Part shown: positions 1-64,000 of the stretch, piece after piece
How the letters are laid out: every line of letters starts with the position of its first letter
Position numbering within the stretch: the first letter of the stretch is position 1
Assembly: GCA_032718475.1 (NCBI GenBank)
Contig: JAUCBJ010002048.1
Span: 4,728-68,727 of the forward strand
Source of the DNA: Nemertoderma westbladi
Taxonomy: Eukaryota > Animalia > Xenacoelomorpha
DNA: 64,000 nt
Reading direction: 5' to 3'
Made by a program: the position numbers and the translations under genes
Notes under the pieces: model-generated
Database searches by the model: none
The model's input: only the letters and a program-made list of their open reading frames with translations
Told to the model about the DNA's origin: nothing

Positions 1-490
1 CAAATTCATATAATTATCTTTCAGTGTGCTGAACTCTGAACGCTGGTTTAGGAGTATATTCAACGTATAATCTAACATGAAGTCTAAGACAATGTAGAGT
101 GTAGGCTAGGGCCTACATTATGATATGCCTCAAAGGCAAAGCCTCAAAGGGTTAAAAAGCATAATTGCTCTCGTTCTGTATATCTGATCACCAATTATAC
201 ATCTTACAACATTCCACCTGTTCTGAACAAATTCATATATTATCCTTCAGAGTGCTAAACCAGCTGGTTTATGAGTATATTCAACGCAGTTTTCGTATTC
301 ATTAAAACACTCGTTGCGCTCTTCCTGTACATCTTATCATCAAAATATATAACTTACAACATTCCACTCCCGGTTTAGAACAAAATGATAACTCTTTCAA
401 TATGCTACGGTATATCAGGCGGTTTAGGGTTATATATAGTAAACGCAGTACTCGTCTTCATTAAAAGCCTCGTTGCGCTCGTCCTGTTTT
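1..490. repeat. Degenerate tandem repeat (~150-230 bp spacing)
   Basis: CAAATTCATAT..TATCYTTCAG.GTGCT...GCTGGTTTA.GAGTATATTCAACG recurs at ~1, ~228 and ~380; ATTAAAA..CTCGTTGCGCTC.TCCTGT recurs at ~300 and ~460. Confidence 0.55.
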
Positions 491-1254
491 GACTGAGAGT
501 ATTTTTCACAAACTTACACTTACGACCTTTATAACTATGTAAATTCTCGAAACTGCGCGTGGAACTGCTGATTTATGGCAGATGGACATATACTGTACAA
601 TATAGTTCATACCAAGCTTTTGAGAAAATACCGACAGCGTTACATATACGGCAGGTTGGTTAGAAATAGCTGCATTGAAATGGAAATTCTAACCATAATA
701 TTCTGTATAAATTTTAATACGACAGATTTCGATAATTATTGACGCCGACTATGCCGTAAGACTATGACTATATAACTAAATATAATACTTTATCAGAAGA
801 CAGTCTGTAAGTAAGCAATCAGTCTGTGATGTGTAACTGCAAGCCTATTTAATCCCAGCTGTTTATGTTATTATTTATACCGTTGTCTTGACAGTGCATC
901 TTAGCAACTAAGCGCCTCCTGTAATTGTATTGGCTGTTACTGCTTTCTACCTTACCCTCAGCTTATGTCGAGTCTGTGGAGTGAATTTAGCATCACCCGT
1001 TATATATTACATGGGACACATTACTACCTAGGTTTGGCTAACCAGTGGATGCGCTATAATTGGACACATGCTGTCCCTCCATTGGTCGATCTATATCCAG
1101 TAAGCAACCGAGGGTGGACTCTCTATAGCGGAGGGGCACTTGTATAATAACTAATAATCACGAACCCCGTCCTCTTATAATATACACCTAACTCTGCAGT
1201 AGTCAGTAGTAGTAGTAATAGTAGTTAGTTAGTGGTAGCGAGTAGAATAAGAGT

Positions 1255-1285
<31 letters not shown>

Positions 1286-1979
1286 TGAGAGGAAGTAGAG
1301 TAGAATAAGATACGGATTCATAATTATTTTATCAAACTCATGTACTACTTACTTCAATGTGCCAATTGTAATAATAATTAAACATTATCTTATGGGGTTT
1401 GGCCCCATAAGATATTATACTGACGTATTTTATATTAATATATCCATGCGAGTAAACAAGAAGTGAAGTAAATGTTTATTATTATAGTTTTAGAAATTGA
1501 ATGATATACCCAAGATAGTGAAATAGATAATATACCAGAAATTGCCATTTGATCAGATATATCAAAGCGGCGTCTTTAGTATAATACCGTAATAGTATCA
1601 ATTCACTCTGTTATACAATGTAAATATACTAAATCTATTTATAAATATATTATGAGCCCTACATTGTATATTTCTCCTACAGGTAGACAATGTAGTATGT
1701 TAAAACTTGATATAATTTGGTATAATGTATAACATATTACAAATAAGACTGAGGCAGCTAAACTATATTGCAAAGAAATCAAATATCCTAAAGTAATATA
1801 CTAGACCCTCCCTCCACCCTATAAATAGTGTTGACCACCTACCCCACCCACCGCCCTTATTGCTTCATAATAATGAAAGATAGTACTGGCGCTCCGGTCA
1901 CTCTGTTCCCTCCGCTGGGGGGGTTAAGAAGTAGGTTTTGACACTATGCAAAATCCGAGCACAGAGTTAGAAGCGCATT

Positions 1980-3366
1980 GGATAGGCGAACATTTCTTGC
2001 AGTGAAAGTATTTCCATACCTGTTATAGTTTTTGAGATAGTCAGACATGAGTAGCTAAAATTTGATTTTTTTTTGGTGAAGTCTTATTTCACCGGTACCT
2101 ATCATCCGAAATATGGATTGTGATATATCGTTAGATGCGGGTCCACTATCTGTACATTCACATTTTTTCAAGAATAAAATTCGATCAAGAGTTTTCGAAA
2201 TATTTTCGAATTACCGGAAGCAGACTTTGGACGACTATATCTCCGGTACCGGTAGGCCTATTGAGTCGAAATTTTTTTTAATCTACTTGAACACTCCAGT
2301 GAATATTTTTTAGTTTGAAAGTTTTGCCCCAAAATGCTCAGAAGTAATTTGGAAAAAACTGATCATTTCGCGATCATGATCTTTTGACCCCCTAGAATTT
2401 AACTTTTTTATGGTCAAATTTTGGCTACCCCCCCTAATTCGAGGGTGTGGAATCTTTTTGTAATGTTAAGGTTTTTCATACGGTGAACTCACATGACTTA
2501 TGGTCTTCGAAATAAAACCGAAAACATGATCATTCCTGATCATGGCCTGATCAAATCACTTTTTGAAAATTTCGAAATGCTCAAAAGTTGCCCCTTCTTA
2601 ATAGAAGTCGATTAGTAAAAAAAAAATCGGGGGTCTCAAACAAAGTTTTCGAGAAAATCGGGAAAAACCAAAAAACATGATCTTTTATGATCAGGAAGCT
2701 GATCTCGAGAACCGGTTACCGATCGAGCCACTTTTTTTTAATCAACTCCGAATAGACCATTGAACATTTCTTACAATGAATGTTTATTAAAAAAATGCTT
2801 AGAGTCGATTTTAAATATACTGATCTTTTCGCGATCATGATCTTGAGTTTTGACCCACTGGACTTGAAACTTTTTTTATGCCCAAATTTTGGCTACCTCC
2901 CATAATTCGAGGGTGAGGAATCTTTTTGTGGTGTAAGTATAAGTTTTTCCATACAGTGAACTCCCAGGACTTGATCTTTGAAAAAAAACCGAAAACACGA
3001 TCTTTTCTGATCGCGGCCTGATCAAATCGCTTTTTGTAAATTTCGAAATGCTCAAAAGTGGCCCCTTCACCATAGAAGTCGATTCGTAAAAAAAAAATCG
3101 GGGGTCTCAAACAAAGTTTTCGAGAAAATTCTAAAAAACTGAAAAACACGATCTTTAATGATCAGGTATCAGATCTCGAGAACCGGTTGTTCGATTGAGC
3201 CAATTTTTATTTAATCGACTCAGGGCAGTGTTCTGAACGTTTCCTACAGTAATTGTTTATATCCAAAATGCTTAGTTACGATTTTACGAAGTCCGATCTT
3301 TGCGCGATCATGATCTTGCATTTTGATCAGGAAGAATTCACTTTTTTTAAATCTTTTAACGGGAAT
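1980..3366. mobile_element. Non-coding repeat (probable non-autonomous DNA transposon) with ~470-bp internal tandem units; left part, interrupted by the LTR element
   Basis: GATC.TT.CGCGATCATGATCTT recurs at ~2362, ~2822 and ~3296 with long colinear similarity. The same unit resumes after the LTR element at 21660 (GAATCTTTTTGTAATGTTAAG). Termini were not identified. Confidence 0.55.
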
Positions 3367-5521
3367 TGTTACGGTATATGGCGCTGTATCCACATATATT
3401 AGTCCGTTATACTGTACGCAATATTAGTCCGTTATACTGTATGTAATATTAGTCCGTTGTGCAGCATAATATTTTAGATAAGGCATAATAGCGCAGTGAT
3501 ATTTAGATAGGGAAACCAAAACGCCCATATATTTTGAATCCATCCATTTTGTATAATATGTAGCCCTACCTACGTAATTTTGTATTAGGATATATGTAGA
3601 TAGTTCCAGGGTAGCAAGTTTAGTCGGACCCTGGATTTCGTGCTTGCTGATATTAGCTTCAATAGGGCTAGCATATAGGGACGCTGTCCTGGCCATTCAG
3701 CAGCCAGGGACATGATCCATTACGATATATGGTAATAATTTGAGGTTTGGGCGGCAATAGGGCTACAATCCGGCCTCCTTATTGGACTAACTGCTTCCAG
3801 GTTGGTCTAATGCTAGCGCGGACTGGAGAGCCAATAGGAGAGCGATTGAGTCACCCTATTGCATCACCCCATCCGGATCACCTATAAATTGGCGGCTTGC
3901 CGGTAGAGCTGTACAACAACCCTATACCTTACAATCCACACCCTTATATTTTAGCGTATTTCTGCAATTTGCTAAATTTTGATTAATTTCTTAAGATGAT
4001 TTGCTAGTGCGATTATTCTTGATTGTGTTTCTCAATTAATCCCATCGATTACTGCTAATTACAACTGGAACTATGATTTCTACCTTTTGTTAATGGTTCT
4101 ATGTGATTCCTTTCTACGCAATAATCCTAAGGGATTTCTGAGACTGTCAGACTTTGTGATTTGCATGCGCCGCTACGGTAGCTATTAGCATAATGGAGGG
4201 CTAAGGTGCCAGTGGGCGGTGGGCACATCGGGGGGTTGAGCGACTAAGGGAGAGCGGAGGATTCAAAGGCGGGCAACGCTGGCGGGGGGTCACCGTTGCG
4301 GTCGGGCAGTTCACGCTGTGGTATGCAGACCATTCGCCGGTACGGTAATTAAGGGGCTGATGATCCAGGTTTCGTCTCTATTTAGTATTAGGGGGGCAGG
4401 AATCAGGTTAGTTAGGAGTCCTATATGTACCCGGGAGAGGCCTGCACGTATCACAACGTGGAGTGTGAAGTACGAATAGTGAGTCGCACAACTGTGGGCT
4501 ATACAGTAGTTAACTGCATAATTGCGAACTGTGATTGCTGACGCTGATTGGTGTGTTATTGAAGTGTGCCTACGATTGTGAATGTTTAGGTAGGTGCCCC
4601 CTTTCTTTGATTGATTTCTATTTCTTAGTTACAACAATTAGTTACTGATTAGGTCAAAGTAATACGGCAATTTAGGCTATTACTAGCGAAACCTGTTGCG
4701 TAATAAATTAGAATTACGCATTCTGGAACTCTTAGTAATTAGTACGCTGTTACATATTTGTGACTGTAATTGATTAGTAAAAAATTAAGAATTAGTATGC
4801 AGCATAGCGGAGAGTAGCTAAGGTAATAATTAGAGTACTGTAAACTATTCACGCTGAGCGGTTATTTGCATTGGCGGGCAATCAGCTAGATCGCACTATT
4901 CGGTACACACAACACGCTAGTAATTTGCTGGCCTAAAGCCAGCTGCAGGCAAGTTTAGACCCAGAGCGGAACTATCCACGTAGAGAAAAATACTGTACCA
5001 TTTTGATTATTTTAAATATTCTCGCATTCACACATTACGATAGGGAACCCCCAGTATTCGCGATTAGAAAAGGCGTAGGCAATAGCGTGCTTTAATAGTG
5101 ATAGAATTAGGCGTAAGAATACTCTGAGTGCAAAGCCTCTCGCACTCGTCTTAAGTAAGCTTAGGGAGCTGACTCGGGTTTATTGTTTTGGTTATTCCCG
5201 CGTGGCTCATAGATTCGAACAGTTAGCTCTCTATCGAGCAATCGGTAGAGAAAGGAACAAGCAATTTTGCAGGAGCTGTGTAAATTTAGTAAATTATATT
5301 AGCGGACGGCAGATAAGCGCCATCTAACGGTAAGTAGCGGTTTGTATTTAGCAACCCTTACAATTTAGCAATATCACGCTCCTGATCCCCTTTACTTAAC
5401 AGTAGAGCAGTCTTTGTGTCTTATTGGTTAGGCGAGAACTTATTAGGTTGGCAGAGGAGTATACGGGTATTTGTCTGTTCAACAGTTCTGCTGTTAGTAT
5501 AGAGGTCGCGGTTGTTTATCA
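3367..5521 (+). repeat. 5' LTR (2155 bp)
   Basis: Starts TG, ends CA; direct repeat of 19549-21654. Contains CCAAT/ATTGG boxes, TGAGTCA, TATAAA (3883-3888) and AATAAA (4702-4707). Confidence 0.95.
3780..3915 (+). promoter_or_regulatory. Candidate LTR U3 promoter (CCAAT boxes, AP-1-like site, TATA)
   Basis: ATTGG ~3781, CCAAT ~3831, TGAGTCA ~3847, TATAAA 3883-3888. Motif-based only. Confidence 0.45.
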
Positions 5522-5533
5522 GTGATACGTGCA
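5522..5533 (+). promoter_or_regulatory. Atypical primer-binding site, complementary to the element's own LTR (4443-4454)
   Basis: GTGATACGTGCA directly abuts the LTR-terminal CA and lacks the TGG of a tRNA PBS. Its exact reverse complement TGCACGTATCAC lies at 4443-4454 and 20612-20623. Confidence 0.6.
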
Positions 5534-6711
5534 TTGGCTGTAGGCAGTAGCGTACAGTAAATAGAGTATTCTTAGGCTGATTAGTAGTATCACAGTATTA
5601 AGTAATAAATTGGAGCACGTGATCGTCTGCTGTAGGCTATAGGCTAGCGTACAGTAAGACATTGAGTATATTCTTTTAGGCTGTTAGTTTAGATTACTGT
5701 ATTCACTGGCTGCGTACAATAGTACAGTAGTACATTAGGCTGATTGCTGTTACTGCGTACGGTAGAAGGACATTTGTTTGCCGTACCACACACAGTATCA
5801 ATTAGGCTGTTAGGTTGGTGTACTGTTTTACTTACTGTACTGCATACAGTGGATGTACGGTAGTGCGTTTTGCTAATTGCGAATACAGCAGTTCCTTAGG
5901 CCTTAGGGCAAACAGTAATTAGTAAGTTTTTTGAAAATTTTAGCTAGGTTTGCGAGAATTCAGTTTCGGTCAAAATTATTTGTAAAATTCTAGAGTTTTG
6001 TACCGGTATGTTAGGTAACCGCTTAGTTATTTTATACCATCTGGAGATACATGGCAAGACGGAACTTCTGAGTTTGGGGTTCGTGTGGGTCTGCGGGTTC
6101 GGTTTGCAATCAGCGAAGGGCCTGAATCTTTGGACGCGGACGTGGAATCTCACAGCAAACAAGGTTAGTTGTTCTGTTGGCACCATTGTGTTTGTGGAAG
6201 CAGTAAAAATTACCGGTTGTTTAACTGCGAAGCTGAACTCAATTTATTAGTTAGGATATTTAGGTTTAGCCGGCCATGGTTTTTTTGAATCGCTCAAGTT
6301 AGAGAGAGAGTTAGAGAGAGTCGCAACCCGAAGATGTAGCCACGCGCTAGTGGATACATATAATATTTGAAACTAAAATTACGTTGATTAGAGCTATATA
6401 TATATAAAATTAGAAATATTCGGGCGGCAAGTATATTTTGAATATTTTGTATTAGATTCAGAGTTATTTTGTGCTATACCGGTATTTAATGCTATATAAT
6501 AGCTATATAATAATATTTTTGTTTAAATATTGTGCTAGTATTTGCTATAACTATATACCCCATTAAATTCACAATATTGCATTGCGAATTTATTTGACAT
6601 TTGGACCAACTGATTATTTGACAAATAATTTGACCGTATTTCGGTTAAATTATAATCATATCTCGAACCTTTGCGAGATATTTTTGCCGGAAGGCAAACA
6701 TTATTTAGACT

Positions 6712-9700
6712 ATGAGTGTCTCAGACAAGGAGGCACTAGAGGACAGCTATGAGATGGCGGCTGGACCGCCGACTGACGATAGCGTCAATATTACTGTTGA
6801 CGACAATGCCGACTATGACGACGCAGCGAGCGACGCTGACGTAAGTGAACAGGAGGACGAGACAGTGACTAGTGAGGAAGAACAACAACCTCAAGTAATA
6901 GTATTAGGATCCCCTACCGCTACTGTAAGGAAGGACTGTACAGCAGCCCGGACAGAGGTGAGTGATAGGGAGGGTAGTGTAGCAGAAGCGAGAGCCCGGA
7001 GCCCGGTTTCCAGACCTGTGGGTATGGTAAGTGCCGTGGTCCCGACGGCTGTAAGGAGTACCCGTAGTTCCCGAAATAATCCTTCAAGTCCACCGAGTGT
7101 AAGTCAGGTAAGTGATAGAGAGTTCGACACTGCGATAAAGAAGAAACTTCGCGCGCACGCCGGACATATAACTTGGACGGCGGACAAGGTAAGGAAGATG
7201 TTAGCTGACTCAGCGAACATCGGGAGGGTAGAGTTAGCAGAGATTAGAAGAGGATATAACTCAGCGTTATTCAAGCAGACGGAGGAGCTTGCAGTCCTAG
7301 CGAAGAAGGCAGTAGAGTCTCAGTCGAGCGACGTGGCGACGAGGATTTACGATAGGGTTTTGGCAGCCCTGTTGGAGCACCGCGAGTTATCGGAGCGATT
7401 CCGACGAGTTAGGACGGAGAACTGGCTGCTATGGGCATCCCAAGCGCAGGCGACTCAAGTGAGTGACGCAGAGTTAAGAGACTTAGTGGAGCGAGAAGAG
7501 ATCCAGGATAAAGAAGAGCGCCGTTATCAGAGGGAAGTTACTAGCTGGCTGATGCAGAATGGAGTGGTGGTACCGGGTCAGGTACTACCGACGACGGAGA
7601 ACATCCAACAGAGGACGTTGACTCCACCCGACGACGCATCCAGAGACAGTGGCGATTCCCAGGTTAGTCACGCGCGAGGTAAGGTTATATGTGCTAGATC
7701 CCTTGTTTCGCACAACTCGGCGGAGGAGAGAAGACGCCGACTGGACGAACAGCAGGCGGAAGTTTTGCGTGCATCGGAAGCGCGGAAGGAAGCCGAGCGG
7801 GAACGGGAGCGAACACGTAAGTTAGACGCGAAGTTGCGCGAATTGGAAGATAAAGGTAAGAGTGAGCGAGCGGAACGCGTGCAGAAGGAACGTGAACTTC
7901 AACTTGAACGCGAACGCAAGGAACGTGAACTCGAACTTGAACGCGAATGCAAGGAACGCGAACTCGAACTTGAACGCGAGCAGAAAGAACGCGAACTCCA
8001 GCTCGAACGCGAACGCAAGGAACGCGAACTCCAGCTCGAACGCGAACAGAAGAAATGCGAACTCGAACTTGAACGCGAACGCAAGGAACGCGAACTCGAG
8101 ATCGAGAAGGAGCGACGGGCGTTGTATGAAGAGAAGGCGCGTGTGGAAGAAGAGGGCGCAGCGAGACGAGCGAGGGAAGAAGAAGAACGTAAACTGGCGC
8201 AGTTGGAAAGTGCGAGATTAAGTTTAGAGAGCGAAGAACGGACTAGGAAGGCGAACGAAATCGCCGAGAAGGGGATGCGAATGATCGAAGAATGTGGGGC
8301 GAGTGTAGGGACAGAGTTGCGAGAACTGTTCGCACTGCAGAAGGCCGAACAGGAAGCGAGAACTCCGGCTATACGCGAGTCGACGACGACCAGAATTCCT
8401 ATACCCGGTCCAGCTATTACGAGTACACGGATCGCTAAACCGTTCTCTACATATCGCACGCCAGTTGGTATTAGTGCTTCACCTATCGCCCAGGATCCAC
8501 GTCATCGGAACACCGCACCACTATACACCGAACGAGAGAATGAAGAATTTAGAGAAGAAACTCCGACGGGACGAGTATTTGGCGAACCGAACCCGCGGGT
8601 TTGGAATACGCGGACGGAGCGCCGACCCAGTTCGACGGAGAACTTCCGGGTTAAACCGGAAGAGGGATCATATGAGAGACAGCGGATTACTCAGATAGAG
8701 CCGACTATACAACAGAACCCTAGCCAGGAATTTATTACGAGGGATGAGTTAAGTGCTAGTTTAGCGCAAGCTATATCGCCGCACATCCAACCTATAACGG
8801 ACATGCTTAGCAACCTACGGTTAAAGGAAGCAGCCCAGGTAAGAAGTAATTCTAATCCTAGCAGGCCTGAGTTAGACAAAGTCCAGCCTAGTCAACGAGT
8901 ACGCATATCGGAGGAGACTATACCACATAGACCTCAGGTAAGGACGCCTGTCCCGAATATTCATAATCCCAATTTCGAAAATTCGGCCGAGAAATTTATA
9001 CAAGATGCTTGGGTCAGGGCCTCGGCGCGCAAACCATCGCGAGCGCTAAGGACTGACACAGAGTCAAGCGATGAAGAGGAAGAAATGAGACGTCAGAAGT
9101 CCCGAAACTATAAGGAAAGAAGGACCGACGCGGAGCAGGTAAGTTGGAACCACCGGGAAAGGACCAGACTTAACAACCCTGCGGAACTAAACCATTTGTT
9201 AACCCGCAACGACGCAACCCTTAGGGACATAGGTAAGTTTGCTGCTAGGCAAGGACTGCCGACGCAACAACCCCAGAAGTTTATGGGTAACCATAAGCAT
9301 TGGAGGACCTTCAAAACCTATGTCGACGAGCAGCTAACCAACAGCACCTTTACTCCCAACGAGAAGTTCAACTATTTGCTTCAGATGCTCCATCGAGAAC
9401 CTAGAGCCATTGCTGATAACTTCGTCGGCAATGAAAGAGCATTCGAGTTAGCGATGAAGACGCTTAGTGACATCTACGGGAATAAAACCAAGATGGCGCA
9501 GTCGATAGTAGAAGACTTGGGTAAGGGCGGAAGGATTACAACTCCGTTAGAGCTGTTGAACTTAGCGAACGCTATTTCGAACGCATTGGACATCTTGAGG
9601 ACGGTGAATCTACCTCATCATGGTGATCACGCCGAAGTTTTAAAGAGCGTAATAAGACGTCTAAACATGCGTTATCGACAGAAATGGCGCAAATTAGAAA

Positions 9701-10374
9701 ATAAGTTGGAGGGTCAAGGTAAGGTGTTGACACTTCAGCATATTCATGACATGATAGCCACAGACGCAGTAGCAGAGATGAAATCAAACTTCTCAGAGGA
9801 GAATATGAGGGAGTCTAAGCCTGTTACCGGTAAGTCTATGGTAAGTTTTGACGATGACAGGACCACTGTGACATTTAACTCAGTAGACAGATATAATTCG
9901 AGTACCCTAGCCTTTAGATCAGACTCGCGAGTATGGTCAGGTGAGCGGTTAGATAGACCTAGGTTAAAGCAACAGGAGTTGCCGGATGGATTTGTAGGTT
10001 GCCAATACTGTTTACTAAAGGAGGTAAGATCTGACGATCATAAGTTAGATAGTTGCAGACGGTTCAAAGAATTAAATTCGGAACAGAGAAGAGTTCAAGT
10101 GCGGACGTTGGACACCTGTTGGGCATGTCTTGCGCCAGGCCATGTACGGCGGCAGTGCCCGAACAGCAAGGACGGATGCATGGAATGCGGCAGACTACAT
10201 CACAAGTTGCTACATGCGGATTTCCACACCCCAATGGACCGTTACTTACAGCGAAATCCTCACAGGAAGGGGAGCAAAGAACCCATATCGATAAGGAGGA
10301 ATACGTATACCGGCATTCAGGATGATGGTTACCAACCAGGTTCATCGGATGAGGATGGCGAGTCGAGCGCGTGA
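6712..10374 (+). CDS. BEL/Pao Gag (coiled-coil region, DUF1759-like capsid region, Cys/His motifs)
   Basis: 1220-aa ORF. PQKFMGNHKHWRTF...EKFNYLLQML (DUF1759-like). C-terminal CQYC...H.LDSC, CWACLAPGHVRRQC and CMECGRLHHKLLH are typical of BEL/Pao Gag. Confidence 0.9.
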   Translation: MSVSDKEALEDSYEMAAGPPTDDSVNITVDDNADYDDAASDADVSEQEDETVTSEEEQQPQVIVLGSPTATVRKDCTAARTEVSDREGSVAEARARSPVSRPVGMVSAVVPTAVRSTRSSRNNPSSPPSVSQVSDREFDTAIKKKLRAHAGHITWTADKVRKMLADSANIGRVELAEIRRGYNSALFKQTEELAVLAKKAVESQSSDVATRIYDRVLAALLEHRELSERFRRVRTENWLLWASQAQATQVSDAELRDLVEREEIQDKEERRYQREVTSWLMQNGVVVPGQVLPTTENIQQRTLTPPDDASRDSGDSQVSHARGKVICARSLVSHNSAEERRRRLDEQQAEVLRASEARKEAERERERTRKLDAKLRELEDKGKSERAERVQKERELQLERERKERELELERECKERELELEREQKERELQLERERKERELQLEREQKKCELELERERKERELEIEKERRALYEEKARVEEEGAARRAREEEERKLAQLESARLSLESEERTRKANEIAEKGMRMIEECGASVGTELRELFALQKAEQEARTPAIRESTTTRIPIPGPAITSTRIAKPFSTYRTPVGISASPIAQDPRHRNTAPLYTERENEEFREETPTGRVFGEPNPRVWNTRTERRPSSTENFRVKPEEGSYERQRITQIEPTIQQNPSQEFITRDELSASLAQAISPHIQPITDMLSNLRLKEAAQVRSNSNPSRPELDKVQPSQRVRISEETIPHRPQVRTPVPNIHNPNFENSAEKFIQDAWVRASARKPSRALRTDTESSDEEEEMRRQKSRNYKERRTDAEQVSWNHRERTRLNNPAELNHLLTRNDATLRDIGKFAARQGLPTQQPQKFMGNHKHWRTFKTYVDEQLTNSTFTPNEKFNYLLQMLHREPRAIADNFVGNERAFELAMKTLSDIYGNKTKMAQSIVEDLGKGGRITTPLELLNLANAISNALDILRTVNLPHHGDHAEVLKSVIRRLNMRYRQKWRKLENKLEGQGKVLTLQHIHDMIATDAVAEMKSNFSEENMRESKPVTGKSMVSFDDDRTTVTFNSVDRYNSSTLAFRSDSRVWSGERLDRPRLKQQELPDGFVGCQYCLLKEVRSDDHKLDSCRRFKELNSEQRRVQVRTLDTCWACLAPGHVRRQCPNSKDGCMECGRLHHKLLHADFHTPMDRYLQRNPHRKGSKEPISIRRNTYTGIQDDGYQPGSSDEDGESSA
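7885..8105 (+). repeat. In-frame 33-bp minisatellite in gag (ERELELERERK x ~6.5)
   Basis: AAGGAACGCGAACTCGAACTTGAACGCGAACGC units are visible and translate to an 11-aa E/R/K/L repeat. Confidence 0.85.
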
Positions 10375-10410
10375 GAAGTGACCTGCCAAGGTTTCACCGC
10401 GGATAGTTAA

Positions 10411-12966
10411 CCGACCAGCGCGCGGACGTATTTATCATCGGCCACGTCGGAAATATTTAGCGTGATTCCGGTGAAACTCACTGGCGATAAGGGATCGAAG
10501 AGAATATATGTGATGTTGGACACTGCGTCCACATTATCCTATATCGACGAGGAAGTGGCGAGAGCCGTTTCTAGCTTCCAGGACGCCGAGGAGATCCAAA
10601 TAGAGTTGAAGTCTATGCACGGGGTAGGAGACCTCAAGGGACACAGAATTTCGGTAGAACTAGATTCCCTACTTCCGAGAGACCAACATACTCGACAAGA
10701 ACGGAAAGCTTTGCCATTGGACGGATTTAAGTGTCTAGCTATGAAGGGATTCGGCAGGCAGTTAGGTAAGGTGCCGCCGATGAGTCCCATAGCACAGGAG
10801 TATTTTGACAAGCTCAGGATACCCAGACACCAGGTAGGTTATAGGAATGTTTCTATGTTGATTGGTGCAGAGCAGCTGATCGCACACCAGATATGGGAAA
10901 CGAGACCAGCTGAGCCGCATGTCAATGGACCACATGCCCATAGGACTATATTAGGTTGGTATACACGAGTACCCATGTCTTATGAGTTTACAGGTGGCGA
11001 CAAGCCAATGAACAGATACGATGAATTACGGCCTATAACTCAACCACCGTTAGTAGAACCACCAGACATAGACGAGTTTAGGAGAACCTGTATTGACCAC
11101 TATAGTGACTTTAGCGAGTCGGACGAGGAGTTGATTCCCGATAATGTTAGGTTGTCGGAACCACTTCATAACGACCGGACAGATAGTGAACCCGAGGACT
11201 ACTGTTATCAGACCCGTGGGTCTGGTTCAGCGGCCCACGCTACCTATTTGACTAACGTTTTGACTTATACTGACATAGTGGAGGGTCAGGTGGCTAAATA
11301 TCGAGACCTAGACATTTTCCAATACAGTGAGGAGGAGCTACAGAAGGAATTGATACGCCAGGACCTCGAGACAGGAGCCAGAACCGTCGAATGGCTGGAT
11401 AGGGACGCAATGGAACCCGGTGGATATGACCTAGCCATGTCTACTAATGAGAAACGGTCGCTGGAGATGATGGAAGACACCATACGTCTACTACCGACTG
11501 GACATTTTGAAGTTGGAATGTTGTGGCGTCGACAACCACCTAAGTTGGAGAACAACTATAACTTAGCCTTGAAAAGATTAAACGGAGTAAGGGCTCGGTT
11601 GTTAAGGAATCCGAACATTAGGGAGAAGTATTGCGCCCAGATCAACAACTATTTCGCTAAGGGATTTGCTGGGAAGGTAGAGGTCCCTGACTTAGTGACA
11701 GACCAGACTTATTACCTTCCACACCAATATGTGACTCACCCTGACAAGCCAGACAAAGTCCGAGTAGTCAACGACTGCGCAGCAGTCTATAGAGGTATGT
11801 CCCTGAATTCAGAGTTGATGGACGGACCCAACCTGAATAATTATTTGATTGGAATACTGTTGCGTTTTAGACAGCGGCGATTCGCATTTACTTGTGACAT
11901 CGAGGCGATGTTCCACCAGGTAAGAGCCTGTAAGGCAGACCAGGATAGCCTTCGCTTTCTCTGGTACGAGAATGAAGACCTATCCGGCCCAGTGGTTAAA
12001 TACCAGATGTACGTTAGGATATTTGGCGCCCGCGATAGTCCAAACGGCACGCTGTTTGTTCTAAAGAAAACGGCAACAGCCCAGATTGGTAAGTATCCAG
12101 TAGAGGTAATCGAGTCCATCTTGAGAAACTTCTATATGGACGACGGATTGGTGTCCAAGGACACAGAGGAACAAGCCATAGAAGTGGCTCACGGCCTGCA
12201 AGAGTGCTTGGCTACAGGGGGTTTTCCTCTGACCAAGTTCACTACAAACTCGGAGGCCCTATTAGAGTCGTTCCCGGTAAAAGATCGCGGGAGCGGAGAC
12301 ATTGAATTGGGGGTAGAACCAATCCCCATGGCGCGAGTACTGGGACTCGCTTGGAATCCGAACTCAGATAAGTTCCAGGTAAGAGTTAGATTTGAGCCCA
12401 GTAGCCCAGACAAAGTTTTGACAAAGAGGATTTGCTTATCGACATTAAGTAGACTATTTGACCCGATGAACTTTATCAGTCCGGTTATATTACAGGCACG
12501 AGCGTGCATGAGGAAAATTTGGTTGTCCGACGTAGAGTGGGACGAACCAATATCTCCTATACATGCAAAGCAGTGGAGGGAGTGGGAAGCTGAGTTGCAT
12601 CTATTGAAAAATATAGACGTACCCCGTTCCTACTTTCCGAATCAGCTGGTATTCCCAGCTGATCTCGAACTCCATCTGTTTAGTGACGCAAGTGACACCG
12701 GCTTTGGTATGGTAGCCTACCTTCGCCGAGAGGTAAGTCAGGACAAGTTTGAGACGGCTTTTGTGACTTCTAGATCAAAGACAATGCCGGTCAAATACAT
12801 GACTGTCCCTCGTGCAGAGTTACAGGCAGCTGTAGTTTCAGTCGAGGTAAGTAAGCAAATAACAGAGGAGTTAGACACGACATTGACCTTATTCTATTGG
12901 ACGGACGCATCCTTGGTGTTAGTATACATTGCGGCCGACAATATCCAATATCGAAACTTCCATTAG
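10411..12966 (+). CDS. Pol part 1: aspartic protease, reverse transcriptase, N-half of RNase H
   Basis: MLDTAS protease motif. RT motifs YYLPHQ.V, KVRVVNDCAA, DIEAMFHQV, FGARDSP and FYMDDG. RNase H motifs LHLFSDAS, TVPRAELQAA and FYWTDA. Open from 10411 in the gag frame; no ATG start. Confidence 0.9.
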   Translation, partial: PTSARTYLSSATSEIFSVIPVKLTGDKGSKRIYVMLDTASTLSYIDEEVARAVSSFQDAEEIQIELKSMHGVGDLKGHRISVELDSLLPRDQHTRQERKALPLDGFKCLAMKGFGRQLGKVPPMSPIAQEYFDKLRIPRHQVGYRNVSMLIGAEQLIAHQIWETRPAEPHVNGPHAHRTILGWYTRVPMSYEFTGGDKPMNRYDELRPITQPPLVEPPDIDEFRRTCIDHYSDFSESDEELIPDNVRLSEPLHNDRTDSEPEDYCYQTRGSGSAAHATYLTNVLTYTDIVEGQVAKYRDLDIFQYSEEELQKELIRQDLETGARTVEWLDRDAMEPGGYDLAMSTNEKRSLEMMEDTIRLLPTGHFEVGMLWRRQPPKLENNYNLALKRLNGVRARLLRNPNIREKYCAQINNYFAKGFAGKVEVPDLVTDQTYYLPHQYVTHPDKPDKVRVVNDCAAVYRGMSLNSELMDGPNLNNYLIGILLRFRQRRFAFTCDIEAMFHQVRACKADQDSLRFLWYENEDLSGPVVKYQMYVRIFGARDSPNGTLFVLKKTATAQIGKYPVEVIESILRNFYMDDGLVSKDTEEQAIEVAHGLQECLATGGFPLTKFTTNSEALLESFPVKDRGSGDIELGVEPIPMARVLGLAWNPNSDKFQVRVRFEPSSPDKVLTKRICLSTLSRLFDPMNFISPVILQARACMRKIWLSDVEWDEPISPIHAKQWREWEAELHLLKNIDVPRSYFPNQLVFPADLELHLFSDASDTGFGMVAYLRREVSQDKFETAFVTSRSKTMPVKYMTVPRAELQAAVVSVEVSKQITEELDTTLTLFYWTDASLVLVYIAADNIQYRNFH

Positions 12967-14594
12967 TTAGCGGACAACCGTCGCTGGCATTAGAGTCATG
13001 CAGTATTTATGACAAATTACTAAATTCGTCTGCCTCTTGGCTGACAATTTGTAAAAGAACTGCGTGGTTAAGCCGATACGTTTCGTACCTTTGTATAAAA
13101 CATTTGAAACATTTGAGAGAACCATCGAGCGCTAATAGTGAGCGAATTCAGAAATTGAAACAACCTCTGACAGAGGATGAGATTGATCAAGCGGAATTAA
13201 AGCATTTGAAACATTATCAAATGTGTGCCTTCCCAAAAGAATTCCATCTATTATCGGCTCAACGACCAGTTCTCTATAAACCCCTTAGAAAATGGAGTCC
13301 ATTAATCCATAAGGGTTTAATTTGTCATAGATCGAGAATCCAGACTGTCGACATAAACTCACAGTTTCGGTTCCCAGTGATAATCCCTAGTCACCCAATA
13401 GAATTGCAAAGAGCGATTCTATGGGATATACACAAGAGGTTGCATCACGCGGGAAGGTTACACTGTTTGTCGGCAGCGAGACAGCGATTCATTCTATTGC
13501 AGCCAAGCAGGGCAGTAGGCACTATGTACGACGCCTGTCTGGTTTGCAAGAGAGTGAACGCCAGAGTATTGGAACAGGAGATGGCTGAACTCCCGGAAGC
13601 GAGAGTGCAGGCATATGACCCACCCTTTACGAACACAGGGGTGGATTGTTTTGGTCCGATTGAAGCAAAGAGTGGACGGCTGACCCACAAGCGATGGGGT
13701 CTGCTACTGACATGCATGGCTAGTAGAGCCATACACATTGAGCGTGTGGCAGACATGTCGACCAAATCTCTGCTCCTGGCCTTGAAGAGATTTATGGCCA
13801 GGAGAGGACTAGTAAAGGCGTTCTACTCCGATAAGGGTACAAACTTTGTCAGAGGGAATAGCGAGTTGAACGCGGCTCATAAAGCGGCACAGAATAAGGA
13901 AATTTCTGCAGCACTTTTGCCGCAAAGAGTAGAGTGGAGATTTAATACTCCAGAAAGTCCTTGGAGAGGAGGAAGTTGGGAGCGTTTAGTTCGCTCTGTA
14001 AAGCAGGCCATTGCCAAAACATTGCCTGTAAACAAACAACTTACCGACGACGAACTGGTCACAGCTTTCATTGAAATCGAGCATACCCTAAACTCGAGGC
14101 CGATAGCTATGTTGCCAGACGGTGTTGCATTAACGCCGAATCATTTGCTAATGCAGAGTCCAGCATTTCTTGTGCCGGCATCAGAACCCATTAGTGCCGA
14201 CCTATATAGTCGTAAAGGCTGGAAAGTAACACAATTTGTCGCGTACACATTCTGGGAATATTGGCGGGAATACTATCTTCCCACCATATCTACCAGAACA
14301 AAGTGGTACAAAACGGTTCGGAGTCTCCAAAGGGGAGATTACGTACTGATAACCGAGCCGATTGTCAAGAGAAAGTACTGGGAGACGGGAGTGATCTTGC
14401 ACACACACCCAGACGTGCAAAACATAGTGCGCACAGTCACTGTGAAAATTATGTGCAAGTGTCCGCACCCAAAAAAGTGTAAAACTAATGGTTTACACAC
14501 CTTGGACCGACCGGTCCAAGATATCGTGTTATTAGAGGAGACACGTATCGAGACGGGAGATTATAATTTGTCTCCTGCCTCAAAACAGAATTAG
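12960..14594 (+). CDS. Pol part 2: integrase (frame-shifted from part 1 by an internal deletion)
   Basis: H-x3-HHAG...CLVC zinc finger. PFTNTGVDCFGP, SDKGTNF and GGSWERLV form the DDE core. LTPNHLL and a C-terminal RPVQDIVLL follow. Confidence 0.9.
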   Translation, partial: PLVSGQPSLALESCSIYDKLLNSSASWLTICKRTAWLSRYVSYLCIKHLKHLREPSSANSERIQKLKQPLTEDEIDQAELKHLKHYQMCAFPKEFHLLSAQRPVLYKPLRKWSPLIHKGLICHRSRIQTVDINSQFRFPVIIPSHPIELQRAILWDIHKRLHHAGRLHCLSAARQRFILLQPSRAVGTMYDACLVCKRVNARVLEQEMAELPEARVQAYDPPFTNTGVDCFGPIEAKSGRLTHKRWGLLLTCMASRAIHIERVADMSTKSLLLALKRFMARRGLVKAFYSDKGTNFVRGNSELNAAHKAAQNKEISAALLPQRVEWRFNTPESPWRGGSWERLVRSVKQAIAKTLPVNKQLTDDELVTAFIEIEHTLNSRPIAMLPDGVALTPNHLLMQSPAFLVPASEPISADLYSRKGWKVTQFVAYTFWEYWREYYLPTISTRTKWYKTVRSLQRGDYVLITEPIVKRKYWETGVILHTHPDVQNIVRTVTVKIMCKCPHPKKCKTNGLHTLDRPVQDIVLLEETRIETGDYNLSPASKQN

Positions 14595-15365
14595 TGTTGG
14601 ACGCAACTCACTTCGTATGCATTCCTCGTATGCAAATACAAGGAAATGCATAGGAGCGGGGTTGTGGTGACTTGCGTTGAGTTTTGTCTGGTGGGTATCA
14701 AAACGAAATTTTATTTTCAAAAATTTTGGAAAATTTAAAATTTTAAAAATTAGAAGTGAACCCAAGACAATTCCAGACGCTGTGTATAGACGCGTTTTAG
14801 AATTCGTCTATAGATATACAGTAATTTGAAAAGTCGTGAAGCCTGGAAAATAGCATTTAGAAACCATGGTGACGGCTATATTACGTAGGAGTGTAAATTG
14901 AGTTTAGCAACTTCCACAGATTGGTGCCAACAGTGCAACTAAGGTGCTAAAGGTTAGTAGCACCAGGGGCGTACATGGACCCCACTCAGTAGTTTGCAGG
15001 ATGTGTGATGTTCGATTATCAAACCTGTGGGTTTGGTATAGTCGGGTATTGTGGCTATGGTCCTTTCTAACTACTGTAGTTTAGTACGAGTGATGGGAGT
15101 AGTTTGGGCATCAAAAAGTGAGTTGGTCACGGCCAGTTTATCTCCAAAGTTTTGCGCTATGCATGGGAATAGGTTAGAGGATAGTTAGTTAGGAAGAGAC
15201 GGGATCTAGAGAGTCGAACCTGAACTGCTGGAAGGCGGGGGGGGGGGGGGGGGGGGGGTTCGGGAGGTCTGTCTTTCGGCGACATCTAACTGATTTACCC
15301 ACAGTGTAATTGGTTACGTAACGGCACTTATTGGGATATATATATATGTATATACGCGAGGCATA

Positions 15366-18300
15366 ATGGAGAAGGATATTAGAGCGCAACCGCGCAGAGG
15401 ATTTACTGCCAGAGAGGAGGCGGAGCTACCATTCGCGCGACCAGGATGTAAAGACTCTAACGTTTACTACCATGGGCGGTCCGTGATGGAGCTAAACGGA
15501 AAATATAAACCGACTTATGATAAGGAATTACGGAGGGAAAGAATGAGAGCGTTGGGGGACCGGATGGAAGTTTTGCGGAGAGAGTATCGCACGCGGTATC
15601 CCTACGACTTCGCTTTGGACGTATGTGACATTAGTGCAGACCCGGATGAGGAGATCGCACGACTGTACCATATGAATATGTATTTACGACACGAAGAACC
15701 TCTACCTGCAATCCGAGATCAGTTCGACGGAATGCATCTATACCGGAGGACTCGAGGCGAGGATCAGGAGACGCCGAAAGTCTTCAGCGTGTACAAGCTG
15801 TTCTACAAGTGTGGTGAATGCATGAATAAGCAAGACGTGGCGATTCCCGATCGACTAGACGAGCAACATCCGGAACCGATATTAACGCGATGTCCAGCTC
15901 ACCAGTTCCTTAGATACAACGAGGGAGGTTACCCGATGAGCAACCCGATGATCAGTATCGACTTCAGCGGAAAGCGACCTCCGAGACCCATTACGCCGAC
16001 CGTTACGACATTAGATCCGTATACGGAGATTAAACCCTGTTCGACACCCAGTTTGATAGAGACGGCAGCGGCCATTTCGCTGTACCGAGCCTACAAGGAT
16101 CTAGAGGCGCGGCGCGAAGCGGCGCGGGACTCGGGTACCAAACCCGCGGGTTTGGAGCTCTCGAGTCCCTGGACTGCGTTTACTTCACCTCACCGAGCGA
16201 GAAGCCTCACGCCTGAGCATCAGGACGACATAGACGCGTTGCGGCAGGAGGAGCGAGCGGCGAAGGCGAAAGAGTTATTTGAGAATCGGATAGCGGAGTA
16301 TAATAAGACCGCGGATAGACATCAAGAGGAGACGAGGAGAGTGACCGGATTTGTTCCACAGGTCGTATCTCAACCCCGACCGGTGTATTATTCCGACGGC
16401 ACCGAACCTGCGATATTAGTAGATCATCCGGAGTCGCGAGAAGCGATACGATTCTTGCCGATGGTAAGAATGGCGGATCATTGGAACGTTGACTGTCTAC
16501 GGGAAGTTTTATGCGCGAAGTTCTTGCGTGATGTCCCAATGCAGATCACAGATTACGACACATTGGATAAGATTGGAGCTCCGGGGAAGGAGAGTAAATT
16601 ATTTGGATGGTTGGATAAGTACATCAAGGTATGGGTCGCGGTGGCTACATTCCCAGACGACGAGGAGGTAGACCAGACGTGGCTGAGGAGGAAGGGTTCT
16701 TATACCCGATATGATGACCACAAGGCTATCGAGCGCATGTGGACCCCATCAGACGAGATTCAGCGTCAGTGGAGGAAAACGGAGGAATCACTGCAGGATT
16801 GGAGGGTGATGTTCTACGACAATGAAGGAGGGTCCCATCAAGAATGTTTGACTAGCAAGTGTATTCAAATTCGTGCAGCCGATGGTGTGACTCATGTGTT
16901 TATGCGTGTGAGGGCGGATCGAGAGAGACCGGAGCCCATCATAACGACACAATATCGGAAGGGGAAGGATCCTAGGGAGCAGATTTTGGAGGTATGCAGG
17001 CGAGGAGGTATGCACGGAGCGGAGCGTATCGACGCCAGGATGCTACCCAAGAAAGTTAGAGAGGCTATTCTCAACCAAGATTACGTCAAGGTGGGATCGG
17101 GAGTCCAGAGCGATTTGGAGAGCGACTTCAACGCCATGACTGATCTGGAAGATAGATTGCCGAGACCGTTTGTCGACACCAAGCTATTGTTGCTATGGGC
17201 ACAGGATATTGGAATTTATAGGGAGTATCCCAACTCTGCCAAGACTGGTATGGGCTTTATAGCACACTTGTTGTATAATTGGGACTTTAAGTTAAAGACG
17301 CAGAAGAAGTACGAGGAGGCGTATGGCGAATACAACACGCCACCGGGAGCGGAGTTCAAATCCCACTTCAAGCGGCAAGCGTTAGTGTATTGGAACATTT
17401 GCGCGCCACCCCGTGCGTCGCTACAATATTATTTGGTGCTTGAGTCGAACACGGTGACTTGTTTATTAGCGGATATCGTTGCGCGAGTTTTGAAGCGTCA
17501 TCCATTGGTATTCGGAGGAGATCAATACGTTCGCTCGAAAGGGGGAATCCAATCCGACGTGATGAAGCGTTTCTTAACCCCGTTCTTCAACCAATCGTTA
17601 GAGAATACGTCGATGGTTAGGAGAGGATTAGCGATATTCCAAGGAGTATATCGACAGAACATCGGAGATTTGGGAGACCGACCGTCGATGGAGTATCCGA
17701 CGCCAGAAGCTTTGGAGAAGTGGTTCGGGAATCAAACCCGCGGGTTTCGTACTCCCTTCCACTCGGAGGCTGATAGACCTGTTAAGGAGGGCTGGCCGGA
17801 GACGTTAGTAGAGGTGTTCGGAGTAGATCTTCCGGTGGAGAAGACATATCCGAAACGAACGCGGGAGGAAATATTGGAGATAGAGGACAAGGGCGAGGAT
17901 GTTTACTTTGTTCCGGATCGACAACCGTTGACCGGAGAGGACGACATCGTATTAGACATTGGGAAGGAAGGAAGTGCGAAACCGATTGGAGACCTCATAT
18001 ACGAGAGGGCCTGGTTTCCACAAGCGCGTAGGTGCAAATTGTGCGGCAGCACAAGGCACAATCTAAAGTCGTGCGACGCGGTAGTAGAGGCGGCGCATAA
18101 GGTCTGTCGTTGGTGTAATGAGACCGACCATTCGTTTCACACGTGCACCGTCTTCATTTCTCAATGTGGATATTGTGGGGTAAAGGGACATCGTAGCGCG
18201 AGATGTCAGCTGCGAGATGATTCCTTTCAAAACCATAGCGCTAACCTACTTCGGGAGATGTTAGATAAGTGGGAGAGTGTGGCTGATTACCATATTCAAG

Positions 18301-19073
18301 CGCAGATGCGTTGGTTACCATTTAAGGCGGGATATGGATTTTGGGCGGTAGACCCATCGCATGTTGCGTACGAGCCATATCTACAATCGCTACCACAATA
18401 TCAGGAACTCATCCTAACTGCTCAAGACCTTCCACAGAACACTGGAGTTATCGTAGTCCGAGAATACTTCAGACAATTGAATATGGATAACAAGTACACC
18501 TGGAACTTCGTTGCTATTTGCGATCGCATCACGAAGGGTGTATTTACGGAGACTAGAAAAGTGGTACGCGCGCGAGGTGAATGGAGGATGGCGGCTATAC
18601 AATACCGCAACGAATTCTTGTTGACTCATGTGCCAGTGGGTTCATTGACCGCTGAGAGGATACAGGGACAGAGGATCGCAGCGACCACAGCGACGACCGC
18701 TGGAGCTCAAGGCTCGCGGAAAGAACCAGGAGGAGGGGTCCACGACAAGCGTCAAGTCAAGGACGACCACTATCACTCTATTATAGAAGCACAGAGGTTG
18801 CAGCGCAAGGCGCAGGGAGCGTCGGAAAAAGCGCGTGTGCAACTGCATAAGGAAGAGTTGGCGGAAGCGACCACGGGAGCACGACAATTGGGACGAGGCC
18901 GAGGAAGAAGCACGAGCCGGGAATCTGTCGGGGCTCAGGGAACATCGTCGCCGGTTCCGGGGAGTGATGCCTCACGGATGCCGTCAACGGAGTCGACTGG
19001 AGGACGACTGGTGTATCTGGGGAGGGGGCGAAAGAGAGGAGCGAGCCCAAAGAACCCAGGAGCGGGTCGATAA
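15366..19073 (+). CDS. ORF3: DEDDy (WRN/RNase D/EXD-like) 3'-5' exonuclease domain plus three CCHC zinc knuckles
   Basis: 1235-aa intact ORF. ExoI VMFYDNEG followed by CIQIRAADGVTHVF. ExoII LPKKVREAILNQDYVKVGSGVQSD and FVDTK. ExoIII YWN..PP..SLQYYLVLE. Knuckles CKLCGSTRHNLKSC, CRWCNETDHSFHTC and CGYCGVKGHRSARC (18033-18206). Domain call is by motif recognition. Confidence 0.75.
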   Translation: MEKDIRAQPRRGFTAREEAELPFARPGCKDSNVYYHGRSVMELNGKYKPTYDKELRRERMRALGDRMEVLRREYRTRYPYDFALDVCDISADPDEEIARLYHMNMYLRHEEPLPAIRDQFDGMHLYRRTRGEDQETPKVFSVYKLFYKCGECMNKQDVAIPDRLDEQHPEPILTRCPAHQFLRYNEGGYPMSNPMISIDFSGKRPPRPITPTVTTLDPYTEIKPCSTPSLIETAAAISLYRAYKDLEARREAARDSGTKPAGLELSSPWTAFTSPHRARSLTPEHQDDIDALRQEERAAKAKELFENRIAEYNKTADRHQEETRRVTGFVPQVVSQPRPVYYSDGTEPAILVDHPESREAIRFLPMVRMADHWNVDCLREVLCAKFLRDVPMQITDYDTLDKIGAPGKESKLFGWLDKYIKVWVAVATFPDDEEVDQTWLRRKGSYTRYDDHKAIERMWTPSDEIQRQWRKTEESLQDWRVMFYDNEGGSHQECLTSKCIQIRAADGVTHVFMRVRADRERPEPIITTQYRKGKDPREQILEVCRRGGMHGAERIDARMLPKKVREAILNQDYVKVGSGVQSDLESDFNAMTDLEDRLPRPFVDTKLLLLWAQDIGIYREYPNSAKTGMGFIAHLLYNWDFKLKTQKKYEEAYGEYNTPPGAEFKSHFKRQALVYWNICAPPRASLQYYLVLESNTVTCLLADIVARVLKRHPLVFGGDQYVRSKGGIQSDVMKRFLTPFFNQSLENTSMVRRGLAIFQGVYRQNIGDLGDRPSMEYPTPEALEKWFGNQTRGFRTPFHSEADRPVKEGWPETLVEVFGVDLPVEKTYPKRTREEILEIEDKGEDVYFVPDRQPLTGEDDIVLDIGKEGSAKPIGDLIYERAWFPQARRCKLCGSTRHNLKSCDAVVEAAHKVCRWCNETDHSFHTCTVFISQCGYCGVKGHRSARCQLRDDSFQNHSANLLREMLDKWESVADYHIQAQMRWLPFKAGYGFWAVDPSHVAYEPYLQSLPQYQELILTAQDLPQNTGVIVVREYFRQLNMDNKYTWNFVAICDRITKGVFTETRKVVRARGEWRMAAIQYRNEFLLTHVPVGSLTAERIQGQRIAATTATTAGAQGSRKEPGGGVHDKRQVKDDHYHSIIEAQRLQRKAQGASEKARVQLHKEELAEATTGARQLGRGRGRSTSRESVGAQGTSSPVPGSDASRMPSTESTGGRLVYLGRGRKRGASPKNPGAGR

Positions 19074-19548
19074 TACATCATAGCACAGGGCGACAGACTC
19101 TAGATATATACATCATCGTCGCTCTGATGTATATTGTAGCATTTAGAAATCTTCGACTAGACTCATATACACTAGTTGAGCTGTTTTGAATTTATATTAT
19201 GAGAGAGGCGAAGGAAGTGATTGGGGAGACAAACCTGCGGGTTTGGCTTACTCCTTTCACTTGCCCTAGCAAATTTTTTTATATATATTTGATTTTGTAT
19301 GTAGTAATCATTATGTAGTACGAACGAGAAACAATATTTGTAAATTTAATTTGAATGAGAGAGATAATATTTGTAAATTTAATTTGTATGCAATTCATTA
19401 TGCAATATCTATAGCAATATTTTGTAAATAGTAGGATTTATAGTATCAAGTATTTAGATTATTTGGAAGAAATTTATTTTGTTTGTATACATCACCTTAT
19501 ACTCTTCTACAGTTGGAGGGAAACATTATATGATTTCCCTTGGAGCGG

Positions 19549-21654
19549 TGTTACGGTATATGGCGCTGTATCCACATATATTAGTCCGTTATACTGTACG
19601 CAATATTAGTCCGTTATACTGTATGTAATATTAGTCCGTTGTGCAGCATAATATTTTAGATAAGGCATAATAGCGCAGTGATATTTAGATAGGGAAACCA
19701 AAACGCCCATATATTTTGAATCCATCCATTTTGTATAATATGTAGCCCTACCTACGTAATTTTGTATTAGGATATATGTAGATAGTTCCAGGGTAGCAAG
19801 TTTAGTCGGACCCTGGATTTCGTGCTTGCTGATATTAGCTTCAATAGGGCTAGCATATAGGGACGCTGTCCTGGCCATTCAGCAGCCAGGGACATGATCC
19901 ATTACCATATATGGTAATAATTTGAGGTTTGGGCGGCAATAGGGCTACAATCCGGCCCCCTTATTGGACTAACTGCTTCCAGGTTGGTCTAATGCTAGCG
20001 CGGACTGGAGAGCCAATAGGAGAGCGATTGAGTCACCCTATTGCATCACCCCATCCGGATCACCTATAAATTGGCGGCTTGCCGGTAGAGCTGTACAACA
20101 ACCCTATACCTTACAATCCACACCCTTATATTTTAGCGTATTTCTGCAATTTGCTAAATTTTGATTAATTTCTTAAGATGATTTGCTAGTGCGATTATTC
20201 TTGATTGTGTTTCTCAATTAATCCCATCGATTACTGCTAATTACAACTGGAACTATGATTTCTACCTTTTGTTAATGGTTCTATGTGATTCCTTTCTACG
20301 CAATAATCCTAAGGGATTTCTGAGACTGTCAGACTTTGTGATTTGCATGCGCCGCTACGGTAGCTATTAGCATAATGGAGGGCTAAGGTGCCAGTGGGCG
20401 GTGGTTGAGCGACTAAGGGAGAGCGGAGGATTCAAAGGCGGGCAACGCTGGCGGGGGGTCACCGTTGCGGTCGGGCAGTTCACGCTGTGGTATGCAGACC
20501 ATTCGCCGGTACGGTAATTAAGGGGCTGATGATCCAGGTTTCGTCTCTATTTAGTATTAGGGGGGCAGGAATCAGGTTAGTTAGGAGTCCTATATGTACC
20601 CGGGAGAGGCCTGCACGTATCACAACGTGGAGTGTGAAGTACGAATAGTGAGTCGCACAACTGTGGGCTATACAGTAGTTAACTGCATAATTGCGAACTG
20701 TGATTGCTGACGCTGATTGGTGTGTTATTGAAGTGTGCCTACGATTGTGAATGTTTAGGTAGGTGCCCCCTTTCTTTGATTGATTTCTATTTCTTAGTTA
20801 CAACAATTAGTTACTGATTAGGTCAAAGTAATACGGCAATTTAGGCTATTACTAGCGAAACCTGTTGCGTAATAAATTAGAATTACGCATTCTGGAACTC
20901 TTAGTAATTAGTACGCTGTTACATATTTGTGACTGTGATTGATTAGTAAAAAATTAAGAATTAGTACGCAGCATAGCGGAGAGTAGCTAAGGTAATAATT
21001 AGAGTACTGTAAACTATTCACGCTGAGCGGTTATTTGCATTGGCGGGCAATCAGCTAGATCGCACTATTCGGTACACACAACACGCTAGTAATTTGCTGG
21101 CCTAAAGCCAGCTGCAGGCAAGTTTAGACCCAGAGCGGAACTATCCACGTAGAGAAAAATACTGTACCATTTTGATTATTTTAAATATTCTCGCATTCAC
21201 ACATTACGATAGGGAACCCCCAGTATTCGCGATTAGAAAAGGCGTAGGCAATAGCGTGCTTTAATAGTGATAGAATTAGGCGTAAGAATACTCTGAGTGC
21301 AAAGCCTCTCGCACTCGTCTTAAGTAAGCTTAGGGAGCTGACTCGGGTTTATTGTTTTGGTTATTCCCGCGTGGCTCATAGATTCGAACAGTTAGCTCTC
21401 TATCGAGCAATCGGTAGAGAAAGGAACAAGCAATTTTGCAGGAGCTGTGTAAATTTAGTAAATTATATTAGCGGACGGCAGATAAGCGCCATCTAACGGT
21501 AAGTAGCGGTTTGTATTTAGCAACCCTTACAATTTAGCAATCGTCTTTGTGTCTTATTGGTTAGGCGAGAACTTATTAGGTTGGCAGAGGAGTATACGGG
21601 TATTTGTCTGTTCAACAGTTCTGCTGTTAGTATAGAGGTCGCGGTTGTTTATCA
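19549..21654 (+). repeat. 3' LTR (2106 bp)
   Basis: Copy of 3367-5521 with a 13-bp and a net 36-bp deletion plus ~4 substitutions seen by eye. Preceded by a short purine-rich TTGGAGCGG and a hairpin AGGGAAACAT...ATGATTTCCCT. Confidence 0.95.
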
Positions 21655-22060
21655 GGAATCATGGCTAATGTGGGGTCGCTGAATCTTTTTGTAATGTTAA
21701 GTTTTTCGATTGGGGCAAGCCTTGAGTGTCCGAATCCTGATCAAAACTGATCTTTGCTGATCATGGTCAAGATCATGATCTGATCGCTCCAAAAAAGTCT
21801 TTTTTAAGGTAAATCCATATGCTGCCTATCGATTGGCGCCGGTTCCAAGTCCGTAGCATTAGCGGTTCTAGAGATCGACGCATAGCAACGAGGTTGCTAG
21901 GGAAGCGGACTTTTTGACTCAAATTGGCCCTAGACGGAGAACCGTAGACATTTGAAACGTAATGTATATGGGAAAAAGTCTTCTGGATAAATTTTTTTTT
22001 TGGGGGGGGGGGGGGTCTAGGAACATCCTATTGTTGGTTTTCGCTTAGTTTCTGAGAAAA
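21655..22060. mobile_element. Continuation of the host repeat split by the LTR insertion
   Basis: GAATCTTTTTGTAATGTTAAG and GATCATGATC motifs match the 2200-3360 units. Confidence 0.5.
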
Positions 22061-22887
22061 GCTTCTCCCCCAAATTCCAAACTCCCCCAATCTATAAAGG
22101 CGTGCGCAATGACTAGTTCCGTGGCCGAGCACGGAATTGGGTTCTCCGAACACGATAACCTGCGGTTGGGGCCCTGACCGTCCAGTCCCTTAGCCAATCC
22201 CTAATTTCCCCATGGCCCTGTATTGGCCTCTCTGAGAGATGAGCTGATGCACTGGCATCTCTCTGTTGCTGACAATATATCCTCATTCTCCCTCCTATCC
22301 AATATTGTGTTAACAATATGATTCGTAAATCATGAATTTCCCCATTTTCCGCTGGGTGGTGCAGCAAATTGGATCCGCTAACACATCATCTCATCATCCC
22401 GGGGAGTGTTTGACGACTTGCTGGACTAAATATATCTCGGTTGCAGTTGTTATTTAGATTTTTGAATGGCCTAGTGTACATTGGTGTAATGGGTGAATGA
22501 ATATATGTTGATAAAGGAAATTAAATCAATGCGTAAATAAAATTCAATTTGCCTATGGGTAAAAAAGTAGACCCTTTTCTACTTACTTTGTGGTATATTC
22601 AAGAATGAAATGTTTTTTATTTTTTTATTTTAGATAAATATATTGAATTTTTATGGTAGTGCTAATGGCACTACCACATAAATTCAATTTACTTATTTGG
22701 CCGCGTAATATTTTAGAACATTACTACTGAATGTTAACACTGCTTAAAAATAGTTATTAAACTAATTCAAGACAGTGTGCACCTGCACAAGAGATATTAC
22801 TATAAATATAATAGGGAAGGACACGATGAGAAAGGGTCTTTAGACAATGAGGATTTCATTCGGAAAAGTTTAAAATTCCTTTGCAAT

Positions 22888-25113
22888 GGGAGTGGGAGCG
22901 GGAGCGGAGCGGGAGTGGGAGCAGGAGCGGGAGCGGGAGCGGGAGCGGGAGCGGAAGCGGGAGCAGGAGCGGGAGCGGGAGCGGGAGCGGGAGCGGGAGC
23001 AGGAGCGGGAGCGGGAGCGGGAGCGGGAGCGGGAGCGGGAGCGGGAGCGGGAGCGGGAGCGGGAGCGGGAGCGGGAGCGGGAGCGGGAGCGGGAGCGGGA
23101 GCGGGAGCGGGAGCGGGAGCGGGAGCGGGAGCGGGAGCGGGAGCGGGAGCGGGAGCGGGAGCGGGAGCGGGAGCGGGAGCGGGAGCGGGAGCGGGAGCGG
23201 GAGCGGGAGCGGGAGCGGGAGCGGGAGCGGGAGCGGGAGCGGGAGCGGGAGCGGGAGCGGGAGCGGGAGCGGGAGCGGGAGCGGGAGCGGGAGCGGGAGC
23301 GGGAGCGGGAGCGGGAGCGGGAGCGGGAGCGGGAGCGGGAGCGGGAGCGGGAGCGGGAGCGGGAGCGGGAGCGGGAACGGGAGCGGGAGCGGGAACGGGA
23401 GCGGGAGCGGGAGCGGGAGCGGGAGCGGGAGCGGGAGCGGGAGCGGGAGCGGGAGCGGGAGCGGGAACGGGAGCGGGAGCGGGAGCGGGAGCGGGAACGG
23501 GAGCGGGAGTGGGAGCGGGAGCGGGAGCGGGAGCGGGAGCGGGAGCGGGAGCGGGAGCGGGAGCGGGAGCGGGAGCGGGAGCGGGAGCGGGAGCGGGAGC
23601 GGGAGCGGGAGCGGGAGCGGGAGCGGGAGCGGGAGCGGGAGCGGGAGCGGGAGCGGGAGCGGGAGCGGGAGCGGGAGCGGGAGCGGGAGCGGGAGCGGGA
23701 GCGGGAGCGGGAGCGGGAGCGGGAGCGGGAGCGGGAGCGGGAGCGGGAGCGGGAGCGGGAGCGGGAGCGGGAGCGGGAGCGGGAGCGGGAGCGGGAGCGG
23801 GAGCGGGAGCGGGAGCGGGAGCGGGAGCGGGAGCGGGAGCGGGAGCGGGAGCGGGAGCGGGAGCGGGAGCGGGAGCGGGAGCGGGAGCGGGAGCGGGAGC
23901 GGGAGCGGGAGCGGGAGCGGGAGCGGGAGCGGGAGCGGGAGCGGGAGCGGGAGCGGGAGCGGGAGCGGGAGCGGGAGCGGGAGCGGGAGCGGGAGCGGGA
24001 GCGGGAGCGGGAGCGGGAGCGGGAGCGGGAGCGGGAGCGGGAGCGGGAGCGGGAGCGGGAGCGGGAGCGGGAGCGGGAGCGGGAGCGGGAGCGGGAGCGG
24101 GAGCGGGAGCGGGAGCGGGAGCGGGAGCGGGAGCGGGAGCGGGAGCGGGAGCGGGAGCGGGAGCGGGAGCGGGAGCGGGAGCGGGAGCGGGAGCGGGAGC
24201 GGGAGCGGGAGCGGGAGCGGGAGCGGGAGCGGGAGCGGGAGCGGGAGCGGGAGCGGGAGCGGGAGCGGGAGCGGGAGCGGGAGCGGGAGCGGGAGCGGGA
24301 GCGGGAGCGGGAGCGGGAGCGGGAGCGGGAGCGGGAGCGGGAGCGGGAGCGGGAGCGGGAGCGGGAGCGGGAGCGGGAGCGGGAGCGGGAGCGGGAGCGG
24401 GAGCGGGAGCGGGAGCGGGAGCGGGAGCGGGAGCGGGAGCGGGAGCGGGAGCGGGAGCGGGAGCGGGAGCGGGAGCGGGAGCGGGAGCGGGAGCGGGAGC
24501 GGGAGCGGGAGCGGGAGCGGGAGCGGGAGCGGGAGCGGGAGCGGGAGCGGGAGCGGGAGCGGGAGCGGGAGCGGGAGCGGGAGCGGGAGCGGGAGCGGGA
24601 GCGGGAGCGGGAGCGGGAGCGGGAGCGGGAGCGGGAGCGGGAGCGGGAGCGGGAGCGGGAGCGGGAGCGGGAGCGGGAGCGGGAGCGGGAGCGGGAGCGG
24701 GAGCGGGAGCGGGAGCGGGAGCGGGAGCGGGAGCGGGAGCGGGAGCGGGAGCGGGAGCGGGAGCGGGAGCGGGAGCGGGAGCGGGAGCGGGAGCGGGAGC
24801 GGGAGCGGGAGCGGGAGCGGGAGCGGGAGCGGGAGCGGGAGCGGGAGCGGGAGCGGGAGCGGGAGCGGGAGCGGGAGCGGGAGCGGGAGCGGGAGCGGGA
24901 GCGGGAGCGGGAGCGGGAGCGGGAGCGGGAGCGGGAGCGGGAGCGGGAGCGGGAGCGGGAGCGGGAGCGGGAGCGGGAGCGGGAGCGGGAGCGGGAGCGG
25001 GAGCGGGAGCGGGAGCGGGAGCGGGAGCGGGAGCGGGAGCGGGAGCGGGAGCGGGAGCGGGAGCGGGAGCGGGAGCGGGAGCGGGAGTGGGAGTGTGAGC
25101 GGGAGTGGGAGTG
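22888..25113 (+). repeat. (GGGAGC)n hexanucleotide microsatellite, ~2.2 kb
   Basis: Near-pure array with a few GGGAAC/GGGAGT/AGGAGC variants near the ends. Confidence 0.98.
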
Positions 25114-25841
25114 TACGGGATAGACGAAGGAGTAAATCAAAATTCATCTCTCTCCAGGGAAAACCGACGTAAATAACAGCTCAATACTCCCAAAATAAAA
25201 ATTGCAATCCATTCTATTGACTTTAGTTCATTGCCTTGGTTAGAATAACGTGCCACTGCAACCTGCTCCTTTCCCTAAATTGAAAATTCAACATTGAGAC
25301 AATAAATTAATTCTATCTCCATTAGGATGGTCGTTATGTCGTCCTGCCTAACACAGTTAGTTTTATTTCTATTTACAGTTAAATACAAAAATTTAATTGC
25401 AACCTGTTCTATTGACTTTAACTTATTGAGTTGACTACAGTAGAATAACATTACCGTAACCTACTCCTTTCTCTTGACTACATAAGGATATGACACCCCC
25501 ACAAACCTAATAACACAGCGACGCAGGACCTAATGTGCAGTAATTATGTCGCAGAAACTAACACCGCATAGGACTTTACGACCAAAATACCTAATGACGT
25601 AGAACCGTTATATCTTACATATTACAACTATTTGAGTTCAGATTTGTCAGAAATTTTTGTAATAATATAATAGTTGTTGCCGCCTAATGATGATAGAATT
25701 AAAATGGGATTATAAATTACAATGATTTACTGACGGATAATGTCAAAGAGAAGAAATACAATGTTGTACTGCACGAAACCTCAACCATCTAATTATCACA
25801 TGATAAAATGAATTAATTATAGATTTTCAACAGCTAAATTT

Positions 25842-26488
25842 TTAATGTGTTTCGCTACCGTACCACTGGAGGTAGGCCGCGACAACAGAAAACACAACTC
25901 CCAATAAACTAGCAATAAGGTATAAAATCATTAAAATGCGATCAAAAACAACCGACAAATTCTTCCACTCCTGGTGAATTTTCTCAGAGTGCTCAGAATG
26001 TTTTGTTCTCCTTGCGAATTTTCCCAGTAAATTTGAGATAATATTTGCACGTTTTCTCATGAAATCGCATAAACTTTTATCGTAAATGTTATTACATTTA
26101 TGAAAATCAGTTCTCGCCTTTATAATCGACTTTTGGTTTAAAGAATTATTCGTATTATTAATGGAATTTATACGCCGTTGCTTTTTCGTTTGGACGAGTG
26201 GTTCCATATCGGGATGCATCCCATTTGAATTCGTGCATCTCAAATCACCCAGTCCAATTGCAGTGGCGAGTTTATGCAACACGAGTTCTTTGATTGGGTA
26301 AGAAATCTCTCCCTTGTTGTACGCGTGATAGACATTGATGACTATAACAGTTTCAGCTAAGACAACGATGTTGACCGCCATACAGAATAGGAAGTAAACG
26401 CTAACGATAGGCAGGGTATCGGCAGATGTTGGCATAACCCTTGCCAATAACAACATGTATACCACCATCGCAAGCAACACTGATATAC
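25842..26488 (-). CDS. Nicotinic acetylcholine receptor-like (Cys-loop) subunit, exon 5 (M2-M4)
   Basis: Acceptor gtttag. Splices in phase to give GEKVNL-GISVLLAMVVYMLLLARVMPTSADTLPIVSVYF, then M3 and M4 EWKNLSVVFDRILMILY, ending in TAA. Confidence 0.9.
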
Positions 26489-26924
26489 CTAAACGATAAC
26501 CAAACGATTATCCAACAATAATGAGAAAAAGATTAGAAGACCGTCAAAAAAAATGCCTGAAAATGAAAACCCTAAACATAATTCCACGGTGACCCACACC
26601 TAGGCGTTGTGGTTTATAACCGTAACATTGAATTCACTTCTCTCTGGTGGTAGTGGGTTCGATCCCTGCGTGGGGGTCAGGGTAGATTTCGTTTCGTTAC
26701 GAATGCCATTAAATGGACTAGCCAGGGCGCATCTAGGCCTCGCGTCCTTAGATCATAGCTGAATGAGAACCAGTTTCCTCTAGGGATTATAGTTCTGGGT
26801 GGAACATACTGGAGATCAGTCATACGACTTTTTGCGTAATCCCTGGCCGAACAACCAAACATAACAACTCTAAACATATATATTACGTTTATATTATAAA
26901 TCATTAGACATTTACATAACATAC

Positions 26925-27180
26925 CTAGGTTAACTTTCTCTCCACTCTCAACAGGAAGCGCACATACTTTAACTAAGGTTAGACTTATAACCATAAATGG
27001 AAGGAGAATGTTGAACACCCAGTACAAGGATTGCCTCTGCAACCGAATCCGGACAACTAGACTGGAATAACCCTCCCAATCCTCCTCAATCATGGGTAAC
27101 CCAACTATTTGCCATTCCCCTTTGTTTTCGAATGTCAGTGCCAATCTTTCTGCGTCGCTTATGGCAGTTGATCTCAATAT
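26925..27180 (-). CDS. nAChR-like subunit, exon 4 (loops F/C, M1)
   Basis: ttttaag acceptor, gtatgt donor. Encodes FENKGEWQIVG...IRLQRQSLYWVFNILLP...LPVESGEKVNL. Confidence 0.9.
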
Positions 27181-27448
27181 CTTAAAAAAAAATAGAAAAA
27201 TAATACTATACGACGAATTGATCATATTAATTTAGTGTTTCTTATAGGCCTACTATTTATTTCCTCTACGTACTTAACCACAAAAATAACAATTATTAAT
27301 GGCCTTCAGTTAGTATTGGTAATATTTAAAATACAATATGTGGTGTGATTCTCGTAAGCAATATTATAGGGACCCGCAATACATTTTATTGTCCTCGGCC
27401 CTTGTTGTCGCAGATCAGTGATAGCACTATATATATATATATATATAT

Positions 27449-30400
27449 AACTCCAACTGGGGGCCATAGGGCCACTCCTTAATAATTAAGATATAAACTA
27501 GTACATTAATTATCGAATAATAATAGAACAAGAGAAGCATGTTATTAATAATATCTATTAATTGTTAGAAAAATCCGATGCAAAAAATTGCACGGCTCCA
27601 ATATAATGACCATTATAAATATCTTGTTGGATATTCGTTTGCAATACATTTCTATAGGAAAATTACATAACACAAAAAGACCACAGGGCCACCTAATTTT
27701 TCTGGTAATTTTTGTGTAATTTACACATCAAAAACACATTCTAGAACTCAGATCTTTTCCGAAAATGCTTTGTTAGACTTCTCTACACCGTTTTTATTCA
27801 TTTCAAAACTTATGTATATTTTAATATATAATTTTATATATCTTTGATTCCATGACTAACTTGTAGGTATTTGAACCAAGATGGTGGCTTATCTGAGACA
27901 AAGTTGAAAAATTAGTAAGTGTGATTTAAAAACTTTGTTATTAAATTTTGGTCTCGAAATTTTTATTGGAGCTATTTGATATCATTAATGCAGATGATCC
28001 TCTTTGTGCTTGCAGTCAAATACCGTATTATTAAGTTTTTATTACATAAAAACCATGACATAAAAAATAGTGGCCCTATGGTTTTGACGGATCTTTATTA
28101 TAACAGATATATAGATTTTACCTTTAGAGTTAAAGTCTAATGATTTTTTATACACCAGAGGGACTAGAACAAATGAATCAATTATTATTGAATTGTATAA
28201 TCGGCGTGCTGTATTTTTTTAAATTAAAATTCTACATTTATGCTACTTTCTAATAGTTTTTTTTATTTCGCTCACTGAATAGAATGTGTACGGAATAGAA
28301 CGCTCACTGAGTATAACGCTAACTGAATATAACGTTGACTGAGTATCATGCTCACTGAATAGGACACTCACTGAATATAATGCTCACTGAATAGATCGAT
28401 CACTGAATAGAACGTTCATTGCGTGGAACGCTCACTCAATAGAACACTCACTGAATAGAACTCTCACTGAATATAACGCTCACTGAATAGAACACTCACT
28501 GAATAGAACGCTCACTGATTACAATGCTCACTAAATAGAATGCTCAATGAATAGAACGCTCACTGAATATAACATTCGCTGAATATAACGCTCACTGAAT
28601 AGAACACTCACTATATAGAACGCTCACTAAATATAACGCTCACTGAATAGAACGCTGACTGATTAGAACACTCGTAAAATAGAACGATCACTGATTATAA
28701 TGCTCACTAAATATAATGCTCACTGAACAGAACATTCACTGATTAGAACACTCACTGAATAAAACACTCACTGACGTGAACTCTCACTGAATAGAACGTT
28801 CACTGAATGGAACACTCGCTAAATATAACGTTCACTGAATAGAACGCTTACTGAATGGAACACTCACTGAATAGAACGATCACTGAATAGAACATTCACT
28901 GAATAGAACACTCACTGAATAAACCACTCACTGACTAGAACACTCACGGAATAGAATGTTCAATGAATATAACACTCGCTGAATAGAACATTCACTGAAT
29001 ATATCACTCACTAAATAGAAACCTCACTGAATAGAACGCTGACTGAATAGAACGCTCACTGAATAGAACACTCACTGAATAGAACGCTCACTTAATAGAA
29101 AGCTCACTGAATAGAACGCTCACTAAATAGAACACTCACTGAATAGAAAGCTCACTGAATAGAACGCTCACTAAATAGAAAACTCACTGAATAGAACGCT
29201 CACTGAATAGAACGCTCACTTAATAGAACACTCACTGAATAGAACGCTCACTTAATAGAAAGCTCACTGAACAAAACGCACACTAAATAGAACACTCACA
29301 TAAATGAACACCCACTGAATAGTACACCACTAAATAGAACACTCTCTGAATAGAACGATAATTGAATAGAACACTCACTGAATAGAACACTCACTGAATA
29401 GAACACTCACTGAATATAACACTCACTGAATAGAACGCTCACTGATTAGAACACTCGTAAAATAGAACGATCACTGATTATAATGCTCACTAAATATAAT
29501 GCTCACTTAACAGAACATTCACTGATTAGAACACTCACTGAATAAAACACTCACTGACGTGAACTCTCTCTGAATAGAACGTTCACTGAATGGAACACTC
29601 GCTAAATATAACGTTCACTGAATAGAACGCTTACTGAATGGAACACTCACTGAATAGAACGATCACTGAATAGAACATTCACTGAATAGAACACTCACTG
29701 AATAAACCACTCACTGACTAGAACACTCACGGAATAGAATGTTCAATGAATATAACACTCACTGAATAGAACATTCACTGAATATATCACTCACTAAATA
29801 GAAAACTCACTGAATAGAACGCTCACTGAATAGAACGCTCACTGAATAGAACACTCACTGAATAGAACGCTCACTTAATAGAAAGCTCACTGAATAGAAC
29901 GCTCACTAAATAGAACACTCACTGAATAGAACGTTCACTGAATAGAACACTCACTGAATAGAACACTCACTGAATAGAACACTCACTGAATAGAACACTC
30001 ACTGAATAGAACGCTCACTGAATAGAACACTCACTGAATAGAACAATCACTGAATAGAACGTTCACTGAATAGAAGGCTCGCTGAATATAATGCTCACTG
30101 AAAAGAACATTCACTGAATAGAACATTCACAGAATATAACTTTCACTAAATAGAACGCTCATTGAATAGAACGTTCAATGAATAGAACACTTACTGAATA
30201 GAACACTCGCTGACTAGAACGTTCCCTGAATAGAACGCTTACTGAATAGAACACTAACTGAAAATAACGTTAACTGAATAGAAAGCTTACTGAATAGAAC
30301 ACTCACTGAATATAACGTTCACTAAATAGAACGCTTACTGAATAGAACATGCACTGAATAGAACGCTCACTGAATAGAAAACTCACTGAATAGAACGTTC

Positions 30401-33400
30401 ACTGAATAGAACGCTCACTTAATTGAACACTCACTGAATATAATGCTCACTGAATAGAACGTTCACTGAATAGAATGCTTACTAAATAGAACACTCACTG
30501 AATAGAACGTTCACTGAATAGAATGCTTACTGAATAGAACACTCACTGAATAGAACGTTCACTGAATAGAACGCTCACTGAATTGAACGTGCACTGAATA
30601 TAACGTTCACTGAATAGAACGCTCACTGAATTGAACGTGCACTGAATATAACGCTCACTGAATTGAACGTTCACAGAATATAAGACTCACTGAATAGAAT
30701 GCTCACTGAATAGAACGTTCACTGAATAGAACGTTCACTGAATAGAACGTTCACTGAATAGAACAATCGCTGAATATAATGCTCACTGAATAGAACACTT
30801 ACTGAATAGAACGTTCACTGAATAGAACGATCGCTGAATATAATGCTCACTGAATAGAACACTCACTGAATATAACGTTTACTGAATAGAACGCTTATTC
30901 AATAGAACGTTCACTGAATAGAACGATCGCTGAATATAATGCTCACTGAATAGAACATTAACTGAATAGAACACTCACTCAATATATCGTTTACTGAATA
31001 GAACGCTTACTCAATAGAACGTTCACTGAATAGAACGATCGCTGAATATAATGCTCACTGAATAGAACATTCACTGAATAGAACATTCACTGAATAGAAC
31101 GTTCACTGAATAGAACAATCGCTGAATATAATGCTCACTGAATAGAACACTTACTGAATAGAACGTTCACTGAATAGAACGATCGCTGAATATAATGCTC
31201 ACTGAATAGAACACTCACTGAATATAACGTTTACTGAATAGAACGCTTATTCAATAGAACGTTCACTGAATAGAACGATCGCTGAATATAATGCTCACTG
31301 AATAGAACATTAACTGAATAGAACACTCACTGAATATATCGTTTACTGAATAGAACGCTTACTCAATAGAACGTTCACTGAATAGAACGATCGCTGAATA
31401 TAATGCTCACTGAATAGAACATTCACTGAATAGAACATTCACTGAATAGAACATTCACTGAATAGAACACTCACTGAATATAACTTTCACTGAATAGAAC
31501 GCTTACTAGAGAGAACGCTCATTGAATAGAACGTTTAATGAATAGAACACTTACTGAATAGAACACTCACTGAATAGAGTGCTCACTGAATAGAAAACTC
31601 ACTGAATAGAACGTTCACTGAATAGAACGCTTACTGAATAGAACATTCGCTGAATATAACTTTCACTGAATAGAACACTTACTAAATAGAACGCTCATTG
31701 AATAGAACGTTTAATGAATAGAACACTTACTGAATAGAACACTCACTGAATAGAGTGCTCACTGAATAGAAAACTCACTGAATAGAACGTTCACTGAATA
31801 GAACGCTTACTGAATTGAACACTCACTGAATAGAACGTTCACTGAATAGAACTCTTAATGAATAGAACACTCACTGAATATATCGTTCACGGAATAGAAC
31901 GCTTATTGAATAGAACACTCACTGAATAGAACGTTCACTGAATAGAATGCTTACTGAATAGAACACTCACTGAATAGAACGTTCACTGAATAGAACACTC
32001 ACTGAATAGAACGTTCACTGAATAGAACGCTCACTGAATTGAACGTGCACTGAATATAACGTTCACTGAATAGAACGCTCACTGAATTGAACGTGCACTG
32101 AATATAACGCTCACTGAATTGAACGTTCACAGAATATAACACTCACTGAATAGAATGCTCACTGAATAGAACATTCACTGAATAGAACGTTCACTGAATA
32201 GAACGCTCACTGAATAGAACGTTCACTGAATAGAACGCTTACTGAATAGAACACTCACTGAATAGAACGTTCACTGAATAGAACGATCGCTGAATATAAT
32301 GCTCACTGAATAGAACATTCACTGAATAGAACACTCACTGAATATAACGTTTACTGAATAGAACGCTTACTGAATAGAATGTTCACTGATTAGAACGATC
32401 GATGAATATAATGCTCACTGAATAGAACATTCACTGAATAGAACACTCACTGAATATAACGTTTACTGAATAGAATGTTCACTGATTAGAATGATCGCTG
32501 AATATAACGTTCACTGAATATAAGGTTTACTGAATAGAACGCTTACTCAATAGAACGTTCACTGAATAGAACGTTTACTGAATAGAACGCTTACTGAATA
32601 GAACACTCACTGAATAGAACGTTCACTGAATATAATGCTTACTGAATTGAACGTTCACAGAATATAACGTTCACTGAATAGAACGATCATTGAATTGAAC
32701 GTGCACTGAATAGAACGCTCACTGAATTGAACGTTCACAGAATATAATCCTCACTGAATAGAACGCTCACTGATTAGAACGCTCACTGAATAGAACACTC
32801 ACTGAATAGAACGTTCACTGAATAGAATGCTTACTGAATAGAACACTCACTGAATACAACGCTTACTGAATAGAACACCCACTGAATAGAACGTTCACTG
32901 AATAGAATGCTTACTGAATAGAACACTCACTGAATAGAACGTCCACTGAATAGAATGCTTACTGAATAGAACACTCACTGAATAGAACGTTCACTGAATA
33001 TAACGTTTACTGAATAGAACACTCACTGAATAGAACGCTCACTGAATAGAACGTTTAAGTGAATAGAACGCTTGCTGAATGTAACACTCACTGAATAGAA
33101 CGCTCACTGAATAGAACGCTCACTGAATATAACGTTTACTGAATAGAACACTCACTGAATAGAACACTCACTGAATAGAACACTCACTGAAAAGAACGTT
33201 TAAATTACTAGAACGCTTACTGAATGTAACACTCACTGAATAGAACGCTCACTGAATAGAACGCTCACTGAATAGAACGTTCACTGAATATAACGTTTAC
33301 TGAATAGAACACTCACTGAATAGAACGCTCACTGAATAGAACACTCACTGAATAGAACGTTTAAATGAATAGAACGCTTACTGAATAGAACACTCACTGA

Positions 33401-34275
33401 ATAGAACGTTCACTGAATATAATGCTTGCTGAATTGAACGTTCACAGAATATAACGTTCACTGAATAGAACGATCATTGAATTGAACGTGCACTGAATAG
33501 AACGCGCACTGAATTGAACGTTCACAGAATATAACCCTCACTGAATAGAACGCTCACTGATTAGAACGCTCACTGAATAGAACACTCACTGAATAGAACG
33601 TTCACTGAATAGAATGCTTACCGAATAGAACACTCACTGAATAGAATGTTTAAATGAATAGAACGCTTACTGAATGTAACACTCACTGAATAGAACGTTC
33701 ACTGAATAGAATGCTTACTGAATAGAACACTCACTGAATACAACGCTCACTGAATAGAACACTCACTGAATAGAAAGTTCACTGAATAGAATGCTTACTG
33801 AATAGAACACTCACTGAATAGAACGTCCACTGAATAGAATGCTTACTGAATAGAACACTCACTGAATAGAACGTTCACTGAATATAACGTTTACTGAATA
33901 GAACACTCACTGAATAGAACGCTCACTGAATAGAACGTTTAAATGAATAGAACGCTTACTGAATGTAACACTCACTGAATAGAACACTAGCTGAATAGTA
34001 CACTCACTGAATAGAACGCTCACCTAATAGAAGGCTTATTGCATTTTAGAAGATAATCAGCTTTAAATAGAAATAAAACTACTGTATTATGACAGAACCT
34101 AACATGCAGGGGTTAATAACAACCACTCATAGGACCTAAAGACGCAACACCTAACGTCCAAAGGACCTTCTAACGCCTTACAACTACTTCATACCATAGG
34201 GCCACTGTGGCCCTATGGCACGATTAAACCATAGGGCCATACTTACATCCATAAGTGGCCCTAAGGTTGTGTGTT

Positions 34276-34280
<5 letters not shown>
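27449..34280. mobile_element. Non-autonomous TIR element inserted in (TA)n and carrying a satellite array
   Basis: (TA)n on both sides. Imperfect terminal inverted repeats TCCAAC...TAGGGCCAC / GTGGCCCTA...GTTGGA. Subterminal CCATAGGGCCAC copies in both orientations at ~27464, 27682, 28069, 34193, 34206, 34230 and 34255. Confidence 0.6.
28270..34030. repeat. 16-bp minisatellite/satellite (ACTGAATAGAACRYTC)n, ~5.7 kb
   Basis: Roughly 360 tandem degenerate 16-mers without spacers. Confidence 0.97.
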
Positions 34281-34311
<31 letters not shown>

Positions 34312-34479
34312 TGACAATTATTATCAACGTTATACAGATATAACAAAATAGAGAGCACAGTAAAAGCAAAAACTTGAAAAGAAAGTTATATATTAATTGT
34401 CCAATTTGAAATTTATCTGGTTATTTTTTTTTAAATAATATACTACCAGTAAAACGGTTCAATTGAATTCCCAGTAATA

Positions 34480-36115
34480 ATAATCTTACTTTATATATTT
34501 ACCTAAATACCTCTTTCACCTCAAAAATAAATGTGCACAATTTAGCATTATTATCTCCCTGCAACATAAGGTCACTTATCGATCTGACAACCTCGTAACC
34601 GTACCGCACCCGTAAGTTCCGAGTAAGCGGGCATTCTATAATAACAACTCGATCATGCAAAGATCGTTTGGGGTGCTTACACGGACCTCTAAAAGTGCTT
34701 TAATAGCCTTCATGTATATACTCTCAATGGGTTTGAAATTCCTAGTAAACCAGGATTTGCATCCATAAAAAATTGAGGCGGACAGGCACGCCTCAAAAAC
34801 TTTAAATTTCAAATGGAAAGGCATTGCTCTATTAACCCTACTGAAAATTATAAATTTATTAATAGCATCGGTGCACTTCTTAGCATGGAGAGTTAAGGTG
34901 GTATTCATTTTTCCGTCCTCGTTGAAAATCGAGCCTAAATAAACATTTTCACTGCAATTATTAACTGTAGTATCTGCTACCCTTAATGGGTTTCTCTCAT
35001 TCTTACAACCGTTGACAACAAAAAATTTTGTTTTCTTTTCTTTAAGCACCATTCCGAACTCACGGCAATATTCTACTAAAATCGAAAATTTTTCTTCGCA
35101 TGCTACCCTAGAGGTCGAAAGTATTATGGAATCGTCCATAAGCAGCATAACCTGTAGTACTCCGAGGAATCCATCACTACTATACGCCGACCTTATTTAA
35201 GTACCAAAAAATTCAAATATAGGCAAAATAATGCGATGCTCGATGGTGCCCCCTGTCGCACCCCAACTGTAGAGATAATTATCGCGTTCTTCGGGACATT
35301 CTTAGTGCCGCTGTACTGTACATAGCCCTAATTGCGAATATAATCTTCTTTCCACATCCAGCCTTAGCAAGGCACTCTAAAAGTTTTTGTCGTGGAACCA
35401 AGTCGTAAGCTTTTCGGAAATCCACAACTAACACGAATAGCTTAAAATTATTTCTTACGGCAATATCAATGAGCAGTCTAAGGGTTACGATTTGTTCTAT
35501 GCAGCCTCTGTTTTCCTTCCCCCCAGCCTGACACCCGTCGATATTTGCCCACCACTTTAAACGTGAGTTCATTAAACAATCGTAAATCTTTCCGAGAGTC
35601 TGAAAGAATACTGATTCCACGGGAATTGTTTGTCATCATTCGAGCACCGGATTTATACAAGACGACCAGTTTACTTAAACACCAGTAGGTTAACTTAACC
35701 ATACCGCGTTATGGAATACCAGGTTGAAAACGGATAATAAAAATATGAGCCACCAATCCGGTAGCTTACAAATAAGCCAATACTGTAGCCGTAGTATGCC
35801 TTATTCATTTTTAAATCAGCAAGCGTCTCCGACAGTTCAGATTCCGTGAATTCGTCATCGAGTGCAGGAATATACGGCGCTGCCTCGATGTCTACTGTTG
35901 GGTCTAGGGAGTATCCTGTATCAGAGTTAAGCAGTGTCTCGAAATGTTCGCCAAACTGAATATCAGAAGGTTGACTTGAATCATTTCCAATTACATCCCA
36001 TCTCATTTCCCCTTTCCAGTTTATTGTACGCCAAATTTGTTTATGATCGTTTTCAGCTAGTAGCCTTTCCCATCGGGAATATTGGATAGTCGTATACGCC
36101 GCAACATTTGGCTTT
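34480..36115 (-). mobile_element. Degenerate 5'-truncated non-LTR retrotransposon (RT fragments)
   Basis: Frameshifted fragments RGISI, QAGGKENRGCIEQIVTLRLL, VDFRKAYDLVPR, GVRQGAPSS, LLMDDSIIL and YLGS. Confidence 0.85.
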
Positions 36116-37579
<1,464 letters not shown>

Positions 37580-38010
37580 ATCCGCCTACTGCATTGAAGC
37601 TGCACATTGAGATTCTATGCTGGCTTAACAAAATATTTTGTCACCATCATGCAATCCACACTTAGCAAGCCCAATGCAGCGTACACTGTGCGATGCCGGC
37701 TTATCAACAAAGTTGCACCGCCATATATCCGTATCCCCATGACTTTCGCAAGATTTGCTCGTCAAGGCCAGTGTCCTTTAAGATGCGTCTCAAGAAAGTC
37801 ATGGGCTGTCCACCATGCTTATTCACTCCAACAGGCCGCCAAAGCACAAGACTAAGAACAGGCTAGTCCTCACGGCGAAAACAATGTCCGGAGGCGGCTT
37901 TGTTCTAGTGTCGAGCTTGGAGAAACCAATGAGACACGTCCAATGTTATGTAGTGTCTGGTTGGAAATGTGTGCAATGTACTTGACACAGTGATAGTGCC
38001 GACTGATCAA
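37580..38010 (-). mobile_element. 3' end of an RTE-like LINE (related to 52922-55780)
   Basis: Shares CTGCATTG.AGCTGCA, ATGCCGGCTT.TC.ACAAA.TTGC.CCGCCA, CCCATGAC and TCAAGGCCAGTG.CCTTTAA with 52935-53095; both abut a TAC tail. Confidence 0.75.
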
Positions 38011-38076
38011 TCAATCTTAGTAGGCCATGTAGGCCGGGCCTACTAAGTTTACTAAGATACTAAGATTAAGTCTAAC

Positions 38077-38239
38077 CTTAAGTTGTGTTGATTTATAGGT
38101 CCAAGAAACGAAACGCATCTCGCAAACCTGTTCGTCAAAGGGAAAGTAAAAAACCTGAACTTTGCAGGAGGTTTGAGCCAACCGGTTGTATGCTACCCAT
38201 ACATCTCCATGGTGATTCACCCTCACTGGCCGCAAAAAC
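38077..38239 (-). CDS. nAChR-like subunit, exon 3 (Cys-loop)
   Basis: atgtag acceptor, gttaga donor. Encodes VRVNHHGDVWV...TSCKVQVFYFPFDEQVCEMRFVSWTY; phases match the neighbouring exons. Confidence 0.92.
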
Positions 38240-38331
38240 CTACATAAGAATAAGAATTAGAAGCCGAGAGTCAATTATTTTATATTATATATAATTAATT
38301 TTTCTAACTAGTCGTACACACTACACACATA

Positions 38332-38918
38332 CACCATGTCCTGGAATGTAGTGTCGTTATTCAGGTACATGCCCCCCCTCCCCAAATTTGTCTACAAATC
38401 TTAATGAGATAGCATGATATTTGAAACAGAGATAGTTTCAACTCCCTCCTCCTTCCTGGGTGAGCCAGAATTTTTATTTTTGCTTTCATTCTTTAGCTAC
38501 AAGCGTTTAAAAAAAGGTGTCTCTGACGATAGTAGTAGTAGGGTCTTGGTCCTCTCGGTGACAGTTGGACCCCACTGACTGGTGCCAGACTGTCTGGGTG
38601 ACACCCAATGACACCTATGGGTGTCATTGGGTGTCATTAGCGCCAGACTGTCTGGCACCAGTCAGTGGGGTCCAACTGTCACCGAGAGGACCAAGACCCT
38701 ACTACTACTATCGTCAGAGACACCTTTTTTTAAACGCTTGTAGCTAAAGAACGAACGCAAAAATAAAAATTCTGGCTCACCCAGCACGGAGGAGGGAGAT
38801 GAAACTATCTCTGTTTCAAATTTCATGCAATCTCATTAAGATTTGTAGAAAAAATGGGGGGGGGGGGGGGGGGGGACGGCATGTACTAGAATAACAACAC
38901 CATATTCCAGACATGGTG
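38332..38918. mobile_element. Foldback/MITE-like ~590-bp palindrome
   Basis: Arms CACCATGTC...TGAGCCAGAATTTT / AAAATTCTGGCTCA...GACATGGTG. The inner arms spanning 38489-38751 are essentially perfect. A single-arm copy lies at ~51490-51652. Confidence 0.85.
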
Positions 38919-39225
38919 GTCTTTACATCTTTATACAATATATATATATATATACTAGATTGGCCATAATTTCCAGCTCCTCAAGAATTTACTTCAATCC
39001 ATTGATGTTTACTTGTTGGCGGGATGATAAATTAACTGTTCTGGAACTTTTTAATTGACAACAATAAATTATAGCCGTTTGACCATGCTAAATGTGTAGT
39101 GGTTTCGGATTATTACGTAGGTCGTAATTCCGTTAAATTATAAGAGTGATTTAGTATGGAATCTTTGATATTTAATGTAAAGCACGAAGTGATAATATTA
39201 AGATATTCTGCACAGCCTTGCTTAC

Positions 39226-39389
39226 CTTGCACCGGGAGACAAATTCCAATCGTTAGCGAGCACCATGTCAGGCATCCACAGCTGCGAGGGAAGAAATCTC
39301 AACTGTGTTATACCTCCAAATTCCGACGAGTTCCACACCATTCTCTGGTCTTGCCATCTTTCGTGAATGCTAAGGGTCGATACCAGCGT
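39226..39389 (-). CDS. nAChR-like subunit, exon 2
   Basis: tttatcag acceptor, gtaag donor. Encodes TLVSTLSIHERWQDQRMVWNSSEFGGITQLRFLPSQLWMPDMVLAN (W-x-P-D loop A). Not in the ORF track; found by manual translation. Confidence 0.9.
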
Positions 39390-39622
39390 CTGATAAATTT
39401 AATATTTAATTAAAAGTAAATATAACTTTGAAATCAATATATTTGAATGGGAGACTATTTTAGGTTAGCTAAGTCAATGAATTCATGTTCACCACAACAC
39501 TATGTATGGGGTGATCTTCCACAGTAAACCCTTCCAATCCGTTTTCCAAGTTGCCTTGGTTCCAATTTATCGACCAGTCAAAGCCAGGGTTGGGCTAGGC
39601 TGCAGCATTTAAAGCGCTGTGC

Positions 39623-41126
39623 CAGGGCCTTCATAAAATAACAGGCCTGGACACAGAGCTGCCCTCAAAAAATAAGAGGCCAAGTAGGAAGTTTTCAAGA
39701 ATAAAATCATAAAGGATTTACACAAATTGCCAATGGAGTTATGTTCTAGAACAAAAATAATTTAATATTTCATTAAATACTTGTTGTGGGTTGTGAAATT
39801 TTGAAATTATGGTTAGACACTGCAGTGTCAATAACTGTGAAAGTGGGAGTCAGCGGAGTGCATTGAGAACTGTTTTTGCTCCACCAAAAAACGTCGAAAA
39901 GAGAAAGTTGTGGCAAGAGGAACTACGCGAAAATGGTGTAGTGACATTAACTGATAGTATGGGAGTTTGTGAGAACCATTTCATTCCAAGTCATGTGATT
40001 GGAACAGGGCAAAGAAAGCGCCTTCATAGAGATGCAACACCGTTTTCGTGCCAGGGTAATGTGGGAGCAAGCTCAAATTCATTTGCATCAACTGCAGAGA
40101 AGAGAAGACTTGTAAATGAGGGTGAAAGACTAGATGCGGAGATCAGAGAGTTTTTGTCAAGTGACATAATAGTGTCCACATCTCAATTCGATGAGGGCGA
40201 ACTATCTGAACCAAACAAGCTATTCTATAACTTAATCCAAAATAATGAAAATGTCGTTCATCTTTTCGGAGAGCATTCGGAGAGTTCTTTTACCTGGACG
40301 TTTTCAGAACGATGCAATAGAACACCTTTTTGCTCTATTTTGGAGGATGAGTGGGTGCTCCTATCTCATCAGTGTGTACGAGATCATTTGTTCTGAACGA
40401 AAACTAAAGCTGAAGTCACTCATAAAGTTGTTCCAATCGAATCAGTGCAATTTCAATCTAACTCTTTCCTCATTTCTGGATCAATTTAAAGGTGATGGTA
40501 GTGAGAGCAGTCTAACTAGTGAAGATTATGATATTATAAATACAATACTGGGTAACCCACAAGTTGACTGTCTACTAGAGGAAGAATCCGAAAATGATGC
40601 AATGGTGGTAATATACTTGGCTGGAGTGTTAGCTTTCAGAATCAAACATGAGATTAAATGTGATGATTGCAAAGCTGAAGTAACTGACAATGACTTAACA
40701 ATTTACCTCGATAAGTCATTTCAATATTCTACGATGATTGACAGAGGAAAACTCACTGTTCCTTGTAAGTGGCTTGTATTATATGTTTCACGATGTCTCG
40801 TAAGCCTAAAGCTGTTGATGACTGAAGCAAGTACACGAAATAAATTCCTGTCCAGTAAAGCACCACGGAAATTATTAGTTGCATTATTTGGACAGCTGCT
40901 CCAATGGCCACAAAGTTGTTTGTTTACCCATTGCTAAGGAGAAAGTCACTGTTGCTATGGTAACTGTGACTTAAAAATGTGTCCATTAAATTCCCCATAC
41001 ACGATATAGTACTGGTATGTGTTGGTCCCATGATCATAGAGTGAAATGAAGTAACACTTCCTACTTGGCCTCTTATTTTTTTGAGGGCAGCTCTGTGTCC
41101 AGGCCTGTTATTTTATGAAGGCCCTG
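39623..41126 (+). mobile_element. Internally deleted P-element/Galileo-superfamily transposon (THAP domain)
   Basis: ~70-bp TIRs CAGGGCCTTCATAAAATAAC.../...GTTATTTTATGAAGGCCCTG. 7-bp TSD GCTGTGC (39616-39622, 41127-41133). THAP motif C..NNC...FAPP...W...VCENHF...LHRDATP and C-terminal RFQNDAIEHLF..MSG. Confidence 0.88.
39809..40937 (+). pseudogene. THAP/P transposase remnant
   Basis: The THAP ORF (39809) is joined out of frame to the transposase C-terminal part; most of the catalytic core is missing. Confidence 0.8.
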
Positions 41127-41279
41127 GCTGTGCCCAAATAGTACGGCCCCATCTAGGGATCGAACCAGGGATTCCTGATTGGAAGCCCATGAATGTCACC
41201 ACTAGACCACGCTGCTGCTTAAAATAAAATGTAGTAACAGAATGAGAAGCCAATCAGACTACTCTATTTTAATGAATGT

Positions 41280-42380
41280 TTAAATGCAATATTTAGTTAA
41301 ATGATATATTCCTATTTTAATGTAGGCCCTAATATGTTTAATTAAATACAATTCTTATTTAAATACAATTCTTATTTAAATAATTTTCAATTAAAAACCA
41401 TATTCTTATGTGAAAGTAATATGTTCGTTTAAATGCAATATTTATGTTTAAATGCAATATTAATGTTTAAATGCAATATATTTATGGTTAAATACCAATA
41501 CTTAAAAAAGGCGTCACACTGCTGCCTTTAATATTCTAAATAATTCAGTAATAATTGGTAATTTATCCAAGTAAAGGCGGCAGTGTGCCGCCTTTATATA
41601 ATAACACTTTAACCACAGGGCGGTAGAGTGCGGGCTTTACATATACAGTATTATACTGACCCCCAGGGCGACAGGGTGCGGCTTTTATTTAAAACCTCTT
41701 ACAACTTTCTTACAACTATTAGGACGGAAAAATGGAGTTCATATTCGTGTTGGTCAGGAAAATCTTGTCTAAAAATGTTAATTTAATACCGGTATTGTTC
41801 ATTTCAAGGGATTTTCCCTATTGAAATGTGGGTAATTTAAATTACATAATTTATGAAATCTAGTTTAAATTTAGCCAATAATCACGTTACAAATACAAAT
41901 GTGTCGCCCATGGGGTTCAAAGTAGAAAGAATTAAAATTTTTAAAATGGTTAAAGGCGGCAGAGTGCCGCATTTATGTTTAAATGCAATATTGATGTTAT
42001 TAAATGCAATATTTATGTTATTAAATGCAATATTTATGTTTAAATGCAATATTCATATTTAAATGCAATATTTATGTTTAAATGCAATATTTATGTTTAA
42101 ATGCAATATTTATGTTTAAATGCAATATTTATGTTTAAATGCAATATTTATGTTTAAATACAATATTTATGTTTAAATGCAATATTTATGTTTAAATGAA
42201 ATATTTATGTTTAAATGCAATATTTTTTAAAATGCAAATTCTCATTTAAATGCTGTTTGTTTAAATGCAATATTCTTGTTTAAATGTAGTAACCTTGTTT
42301 AAATAGAAAATTATAGTTTAAAAGCAATATTATTATTTAAATTGAATATGATTGTTTAAATGCATTATTATTATTTAAAT
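41280..42380. repeat. AT-rich ~19-bp tandem repeat (TTTAAATGCAATATTTATG), containing a small TIR element at ~41505-41975
   Basis: Units at 41430-41490 and 41975-42380, continuing at 46514-46690. AAAGGCGGCAG.GTGCCGC motifs occur in inverted orientation at ~41507 and ~41952. Confidence 0.8.
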
Positions 42381-45300
42381 CAGACCACAAATAATACGGG
42401 GTTGTAATTTTAAAGGGTCAATTAATAAATACAATATTATATATGTTTAAATTAGTTAGTTAGTAAATACACAACGTTACATGAACATTTTCGAGGGTTT
42501 TCTTTCTTTTTGTAAATAATGTTATCCCTTGCTTTCTGAAAGTCTTTATGGGAAACCTTCATTCGTCTCTCCCGCAATGCCAGCATCCCAGCTTCGGAAC
42601 ATATCGCTTTGATATCAGTACTTTTCATATTGTTCTTTAATTCTATGGAAGAAGATGGCACCATTTATAGAGACTCTACCCCCCCAGGATGTCGTATAGT
42701 CCTTCGGATGCCGAGTCGATGGATCCCAGTATTGATGCAGTGTTCCCATTAGGATCGCGATGAGGATCCACAGCAGTAAAAAACGGTGGGATTGGGGTTC
42801 CTGTGTCTGGGAGGCGATCCTCTTTCCCAGTTCCTGGAGAAACTCAGCCGTTTTTGAGACGGGGCGGCCAAACGTCTCGAAGGCGACCGGGGTAAACTGG
42901 TAGCCCCGGTCGATGAGCTCCCGGTATTTGCCGATCTTATGGGCCTCCTGCTGCTCGGCTACCCGGCCGCCTTTGGTTTGGCTCGTGTGGAGGTGGCTGG
43001 GAACGAGCGGATCGATCACGGTGGCGTCCCAGGCCAGGATCCGGCCTTGGCTCCAGGGAACCAAGGTTACTCCGTCCACCCGCTTCCCGTCATTCCGGCA
43101 AAGACCCGGCGGCTCCAACACTGACGGAACTCCACAGCTGGTTAATGATCGCCGCACAATGTCGTTCAGCATGCTGTGGTGGGCGTGGCAACCAGCGCTC
43201 TTCTGGCAGGAGAGTCCGTGGAGGCCATCGGAGTTCACCAGTTTACCGCAGCGTACCGCTGTGTAGCTCCGTTACCTTGCATCCCAAGCGGGTAGCCACA
43301 GAAATGCGTAGCTGGGCGTCGGTGAGTTTAAGACCCAATGATGATATTGCGATCGCATCAATCCAGCAGCCAGGGATCAGATCCTCCAGGGCATTCAACC
43401 GGGCGAGGTCAGTTTGGGATGCGGATTCCCAGAGAGAAGCGAGGTTCCTCTGGAGGATTGGAATCGTCCAGGAACTCTGCTTTCCGTTGGTTGGTGGGGC
43501 AGTATCTGGTACGATGGAGGAGTCCCAGAGACTCAGGGCCTTGAGCGAGATCGGATCGCTACAGTGAGGGAGGTATCCTGGAGTGGTGGGGGTGGTGTCT
43601 GTAATGGGGGAGGGAGGAATCTCTGGGTTGTAGAGGAGGGTGGATAGAGGCCTGCGAGCAGCCGCTGAAGCCAGATAGGCAGATGGTGCGAGCTGTTTAG
43701 CAGAGCTCAATCCCAGACCTCCCACTCGGGCCGGGAGACAGGCCTGGATCCAGGCTGAGTTGGTAATCTCGGTGTTGGTGAGTTCCTGGAGCGCAGAGCG
43801 CCTGGTCGTATTGCTCCAAGAATAGTGGGAAGTCGTAGTGGGGCAGAGCGGAGAAAGTAAATAAGGCGGGGGATGGCGAAGGAGTTCTTTAGGAGAAAGA
43901 AGGCATGGTGACTGTCTAAAAGAGACAGGCGGCCGCTCAGGGTTTGCAGGTTGGCCACCTTGGACTCCTGACAGCATTTCAAGGCTGAATTACCTATTAT
44001 CGGGGCACCCAGCATGGTGAGGTTTGTTAGGTTCGGGACTAAAATGCCCTCACATATGGCATTGAATTCGCCGTGGATGTGGGCGTGCTCTTCTGTGGAT
44101 GGATCCCCAAGGAAAAACAGCTCGCACTTCCTTGTGTTTAACGTGAGCCCGCACTTCTTCCCCTCCACTATGATTGTCCGAAGGTCACGGAGGACAACCT
44201 CGTAACTGTCCGCCACATTACCATCGTCGAGGTACCAGATATTGAATTTTGATTCCATGGAGTGGTTTAACTTGTTTGTGGTATCCCCAAAAATGGCAGG
44301 GCCTACAGGATCTCCCTGTTGGGTGCCTTCTTCGGAGCGAAGCAGTGTCTCTCCATGTATGAGGAAACTGTAATCGCCATAAGCTGCCCTGGTATAGTTA
44401 TAGATACTTGGGTAATTGTTGTGGATCGTCTCGAGGAGGGAGTCCCTGCGGAGGGTGTTAAAAGCATTACTGAAATCAACTTTTAGCAACACTGAAATAC
44501 TGCCGTGGTCTGTTGAGACAAAAGTCCTGGTGGCATGAGCCGCTGCTTCACCGCCGTTCTTGGTCCCTATTCCAAGCTGGATGGTTCCATACGATGCTGA
44601 TCGTTGCTCTTTGACTAATGAACCTATATATTTGGAGCAGAGACGTCGCAGGGTCATTCCCACAGCGATTGGTCGTATTCCCCCAGCACTCTTTGTAAAT
44701 GTGAACAGGTTGGCTCCGAAGAATATCGGACAAATTTCTCCTGGTATTTTTCCGGCGACCACCGTATCTACGAACTTACTAAGAGAAGTGAGTAGCCGTG
44801 TCGATGATTCTCCATTGTTTGGTGCGATTAGGTCCTTCAGAATTTGGGGTCTTATTCCATCTGGCCCTCCCGCACTGCCACTTGGGAATGAGCCAATTAG
44901 CTTGCGGAGTACTTGTGGTGAACAGGGTGTTGTAGTCTCCTCTACTGGAGGTGGGGGATCTCGTCTATCTGAGGGACTTGATGGATGCTTTTAGGGGCCG
45001 CAATGCAGCGGTGGCCTACCACAAGAAGCTTCATCCAGTTTTCAACCGACGATGGGTCTGAGGCAATGGATGTAAGTGTCTCAGATAGTAGATCTGCAAA
45101 GTTGGCTCTGGATGCCTTGGGGGCACGTGTTTGAGTTGCTTTGAACGCTTTCTAAGCAACACTTGTATGATTGATTCTGCATCCAGATTGATAGAAGTGG
45201 TTACAATGGGCTGTGGTTCGGCCGTTCTCCCTTGTTTGTGACGGGTTTTGTGGATCTTCGATGTATTGTTCTTCCAGATTGGCTGATCCTTTATTTGGTC

Positions 45301-46513
45301 CGTGTTTACCAGAACCCAAGCATCTGCTGGCTGTTGGCCCATGAACCCGAATCGTGCTGTTGATATTCAATCTGACACTTTTTCCACATATTGGACAGTG
45401 ACATTAGTTGTTTTGAATTTCCTCGTCTTGTGAAAACGCAGAATTTGTGGTTTCGAGCTGCTGATGGGGTTGTGGGATGGCGGATGTTCTGGTTACTCGA
45501 CTCCAACTCTTCTAGTAGAGACTCACGATAGAGTTGGATTGTGTGGTCGTTTATGTCTCGTGGAGATCCACGTTCGATACACATCTTTGCAAATCGGCAT
45601 AAATAAACACCACATTGGTACGAGTTGAATTGCCGTCAGTGCAATGGTGGATCGATTGTAATATTCAGAGGTGGGATTTGGAGTCGTTCTGCCTCTAACA
45701 TTGCCCACTAATTTACTATGCTAACAGCAGTTGGGTTGGTCTCTCCAAGAGAGTCCAAGTGTGAGATAATGCCCTGTTTTGGGTAGAATGCAACGAGGGC
45801 CCAGTGTGAGTTGTATGTGTTGACTGGGAAAAGGATCAGATTGAAGCTGAAGATATTATCGTTCCTCGTCCATCGTCTTACGGCATAATATCCCCCATTG
45901 TTTGACAAGTAACAGTCGATAAAATGATTCAGCACTTTAACATCTTCCCGCGATTTTGTAAGGGAACTCAGCACTGCCTCAATGATGTTTCCATTTAGCC
46001 ACCCTTTATCCCGGAGTGTACCGATGTCGGACTCTGTTATGGGAATCCCGGCGAAGTTGTAGGTCGCCTCACTTGTAGATTCAGTATTATTTACATTGCT
46101 CCCCGTGATATCAATTATGCTTGAGTTTTGTTCCATTAGTTAAACTTAAAATAGAGTCAAATCAAATTAATAAATGAATGTTGAGATTTATACTATATTA
46201 TACAATATATTTTTTAATTAAAATCCATAATATAATTTTCAAAACAAAACAAAACAAAATTTACAAATAGGAAACCCACCACCACACAAAATTAATATGT
46301 AAAATATATCACCTCTATGTTGAGATTTATTAGCAGTAGTGGTATATACTACAGTCCCGCTCCTTATTATTTTATTCAACTTAACTAAATCCAGTGAATT
46401 TACAAGAAAGTAAAGGCTAGTAGCTATGCTAAATTTAACTTTAACAAAAAAAACAATAAAATTTAGTCACACTACTCTCTTACTCGAAATTCTAGAAATT
46501 AATTGTTTTGAAA
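42381..46513 (-). mobile_element. Degenerate CRE/NeSL-type (RLE) non-LTR retrotransposon with N-terminal Ulp1-like protease
   Basis: Ulp1/C48 motifs WLNGNIIE, NSHWAL, HLDSL and QFNSYQCGVY. RT motifs IRPIAVGMTLRR, QLGIG..NGGEA, VDFSNAFN, QQGDPVGP and WYLDDG. CG..V...GLHGLSC knuckle and DGKRVDG..WDATV restriction-like endonuclease. Possible 11-bp TSD ATTATTTAAAT (42370-42380, 46514-46524). Confidence 0.88.
42477..42619 (-). pseudogene. PSMC1: Fragment of 26S proteasome ATPase Rpt2/PSMC1 C-terminus inside the retroelement 3' end
   Basis: [40 protein letters not shown] matches the well-known Rpt2 C-terminus ([38 protein letters not shown]). Confidence 0.8.
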
Positions 46514-46690
46514 ATTATTTAAATTGAATATGATTGTTTAAATGCAATATTATTATTTAAATGGAATATGATTGTTTAAATGCAATATTAATATTTAATT
46601 GGAATATGATTGTTTAAATGCAATATTATTATTTAAATGGAATATGATTGTTTAAATGCAATATTATTATTTAGATATTCTTATTTAGAT
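46514..46690. repeat. Continuation of the AT-rich TTTAAATG tandem repeat
   Basis: ATTATTTAAATGGAATATGATTGTTTAAATGCAAT units. Confidence 0.75.
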
Positions 46691-47565
46691 GCGAGAAGAA
46701 AAAATGTTAGGGTGTATTTACTGCAAATAACGCACAAATGGGCGACATTCGGGCATTTTTATACTCGTTTCATATAATATGAAATTAAACATTTATACAA
46801 AGTAATTTGGTTTCAAGAAATATCTAGCGAAACATTTTAGTGACAGTAAAATTATTCAGGTGAAAACTCATATCATTTAATAATGTATTGAGTTTTAATG
46901 TTATGAGTTTTAATTTTATATGTTCAACATAAAATTTAGTTAAAATATTTTTGTTTGTTATTAGAATACCGTTAGGACTTTTTACTATAAAAGTATTCAC
47001 ATGTATGTATATCGGGTTAACTCCTCCGAAACTATAGCTCGTCCGTCAATGAAAGCTATATCAATCAACGCAGCTCAACCCCAGGATGTGGAAAAATAAG
47101 TTTCGAAAAAAATTATTAAAGTGTCTTGTTTTTATTTCGAAATATAGCCCCATAACACGAAAATTGCAATAGACTGAATGATAGAAACACCAGCTGCTGG
47201 TACTCATGAGGGCCTATTAAGCTACAACTATTGATTGAATGGATAGGCCCAAACTGCAGAGAAGTAGGCTATATTATTTGCCAAAGTATATTACTTTCTC
47301 ACTCTATTCCAGACAAGTAAGTAATGTATTACACCGCCAGCTGAATGCTAATCCCAGTGAATCCTATGGGAATATCTATAAGGTTACTCACTGCTATGTT
47401 AAGTTTGTCTATGGACGGTCTTTTTATAGCCAGTTTGCTGGCTTTTCTACAGTAGTTAATAAATATATCCTTCATTTCCGTCTTATTCTACATACTATCT
47501 GCTACATATTAGTCGCTAAAAGTCACGGTAAAGCGATTCTTGCGGACTTGAGTTACACCACATAC

Positions 47566-47802
47566 CTGACTTTTTTGATCCAATTCGAGGATTGCAAATA
47601 CATATATTTGGAATTCGAGTGTAAGTGGAGCCGTAGCCGTAGGATCTTCTTCGTAACTGGAGGGAATATCCCAACGACTGTAGTTTCCCAAAAGTTTATC
47701 ATACAAAGAACTCCGAATTTCGGCCGTCTGACAATTTACTACATGTTCTAATGCATACCAGTTAGTAAACCAAACCAACATGTATAAATATTTCAGAAAC
47801 AT
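47566..47802 (-). CDS. nAChR-like subunit, exon 1 (signal peptide, N-terminal helix)
   Basis: ATG at 47802 (MFLKYLYMLVWFTNWYAL), then LYDKLLGNYSRWDIP...ILELDQKSQ and a phase-0 gtatgt donor. The five exons total 1467 nt = 488 aa + stop. Confidence 0.85.
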
Positions 47803-47999
47803 TATCGTATTATATAAACACAAATATCAAAAATAAAAGCTATATTAGATTATATAATACTACTACAGTAAGACGAGCGAGTTCGGACAGTGGAAATGAA
47901 ATTCTTCCATAGGCTTCCCCATTCTCCATAGTTGTCGCAGTTTCGTTTTTCCCAGGGCCAGGGCCAGGGCCAGGGCTGGTATCCCTTTCAATTTGATCT

Positions 48000-48885
48000 T
48001 TATATGTCATAGCCGTTCGACCACGGCTACGGTTTCACTGTGTTGGTTACCAGAAATGTAGATCTGGTACTGTATGACCTCATGTTTACTTCTCCAGCAG
48101 CGCCAACTGAATCTTAATCTGCGTTCACGGAGTGTTGTTGATACAGGGGGTATTGTACCATAAAGCTCGGCATTTGTCATGTGTTGTCTCCAGCTGATGT
48201 TTAGGGCTGCCCTCAGTAGTCTTGTGTAGCAACCATCAATTCGTTGTTCAAGTGATTTAGTCAGTGTCCAGGTCTCACCCCCGTATAAAAATACACTTTC
48301 CACCGTGGCTCGAAAGAACTTGGTCTTCAGGTGCCTGGAAAGGTCTGATTTTCTGATGGTATCCACTTTTGATAGAGCTACACATCCCTTTGCTTTTCTA
48401 ACTTCTGTGTCTGTTTTGTTACTCTCTATCCATGACCCAACCCAAGGTACTGGAAGTCGTCAACCTTACTATAGGCAAGCATACTTACTGTAGTGGATTA
48501 TTTATCAATTGTTGTCAAGTTTCCATTAACATTAAAAAGTCATGAATTCGGTCTTGGTAGCATTTATATGCAGTCCAACCTCCTTAGCAGCCCTCTCCAC
48601 TTTATTCAGTAGAAGCTGTGCATCTGCTAGCGTATTAGAGAGCAGGGCGATGTCATCCGCATAGTCGGTGTCTGTGACTGTAGTTTCCGGATATCTACTG
48701 CTTCTACGTTCCTGTAGTGTGAATCCACAGTTACAGCACAATTACAAATAGTAATGGCGCCTATGTGTCACCTTACAGTACGCCAGCCAGGATTGGGAAG
48801 AACTCAGTTTCACAATCTGCGTTGTGAGAGTATATCACAAAATACATTCAATGCCGGAGACAATTACTTCTGGTATTCCATAATG
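48000..48885 (-). mobile_element. RTE-like LINE fragment (RT C-half)
   Basis: DTDYADDIALLS, VGLHINATKTEFM, ESVFLYGGETWTLT and RLRFS motifs across frameshifts. Confidence 0.85.
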
Positions 48886-50325
48886 AATTGAAATTTGTGT
48901 AATTGTGGAATCTCAAAAAATACAAATTTGTTTAGAACAAATGAAATGCATGTAATATAAACATTAATGACTGTTATCCGTCTTTAATAATGTATGCTGT
49001 GGGGGGGGGGGGGGGGGGGGGGGTGGGTGCAGGCCTAGTGCATACAACCCTGATCCATCCACCAACCCATATACGTACATAGACAAATTTGAAACCCACC
49101 ACTACTGGCTACAGTTTCCCTTTACCATCTACATAATGAAACAATATACACTAGAATTACAATGACATTGCCTATGGTCTGAAGTGAAGCCGCTAAATGC
49201 CATTCCCCTATAAAACATTTTGAATGCCACAGTGTGTAACCTGATACAGATAATAAGAATTGATTTTTACATTTAAAACTATAATGTTAGCCTATGGAGA
49301 ATCATATTACGTGGCTGATTAAATATACCATTTTATAAACATACAGTCTCCACAGTATTAATGTTAGCATTAATGTAGCCAACACACTGTGTACCATAGC
49401 ACAGCACAATACAATACTTGGGATTAGTTATTAGTTAACAATATGGGACAGATCTAGCATTAAATGAATTATAAGCGATTTATACTATAGGCCTACACCG
49501 TATTCATCGAAGCCGTCACTATTGTATTGCATGAATTTGAAGTACGAAAATAAAGTAAGTTAATTGCGGAACCACGAATATGTATAAAGTTCCGTAACCC
49601 TGTATTACACAAAAATATGAGAAATACTTGAACCGAATGAGAGACGAAAAAATCGTCTAGCCGCCGAATTATACGCCTCTCTTAATTTACTATATTAAAC
49701 TGATACAGGTTAGTTTTGTCTAGCCCAATGCATTACAATAAAATGGAGTATAAAAACTTATTTATAATTTATAATGGAGACTTTAATTACCAATCAATTG
49801 GCGTTAAGATCAGGCACTAACCAATAAATAACATTTATATATTAAATATAAATATATACATTAAAAAGTTAATAGATTATTGAAGAAAAAATCCGAAATA
49901 ATTAACCTTTATTGCAGTAGTACAATTTACAAATTTCCTAATAATGGTATATTAGCACGTATATAAAACGATATCAATTGGTTTAGAATGTCAGAGATAT
50001 AATCTGTACTGCACAAAGTATATGTCCTAAATATTTAATCTCATCTACTATTTTTAATACATTCCCGTTCAACGACACTATAGAGTTGTCCTTCAACTCT
50101 AACTCGTTGACTTATCTTGTCCTACATTAGAGTTTCTACACGATTTCGGAAAGTAATACAAACATTTAGATTTTTTAATATTTACAGTAATACAATGTTG
50201 ACGAGCATATTTCGCAAATATATTTCCAAATATGTAAAATCATTTGAAATTTGTTAGAAAATAGCTGAGATATGGGCGTTCGGAAGTGGTTTTGCACCTG
50301 GTCGAGTCCATTTTATTATATTTAA

Positions 50326-51034
50326 GGGGGGGTACACCATTTTGGTCCAAAATATGTCGAAATTTTTTTTATTGTCTATTATAATGCACCATTGAATGGT
50401 GTTACCAAATCTAAAAACCGCTATTTAATAGCTCTTTTAGTTTTCAAGTTATGTAAATTTCCATTTAGGGAATCCTATTGAAATTACTATTACTATGTAT
50501 AATGAAAGGTCGATTATCTCCAAATATTTTTTTCATGAAATTGTCAACTTCAAAACCCTACTACTTCTACAATTTTTGAGTAATTAGTCTGAAACTTCCT
50601 GTGGGTGTCTAGTTAGCCACCCTGCATAAAATTATCAGACAACTTTTCGAAATTTTTTGTTAATAAAATTTAATACTATTTATAAAAAACCTAAAAATTA
50701 GCATAAATATGCAGCGCCGCCTAGCGGTGCAGAATCATTTTAACAAAATTTCGCCTGATAGTTATGTTGCCCCATCTTTGATCTATCATATAAAAAAACT
50801 TTCATGTGATTAGGTTCAAAACTGTAAAAGCCTTAGGGTTTTAAGCGCAACCAAGATTTTTTTATTGTTAACTAGTATTAACTAATATTAAACAGCAAAA
50901 AAAAATTTTTTTCTGACCTGTCATGTAGAATAGCATCTTAGGCACCTATATGCCAAATTTTAGCCAAAACCAAACAATTTTGAAACGCTGAGAGTGATAA
51001 ATCGAAGAGTTGTCCGAAAATGGTGTACCCCCCC
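50326..51034. mobile_element. TTAA-flanked MITE (Kolobok-like termini)
   Basis: TTAA|GGGGGGGTACACCATTTT ... AAAATGGTGTACCCCCCC|TTAA; no ORF. Confidence 0.8.
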
Positions 51035-51489
51035 TTAATATTACACCATATTCTGGAACCTTTTGATTATCCCATACGTAGCAGAGCAACACGTTCGTGA
51101 GGTCTTCGCGCAGCACGAAGTGAGCAAAGCCTTTAGCATATGGGTACCATTAACGAGTTGTCTTTCGTTAGTCAGAAGTCTTCAACACAATACTCGTCCT
51201 CCTCTTGTGCCTCGTTGCGTTCGTTCGTTTTTGACGAAACTTCAGATCCTTTCTAAACTTTTGACGGACTACATACGTACTAAGATTCGTTTAATTACAT
51301 CAAGGAATAACCGAGTTATTAGCGATCAAAAATTTACGACGACGACAGAGAACTCGCCAATGGCACCCATATGCTAAGGCTTCGCTCTCTTCGTGGCTCG
51401 CTCCACAATGCAATGTAATACCTCTTTATTAATCATACTATTACGTAGTAATAGTATTGACTGGCTACACTTGGGGAGAGGGGAAGTAA

Positions 51490-51652
51490 TAAAATAAAAA
51501 TTCTGGCTCACCCATTAAGGAGGAGGGATGTGAAACTACTGTATCTCTGTTTCAAATTTCATGCAATTTCATTAAGATTTGTAGAAAAATTTGGGCGGGA
51601 ACCGCCCAAATTTATATACCTGAATATAGACATATATTCCACAACATGGTGT
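51490..51652. repeat. Single-arm copy of the 38332-38918 foldback element
   Basis: AAAATAAAAATTCTGGCTCACCC...ATCTCTGTTTCAAATTTCATGCAAT.TCATTAAGATTTGTAGAAAAA...CATATTCCA..ACATGGTG. Confidence 0.75.
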
Positions 51653-52921
51653 AGGCCTAGGTTGATGACGGCTATTTATTGACTATAAGTTTCTTTAATT
51701 ATTAATTATATTAATAATATGTGACGAACTGCGCTCTACCGAGTCAGTCACTCAATACGTTACGAATAATGATTTTTCATAATCCACAATCCATTTAAAC
51801 AAATATTTTGTTTATAAGTCTCTAATTGGAAAAGGGACCTTTTCAGTAAAAAAACGGCCCTTTGGTGTCGATTGGAAAAATTACAAAACAAGTTATACCT
51901 CTAGAAGACATGCATGGTTACAAATATAATGTTTCCAATACAAAAGTTACCTATATAAAGTGTTAACAGCCTGCATTAGTAGGCCTACTGCTACAAATAA
52001 TATAAAAATATGATAATTTTAACACAGGCTTTTCAAATATTTGTCATATCATCGTTGCAGAGTATCTCGTTAATAAATTGCGGTTCCGTTGCATCAGGAT
52101 CAGCGCGTCAGATTTTACTTCTAGATCAGGTATCTTATCTTCAGAAGTGTGCGGCCCCGCAAGGTCCGCAATAAAGTTGGCCAAACACTTCTACCTACAC
52201 CTCTGATAAAGTGATACAGAATTGGGTTTATTTACAGTACTCTGCTGGAAGTTACTATAGTAGGCCTATCAAGGCAGATGCAAACCAAAATGTTAAACAA
52301 TAAAAATTATCTAATAGATCTAGTACAGGTACGCTACTACGCAGTATTTAAGTGCCATTGAGCTAGGGCACACAATGTCTTATCCTATCATCATCTTTAT
52401 TAACTCTCCACTAGTACTGCTTAGATTAGGTATGCTTGGACGATCAAACGAAGTTGAGTAGCATATTATATCATATTACTGTAGTAAGGAGGTGATTCGA
52501 AGTCGACCTGCCAGTAACACGCTTCCTTTGGATGCAGTGTCTCTCATTTTCCGCTTCCCTGCACAGTTTGTCAGGCAGATAATACATAGAGACTATCCAA
52601 GAATCCAATTTCGGAGCATATTGATTATGTGTGCAGTGATGGAATACCAAAATACTGTAAGCCTTCACCTAAGAAGTACATCCTGTAATGTGTGTATGTA
52701 GTAATAATGTAAGTGGCAGTACAGTATTTCCGCTTTCCATTCGCGTTCACTTTGTCGTCTCGGTTGATTTACAATTTATAAACTACAGTAACTGAAGTCA
52801 CAATTTAACCATTGGCCTCCCACGTGATAAAAAATCTAAACAAATTTAGCAATGACGTCCAGGTGGGATCGAACTGGTGACCTCAAGGTTGGAAGTCTGG
52901 CCAGAGCCATCTATCCATTCC

Positions 52922-55780
52922 GATACTACTACTAGAATCGGCATGCTGCATTGCAGCTGCATAATATATATTATATTACATATATATTAAGAATGCTATG
53001 CCGGCTTGTCGACAAAATTGCGCCGCCACAAGTTTCTATCACCCATGACATGTCCTAAATCATCCGCATCTTCAAGGCCAGTGGCCTTTAATCACATTGT
53101 CAAGCATACCATCATTTGAGCTTATGCTCATCCGGTCAGTGACTTGTTGAGGACTTTCAAAGTTAACTGTCAAAATTGTCTTCTTAGAGTTAATAAAAAG
53201 ACCAACACTAGAAGCAGCCTGTTCTAATGAGCTGAGGAGCCGTTGGGCTCCCTCTAGTGATTCTGAGAGTACTCCTAAGTCATCAGCAAAGTCTAGATCA
53301 GTTAGGTACTTGGCAGGATTTCCTCGACTTCTGAAGCCAGTAGGTGGAGTTATCATCACCCTATCATCATTATGATGATCTAAGGACATGCGTAGAACAT
53401 AGTCAACCATAATTATGAACAAGAATGGCGCAAGTGTGTTTTCTTGGACGACTCCCCATAGGGGCCATTCTATGTCACCGTCAACTGTAGACACAAATGT
53501 TGTCGAACCATCGTTTACTGATCTGATTGCTGCAATAATTTCATCAGGAATCCCATATAATGAAAGTATGCTGAACATACGTGAGCGAGAGACTGAATCA
53601 ACGCCCTTGAAGAAGTGAACAAAGATAACAGCCAGTTGCCTATCTTTTTTTGATAACTCTTCAATTATCCTTCCAAGTCCCAAAATGGGCTCCATGGTCC
53701 CACGACATTTACGGAACCCATTCTGATTTCCACGGAAGAGTATCTCAATGGGATCCCTGATACGATTTAATTGAATTATCGATTTCCATGTTGATGTTCC
53801 AGTTGATCGATTTCCATGCCTGGGATGATTGCCTGCTGTCGTCGGCATCATTGCTGGCATCATCCTGTTGGTTTATAAGCTCCTGTAGATTAACAGTATA
53901 CTGCCTATTCAGGGACCTAGAAGCAGCCTTAACTGCATTCTTGGCCGCTGTAGTCTGTTTGAGTCGGGACTCTTTCTGCGCCTTATAGAGGTCATTTCGG
54001 CACTTCCGAATTTTGGGGTCAGTCCAGGTCCAGGGCGCCTTTTTTTGTTTTGTTTCGAGGGTATACAGGAAATGTTTCTGCAGCTGCTAACTGCCAGCTG
54101 CTTCTGTGAAGGCAGTATAGCCCTCGCAGTGATCTGCCGCATCAGAGGCAAGAACCTCATACCTATTGCTCAGCTGTAGTGTGAAGGTGGATCTCACACT
54201 TGGCTGTTACAAAAGAGAGAACCAGTCATGTCGTGGCAAGGCAGATTTTGTTCTTCTGCTAGCACGCAGACTAAGTCTTACCCTGGCCACAATAAGGCGA
54301 GTAGACAATAAGGCTGGAGAAGGGTCGAAGTGTAAATGCATTACAGTCTAGTATAGAGCACCTGTATTTCCTACGAAACAGAATATGGTCTATCTGGAAC
54401 TTTGACCATTGGGTACACTATGAGACTATAGCTTTCCAGTTCGCTTCTTGAACTGGGTTCCAGCCGAAAACAATCCATTTCCAGAGATGAAATCCTGAAG
54501 ATGGGCGGAATTTCGGTTAGCACTATCGCTATAGACCCCGGGTGATCTAGTTGATTGATGGAGACTTGCATTGAAGTCTCCCAGGAATGTTAAGAATGCA
54601 TGCTGATCCACTACATCAGTAGCTGCTTGTAGATTGTGGTAGAAATTTCCACCACCTCCACTAGTTGGAGAATAGCACACAATCAGAATAACCTTAGGAA
54701 ACTTCTTAGCCAGTCTCCCAGAACATGAAAAGTGGCAACGGATGATGCGGTTTGAGATTAAGTCTACAGTATTTTGTCCAATGTTGCATGTGCAGGTGGA
54801 TTCATCAATAGATCAATTCCACCATTGCCACTACCATCTGTTGATGCGAGTGCAAGTCGCCAACCGCCCCATGTCCTTATTCAGAACCTCATCAGTCTGT
54901 CCAGTCTGCATTCGGTGCTCTGGAATACCCACTGTGCTAAAGGAAGCTTATCTGCCAAGGCAGCCAGCTCACCTTGTCGCATTGGGGACCCGAGTGTTAG
55001 GGTGTTGACTGAGGCTAGTCTAGTGACTATGCCTCAGATTCACCAATGGCTTTGTTGGTCGGGGTGGAACATGAGAGTAGCCTCCAACTCCAGAATTCCC
55101 CCCCCCCCCCCCCTCACAATCTGGCTACCCTGGTAACCCAGGGTTTGGGCCAGAAAGGTCACCAGGAAAGGGACTCAAAGAACTGTTTGCCGCTCTCTCT
55201 CCAGTAGGGGGTGAGACAGGCAGCCGGTCAGGAGATAACTGACGCCCGTGAGGCCTATTATGTCCTGTACTTACACTGGCCTCTAGTGGCCGGACTTCCG
55301 CATTTCTAATGTAATCCATACAGTAGTGGGGGGCTGGGGGTGCTTTTTTGCCGAGTCAGCTCTCGGGGCAAATACCACACTCTGATTTATCATTCCACAG
55401 GGTGGGTGTCGCAGTGGAGTCAGATATGAGGCCCATCACCCATATCTACTCTGGCGCACATGACCCACCATTGGCTGTGCAGCTCATCTGCTGGGTCATG
55501 CCCTGTACCCCTGCTGCCAGGTGCAGGTCGCACTGAAGTGAACTCAGATTGGACTTGGACATAAGAACACTCTATTCCTGACCAGTCATTGGTAGATCAC
55601 CATCTCCCTGGCCAGGCCAGATACCCCTGCAGCCAAGTATATGGGTCCTTAATCCATGACAAAGGGCGTCCAAACCCTAGAACCAAGGCACCAAGGGGGT
55701 CCCAGTTACAGGGCCAGATTTGCTCTTAGTAAGTCTACGGCGGGTCTATGCAACCACAGGTGGCACCACCTTTATGTTGC
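52922..55780 (-). mobile_element. Degenerate RTE-clade LINE (AP endonuclease + RT, internally deleted)
   Basis: APE motifs TLNTR, CYSPT and LGDFNA. RT motifs QNGFRKCRGT, LAPFLFI and DLDFADDLGVL. Short TAC tail at 52923-52933; GC-rich 5' UTR. Confidence 0.85.
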
Positions 55781-58332
55781 ATGGATGTGGCAAGTTTTCT
55801 TTATCAATGACCTAGATTACCTGACTTGACCTAGAACTTCTGACCTGACCTAGAATACCTGACCTTTTACGTGATAGCGGCTCAGGTAAAAGGTAAACCT
55901 GGAATGACTGATATCTTATGTATGTCCGCAATTTACGTCCCATGGTCTCACAACTGTCAACCAATCATCAGCAACTACTGTAGTAATAATAAGAATAACG
56001 ATGAACTATGTAGTAAGTATTAATTAATCCCAGTAATAAGGAAACGACCAATTCTCTGAAATACTTGAATGGGAGTCTACACACACACATACATACAGTA
56101 AGTAAGCATTACTGTTCTAGTAACTAAAACTTAACTTAAATAGAAGCAATAACATCAATCATAGAAATGCTGCAGATACAAAGGCCTACGAGTTATGCAA
56201 CTGCCCCTTCAAATAACTACATTAAATTTGTGAAAATAATTAATTGAATGGAAATATTGTTTTTAAATTGTGGGCGTATATAGGTTGAGGGGAAACAATA
56301 ATTAATATTTATAATACTACTGTACCTAAGAATGCTGTCTCAATTGGCCTGCAACCATCTGCTGGCCCATATGTCAATGCATCCATTGTTATTTATCGTA
56401 AAACATTTATCGCACACACCCTCCCATAGTACTGTAGTATAATTAAATTATCCTGTAATTACTTACTTGGGTTAGGGGTTTTTGTTGGCGGTCATGTGGT
56501 GTGAGTTTGTGTGGGGTGGGGGCTTAGGTTCGGATAAAATGGAAAGTTGAAGAAATCTAGATGAATTACGTTTCTCAAACGTAATTCCTTTGGTCCCGGG
56601 TTTGCCAGTTCAGTGTGGAAGCGGAACGGTCCACGGAACCTCCACCACACTACGCGCGCGACCTCTGATGGTTTCCACCATCTTTCGTCTGCAAAAACTC
56701 AACCCCGTTCCACACGCTCTCCTCCGAATGCCACTGCCGATACTGTAACTCAATTTACGACAGGTGCCACACGCTTAGCTGCCCCCAGTGCCCATATCTT
56801 GCCATTCTCACGTCTCACCTCAACTCAACTCTACTAAATAATTACAAAACTAAACGTCACGGAATTACGGTAACTACCGGTAACCTTCCCATTACTGCTG
56901 AGTACTTGATTTCTATAAAATATACTGCAATAACCCGTGCTATTGTTTGACTCTCGTTTAATGTTTTGGTTATAATAACTAGTCAATGTAACCTCTGCTC
57001 CTTTCCCTTAAAATCTCAGGAACTACTCTAATCTCAGGCGCCGGTGATGTGAAGTATAATGTCTTCAGGAGTCTTTGGAAAGTTATATAATCGTAATTAT
57101 ATATTCCCATCTATTTTGGTTCTTTTATTTATTCAATATCAATTCAGTTCACAATTCAACTAAACTCTGCAGATACAGTACCGAATTTCATAAAATCATC
57201 GCAATAATAAAAATTCATAAGAGCATCTGCCTGAAAACGCACTAGTGAATTATTATAATGAGACATATGGCATCTCTGTATTTTAATATATGACGTCAAT
57301 CCAGCTTTATTTTATTTTCATTTAATTTGATTTACACCTACGGAAACTACATGTATTTAGTTACTCCGGTCTAACATAGTGTGATACACAAGTTCAATAC
57401 ATAGGTACTCTAGTTCTATGCTCATGTTTTACAGGAAGTTACCGTAGGTCCAATTCTCTTTGCGCTACTGATATATTTTATAATGCTCAAAATTAGTTTA
57501 TATGCCGACCATCAATTATAGTTAATTGTCTCCTTCTTACAATAATCTCAAAATAGTTACAATTCTATACAATTATTTATACTGACCAAATTCGGTTCAA
57601 GTTCGGTTATGTTCTCAAGTCTATCTATATATACTGTAGTCCGGCGGGTGAAGGAAAGTTATAGTTGAATGTCATGATCGATCAAGCTGATTCTCCAGCT
57701 GATTTAAGGGACCAGCTATGATTAAGAGGCGGGAGTGCAATTAGACCTGGTTTTGGTAATTTATGAGATGCCACCAAAAGTATAGAAAACCTATTACCGT
57801 CTTACAGTTGATTGATATTGCATCAATGATTTCATCTGAAATCCAGTGCCAGTCACACATTTAAAGGTTTTACATTTTGAATTTAGGTCGACTTGACTGA
57901 TATTTGAATGCCTTTCAATGATTAGAATTCAAAACTGTAATAACCTCGAAAGAATGGTCTCATCCCTAGATTACAGTACTGCGCACACTATATCGATAGT
58001 ATGATTGAATAGGAATTACTGTTGTTACAGAAGCATTAAGGTAGTGTGTTTCGCTGTGTTTTTTTTTCGCTAGCTTTAACTGGTCGGCGAAATTGCAAAA
58101 CATTATCTAATTACTGTGTACTATTAGTATTGTATGTGTGATATTAAAAGTGTACTATTTTTCACTTAGGGTCGAGTGTGCGTATTTCAATAATAGGGGC
58201 GAATGAGGGAGGGTTTCACAGCTGCTGATACCTGAATTATTGTTTTAATTTTAATAATTATTCATTAAATTAGTGTTGTATTTGTTTGAGATTATTAATT
58301 AATCATAAAAAGGTAGCTTTATATTTATCACT

Positions 58333-58749
58333 ATGACACAATCTACGGACCCGGTTTCAAACTTTGTGGCTGGTGGTGTCGGTGGCCTTTGCTGCGTTCT
58401 GGTTGGACATCCGTTCGATACGATAAAGGTGCAGCAGCAGACGGGAATGCACAGCAGCCCGTCTGCAGGACTCAGACACCTGGTAGGCACTGAAGGCGCC
58501 CGAGGGCTATACAGAGGGGTGGCATCTCCGCTGCTCATAATGGCCCCAATCTCATGCACAATGTTCGCTTCGTACGCCGTGGGCAAACGATTACTATTGG
58601 GTGCCGACACGGGTCAGGCCCAGGCGAAACTACCGCCGAGTAGCTTGGTAGCGGCGGGGGCTTTCTCTGGTATCTTTACAGGTTTAATCAACGGCCCCGC
58701 GGAGAGAGTGAAAGTAGCACTCCAGGTGCAGACAACCAATACACGCCCG
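58333..58749 (+). CDS. SLC25A20: Mitochondrial carnitine/acylcarnitine carrier-like, exon 1
   Basis: NFVAGGVGG..VLVGHPFDTIKV, EGARGLYRGVASPL and GPAERVKVALQVQ; phase-0 gttagt donor. Confidence 0.85.
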
Positions 58750-58865
58750 GTTAGTATTTTAGAGGTATACAACATTATTAATGAAATATATGAACGAACT
58801 TTAAGTACTTGTCAATTTTAGTCGATTAGAATGATACTGTATCAACAATTTATTTTGGTTTCCAG

Positions 58866-59091
58866 ACGGTGCTCAAAGGCACTATAGACTGTATTTCTGG
58901 AATGTACCGTGAAGGTGGATTACGAACAATGTTTAAAGGAACACCTATTACCATGGTCCGAGATGTTCCGGCATTGGCTGTATTCTTTGCTACTTACGAT
59001 ATTACATTGAGGAAATTAAATAAAATGAGGAATCAGCAGGATTCAAATAAGGTTCAACCACTAGCAACAATCATAGCTGGTGGAATTGCAG
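58866..59091 (+). CDS. SLC25A20: SLC25A20-like carrier, exon 2
   Basis: ttccag acceptor. KGTIDC..MYREGG...KGTPITMVRDVPA...AGGIAG; phase-1 gtaggc donor. Confidence 0.85.
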
Positions 59092-59227
59092 GTAGGCGGA
59101 ATTAGATGATTGTTGTCAATTTGGGACTTTATTGTTGTAGACAACGTTAATATCTTTCTTCGTTCTATGCTACGCAGTACTTGTCTAGTCTACTTCACAA
59201 CAATAATTTCATTTTTCTTTTTTTAAG

Positions 59228-59478
59228 GTTTAATCCAGTGGATATGCATCTTACCAATAGATACGGTGAAATCCCGATATCAATCACAGGTTATCACAAG
59301 CAGTCCCGCCAAACTATGCGGCCAGATGTGGAGGTCCGAGGGAATCAAGTTCTTCTACAGAGGTCTGACCCCGGTTCTAATGCGAGCCTTCCCGGCTAAT
59401 GCTGTTACCTTTTTGGGTTACGAACTCACAATGCACGCACTGCGCAGAGGGCCATCAAAGGAAACAACTCTTACTTAA
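59228..59478 (+). CDS. SLC25A20: SLC25A20-like carrier, exon 3
   Basis: ttttaag acceptor. W...LPIDTVKSRYQ...EGIKFFYRGLTPVLMRAFPANAVTFLGYE. Spliced CDS 894 nt = 297 aa. Confidence 0.85.
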
Positions 59479-62147
59479 AAGCAATCGAGTATGTCGAGCC
59501 TTTAATGTGATATACTTAACATTCTCATCATAGTCTTACGGTAATTGTAATTGGACGGGGTTTGTATTTCTCGTTGTTGGGTGACTGACCTCGTACAAAT
59601 TTATGTCAGTAAATATTTATGATCCAGTTATCGCTGTTTTTCCGTATGACGGTGTGTCCTTGAGACAGACAGAAAACCGAAAAACAAACCAAATGCCATT
59701 GAACATTAAAACTGACATCGGAAATGAAATTAGCGACCCCAAAACCCCGGTAATGAAATTTTAGCGCGGTTGTATGTTTCCTTCGGGCAAAAAATAATTA
59801 ACCAACCAGACCCCAGACAGTGACTCGGAATGACATATTTACTTTACAAATTACTACCCCTCGGCCATTTATCAAATAATTTTCTTTATTTTTGGCACAT
59901 TCGAAATGGAATCGAGAGTTCTTTAAAAGTATCTAAAAAGTCTTTAAAAATTTTTATAAATAATTTCATTTTGAGTAATTACCCGATATTAATTAAAAAA
60001 AGTTATAACTAACGAATTAAAATGGCTAATTCAAAATTATATAAGATAAGTTAAAATTGTAGATTCGATGGTGCTGAGTCCAAAATAGTTGGTTTCAAGA
60101 AATTTGGACTAAGTTTGCTGATGGAGTAGTAGAGTTTTTAGTTCTTTAATTCCATCGCCAGCCGCTAGGGGAGGCAATAAGTTTCAAATTCTGCTGCCTT
60201 TCATACAGTGCCTGATAAGAAGTTATACCTGAATGATTCTAACTCCCTAATTGACAGTCATACAGAAAATGGTTCAAGGGGGTATACCCACTTGACGATG
60301 TAGGTCTCTTTTCATAATAACATCCCCAAGTTTCCGATAGGTTTATAAACATATTGCCTGCATGGTTCCGGAGTCGGAATCTAAAACATCTACACAGGAC
60401 TCCGACTCAAAAATTAAACCACATTTTGTATCTCCATGTTTGTCTTTCAGTAACTTTTACTTTTGATCATGTCCTTTAAAGTACCCTGCACAGTATTGTT
60501 GTTTCGGGACGGAGTTGATTAAATTAATTCAATTTCCAATTACAAATTAAAAATACAAATTTATAATTTTTATCTCATCAACCAAAATTGTTTTTCCATT
60601 AAAAACGAATATTTAAATTAAGTTAATTATTTGTGTTAATTATTTTAACACGAATATTTAAATTAAGCCCACGTTATTATTACATCTGGGACTATTTTTT
60701 ATATTTATTAAAAATAATTCTGGGAAAAATCGGAGCCGATTTTCGGAGTCGGAGCCCTCCGATATTTTCATGATTACCTATAAATTAAATGGAATATTTT
60801 ATTTGTTTATATAACAGGAATATTCATATATCCATAAATATTAGTCATGCGATTTGAAATTAAATTAATATGTTACCAATAAGCCAAAGTATATATTTGT
60901 AACAACAATGGAACCACGTTCGAGTATAATTCGCACAACGCATGTAATGTAGCATAGCTATACACAATATCAAAAGGCACTAATAATTATTTATTACCGT
61001 ACTGGGGGAAAAAAAGTAGAACTTTTTCAATTTCTAAGGTATTTTATTTACCAAACGCGAGCGAGGTTAATGAAGCCGACGAAAGAAAATTAAAAAATCG
61101 TTTTTTGCCGCACGTATGTAATTTTATTCTTAAATTGCTACTTTTTTGTTTTATTGGTTTTGGTTTTATGTTTAAATTGGTTTTATGTTCCTTAATTCTT
61201 TAATAAAATATAGAACGAAATAGTGTCACTATAAATATATTGTACAGCTGTATTTTATGATATTGCTTCAGTAGTTCCAATTATTGTACACTGCTTCAGC
61301 TGCCTTACTATGTTAAATAATTCAGTGTTCTCGAATATTTATTAAGTAACTAGAACATTAACCACATAACGACATAACATAAACAACATAAACCAATATT
61401 GGATATTGAGTTCCGTTTTGGAGTTCGCAGCGCAGACACCAAAGTTGCAATAACTTTTGAGTGAGTGAATAGATTTTGCTCAAATTACTTTCAAACCTTT
61501 TCTACGTCGCTGCTCTTTGAACATATGTAATAAAAAACAACAAAATTTAAGAAATTTCACAATTTGTTATATTAGAATTAGGTTAAAAGAAAAATTGGGT
61601 TACTTTTAAGTTTAACCCTAACGGAAAATAAGTAGTTTAAGTAATAATTTATCTCCCTAATTTGGGATAAATTCGAGCAAAAAAGTAACAATTTAAGAAT
61701 AAAAGTAATAATTGAATTTAATTGAGCCTTTCTTGATTAATTTTCCAATATTAGAAGTGGATCTTTCTGAGTCCTATTGAACCGGTGAAGTTTACGTAAA
61801 TAAAACTTCTCAAACTATTGATGTACCGGTATATACCGCGTGAGGATTATGGATACTAACCATAGTGTTAGTGTAGCACATCCCTTGGTTTATTAAGTGG
61901 AAAAATATCGGATTCTTCATAAATAATTAGTATTAACGAGTATTAGAACCTCCTCCCTGTATTATAGGTTTACAAATAATGCGTTAGGCTGATTAATTCA
62001 ATGTAAACTCATTTAAAAACTAGAACGACCATAGGCCGCGCCTACAACATACCATAATAATATGTCTCAAATAATATTGGATACAATTAATATCAGATCA
62101 GTATTTATTAGCTTCACAAAATAAAACAAATAACCACTTTATTAATA

Positions 62148-63722
62148 TCATTGAAGCACTAAACCTACTTTACTAACATCCATGGCCGGGCATTTCCAAT
62201 TGAACAAGTAATACTGTAAATTCCCGTCGCCGATGCCAAACTTGAGTTGCTCGAGGAACTCTTTGTTCTGCATTAGATCCAGAGCGTTGAAGACATCGAA
62301 TCCGAGGTTCTTAGCGAGGATGAGAGCGTCGTTCATCAGCACCGGGAGGGGAGTTCTAGTGGAGACGTTGTAGAAGGAATAGGCGGCACTGAGAACGTTG
62401 TAGACTGGGTGACTCATAACCGTGGAAGGGAGCGAATAGAAACTTATAAAGTCAGTGATTTTATCGTCTTGACAAACAACAAAACTGTAGATAATTTCTG
62501 ACTTGGGGACGAACCAGTGGCGGAATTCGTCCGCGTCGAACTGGGGTACCAGGTTGAACTGCTGCAGGTAGTCGTTGAGCAGCAGACAGCATTGCGGGAC
62601 GTCGGATTCGCGCAACTCGCGGACGCCGCTGGTACTCGGCAGCTCGGGGAGGCGGTAGAGCTTCAACGTGCGCTGGATCGTCATGTTACGCGCGAGATGA
62701 GAAAACTTGATATCGATGAGTTTCTTCGGATTGAGTGAGCGATGCCAGTAGCGACAGGTAGCCAATGGGCGGGGCAATATGACCCCGGCGGTGTAGACTG
62801 CTTGGAAGCAGCCCGCTAGGTTGACCCGTCTAGTTATCTCCTTAATGAGCACCGGGGCCACTCGCTTAGATCGCAGCTTCTTATGAACGCAAAGGAAGTT
62901 GATCTCGACCATTCGTCGTCTAACCTTGTAGACGACAACTGTCGCCGGTATAGCCGAAATAAAACCGATTAGTTTACGCGTTGCAGCGGCGCGAATACCG
63001 CAATACCATTCGGGGCGGCAGCCGGGAGGCTGAAGAGCCCAACGGAGAAAACCCTGAGAATAGTCGAAGCGAAACATCTGGTCGTCGTCCTCCACGTAAT
63101 TCTCATTTAGAAGAACATAAAGTTCCTTTAAGACGTCGTCATCATCGATGTTAAGAGTGTCCCATACGAAGCCGGAAGGGAGAGTGTAAGGCTCGTGGCG
63201 TATCTCAGCAACTTCTTTATCCTCTTCTATTACGCAGTTCTCAGCCACTTTCTCGTCGAATCCGACAACAGGTTGGGTTTCCCAGAATTTATAAGTTTTA
63301 TGTTTCGCGTCGGCAATTCGTTTTACAGGTTGGTTGCTTGGCTCTTGACGGGTCACCAACTTCAAAGCGCTCTCTAATTTAGCAATTTCATTGTGAATGT
63401 TCCCTTGGTTGCTAACTGCTCCTTCAACATCAGCAGCATCGGATTTCGGCACAGAACTCCCTTTTTTCCTTTTCTTGTTAAGTTTCTTTGCATTGACACT
63501 TACCGGTACATGTGTCGCTTTAGAATGCGATCCAGCTTCGCAATCACCATCATTGCAGACACCAAACGAATGGACATGTTCTTCAGATTCAACCAGTCCT
63601 TTTGATACAGGTATCGGCATGTCGTTAGTGTTTACGCAGTTGATACAAGCGGCATCATTACACTCATCCTTACTATAATTTAATGAATCGCCATTATTTG
63701 TCATGTTGTTCGATTCAGCCAT
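62148..63722 (-). CDS. NMT: Glycylpeptide N-tetradecanoyltransferase (N-myristoyltransferase), single coding exon
   Basis: [90 protein letters not shown] and C-terminal VGLVLQ. Confidence 0.97.
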
Positions 63723-64000
63723 TACAGTGAATAGTACAGGCTGACAGGACAGGCAGACAGCAGGACAGGTGTAGGCGATAGACCTAGCACTGTACTGCTG
63801 TAGTTGGCCTACTGCAGTATTCTTGCTATTGTAGTGGGCCTACAATAGTTCAGTAGTTTATAGTAACTGTTAGTGTAGTAATTTATATAGCTACCGGTCA
63901 GCCGGTACCTGGGTACAGTCGTACAGTACAGACCTGCAGATTACAGGATTTACACTACCGCTACTGCTGTACTGGCTACCGTAGTTCTTCTTTTCTTACA

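Follow-up and report, generated by a model that had tools for sequence, protein, structure and literature searches.

An 18.3-kb BEL/Pao element from Nemertoderma westbladi with a candidate self-primer, splice-donor-like motifs and a predicted exonuclease-knuckle ORF3

How does a retrotransposon of more than 18 kb manage its own RNA? The window, the whole stretch of 64,000 nucleotides of Nemertoderma westbladi DNA that was analysed, contains a BEL/Pao element of 18.3 kb (3367..21654, plus strand), which is flanked by a target site duplication (TSD) and belongs to a high-copy family with very many related copies. An earlier note had read the element as one integrated RNA-structure programme. The explanation preferred here, to which we give about an even chance as a whole, is that the examined copy is a recent, gag-pol-defective insertion of a high-copy 18-kb BEL/Pao family, and that, beside a likely self-primer and a likely spliced exonuclease-knuckle ORF3, donor-like motifs, hairpins and long-range arms act as separate devices managing one very long transcript. 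The features are collected in Table 1.

Table 1. Features of the element and its flanks, all on the plus strand, in window coordinates.
Feature	Position	Remarks
Left TSD	3362..3366	GGAAT
5' LTR	3367..5521	2155 nt, TG...CA
TATAAA	3883..3888	sole one in LTR
TATATG	4422	weaker TATA-like site in LTR
Candidate self-primer	4439..4454	4443-4454 exact complement of 5522-5533
AATAAA	4702	sole one in LTR; within 8-bp hairpin 4697..4720
Candidate splice donor G/GTAAGT	5330..5335	in LTR
Primer-binding site position	5522..5533	adjoins 5' LTR end, without TGG start
Second GTAAGT, candidate donor	5922	
Arm 1	6075..6385	faint extension to 5779
Hairpin 1	6086..6101	weak, G-U rich
Gag part	6712..10374	DUF1759, BEL-type triple Cys-His box 10000-10215; terminated by copy-private stop
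Donor-like-motif-rich zone	6841..12856	28 GTAAG, 20 GGTAAG
Degenerate C(YGYG)G hairpin	7011-7026	
Hairpin 2	8587..8604	
Protease, RT, RNase H	10411..12966	YMDD at 12133, PF05380; starts after second private stop
Hairpin 3	11207..11226	A-T to G-C pair change compared with others
Integrase	13014..14594	H2C2, core, DUF5641
Arm 2	14702..14984	faint extension to 15326
Hairpin 4	15017..15038	long lower stem
Candidate splice acceptor with candidate branch point CTAAC	15286..15304	61 nt before ORF3 ATG
ORF3	15366..19073	1235 aa, open frame
Hairpin 5	16138..16155	in the element's most stable 60-nt window, -31.7 kcal/mol
Predicted DEDDy-like 3'-5' exonuclease domain	16797..17510	D485, E487, D583, Y689, E693
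Hairpin 6	17734..17747	surrounding 45 nt 80% like hairpin 7 surroundings
Three CX2CX4HX4C zinc knuckles	18033..18206	followed by conserved tail common to eight relatives
Hairpin 7	19230..19245	3' untranslated part
Short purine run	19542-19548	only this short run before the 3' LTR
3' LTR	19549..21654	2106 nt, TG...CA
Right TSD	21655..21659	GGAAT

The boundaries bear out the earlier description of a single element with a TSD and near-identical LTRs: the same 5-bp sequence stands on both flanks, and over 2.1 kb the LTRs differ by 5 mismatches and two gaps (13 and 36 nt). The BEL/Pao traits are present, namely TG...CA LTRs with a short TSD, a triple Cys-His Gag with DUF1759, the order protease, RT, RNase H and integrase (PR-RT-RH-IN), PF05380 and DUF5641. 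Identity over RT-RNase H is 35-42% to the 120 BEL polyproteins listed, 42% being the best among these matches, and in a tree of 69 sequences (reference elements unnamed) the terminal branch of the element is 1.04, against a median of 0.27. The distinct lineage proposed before is thus supported, at the level of sequence, as a divergent lineage within BEL/Pao. Membership of the Tf1/sushi group was ruled out, since the RT is not of the Ty3/gypsy chromovirus type and the Pol is BEL/Pao.

The gag-pol of the family is one single frame. That of the examined copy is disrupted at three places, by two private stops and by a deletion in pol (~12950-13010) that removes roughly 70-80 codons and changes the frame. 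In runs X1 and X3, more than 99% of the summed depth differs from the examined copy at both stops, which lie at the gag/pol border. The defective copy may have been mobilised in trans by intact relatives.

The new observation here is an excess of the donor-like motif G/GTAAG, the most over-represented hexamer from gag to RNase H, where it occurs 20 times against 5.5 expected (~3.5 times). Gag has 14 copies against 4.1 and PR-RT-RH has 6 against 1.4, and neither count was reached in any of 500 synonymous shuffles. Sites matching 8 of the 9 letters of the donor consensus number 13, against 2.9. The minus strand of gag to RNase H has no GGTAAG, and the ORFs of distant BEL loci have none in 8 of 8 cases (~9 expected in all). 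The motifs cease 2.4 kb before the candidate acceptor at 15304. They may recruit U1 snRNP to the unspliced transcript and so protect it from ending too early, with the last exon kept motif-free; U1 binding blocks early termination in the copia element EVD, according to an excerpt of PMC5580714. This excess bears on the idea that most of what is seen are relics or DNA-level signals, with priming by a host tRNA or tRNA fragment on a degraded site, arms left from an inverted duplication that has decayed, near-palindromes serving as DNA sites for a host factor, and ORF3 a captured passenger. We consider that idea unlikely. A relic cannot account for an excess of donor motifs that is limited to one strand and persists when the controls preserve the codons.

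Splice signals had been proposed at the base of a stem around gag-pol. The patterns are there: GTAAGT at 5330 and 5922 precedes arm 1, and the acceptor pattern at 15286-15304 follows arm 2. Donors in the 5' region, however, show a frequency no higher than chance, and the acceptor pattern, one of 12 branch-point-plus-acceptor matches, does not pass when the pyrimidine requirement is made stricter. ORF3 starts 770 nt behind pol and is likely made from a spliced subgenomic RNA, in which a leader donor would be joined to the acceptor at 15304.

The complementarity bracketing gag-pol, put at ~0.5-0.75 kb in the earlier note, is a real chain but a patchy and shorter one. Its core of ~0.3 kb (6075-6385 against 14984-14702) has 8 colinear blocks with 117 paired nt, the longest of 21 nt, and the five outer blocks (6-14 nt, reaching 5779 and 15326) are each at chance level. 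The colinear chain score is 44.9, against 16.2 +/- 3.3 (maximum 25.3) in 25 local shuffles and 17.3-24.3 in five real non-coding control pairs; a lenient alignment score does not separate the arms from shuffles, and stricter scores do. The ratio of the arm score to the null is 2.8 for the plus strand and 2.7 for the minus strand, and with an excess so nearly equal, G-U bias gives no pointer to RNA pairing. This absence of a clear strand bias, together with blocks covering only ~40% of the arms, favours a decayed inverted duplication. If the arms do pair in the RNA, they could tilt splicing towards the acceptor of gag or that of ORF3.

The primer-binding site was said to be of a non-tRNA kind and complementary to the element's own LTR. 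The match stands: a 12-nt complement at offset 0 from the LTR is reached in 0 of 3000 shuffled LTRs. The 12-bp helix is followed by a 2-nt bulge and four further pairs (up to 16), the self-primer sequence is also found in the 3' LTR (20612-20623), and TGG is absent from the positions 0-5 nt after the 5' LTR. Self-priming is predicted, in the available part of PMC6317226, from at least 10 nt complementary to the LTR that start 0-5 nt after the 5' LTR, and the 12 nt at offset 0 place this element among such cases. The helix has a probability of 0.98 in four folds with starts at 4340-4443 and only 0.40-0.45 in two other fold windows, and in a fold from 3900 the primer piece is paired elsewhere. 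The LTR site is probably not the RNA 5' end; TATAAA at 3883 predicts a start ~530 nt upstream of 4439-4443, and neither TATA-like site points to 4439-4443.

For reverse transcription the element likely uses part of its own RNA as the primer; as in Tf1, the paired LTR piece would be freed for this role by a cut at its 3' end. The inferred cut is upstream of the poly(A) signal, and strand transfer would therefore keep an overlap of ~250 nt. The stretch 5529-5538, which we take to be similar to the sequence that would pair with the end of a metazoan tRNA-Gly, would suit a worn site for a host tRNA. The primers that ICTV names for BEL/Pao are tRNA-Arg or tRNA-Gly (PMC8742986). The tRNA-like stretch, however, begins at a distance of 7 nt from the LTR, without the TG to which a tRNA end would pair, whereas the self-complement begins at 0 nt. 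Self-priming has already been published for Tf1-like elements (PMC4600332 and PMC6317226, both in excerpt), and no published case in BEL/Pao was found in the literature searched.

ORF3 is much as first described, an intact frame of 1235 aa with a DEDDy exonuclease and CCHC knuckles; the exonuclease-like domain is divergent, there are three knuckles, and outside the exonuclease domain ~480 N-terminal and 290 C-terminal residues have no match. Atlas gives 0.92 to PF01612 (25 of 30 matches), and Pfam gives no match in ORF3 at E 0.1. With a profile of the ORF3 family, EXD2 is found at E 2e-4 and Egalitarian second at E 0.03. For the DnaQ-like fold expected of such enzymes, DEDD-type exonucleases lead the fold matches of the predicted model (mean pLDDT 54), with a best Z of 6.9 and Nibbler second (Z 6.5, rmsd 4.0, 162 aligned), and Foldseek finds no match to the model at E 0.001. 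For Exo I, D485/E487 have the better case, with a score of 9.0 against -8.7, 3 of 300 shuffles and the agreement of three accurate alignments; two other alignments pick a register without them. Exo II D583 and Exo III Y689 are present, and the last acidic residue, E693, replaces Asp, as in 2 of 7 relatives. The knuckle pair best matches Lin28 (E 3e-6), which is a generic knuckle match. A variant of ORF3 with a net in-frame deletion of 327 nt was found in three runs.

The product of ORF3 most probably binds RNA and trims it in the 3'-5' direction, acting on the element's own RNA, the substrate being a guess. With priming and splicing unchanged, it could instead be a counter-defence or transport protein with a domain like that of Nibbler, EXD1 or Egalitarian, one that shortens or captures small RNAs of the host or couples the hairpin RNA to a transport machine. 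The second places of Nibbler and Egalitarian and the Lin28 match point in this direction, and RNA 3'-end processing or silencing has been proposed for the ORF3s of the rotifer elements Juno and Vesta (excerpt of PMC5408684). We think this role improbable; many other DEDD enzymes match as well as Nibbler and Egalitarian do, and the Lin28 match is generic. Consistent with a captured passenger, rotifer DEDDy ORF3s evolve within the genome in a way not significantly different from neutral in the available text of PMC5408684. That source already describes DEDDy ORF3s for rotifer LTR elements; in the literature searched, no published case was found for BEL/Pao.

The five same-loop hairpins of the earlier note were recovered, and their number grew. 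There are 5 strict C(YGYG)G hairpins and none in 200 shuffles; with G-U pairs allowed there are 7, against a mean of 0.23 and a maximum of 2 in 300 shuffles, for a pattern that was defined post hoc, after inspection of the data. The minus strand has at most 3. All seven lie outside the LTRs, spaced 1.1-3.8 kb, with loops that vary by C/T differences only and stems maintained via G-U pairs and one double change. Synonymous recoding retains the motif in 2-46 of 1000 trials, and for three of the five coding hairpins the stability does not stand out from that of the recoded sequences at the 5% level (55, 84 and 290 of 1000). Hairpin 6 has one extra base pair in contigs of three runs, and other family copies have one further motif within the stretch deleted in the examined copy. 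CCHC knuckles read exposed G-x-G loops, and the hairpins are candidate binding sites for the knuckles of Gag or ORF3. Three of them would remain in the ORF3 RNA, a behaviour not typical of a packaging signal. Three of the seven motifs are perfect DNA palindromes, which suits host-factor DNA sites, but the variants break the palindrome solely by C/T on the plus strand, a change that an RNA hairpin tolerates.

The predicted nuclease, the self-matching primer site, the hairpins and the donor excess make it likely that the element has several unusual means of controlling its own RNA. It seems quite unlikely that these form one integrated programme, in which the arms loop out gag-pol for the ORF3 splice and a knuckle-anchored ORF3 nuclease trims the RNA to the 12-bp duplex to give the primer. 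All parts do occur together in one family, arranged in an order that would suit it (donors 5330/5922, arm 1, arm 2, acceptor), a primer piece inside the transcript would need a cut and possibly trimming, and an exonuclease with CCHC knuckles is the architecture of trypanosome RNase D, an enzyme with a role in guide-RNA trimming. However, the support for such a programme, including a primer-trimming or anti-small-RNA nuclease, is limited to this co-occurrence in one family, and to our knowledge Tf1-type priming needs no accessory nuclease. In addition, the summed contig depth over ORF3, which is not a copy number, is about half of that over gag-pol in X1 and X3, and this hints at copies or sister families without the ORF3 examined here. 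Equally doubtful is a genome-written RNA-processing code, in which some twenty decoy donors load U1 and carry the 17-kb RNA past termination, the long-range stem switches splicing to ORF3, and a knuckle-guided exonuclease, docked on tetraloop hairpins at an even spread, trims the element's own RNA into a primer. If true, it would make the element independent of host tRNA.

The preferred reading of separate devices can be set against known systems. The element is filed as BEL/Pao because of its proteins, and is not a typical ICTV-profiled semotivirus. With BEL/Pao (Belpaoviridae; PMC8742986 and an excerpt of PMC3118150) it shares TG...CA LTRs with a TSD, the triple Cys-His Gag, the PR-RT-RH-IN order, PF03564, PF05380 and PF18701. 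A typical semotivirus has a genome of 4.2-10 kb, LTRs of 0.2-1.2 kb, an env-like third gene and a primer-binding site of 18 nt complementary to tRNA-Arg or tRNA-Gly (PMC8742986), whereas here the genome is 18.3 kb, the LTR is 2.1 kb, the third gene is the predicted exonuclease-knuckle ORF3 and no canonical site of this kind is apparent.

EVD, a copia element of Arabidopsis, is alike in the proposed role, with U1 at a donor site protecting the unspliced RNA from early termination, but has one conserved donor in the excerpt of PMC5580714, against some 20-28 donor-like motifs over 6 kb of coding sequence here. Tf1 and Tj1 likewise have a primer-binding site at the LTR end that is complementary to an LTR stretch; they are primed by the 5' segment of their mRNA (PMC4600332 and PMC6317226, as excerpted), whereas the corresponding piece here is found 1076 nt inside an LTR of 2155 nt. 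The self-primed elements in these excerpts are Ty3/gypsy or plant copia TAR, and this one is BEL/Pao. EXD2, Nibbler and Egalitarian share the DEDDy-type domain with ORF3, and in Trypanosoma brucei RNase D (PDB 7c42) such a domain is also joined to CCHC knuckles. These four are cellular proteins, and their structural-alignment identity to ORF3 is 8-14%. Juno and Vesta are of the Ty3/gypsy type, not BEL/Pao. In the excerpt of PMC5408684, these bdelloid rotifer elements have an RNase D-like DEDDy gene at the env position with a changed acidic motif, as here, and a Cys-His-Cys motif in two, where the present element, compared by description, has a triple CCHC module.

The anatomy that the earlier note proposed for this BEL/Pao element was largely borne out, and the follow-up added one strong signal: an excess of splice-donor-like motifs (G|GTAAG) in the coding region. 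In gag, GGTAAG is found 14 times where 4.1 are expected, and in the protease, RT and RNase H part of pol (PR-RT-RH) 6 times where 1.4 are expected; none of 500 synonymous shuffles reached either count, and on the minus strand of these two regions the motif never occurs. Once the gag repeat tract is left out, no hexamer ranks above GGTAAG (19 found, 5.7 expected); AGGTAA comes fourth and GTAAGT fifth. Sites that fit the donor consensus at 8 of 9 letters were counted 13 times, where 2.9 are expected (maximum 7 in 500). The counts are 0 against 0.1 expected in the integrase and 1 against 1.0 in ORF3, and these two together hold no site fitting 7 of 9 donor letters, against 2.3 expected. The control set was 8 of 19 distant BEL loci found in metagenomes (34-44% identity), and GGTAAG is absent from all 8 of their long ORFs. 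The simplest reading would be selection for U1 binding in the stretch that only the unspliced RNA contains; alternatively, some of the motifs may be used for a gag-only RNA.

The element is assigned to BEL/Pao by a Gag with DUF1759 and a triple Cys-His box, followed in Pol by protease, RT, Pao-type RNase H and integrase. When proteins 1491-4255 residues long were searched, 468 matched; the 120 listed show 35-42% identity in RT-RNase H, with named sources among hemichordates, echinoderms, limpet, coral and fish, which makes an animal host very probable. In a tree of 69 of the matched BEL sequences the element has a long branch. No related loci were found in the viral contigs searched, and none of the 19 metagenome loci has an ORF3 match. 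Gag is about 1220 residues long and carries a tandem Glu/Arg-rich tract of 11-residue units (7717-8166), which is probably a coiled coil.

The claim of near-identical LTRs and a target site duplication held: self-comparison of the LTRs found 5 mismatched positions and two gaps (13 and 36 nt), and GGAAT stands on either side of the element. The copy in the window is defective, with two in-frame stops at the gag/pol border and about 70-80 codons lost near 12950-13010, where the frame changes. The family is large (27,911 and 12,055 contigs from two DNA runs map on the element), and at both stops more than 99% of summed depth in public contigs differs from the window. Gag and pol therefore form one frame in the family, and the stops belong to this copy alone, so a mini-intron and programmed read-through were both rejected for the border. 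The variants listed cover 40 of 1364 places and the fixed differences at the stops lie outside them, so absence from the list was not used. That the LTRs are near-identical while gag-pol is broken suggests that this copy was mobilised in trans. In some contigs the left and right flanks meet without the element between them, so it inserted into a sequence that is itself repeated and has unoccupied sites.

Features of the element and its surroundings, in window coordinates
Feature	Position	Basis
5' LTR	3367-5521	self-comparison
3' LTR	19549-21654	self-comparison
C(YGYG)G hairpins, loop starts	6092, 8594, 11215, 15026, 16145, 17739, 19236	
GGAGCG microsatellite, 2.2 kb, downstream of element	22880-25120	
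Host gene resembling Cys-loop ligand-gated channel (-)	25842-27231	
Long 16-bp satellite, downstream of element	28160-about 34000	
Fragments resembling non-LTR reverse transcriptases	34600-56000	
Trinucleotide run, 1.5 kb, downstream of element	36100-37560	
Fragment resembling THAP/P-type transposase	39797-40937	
Fragment resembling Ulp1-type protease	45708-46139	
Host gene resembling mitochondrial carrier (+)	58309-58821	
Host gene resembling intronless N-myristoyltransferase (-)	62148-63839	

The proposal that the primer site is complementary to the element's own LTR was confirmed. Immediately downstream of the 5' LTR, 12 bases pair perfectly with LTR 4443-4454, a length which none of 3000 shuffled LTRs reached, and beyond this helix a 2-nt bulge is followed by four further pairs (-25.1 kcal/mol). 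The element passes the test used to predict self-priming by Neumann et al. (PMC6317226), as far as the available part of that paper describes it. The primer helix has a probability of 0.98 in folds from 4340, 4420, 4439 or 4443 to 5560, of 0.40 when the fold begins at 4300 and of 0.45 in a fold of 4400-5580, and the best fold from 3900 replaces it with other pairing. The usual TATA distance is about 30 nt, and neither the sole TATAAA (3883) nor TATATG (4422) lies at that distance from 4443. Self-priming is therefore predicted as likely, but would require the transcript either to begin somewhere in 4340-4443 or to be cut internally.

Other primers were considered. A splice-built primer was rejected, since splicing yields a complement of at most 8 nt, compared with 12 nt in the unspliced RNA, and ARAGORN and Rfam found no element-encoded tRNA or known RNA family. 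We take 5529-5538 to resemble the complement of a tRNA-Gly end. Among the 19 distant loci, one alone (L005, 1281-1640) has two LTRs; it is an intact-looking BEL element whose primer site falls at the contig end. Its LTR end is uncertain; as in the present element, neither candidate end has a TGG within 5 nt, and a clear self-complement was not seen. The sole AATAAA of the LTR (4702) is in part sequestered by an 8-bp hairpin (4697-4720), an arrangement similar to the HIV-1 poly(A) hairpin. The purine run adjoining the 3' LTR is short, and the longer one that precedes it by 25 nt forms part of a hairpin stem (19513-19548).

In the place of the accessory gene, an ORF3 with an exonuclease and CCHC knuckles was upheld: its frame of 1235 codons is open, and it combines a DEDD-like domain with three knuckles. 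Pfam gave no match, and word-index searches, run with ORF3 alone and with the alignment of its family, gave none either. A full phmmer scan brought out eight proteins, 514-727 residues long, of which seven match in two stretches; what the set has in common with ORF3 is a nuclease-like domain, a trio of knuckles and a conserved tail. One of the eight (P0121) carries two copies of the knuckle triplet with its tail, and most of the acidic residues of its nuclease domain are gone. In the Atlas, residues 470-740 group with PF01612 exonucleases (0.92, 25 of 30 matches) with 162 shared features, slightly below the level typical of true members. The domain profile matches EXD2 (E 2e-4), Egalitarian and WRN. 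With a model of pLDDT 54, DEDD-type exonucleases lead both fold searches, the best match having Z 6.9 and rmsd 4.2 over 163 aligned residues.

The residues of the acidic set are most probably D485, E487, D583, Y689 and E693, of which the first pair depends on alignment register. The pLDDT 54 model was built on an alignment (A2) whose first-motif register was later disfavoured and so is no test of the active site, and a single-sequence fold (pLDDT 33) was too poor for use. Rotavirus VP4, the sole phmmer match among solved structures, was judged chance. In three sequencing runs ORF3 has a variant at 15511-15841, in which 329 nt are skipped with 2 letters between, so that a net 327 nt are gone from the N-terminal part and the frame is kept.

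Complementarity of about 0.5-0.75 kb bracketing gag-pol stood in part. The colinear signal exceeds shuffles, and the solid core is shorter: 6075-6385 against 14984-14702, eight blocks with 117 nt paired, while the outer five blocks, extending to 5779 and 15326, are weak. A lenient alignment gave no signal above shuffles. Under five stricter settings, which allowed plus-strand wobble or none, the top-scoring local match exceeded all 150 whole-region shuffles and was beaten by just 0-1 of 150 local shuffles. The chain of ungapped blocks scored 44.9 against 16.2 +/- 3.3 in 25 shuffles and 17.3-24.3 in five real control pairs. The signal over null is alike on the two strands (2.8x and 2.7x), and so selected RNA pairing and an old inverted duplication are not separated.

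Of the candidate splice signals placed at the base of this stem, GTAAGT at 5330 and 5922, upstream of the first arm, and a CTAAC-plus-acceptor pattern ending at 15304, downstream of the second, are present; in pyrimidine content the acceptor is one of the top two among 12 matches of this kind, but it fails a stricter pyrimidine test. The leader before gag has 17 ATGs, counted from 3914, and a U-rich AG ending at 6708, 3 nt short of the gag ATG, may be an acceptor that takes most of the long leader off the gag-pol mRNA. Two small hairpins (6658-6681, 6683-6698) lie just upstream of that ATG. One run (X4) covers 5875-6380 unspliced, with no joint there among 15 listed of 102; it is guessed to be RNA and its joints are partly listed, so it carries no weight on splicing. 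A run of 22 G (15237-15258), at which contig reads seem cut, lies shortly before the branch point proposed for ORF3. A six-codon upstream frame (15346-15368) has a stop overlapping the ORF3 start (TAATG), as in reinitiation cases, and this overlap may be chance.

The five same-loop hairpins were recovered by the strict motif (none in 200 shuffles), and allowing G-U pairs there are seven against 0.23 expected, counts which overstate significance somewhat since the pattern was drawn from the data. One occurs in the remaining 45.7 kb of the window, one match in one of the 19 distant loci, and none in the LTRs. The seven loops vary by C/T only, and the stems, several with long lower parts, are maintained through wobble or double change. 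Synonymous recoding preserves the motif in 2-46 of 1000 trials, and coding hairpins are stabler than 95% of recodings at 2 of 5 sites. Other family copies have one extra motif in the stretch deleted here, and their hairpin at 17739 pairs one base further. Nucleocapsid CCHC knuckles have specificity for G-x-G loops, and by analogy we infer that the hairpins may be binding sites for CCHC knuckles.

A fully integrated reading of all these parts is improbable; if they are unlinked, the donor excess and the exonuclease-knuckle family remain separate new observations. The nematode element Cer7 reportedly has an exonuclease-like gene or its own tRNA, which, if true, would reduce the novelty of ORF3. 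In the literature searched, with older subscription papers, Repbase and GyDB outside its scope, neither self-priming nor an exonuclease ORF3 was found described for BEL/Pao, and no description of a donor-motif excess in the coding sequence of a transposon was found in the literature searched. The donor excess is new, and stronger than the splice signals at the base of the stem.

According to ICTV, BEL/Pao elements use tRNA-Arg or tRNA-Gly as primer and their replication is poorly understood (PMC8742986). In Tf1 and Tj1 the primer is a 5' segment of the mRNA, in the available part of the source (PMC4600332), and this family offers a directly testable case of self-priming outside the Tf1 group. 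It also offers a test of function for exonuclease genes acquired by unrelated retroelements: DEDDy ORF3s are known in rotifer LTR elements, where, in the portion of that paper available, the same roles as for this ORF3 were proposed in 2017 (PMC5408684). In the Arabidopsis copia element EVD, the accessible text describes U1 at a single donor as blocking early termination (PMC5580714). A coding region selected for donor-like motifs would mean that U1 is recruited wholesale and not at one site: EVD has one donor, whereas the BEL/Pao element has donor motifs throughout gag and PR-RT-RH.

Follow-up and report, generated by a model that had tools for sequence, protein, structure and literature searches.

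Candidate self-priming from the LTR in an 18.3-kb BEL/Pao retrotransposon and its distant relatives

The window, which is the whole stretch of 64,000 nucleotides analysed, contains one BEL/Pao LTR retrotransposon of 18.3 kb (3367-21654). The bases GTGATACGTGCA at 5522-5533, beginning with the first base after its 5' LTR, are the exact reverse complement of 4443-4454 inside that LTR. This feature is real and non-random, and is part of a clade-wide signature. The best overall explanation, held with fairly high confidence, is that the element primes minus-strand DNA with a 12-mer of RNA derived from its own LTR and not with a tRNA. Self-priming as such is likely, and a primer cut from the 5' LTR copy is the mildly favoured form of it.

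Element architecture and pairing at the primer-binding site

The element comprises the following features, all on the forward strand.

3362..3366 (+) and 21655-21659 (+): target-site duplication GGAAT, 5 bp, left and right copies
3367..5521 (+): 5' LTR, TG...CA, 2155 bp, from repeat comparison
3883..3888 (+): TATAAA, from a motif search, putatively the likelier promoter
4422..4429 (+): weak TATA-like TATATGTA
4443..4454 (+): predicted self-primer, a contiguous 12-mer without intron, ending 3' in AC
4702..4707 (+): the LTR's single AATAAA, 248 nt beyond the 3' end of the primer
5522..5533 (+): primer-binding site, abutting the LTR (offset 0), starting with GT, no TGG
6709..10374 (+): gag-like ORF, 1221 aa, DUF1759 (Pfam)
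10411..12966 (+): pol part one, with protease, RT, and Pao Peptidase_A17 region
12855..14594 (+): pol part two, with integrase zinc domain and DUF5641
15294..19073 (+): extra ORF, 1259 aa, with a weakly supported DEDDy/EXD2-like 3'-5' exonuclease-like domain and CCHC knuckles
19540..19548 (+): short polypurine-tract-like site abutting the 3' LTR, no spacer
19549..21654 (+): 3' LTR, TG...CA, holding a second 12-mer at 20612-20623

The Pfam order PF03564, PF05380, PF17921, PF18701 is that of a Pao-type gag and pol. With this gag and pol (PR-RT-RH-IN), LTRs, and a target-site duplication, the element belongs to BEL/Pao (Belpaoviridae). BEL/Pao Pfam domains are present in all but one of 66 homologues, and the nearest named proteins come from marine invertebrates, at 37-40%. 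These relatives point to an animal host. Stops set pol part one apart from gag, and a frame change precedes pol part two. The LTRs are nearly identical, differing at 5 of 2106 aligned bases and by two indels (13 and 36 nt), which indicates that the insertion is young. Several imperfect short repeats were seen by eye in the leader (5534-5900).

C4454 pairs with G5522, the first base past the LTR, and all 12 of the 12 pairs are Watson-Crick, with a mismatch at the next pair on both sides. The first-pass annotation had claimed this exact register and a perfect match to both LTR copies, and both claims are reproduced. A search of the window with at most one mismatch finds the 12-mer exactly three times, at 4443-4454 (+), 20612-20623 (+), and 5522-5533 (-), and three matches occur in 0 of 100 shuffles. 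Order-2 Markov LTRs contain a 12-nt match by chance in 1 of 20,000 cases at offset 0 and in 5 of 20,000 at offsets 0-5. Under a looser search allowing splice junctions, the window's match is reached by 2 of 2000 shuffles. A splice junction within the window's own 12-mer was rejected, since the match is contiguous and without AG.

TGG is absent at offsets 0-5 after the LTR, in agreement with the earlier annotation, and the first TGG lies 13 nt past the LTR, at 5535. The element also lacks the 18-nt site complementary to tRNA(Arg) or tRNA(Gly) of the ICTV profile. An LTR-complementary site that adjoins the LTR end, together with the lack of a tRNA site, is the arrangement of Tf1-like self-priming. 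A tRNA primer site is a trait described for the family, and the RT-based classification rests on other grounds. Rfam gives 0 matches to tRNA-like or other RNA families in 3300-6750 down to E 5, and ARAGORN finds no tRNA genes in the window or in 80 relative loci. An element-encoded tRNA-like primer was rejected on these two results.

Priming might instead depend on a host tRNA fragment, a small RNA, or the TGG 13 nt downstream, the LTR match being due to chance or to a captured copy of the primer site. Belpaoviridae have, in the ICTV description, an 18-nt site at which host tRNA(Arg) or tRNA(Gly) serves as primer (PMC8742986), half-tRNA priming exists in Copia lineages (excerpts of PMC6317226), and rare matches are expected in a very large scan; all three would suit such a primer. 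The empty Rfam search of 3300-6750 speaks against it. A single element at such a probability could be a scan artefact, and relatives were therefore needed.

Covariation and introns in distant relatives

The relatives are metagenome contigs scanned with an RT alignment, and the best 80 of 425 confirmed loci were kept. These have 35-42% identity to the window RT and form 60 families at 80% nucleotide identity. Viral contigs were also scanned and contain no related loci. Since no relative among the best 80 of 425 loci exceeds about 42% in RT, no base-by-base compensatory change is seen within the window's own family. A direct repeat is present in 35 of the 80 loci. The main test set comprises 14 loci, each a separate family at 80% RT identity, in which the 3' LTR runs into flanking DNA, so that divergence, independently of the hypothesis, defines where the LTR ends. 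Three LTR ends were adjusted by eye, L065 and L079 by 2 nt and L033 by 10 nt, the last to the limit of ungapped identity after its sequence had been seen. Five of 19 relatives examined for this set (L036, L041, L044, L075, and L076) were left out of the main count, as their repeat stops at a contig end or its end is not that of the LTR. The search accepted a contiguous match or a match across a GT..AG intron at offsets 0-5, with the donor required only to be GTA or GTG.

Matches of 10-15 nt to the element's own LTR, with differing sequences, are present in 12 of the 14 relatives, or in 13 of 15 elements including that of the window. This covariation check had been proposed in the first-pass annotation, and the complements are family-specific. 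TGG at offsets 0-5 occurs in none of the 15 elements. Cross pairs, in which the site of one element is compared with the LTR of another, match over at least 10 nt in 6 of 210 cases; these pairs share rows, and the Fisher value for own versus cross pairs thus overstates the significance. For each of the 13 matching elements, no more than 11 of 2000 shuffles do as well, and a control site 30 nt further downstream has no match above 9 nt. Two relatives fall short: L020, whose ends are degenerate, reaches 6 nt, and L079 reaches 7 nt. L079 is one base off four sister copies, whose site fits the junction.

These results make a host tRNA fragment, small RNA, or downstream TGG a very improbable primer, since the sites vary from family to family and each is complementary only to the LTR of its own element, in many cases over a canonical intron, which is unexpected from chance or from a fixed tRNA pool. 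The sites of L027, L059, L076, and L004 open with a near-palindrome that presumably resembles the tRNA T-loop motif and would favour a tRNA-derived primer. The remainder of each of these sites matches the first exon of the element itself.

A blind scan of 22 further loci is weaker evidence, and it also returned unrelated matches of 10-14 nt. In five additional families (L017, L024, L030, L032, and L007/L003), the pattern immediately follows a CA or TA end; it is ambiguous in L051 and absent from L047. L076 has the pattern by eye. Several relatives have LTRs that end in TA and not CA (L053:7531, L033:91, L003:183, and L065:161).

The geometry of the site is also shared. The primer site begins with GT in 19 of 20 rows (the register of L053 was chosen by eye), so the primer would end in AC, and the helix begins 0-5 nt past the LTR end in every matching element. 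By eye, the window element and L056 have no spacer at either the primer site or the polypurine tract, and nine of the ten others with a similar tract have a 2-5 nt spacer at both ends, L032 being ambiguous. In the RT tree (FastTree, 104 sequences, midpoint root, no named reference elements), the window RT is a long branch that nests in the clade holding these elements, with support 0.996.

Nine of the 13 matches span a predicted intron of 67-186 nt, and the four contiguous matches are those of the window, L062, L065, and L080. A GTAAG donor is present in 8 of the 9 spliced matches, compared with 2 of 42 spliced cross matches and 22 of 315 candidate donors. L007 contains an intron in the middle of the predicted primer, whereas its sister L003 has the exons precisely joined and an identical primer site. 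The two LTRs of L062 differ, one having an acceptor and the other the joined exons, which may reflect an assembly chimera. The contiguous 12-mer, along with the presence and absence of the intron in L007/L003 and L062, suggests as the simplest reading that the window element probably belongs to a clade-wide system as a form without the intron, derived from a copy that lost it.

Self-priming in BEL/Pao, as the first-pass annotation had put it forward, is thus supported by covariation, and the proposal needs amendment in that the trait is clade-wide and the primer is split by a predicted intron in most relatives. A wider scenario is put forward with slight preference. In an aquatic-animal BEL/Pao clade, tRNA priming would have been replaced by an internal self-primer, normally spliced from an LTR intron, with splicing gating reverse transcription. 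Repeated precise intron loss would give ready-made primers, and the 18-kb element would be a derived form.

Covariation indicates selection for pairing and not the chemistry that the pairing serves. The helix could be real and selected but regulatory, as a long-range structure or a mask of the site (translation versus packaging, or a splicing sensor), with priming by something else, and a pairing that depends on splicing would be a good switch. This reading is improbable, given that the helix always lies 0-5 nt past the LTR end and nearly always starts with GT, at the place that fixes the cDNA end. None of the 15 elements has an alternative primer site, and in most elements with a similar polypurine tract the spacer at the primer site, judged by eye, tracks that at the tract.

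Proposed route of priming

Self-priming from the 5' LTR copy would begin with transcription from a start predicted, as likely, near 3914, after the TATAAA at 3883. CCAAT boxes are located at 3781 (minus strand) and 3831. The first-pass annotation had recorded a TATA-like motif upstream of the 12-mer in addition to this TATAAA; both are present, and TATATGTA occurs at 3591 as well as 4422. The usual TATA spacing of 28-32 nt from 4422 would put the start inside the 12-mer. The upstream TATAAA with its CCAAT boxes is the likelier promoter, which upholds the earlier remark that the 12-mer need not be the RNA 5' end. The primer would then be internal to the RNA, probably in contrast to that of Tf1, which consists of the first 11 bases. 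Tf2 has alternative starts that include or omit the self-primer (excerpts of PMC5341516), and by the same token both starts in the window, from 3883 and from 4422, could be in use. The distance from the best TATA box to the primer is 560 nt in the window, 122-167 nt in three relatives, and 31 nt in L046, where the primer would lie at the RNA 5' end.

Some 530 nt into the RNA, the 12-mer would anneal to the primer site, probably with the help of Gag. The RNA would be cut directly 3' of C4454, probably, if Tf1 is a guide, by RT/RNase H; the RNase H of Tf1 cleaves between bases 11 and 12 (excerpts of PMC7175516 and PMC4600332). RT would extend the cut 3' end from the last base of the LTR through U5 and R, a copy of about 1070 nt. 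Strand transfer would use the stretch between 4455 and the poly(A) site that follows 4702. Most relatives would form the primer by splicing out the LTR intron. A poly(A) hexamer is present in 11 of 14 LTRs, at 7-248 nt 3' of the primer end (a range that includes the window's) and never 5' of it, which would leave a repeat (R segment) for strand transfer after the cut. The predicted R-U5 is about 1070 nt in the window compared with 70-244 nt in 13 relatives.

Retroviral plus-strand synthesis copies the end of the tRNA. Plus-strand synthesis that copies the self-primer would likewise write LTR changes into the primer site, and this would explain perfect matches with different letters. The title of one reference reportedly states that the Tf1 self-primer is not removed.

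Downstream of the primer, strong donor-like sites are present at 4479, 4590, 5113, 5155, and 5330, and pyrimidine-rich acceptors were seen by eye near 4629, 5402, and 5485. The 36-nt indel between the LTRs covers one acceptor. Use of the donor-like sites in the replicating RNA would mean their loss.

The minimum-energy fold predicted for the naked unspliced RNA lacks the 12-bp helix (pair probability 0.005 or less), and forcing it in such a fold costs 6.0-14.6 kcal/mol. The three-duplex 'pretzel' of Tf1 (excerpts of PMC10085805) has no consistent counterpart here: in a crude test for Tf1-like flanking duplexes in 13 elements, none of the 13 comparisons at the U5 end and 4 of the 13 in the leader fall within about 7% of shuffles. 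The 20 nt that follow the primer site are able to pair within U5, and 1 of 40 shuffles is as good. Run X1 (contigs, presumed RNA, share 0.17) contains copies of the element, extra ORF included, that are mostly 90-99% alike along its length. The coverage of these contigs excludes 4443-4454 and 5522-5533, and they have no joints in the LTR. By hand count, 16 of 17 X1 differences in 12357-12864 of pol fall at third codon positions, which suggests that the family is under purifying selection.

A variant of self-priming would draw the primer from the 12-mer of the 3' LTR (20612-20623) or from another RNA molecule, its 3' end being made by exonucleolytic trimming to the duplex, possibly by the exonuclease-like ORF of the element. 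In favour of this variant, the poly(A) signal is only 7-248 nt past the primer end, and trimming to the duplex edge would yield the exact register. Priming in trans by a spliced RNA would also explain the retention of the intron in most relatives. The extra ORF resembles DEDDy/EXD2 exonucleases, as trimming would call for. Pfam gives no exonuclease match for this ORF, and a word-based search finds 0 homologues. HMMER finds 5 weak unnamed homologues with a common layout, acidic motifs (aligned by eye), and CCHC knuckles, of which the window ORF has three. Their profile matches EXD2 at E 2.6e-4, and the third match in an atlas search is DNA_pol_A_exo1, a 3'-5' exonuclease cluster, with score 0.91. 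Structure predictions of the ORF have pLDDT 33 and 39, which is too low for use. DEDDy third ORFs are known in rotifer LTR elements (excerpts of PMC5408684).

The distance from RT to the 3' LTR, however, is 1.9-2.2 kb in all 19 tabulated relatives compared with 6.6 kb in the window. Relatives with the same signature have no room for the ORF, and the exonuclease is thus not core to priming; the speculation of the first-pass annotation that it trims the primer is not required. Trimming in the relatives would need a host enzyme, and in L046 the TATA box precedes the primer by 31 nt, a spacing that puts the primer at the 5' end of the RNA. A trimmed or trans-acting primer is accordingly rated as unlikely, and cleavage from the 5' LTR copy is the preferred route.

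Known systems and other features of the window

The element resembles Belpaoviridae as described by ICTV in its gag DUF1759, pol Peptidase_A17 and DUF5641, PR-RT-RH-IN order, LTRs, and extra third ORF. It differs in its LTR of 2.2 kb and total length of 18.3 kb (ICTV gives LTRs of 0.2-1.2 kb and 4.2-10 kb overall), in the lack of a tRNA-type site, and in a third ORF that is exonuclease-like and not env-like. The sizes of the element and its LTRs are about twice the upper ICTV values.

Like Tf1, Tf2, and Tj1 of the Tf1/sushi group (Ty3/gypsy chromoviruses), the element lacks a tRNA site and has a site of 11-12 nt that is complementary to the LTR and abuts it. It is not a Tf1/sushi member, since its pol is of the BEL/Pao type and not that of a Ty3/gypsy chromovirus. 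A predicted intron splits the primer in most of its relatives, in contrast to Tf1. Self-priming is described for Tf1/sushi, Tcn1, and Copia TAR (excerpts of PMC6317226, PMC4600332, PMC3601003, and PMC6934838). In the TAR lineage (Houba as well as Osr-1, in Ty1/copia) and the Tcn1 clade, it was predicted from LTR complementarity, as it is here, and it arose more than once (TAR, Tcn1). TAR elements are plant elements, these lineages belong to other superfamilies, and the excerpts of that source (PMC6317226) mention no splice-assembled primer. The bdelloid Juno and Vesta also have a third ORF with a DEDDy-type exonuclease, but in the excerpts of PMC5408684 they are not placed in BEL/Pao, and neither a PBS nor self-priming is mentioned.

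Judged from sequence comparison, self-priming in BEL/Pao is likely and would be a variant of this known mechanism. The main text of the BEL/Pao survey PMC3118150 mentions no primer, PBS, or tRNA, that of the Sinbad paper PMC554778 mentions no PBS or tRNA, and PMC8220671 mentions the PBS in general terms only. The literature covered contains no report of BEL self-priming; Repbase Reports and most subscription journals lie outside it, and prior notice is possible.

If true, BEL/Pao would be the third LTR superfamily with self-priming, against the tRNA-primed description of Belpaoviridae by ICTV. Two features undescribed for Tf1 would be added, namely an RNA-internal position of the primer and, for most relatives, its formation through splicing. 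Self-priming may also explain BEL/Pao elements without a recognisable primer site, which annotation tools based on tRNA matches could drop. The predictions are exact to the base, with RNA ends at 4454 (3') and 4455 (5') and a strong-stop DNA of about 1070 nt.

Elsewhere in the window, a 471-bp tandem repeat (2382-3349) adjoins the insertion site. Long simple arrays occupy 22888-25111 (6-bp x371), 28269-34036 (16-bp x360), and 36116-37579 (3-bp x488). RVT_1 fragments at 43710-44990 (-) and 53075-53872 (-) are probably LINE remnants. An uninterrupted N-myristoyltransferase ORF of 563 codons at 62148-63839 (-) is an intronless host gene or a retrocopy.

Follow-up and report, generated by a model that had tools for sequence, protein, structure and literature searches.

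A predicted RNA duplex joins the leader of an 18.3-kb BEL/Pao LTR retrotransposon to the spacer between its pol and ORF3. The element lies on the + strand of the window, the whole 64,000-nt stretch of Nemertoderma westbladi DNA analysed here, and leader positions 6062–6284 are complementary to spacer positions 14859–14995 over about 90 bases. We tentatively propose, at a probability of about 0.4, that the duplex is a clamp, which hides a putative splice donor (6163/6164) and sets how much RNA stays unspliced as genome and how much is spliced into ORF3 mRNA.

Its direct LTRs, which have TG...CA ends, and the target-site duplication that flanks them give the element the structure of a BEL/Pao LTR retrotransposon, and it belongs to a young, many-copy family. 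DUF1759, Peptidase_A17, Integrase_H2C2 and DUF5641 follow one another in the Pao-type order, with integrase after RT/RNase H. The pol matches share 26–41% identity, and PF05380 is present in 14 of the 19. Two in-frame stops lie between gag and the first pol frame, and pol changes frame near 12.9 kb in this copy. A search of Rfam with 3300–21700 gives no match. The features of the element are listed in Table 1.

Table 1. Features of the retrotransposon, in window coordinates.
Feature	Position	Strand	Details
Target-site duplication GGAAT, 5 bp	3362–3366 and 21655–21659		flanks both LTRs
5' LTR (TG...CA)	3367–5521	+	2101 matches, 5 mismatches, 2 indels vs 3' LTR
5' LTR motifs	3883 (TATAAA), 4702 (AATAAA)		
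LTR segment, 12 nt, complementary to primer-site position	4443–4454	+	2/2000 shuffled LTRs
Primer-binding-site position	5522–5533	+	no TGG start; complementary to 4443–4454
Upstream ORF, 6 codons	6051–6071	+	stops 4 nt short of helix at 6076
5' arm, exon side	6062–6092	+	pairs with 14967–14995; weaker part, -16.9 kcal/mol, 4/100 shuffles
Donor-like site AAG/GTTAGT	6161–6169	+	exon end 6163; 8/9 consensus positions, best outside LTR
5' arm, intron side	6165–6284	+	helices 6165–6185, 6190–6200, 6232–6247, 6267–6284
gag ORF, 1220 codons	6712–10374	+	DUF1759, E 2.4e-9
Seven hairpins, YGYG loop	7010–19246	+	starts 7010, 8587, 11208, 15019, 16138, 17732, 19229
pol first frame (protease-RT-RNase H region)	10411–12966	+	Peptidase_A17, E 1.7e-39
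pol second frame (integrase)	12855–14594	+	Integrase_H2C2, DUF5641
3' arm	14859–14942	+	partner of 6165–6284
Side hairpin separating the two 3' arm segments	14943–14965	+	z -3.2, 0/200 shuffles
3' arm, second segment	14967–14995	+	partner of 6062–6092
Other candidate acceptors	14999, 15079, 15084, 15149		motif scans
Candidate CTAAC branch point with CAG acceptor, upstream of ORF3	15286–15304	+	motif scans only
ORF3, 1235 codons	15366–19073	+	DEDDy/EXD2-like exonuclease-type region and three zinc knuckles
Polypurine-tract-like GGAGCGG and 3' LTR	19542–21654	+	3' LTR 19549–21654

The core of the duplex (6050–6300 with 14850–15010) has a cofold gain of -61.0 kcal/mol, compared with -9.0±4.4 for shuffled sequences, none of 100 being as good. 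The intron-side part, with 66 paired positions, accounts for -59.3 kcal/mol (0/100 shuffles). Partition-function cofolding of 5850–6712 with 14520–15120 gives mean pair probabilities of 0.88–1.0 for the helices at 6068–6085, 6165–6185, 6191–6200, 6232–6246 and 6274–6282. The arms are mutually the best partners across the whole transcript, with a score of -86.7 against a mean of -48.8±7.2 (328 tiles) and of -83.9 against -39.7±6.7 in the reciprocal scan (330 tiles). Among 561 tile pairs the duplex tile ranks third by raw score. The top pair, 8317–8916/15967–16566, was rejected as driven by two copies of a palindromic hairpin; among the seven tile pairs compared with shuffles it reaches z -3.3, versus -6.4 and -8.2 for the duplex tiles.

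The preliminary description had claimed a longer duplex of nine stems. All nine complementary pairs are present and nested, and five of them pair with the claimed partner, but 6661–6666, 6647–6657, 6538–6545 and 5912–5922 do so with probability 0.0, and the real core covers about one quarter of the length first proposed. Neither the inner part, close to the gag start codon and the end of pol (-3.4 kcal/mol, 92 of 100 shuffles as good), nor the outer part (-1.3 kcal/mol, 98 of 100) exceeds shuffled controls as the core does. In the predicted fold the inner stems are outcompeted by strong local hairpins at their sites (6625–6712, z -6.3; 14545–14600, z -3.1), and the duplex stops short of the gag ATG and of the final codons of pol. 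The looping out of all of gag-pol holds, in that the core closes a loop of 8.6 kb (6285–14858). As for side hairpins, the one at 14942–14968 is borne out (0/200 shuffles), while those at 6198–6232 (20/200) and 6088–6165 (56/200) are not.

The strongest helix begins at position +2 of the donor-like site, and the duplex covers donor bases +2 to +9. Positions 6165–6172 pair with 14935–14942 with probability 0.69–1.0, and a U-U mismatch at 6173 splits this donor helix from the remainder. Opening the donor costs 8.7 kcal/mol with the 3' arm and 6.0 without it, a protection gain of 2.7 kcal/mol; the donor is partly paired even without the 3' arm. ORF3 sits 9 kb along the transcript, and some means of expressing it is required; ORF3s of LTR elements are said, in excerpts of one account, to be made as a rule from spliced mRNAs (PMC5408684). 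In the proposed mechanism, part of the RNA would stay unspliced as genome and gag-pol message, and the rest would be spliced for ORF3. The donor would join an acceptor just before ORF3, for which 15304 is the best candidate. The 3' arm would be transcribed about 360 nt ahead of this acceptor and could pair before the spliceosome commits, while helices on both sides of the donor would enclose it in a junction, lowering U1 access. Copies or transcripts without the 3' arm would splice freely into other downstream sequence. The MLV donor, in the excerpted account of Zychlinski et al. 2009 (PMC2794156), is likewise attenuated by RNA structure: a retroelement restricts U1 at its leader donor and preserves unspliced genomic RNA. 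There the structure is a local stem-loop upstream of the donor, whereas the proposed masking strand in this element is found 8.8 kb downstream, immediately ahead of the putative acceptor.

Of seven contigs of the public run X5 aligned here, four (records 19, 20, 22 and 24) turn into unlike sequence at 6163–6166, and one continues straight. The run is marked 'DNA?' and has no library record, and its contigs are strandless; X5 may be RNA and its branch may be splicing. Its depth over the element is uneven, with empty bins in pol where runs X1 and X3 are deep, which fits an RNA run; missing cover was not counted as evidence. X1 and X3 have no loose end at the donor among the 12 listed, divergent copies aligning through to 6171–6180, and X4 spans the donor site. 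Among the 15 joints listed of 93, none leads from 6163 into 3360–19548, and a splice to ORF3 was not observed. The longest branch contig (1914 nt) is absent among the long pieces of X5 on the element, and none of three X5 loose ends, compared by eye, starts like the sequence behind a candidate acceptor.

The same geometry could promote splicing instead, if the duplex draws the donor to within about 370 nt of the acceptor at ORF3, with an intron of 9 kb between them, and only the outer 8-bp helix opens for U1. Consistent with such a bridge, the intron-side helices extend from the donor to a point 360 nt short of the candidate acceptor 15304, and the mismatch at 6173 isolates the donor helix. 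In Drosophila, long-range intronic stems mask splice sites or bring them together, bridging being documented for Nmnat (Raker et al. 2009, PMC2724269, in excerpt). Like the duplex, these stems comprise far-apart complementary boxes, and, as is proposed for it, they mask or bridge and compete kinetically during transcription; in the excerpted account they lie in host genes, use short boxes and are backed by 12-species conservation and mutagenesis, whereas the duplex here comprises about 90 bp across 8.6 kb of coding sequence in a retrotransposon and is known computationally. We nevertheless consider bridging unlikely: the donor itself is paired, and the exon-side helices, weakly significant as they are (Table 1), would be useless for bridging and would close the donor in a junction.

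Donor overlap could also be secondary to a full-length checkpoint for packaging or reverse transcription, in which the duplex marks genomic RNA for Gag, compacts the RNA or aids strand transfer. Formation of the duplex requires unspliced RNA that retains the leader intron as well as the spacer behind pol, and the strong 5' arm, being downstream of the donor, would be missing from any spliced RNA. The seven scattered hairpins suggest recognition along the whole RNA, and long-range 5'-3' pairing is described, in excerpts of the respective accounts, as serving Ty1 replication (CYC5/CYC3, PMC7969010) and is proposed for HIV-1 (gag-U3R, PMC1976439), likewise as multi-kilobase intramolecular pairing in genome RNA. 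Those pairings connect the 5' region with the 3' end of the RNA. In this element, by contrast, the partner is internal: the 3' arm stops 4.6 kb short of the 3' LTR, ORF3 is not enclosed by the loop, and the 5' arm is 0.5–0.8 kb from the primer site. A U3-leader pairing, the top of 3003 DNA tile pairs, was rejected as AT-rich and does not exceed block shuffles (66.7 versus 50.9±6.6, maximum 71.1). We regard this explanation as rather unlikely.

A further question is whether the arms are a selected RNA structure, as the preliminary description held, or a decayed DNA inverted repeat, in which the ancestor of the family gained, by a template switch or a repair event, a reversed copy of about 130 nt of leader downstream of pol that has persisted as a functionless passenger. 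A wobble-blind DNA alignment of the core contains 101 matches, 9 G-U, 0 A-C and 9 other mismatches; the claimed preference for sense-strand G-U is thus upheld, with P about 0.017 after base composition. The core folds better in the sense than in the antisense orientation (-61.0 versus -45.5), as does the intron-side part (-59.3 versus -51.6), but in the wide window first proposed the antisense is better (-40.5 versus -35.6). A helix-chain score departs to the same degree from its null for either strand (z about -4.2 and -4.9), and Watson-Crick matches alone carry the signal (-78.0 versus -39.5±5.8). The strand asymmetry in energy is thus modest and overall weak, and that the antisense folds nearly as well and Watson-Crick pairing suffices speaks for the inverted repeat.

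Variation among copies was read for 6000–6320 (all 25 rows, 23 positions, 5' arm only, differences near contig ends unlisted). Five variants fall on paired positions, and four keep the pair, two of them by changing G-U to Watson-Crick; pair-breaking variants occur in three rows (6085, and twice 6073). All four variants at a frequency of at least 10% in 6164–6285 miss the 66 paired positions (P 0.04). Tests of variants against pairing, chosen afterwards, are marginal, with P 0.29 (6000–6320), 0.047 (6060–6285) and 0.135 (6164–6285), and all four of four transitions keep pairs (P 0.057, also chosen afterwards). Common variants in 6000–6320 number 3–4, compared with 15 predicted from the element average (P 3e-4 and 6e-4), a depletion that weakens to P 0.03–0.06 on the assumption that the LTR held half of all variants. 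The G-U bias and the pattern of copy variation lean towards selected RNA structure. Together with the perfect hairpin that forms the 3' insertion (14943–14965) and the helix edge that falls on the donor, they make a functionless repeat quite unlikely. An inverted copy was probably the origin of the arms, with selection then maintaining them.

Distant relatives bear on the same point. Among 80 metagenome BEL/Pao loci, gag and the pol end were located in 41, with rough gag starts, and 12 had enough flank. None of these 12 has leader-spacer pairing, with chain z from -2.0 to +1.4 (-7.0 here) and alignment z up to 3.1 (5.2 here), and this absence counts in favour of the inverted repeat. This ORF3 is carried by none of the 80. 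Viral and prokaryote collections yielded no relatives with context, and the ORF3 alignments are too divergent for a locus scan.

The earlier suggestion that the loop controls splicing, translation or packaging gains specific support for splicing, through the donor-like site under the strongest helix and the X5 branches; packaging would fall under the checkpoint discussed above, and translation fails two tests. Ribosomes ending the 6051–6071 ORF could in principle jump the stem base to ORF3 on unspliced RNA. This ORF stops just ahead of a G-C-rich helix, as a short ORF does ahead of a large stem base in the caulimovirus shunt (PMC5902531, in excerpt). It differs from the excerpted caulimovirus case in that it is not 5'-proximal, 13 ATGs lying in 3912–6050 (which splicing upstream or a start further along could eliminate), in that the loop holds 8.9 kb of coding RNA, and in that seven ATGs lie past the landing side, between the stem base and the ORF3 start. 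Shunting is highly improbable.

ORF3 appears to resemble a DEDDy exonuclease. A profile of ORF3 relatives matches EXD2 with E 0.00096 (0.0041 with ORF3 included), the Atlas score for PF01612 is 0.91, and its VGS..D is aligned with relatives. By eye, FYDNE and Y..LE are presumably the Exo I-like and Exo III-like motifs. A Pfam search with ORF3 gave no hit, word searches found nothing new, and of nine listed members of its cluster one bears a name, 'hypothetical protein'. Structure models of ORF3 were unusable (pLDDT 33.8 and 42.8) and gave no Foldseek match. The bdelloid elements Juno and Vesta also have a post-pol ORF resembling 3'-5' exonucleases rather than env (Rodriguez et al. 2017, PMC5408684), but belong to other LTR lineages, whereas this element is BEL/Pao and its ORF3 carries three zinc knuckles; the excerpted account of Juno and Vesta contains no RNA duplex.

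The YGYG hairpins are evenly spread and occur in all three reading frames. The primer site is complementary to the LTR at 12 of 12 nt, a trait of Tf1/Sushi-type self-priming. BEL/Pao elements usually have a tRNA-type primer site after the 5' LTR, and in Tf1/Sushi self-priming the complementary segment is the 5' end of the transcript. The only TATAAA found lies 560 nt upstream of the 4443 segment, and a tRNA gene search of the window found none. These features might form one self-contained RNA architecture, not known to be described for retroelements, in which the spacer locks a donor 8.8 kb back so that only complete transcripts stay unspliced, the YGYG hairpins are genome-wide packaging marks for zinc knuckles, the element primes its own reverse transcription, and the exonuclease-knuckle protein, made from spliced ORF3 RNA, has these RNAs as its targets; we consider this combination quite improbable. 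Titles and abstract starts in the open-access literature, subscription journals aside, describe no such BEL/Pao duplex.

Retroelements must keep most of their RNA unspliced and yet express 3' genes, and the solutions to this balance known to us use local structure or proteins. If donor masking is true, a distant masking strand just before the acceptor would be a length-sensing, timing-based solution. Under the clamp model, host sequence should also receive a strong leader exon from truncated members of this abundant family. The element also adds an ORF3 with an exonuclease-like region and zinc knuckles to BEL/Pao, and offers leads in its dispersed, possibly packaging-related hairpins and its possible self-priming.

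The duplex resides in an 18.3-kb LTR retrotransposon (3367-21654). The LTRs are nearly identical, with two indels and 5 mismatches across 2106 aligned bases, and the element is flanked by a GGAAT target duplication, indicating that the insertion is young. The pol gene is preceded by two in-frame stops and changes frame near 12.9 kb, and the Pfam domains DUF1759, Peptidase_A17, Integrase_H2C2, and DUF5641 place the element in BEL/Pao. The family is plentiful in public DNA runs, with 27,576 contigs on the element in run X1 and 11,896 in run X3. Elsewhere, the window contains large tandem arrays, including a 16-bp repeat with 307 reported copies, a 9-bp repeat, and a short purine-rich repeat.

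Features of the element and of the rest of the window
Feature	Coordinates	Strand	Remark
5' LTR	3367-5521
gag	6712-10374
pol	10411-12966, 12855-14594		two frames
ORF3	15366-19073		1235 codons
3' LTR	19549-21654
YGYG-loop hairpins	7010, 8587, 11208, 15019, 16138, 17732, 19229		weak eighth at 6085-6102
Large tandem arrays	about 28194-33500, 36100-37600, 22900-25100
MITE-like inverted repeat	38372-38868		226 bp
RVT_1 fragments	43707-44990, 53072-53872	(-)	other retroelements
N-myristoyltransferase ORF	62148-63839	(-)	uninterrupted; Pfam NMT and NMT_C

The preliminary description proposed a single nested duplex of nine stems. All nine stems (9/9) are present where it placed them, and five make one structure, but the three inner stems (6661-6666, 6647-6657, and 6538) and the outer stem (5912-5922) do not belong to it. 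Specifically, cofolding of a wide region gives pair probabilities of 0.88–1.0 for the stems in 6068-6282 and 0.0 for the other four. The core duplex between the leader (6062-6284) and the pol-ORF3 spacer (14859-14995) has a cofold gain of −61.0 kcal/mol, compared with −9.0±4.4 for shuffled sequences (0/100 as good). The part on the intron side of the donor-like site described below (6164-6300/14850-14942) gains −59.3 kcal/mol (0/100 shuffles), while the exon-side part (6062-6092/14967-14995) gains −16.9 kcal/mol (4/100 as good). The claimed inner and outer parts gain −3.4 and −1.3 kcal/mol, which 92 and 98 of 100 shuffles equal, and local hairpins take up the inner-stem sequences. When the transcript is tiled (328 and 330 tiles), the best partner of each arm is the other arm. 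Two tile pairs with raw scores above the duplex in the tile controls were both explained otherwise. The observation is thus partly confirmed: the supported duplex of ~90 bp encloses gag-pol in a loop (6285-14858), as claimed, but contacts neither the gag start nor the last pol codons. Three tight hairpins just upstream of the gag ATG (6625-6700, z −6.3) and a hairpin with a palindromic loop at the pol end (14550-14583, z −3.1) are possible dimer or translation signals.

The duplex is probably a functional RNA structure (probability about 0.8). Consistent with the G-U wobbles noted initially, a wobble-blind alignment contains 9 sense-strand G-U and 0 A-C mismatches (P about 0.017), and an insertion in the 3' arm (14943-14965) is a perfect side hairpin. 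Both features argue against a functionless inverted copy, which we consider improbable, although antisense folding comes close to that of the favoured sense strand for the core and intron side, and surpasses it on the wide region originally proposed; overall, the strand asymmetry is weak. Helix-chain scores, equally significant on both strands, and the absence of pairing from 12/12 testable distant BEL/Pao loci (of 80; ORF3 of this type in none) also fit an inverted copy. Against it, copy variants mostly keep or avoid pairs, in tests that cover the 5' arm alone and are marginal and chosen post hoc. Runs contain 25 variant rows at 23 positions in 6000-6320, none hidden; the pair is kept in four of the five variants on long-range pairs, two of them changing G-U to Watson-Crick. 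A variant at 6085 breaks its pair in single contigs, and both variant rows at the helix end, 6073, are pair-breaking. All common variants in 6164-6285 (4/4) lie outside its 66 paired positions (P 0.04). The stretch 6000-6320 contains 3-4 common variants compared with about 15 predicted from the element average, a deficit that is weaker if the LTR inflates that average.

The strongest helix starts at 6165, within a donor-like site (6161-6169, AAG|GTTAGT) that matches 8/9 consensus positions and is the best outside the LTR. Donor positions +2 to +9 are base-paired to 14935-14942, and unpairing the site takes 8.7 kcal/mol when the 3' arm is present and 6.0 when it is absent. Four contigs of sequencing run X5, with up to three leader variants, depart from the element at 6163-6166, while one continues; X4 runs across the site, and none of the 12 loose ends listed for X1 and X3 falls there. 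Splicing would produce a branch of this kind, placed at a donor consensus and confined to one run, but X5 is marked 'DNA?' and its contigs are unstranded. No joint from 6163 within the element occurs among the 15 listed of 93, and the 1914-nt branch contig is not among the long pieces of X5 on the element. The far sides of the branches appear not to come from the element; host exons and the ORF3 regions of diverged families are possible sources. In X5 (6134-6166), the leader is joined at the donor-like site to at least three different, unlike sequences, possibly chimeric transcripts with host sequence. A candidate branch point (CTAAC, 15286) and acceptor (CAG, 15304) precede ORF3 as motifs. 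By sequence, a leader intron of 545 nt could end at a near acceptor, TTTAG directly 5' of the gag start (6703-6711).

A Pfam search with ORF3, 771 nt downstream of pol, gives no match, and a search of 1.84 billion representatives gives eight relatives with E of 0.001 or less. A six-relative profile matches ORF3 in two regions, a seven-relative profile matches EXD2 (E 0.00096) and Lin28/nucleocapsid knuckles, and the ESM Atlas points to PF01612 (0.85 and 0.91). These matches are a good lead, not proof, that ORF3 is a DEDDy-type exonuclease with three zinc knuckles. ORF3 is part of a small family, as yet unnamed, whose members share an EXD2/DEDDy-like region and three zinc knuckles. LTR elements of bdelloids are known to carry DEDDy ORF3s (PMC5408684). 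A long G run (15237-15259) lies upstream of ORF3, the stop of a 6-codon ORF (15346-15368) overlaps the ORF3 ATG (TAATG), and X1, X3, and X5 contain a variant with a 329-nt deletion early in it (15511-15841).

Seven YGYG-loop hairpins with 5-7 bp stems are dispersed 1.1-3.8 kb apart across the internal region, in all three codon phases. Their 10-base core is present seven times, whereas 300 shuffles average 0.007 occurrences; among 30 shuffles, the most frequent pattern of comparable type reaches 3-4 copies. All four non-symmetric hairpins face the sense strand, and one hairpin carries a compensated G-C pair. None occurs in the window outside the element or in the BEL/Pao loci (0/80). They are candidate dispersed packaging signals. 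The 12 nt that follow the 5' LTR (5522-5533), a primer-site position without TGG, are complementary to LTR 4443-4454 (12/12; 2/2000 shuffles). Complementarity of the primer site to the LTR is likewise outlined for self-priming elements (PMC6317226), and this complementarity suggests possible self-priming of a BEL/Pao element.

The duplex had been proposed to control splicing, translation, or packaging; the donor-like site under the strongest helix and the X5 branch partly support this interpretation and narrow it to splicing control. A role as a mark of full-length RNA, for packaging or for reverse transcription, is rather doubtful, and a role as a bridge promoting the splice is unlikely. A ribosome shunt is very improbable: a 6-codon ORF (6051-6071) stops 4 nt before the stem, but 13 ATGs lie upstream of the short ORF and 7 past the landing side. 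The duplex also differs from Ty1-type (PMC7969010) or HIV-type (PMC1976439) cyclization as outlined there, because 4.6 kb separate its 3' arm from the 3' LTR. Among the titles and abstract openings that searches of the open-access literature listed, none reports such a duplex in BEL/Pao.

We tentatively favour a clamp, with the duplex masking the donor, a reading that builds on the observed complementarity, its position, and the X5 branch. It would work like the Drosophila long-range stems described as masking splice sites or bringing them together (PMC2724269), and resembles the donor attenuation outlined for MLV (PMC2794156), with a masking strand far downstream. If X5 represents RNA and the candidate acceptor is used, the donor would be transcribed early and the masking strand would emerge about 360 nt ahead of the acceptor. 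Where the masking strand pairs first, the RNA would stay unspliced and serve as genome and gag-pol message; where it does not, the donor would be spliced to ORF3.

Follow-up and report, generated by a model that had tools for sequence, protein, structure and literature searches.

Bdelloid rotifers provide the closest described precedent, as their Juno and Vesta LTR elements and their Athena/Terminon elements carry ORF3s coding for putative DEDDy-type exonucleases with the motif DEED (PMC5408684). Three other papers (PMC5718144, PMC6431247 and PMC6338049) cite this rotifer case only. Dada DNA transposons also carry a DEDDy domain, which lies inside the DDE transposase (PMC3706591). A comparable domain order is found in Trypanosoma brucei RNase D (TbRND; PDB 7C42-7C4C), a host mitochondrial enzyme of ~375 aa in which a 3'-5' exonuclease is followed, 30 aa further on, by four tandem CCHC knuckles. 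These contact RNA and increase both the binding of small RNA and, strongly, its 3'-5' cleavage (PMC7797062).

Here we describe ORF3 of a BEL/Pao element of Nemertoderma westbladi, which encodes a predicted DEDDy-type exonuclease followed by three zinc knuckles. Like the bdelloid ORF3s, it is a separate ORF in the env position, has a predicted RNase D-like DEDDy domain without a transmembrane segment or coiled coil, and shows one D-to-E change in its motif (PMC5408684); the sequence-only reading had cited this precedent correctly. By published description, it differs from Juno, Vesta and Athena in being carried by a BEL/Pao element, and its motif is DEDE rather than DEED. The bdelloid proteins are described with at most a Cys-His-Cys motif, in two families, and with no triple CCHC (PMC5408684). 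Dada resembles ORF3 in that a transposon bears a DEDDy exonuclease, but ORF3 is a free ORF of a retroelement (PMC3706591). Searches of the open-access literature turned up no exonuclease ORF, alone or together with knuckles, in any BEL/Pao element, and Repbase, Dfam or subscription papers may annotate one. Transposon DEDDy ORF3s are known already; the carrier superfamily and the domain layout are new, and the protein family is unnamed.

The BEL/Pao element and its genes

The window (the whole stretch of DNA analysed, 64,000 nt) contains a complete LTR retrotransposon of 18.3 kb at 3367–21654, with the following features.

3362–3366, no strand: target-site duplication, 5' copy (GGAAT)
3367–5521, plus strand: 5' LTR, TG...CA, 2155 bp
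6712–10374, plus strand: gag, 1220 aa, with DUF1759 (E 2e-9) and, close to the C-terminus, three Cys/His motifs of the BEL type
10411–12966, plus strand: pol frame 1, up to the frame break, with a protease-like motif, a weak RT match (E 0.11) and Pao Peptidase_A17 (E 2e-39)
12855–14594, plus strand: pol frame 2, with integrase H2C2 (E 2e-5, just under the cut-off) and DUF5641 (E 3e-17)
15286–15304, plus strand: putative CTAAC branch point and splice acceptor, 61 nt upstream of the ORF3 start
15366–19073, plus strand: ORF3, 1235 aa, without a transmembrane segment
15366–16739, plus strand: N-terminal region of ORF3 (aa 1–458), without Pfam or PDB match and absent from relatives
16740–17580, plus strand: predicted DEDDy-type 3'-5' exonuclease domain, with D485 (16818), E487 (16824), D583 (17112), Y689 (17430) and E693 (17442)
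18033–18206, plus strand: three CCHC zinc knuckles
18207–18500, plus strand: conserved helical tail, [FW]E-x-x-A-D-x-[GH] ... G-[FL]-[FWY], without library match
19549–21654, plus strand: 3' LTR, TG...CA, 2106 bp, with two short deletions relative to the 5' LTR
21655–21659, plus or minus not assigned: target-site duplication, 3' copy (GGAAT)

The element was assigned to BEL/Pao because of DUF1759 in gag and of Peptidase_A17, the H2C2 finger and DUF5641 in pol; the Pfam-based order is gag-PR-RT-RH-IN, and TG...CA LTRs flanked by a 5-bp target duplication complete the picture, in agreement with the context proposed by the sequence-only reading. The insertion is young, since the LTRs differ by 5 substitutions over about 2,107 bp and two deletions (49 bp in total). 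As had been noticed, pol is broken in the sequenced copy, by a frame change near 12950–12966, a place at which contigs from other copies end or part from the sequence. An Rfam search over 3000–22000 gave no matches. Neighbouring genes in the window code for a mitochondrial carrier, a THAP protein and an N-myristoyltransferase, in keeping with an animal host.

ORF3 runs from an ATG at 15366 to the stop codon at 19073 with no internal stop, as first read. It is intronless, is fused to neither gag nor pol, and occupies the env position within the matched LTRs, in a separate frame 770 bp past the end of pol (14594) and ahead of the 3' LTR start (19549). An env-type transmembrane anchor was not found, the highest 19-residue Kyte-Doolittle mean being 1.34, which upholds the earlier statement on this point, and the N-terminus is charged. 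The relatives described below start at the nuclease, and aa 1–458 represent an addition; against PDB sequences, this region gave a best E value of 0.98, and in some other copies aa ~49–159 are lost in frame. It includes the pair C149-x2-C152 and C176-x2-H179, matching the N-terminal Cys/His pattern already reported. Env-position ORFs are typically expressed from spliced messages, and ORF3 may likewise have a spliced message of its own, which is plausible because of the separate frame 770 bp past pol and the acceptor-like sequence listed above.

The predicted exonuclease domain, the knuckles and their relatives

The ordered exonuclease motifs are present where the sequence-only reading placed them: FYDNE at aa 483–487 (16812–16826), IQI at 500, LPKKV at 560, YVKVGSGVQSD at 573–583, FVD at 602 and Y689-x3-E693. 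Only the spacing of the tryptophan ahead of Exo III had been misjudged, as it is W-x4-P rather than W-x3-P. Exo III has E693 where Y-x3-D would be expected, the replacement that had been suspected. The three C-x2-C-x4-H-x4-C knuckles (18033–18074, 18105–18146 and 18165–18206) also lie exactly where first located, ~150 aa from the nuclease, and in 10,000 residue shuffles two or more knuckles never arose and a single one arose in four. A duplication of the element's own gag knuckles was considered and dropped, as blastp gave no match between the two sets at E≤1.

Pfam gave no match to ORF3 at E≤1, and no exonuclease match to ORF3, its four parts or any of the eight relatives, the gathering cut-off of PF01612 (DNA_pol_A_exo1) not being reached. 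The motifs alone are therefore no proof, and the fold is backed via the relatives. Word-seeded searches with ORF3 found no homologs, and the sole PDB sequence match of the domain, rotavirus VP4 (E 0.008, 59 aa), was dropped as chance. An exhaustive HMMER search with aa 441–1045 retrieved eight proteins of 514–727 aa (E 9e-12 to 6e-5) that share 17–22% identity with the query over the alignment. Of the eight clusters to which they belong, seven have a single member, and no cluster bears a name that is informative. A helical tail ([FW][EL]-x-x-A-x-x-[GH]) and three zinc fingers are common to all eight, and seven show the full layout of exonuclease motifs, three zinc fingers and helical tail. VGS-x4-D is found in ORF3 and seven relatives, and the Exo I D-x-E in six, with P0006 starting past Exo I and P0002 having D-x-K. 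Each relative is a long ORF free of interruptions, which would suit an origin in mobile elements. The sequence-only reading had spoken of a 'captured' factor, a description not upheld, as the nearest relatives form this unnamed family of the same layout and include no named host gene.

A first metagenome scan for loci of the relatives found nothing and a later one found three loci; L002 and L003 were dropped as context, their match being limited to a gag-like knuckle. Viral scans and a prokaryote scan returned no loci, and two phage tblastn matches at E 0.6 were put down to chance.

The domain alignment comprises ORF3 and six of the eight relatives, the decayed P0002 and the truncated P0006 being omitted. 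D485 and E487 of Exo I are invariant in all seven domains; at the position of the last acid, four have D and three E (ORF3, P0003 and P0009), so DEDE is a variant of the family and not damage in this copy. Overall, three acidic positions are fixed among proteins that are 18–24% identical, and the fourth is D or E in every case. P0005 has C in place of the catalytic Y, and P0002 has lost its catalytic motifs and carries the zinc module twice.

A profile built from these seven domains matched human EXD2 (E 2.1e-5), followed by Egalitarian (0.044) and WRN (0.24). In the EXD2 alignment Exo I and Exo II are in register, the VGS-x4-D of ORF3 (Exo II) lining up with the EXD2 catalytic motif, and Exo III is aligned but alone not significant. 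The ESM Atlas points to DNA_pol_A_exo1 (0.91, 160 shared features), with all ten best family matches in the same clan, a result that is weak by the tool's own calibration; for P0003 the nearest cluster is a trypanosome RNase D (0.86), which is a lead only. An AlphaFold2 model from a nine-row alignment had a mean pLDDT of 53, and a single-sequence fold (pLDDT 34) was set aside. The AlphaFold2 model was compared with 48,161 chains, and the best 50 matches all cover model residues ~25–298 (ORF3 aa ~465–738). Judging by their titles, all 50 are DEDD-domain proteins. Aedes Nibbler leads these 50 (Z 8.8, rmsd 4.4, 178 aligned), three of which reach Z 8, and Egalitarian and Exd1 also appear as fold matches. 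At E≤0.001 Foldseek found nothing in the PDB and viral libraries; EXD2 came first (E 4e-3), and exonucleases headed the lists.

The profile and structure check suggested by the sequence-only reading was blank for Pfam and positive for the family profile and the model, and the DEDDy-type assignment is supported as a prediction. Taken together, the profile match and the moderate-confidence model point to a very likely DEDD (DnaQ-like) exonuclease fold of ORF3, without singling out a subfamily. ORF3 resembles the EXD2, WRN-exo, Nibbler (Mut-7) and Egalitarian group (PF01612 clan, 12–14% identity) in that Exo I and II, and less securely Exo III, align, EXD2 being the best sequence match and Nibbler the best fold match, and differs from it in falling below Pfam detection, in several insertions, in E as the last acid and in being encoded by a transposon. 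TbRND appears in both the profile and fold searches, the profile match covering the knuckles only and the fold match (Z 6.2) being below Nibbler. Unlike TbRND, ORF3 has three knuckles at a greater distance, begins with a long N-terminal region and carries a tail peculiar to its family, and the likeness in layout is probably convergent.

The substitution of E for the last D, the loss of catalytic motifs beside a doubled zinc module in P0002, and the presence of Egalitarian and Exd1 among the fold matches would suit a weak or dead nuclease acting as an RNA-binding adaptor, in the manner of EXD1 or Egalitarian, that localises element RNA or decoys partners of the piRNA pathway. We consider this unlikely, as the conservation of the acidic positions across such divergent proteins suggests that metal binding is still selected.

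Copies of the element and selection on the nuclease

All or part of the stretch occurs in six listed sequencing runs of four studies, one of which may be the source of the window; none of them is listed as RNA, and X4 is RNA only by conjecture. To the 720-bp nuclease core, 890 contigs (X1) and 394 contigs (X3) could be aligned, of which 95 and 73, respectively, are less than 90% identical; there are therefore many divergent copies. Among the differences listed in the domain (40 of 46), 34 are synonymous, compared with an expected 21–31%, and pN/pS is about 0.05–0.08, figures that are site counts from short contigs and not a codon-model dN/dS. All 21 of the commoner listed differences (share of at least 8% in X1 or X3) are synonymous; the other 19, of which 13 are synonymous and 6 are not, derive for the most part from a single divergent X6 contig with a 1-bp gap close to where its alignment stops. 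D485, E487 and D583 are unaffected by any of the 40 differences, which were listed up to a point before Y689 and E693. Over the whole element, none of 12 listed indels (of 231) falls in the coding 61%, a contrast inflated by spacer homopolymers.

The nuclease domain is under strong purifying selection, since 34 of the 40 listed differences between copies are synonymous. This differs from the bdelloid ORF3s, for which mostly neutral variation is reported (env and GDSL ORFs tested; PMC5408684). Purifying selection had been proposed on the ground that ORF3 stays open beside a broken pol; the conclusion is supported by the copies, but that argument carries little weight in so young a copy (at the LTR-derived rate, counting substitutions only, a neutral ORF3 would remain stop-free with a chance of 64–79%). 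Nor is ORF3 unique to one copy or neutral, two of the outcomes that would have spoken against the sequence-only reading. The BEL/Pao family carrying ORF3 is young, multi-copy and recently mobile.

These data also bear on the idea that ORF3 inserted separately, or came along as a passenger host gene, and does nothing for the element. A BEL/Pao pol could be linked to none of the eight relatives, and the sole contig recovered among them (L001, 3.7 kb, encoding P0002) lacks pol. However, ORF3 is intronless and enclosed by matched LTRs, contigs of other copies span the border between spacer and ORF3 and that between ORF3 and the 3' region, the many divergent copies show almost only synonymous change, and no relative is a named host gene, which together make a passenger highly improbable.

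Possible roles of ORF3

The predicted two-metal 3'-5' exonuclease might serve the element's own cycle by trimming the 3' end of genomic RNA or primer, or mismatched or frayed 3' ends of cDNA; in the latter case it would be a proofreading or end-polishing partner of the reverse transcriptase of an unusually long, 18-kb element. Nucleocapsid-type knuckles could bind element RNA, and the 5' LTR is not immediately followed by a primer site of the TGG type (the first TGG is 13 nt downstream), so that processing of the primer may be required. As for the substrate, the fold leaves RNA and DNA on an equal footing, because the top matches are tied within 1 Z unit and include WRN and DNA-polymerase proofreading domains, which score within 1–1.5 Z of Nibbler. 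The authors of the bdelloid study propose 3'-end processing (PMC5408684). On the other hand, no Gag or Pol fusion would bring ORF3 into particles, and the diverse copies (95 of 890 contigs below 90%) do not suggest high fidelity, although fidelity itself is not gauged by them. A role in replication is possible but somewhat doubtful.

We favour, by analogy and tentatively, a selectively maintained accessory gene whose product trims host small silencing RNAs and so blunts silencing, a reading that falls a little short of probable but ranks ahead of a replication role, an adaptor and a passenger, in that order; it is by analogy that the first three are ranked. The three knuckles would likely grip single-stranded RNA, which the nuclease would trim from its 3' end; RNA as the substrate is suggested by the trypanosome enzyme. 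The target would most likely be host small silencing RNAs or their precursors, and trimming would weaken silencing of the element. That Nibbler, a small-RNA trimmer, leads the fold matches counts for RNA trimming, at the strength of the model. BEL/Pao elements ordinarily replicate without a gene of this type, and this, with the lack of a gag or pol fusion, suits a function that is accessory and not part of the core. As arguments against a small-RNA target, mature piRNAs are 2'-O-methylated and Piwi-bound, and hence poor exonuclease substrates, and the bdelloid DEDDy ORF3s have no clear link to copy number (PMC5408684). The E as last acid, the lost motifs of P0002 and the C for Y in P0005 also weigh against this preferred reading, as do the mean pLDDT of 53 and the lack of a Foldseek match at E≤0.001. 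A broader proposal, that ORF3 in its BEL/Pao env slot is the first member to be anchored of an unnamed and widespread family, borne by transposons, in which an exonuclease with knuckles suppresses animal piRNA/siRNA silencing enzymatically, is more speculative still, and rather unlikely as a whole.

Whether animal transposons counter piRNA silencing is a long-standing question with few candidates, and ORF3 offers a concrete, purifiable enzyme candidate that is strongly selected in a recently mobile, multi-copy family. It adds BEL/Pao to the bdelloid elements in which a non-env ORF3 codes for a predicted nuclease, and it brings to light a protein family that Pfam misses. Should ORF3 instead edit the ends of cDNA, a reverse transcriptase would have in it a partner akin to a proofreader, which is rare.

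Surroundings of the element and its copies in other runs

The sequences flanking the BEL/Pao element on both sides (window 3000-3366 and 21655-22000) are themselves a repeat, and they are found joined, without the element, in contigs of the sequencing runs X3 and X6. In run X4, which is labelled as a different organism, long pieces at low depth are 97-99% identical across the element (window 3000-22000), and these may represent a mislabelled sample, contamination, a close relative or a recent transfer. The rest of the window holds long tandem arrays and the coding sequences listed here.

22888-25111, long tandem array, GGGAGC x371
25845-27231, exons resembling a ligand-gated ion channel, judged by eye and with no Pfam match, host or other gene
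28269-34032, long tandem array of a 16-mer, x360
36116-37579, long tandem array, CTA x488
39797-40393, THAP domain, host or other gene
58309-58818, mitochondrial carrier exon, host or other gene
62151-63839, long, uninterrupted N-myristoyltransferase ORF, host or other gene

Leader, gag-pol junction and ORF3 start

No TGG primer-binding site was found directly after the 5' LTR (window 5522-5830). Degenerate repeats, spaced about 90-125 nt apart, occur in this same stretch of leader. The gag and pol genes share one reading frame, but a pair of stop codons at a spacing of 36 nt lies between them (window 10372-10410); this double stop may be either a family-wide feature, involving splicing or recoding, or damage in this copy.

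Contigs of runs X1, X3 and X6 show an in-frame net loss of 327 bp at a joint in the ORF3 N-terminus (window 15511-15841), and the C149-x2-C152 motif falls within the lost segment. An upstream ORF of five codons is present at window 15346-15366, with its TAA overlapping the ATG of ORF3 (TAATG).

A distant relative of ORF3

In P0002 (L001:79-2025), a distant ORF3 relative carried on a 3.7-kb contig without pol, the nuclease is decayed and the zinc module is duplicated. An acidic ORF begins 1.3 kb downstream of P0002 and runs off the contig end (L001:3384-3683), and is reminiscent of the acidic start of gag in the BEL/Pao element of the window.
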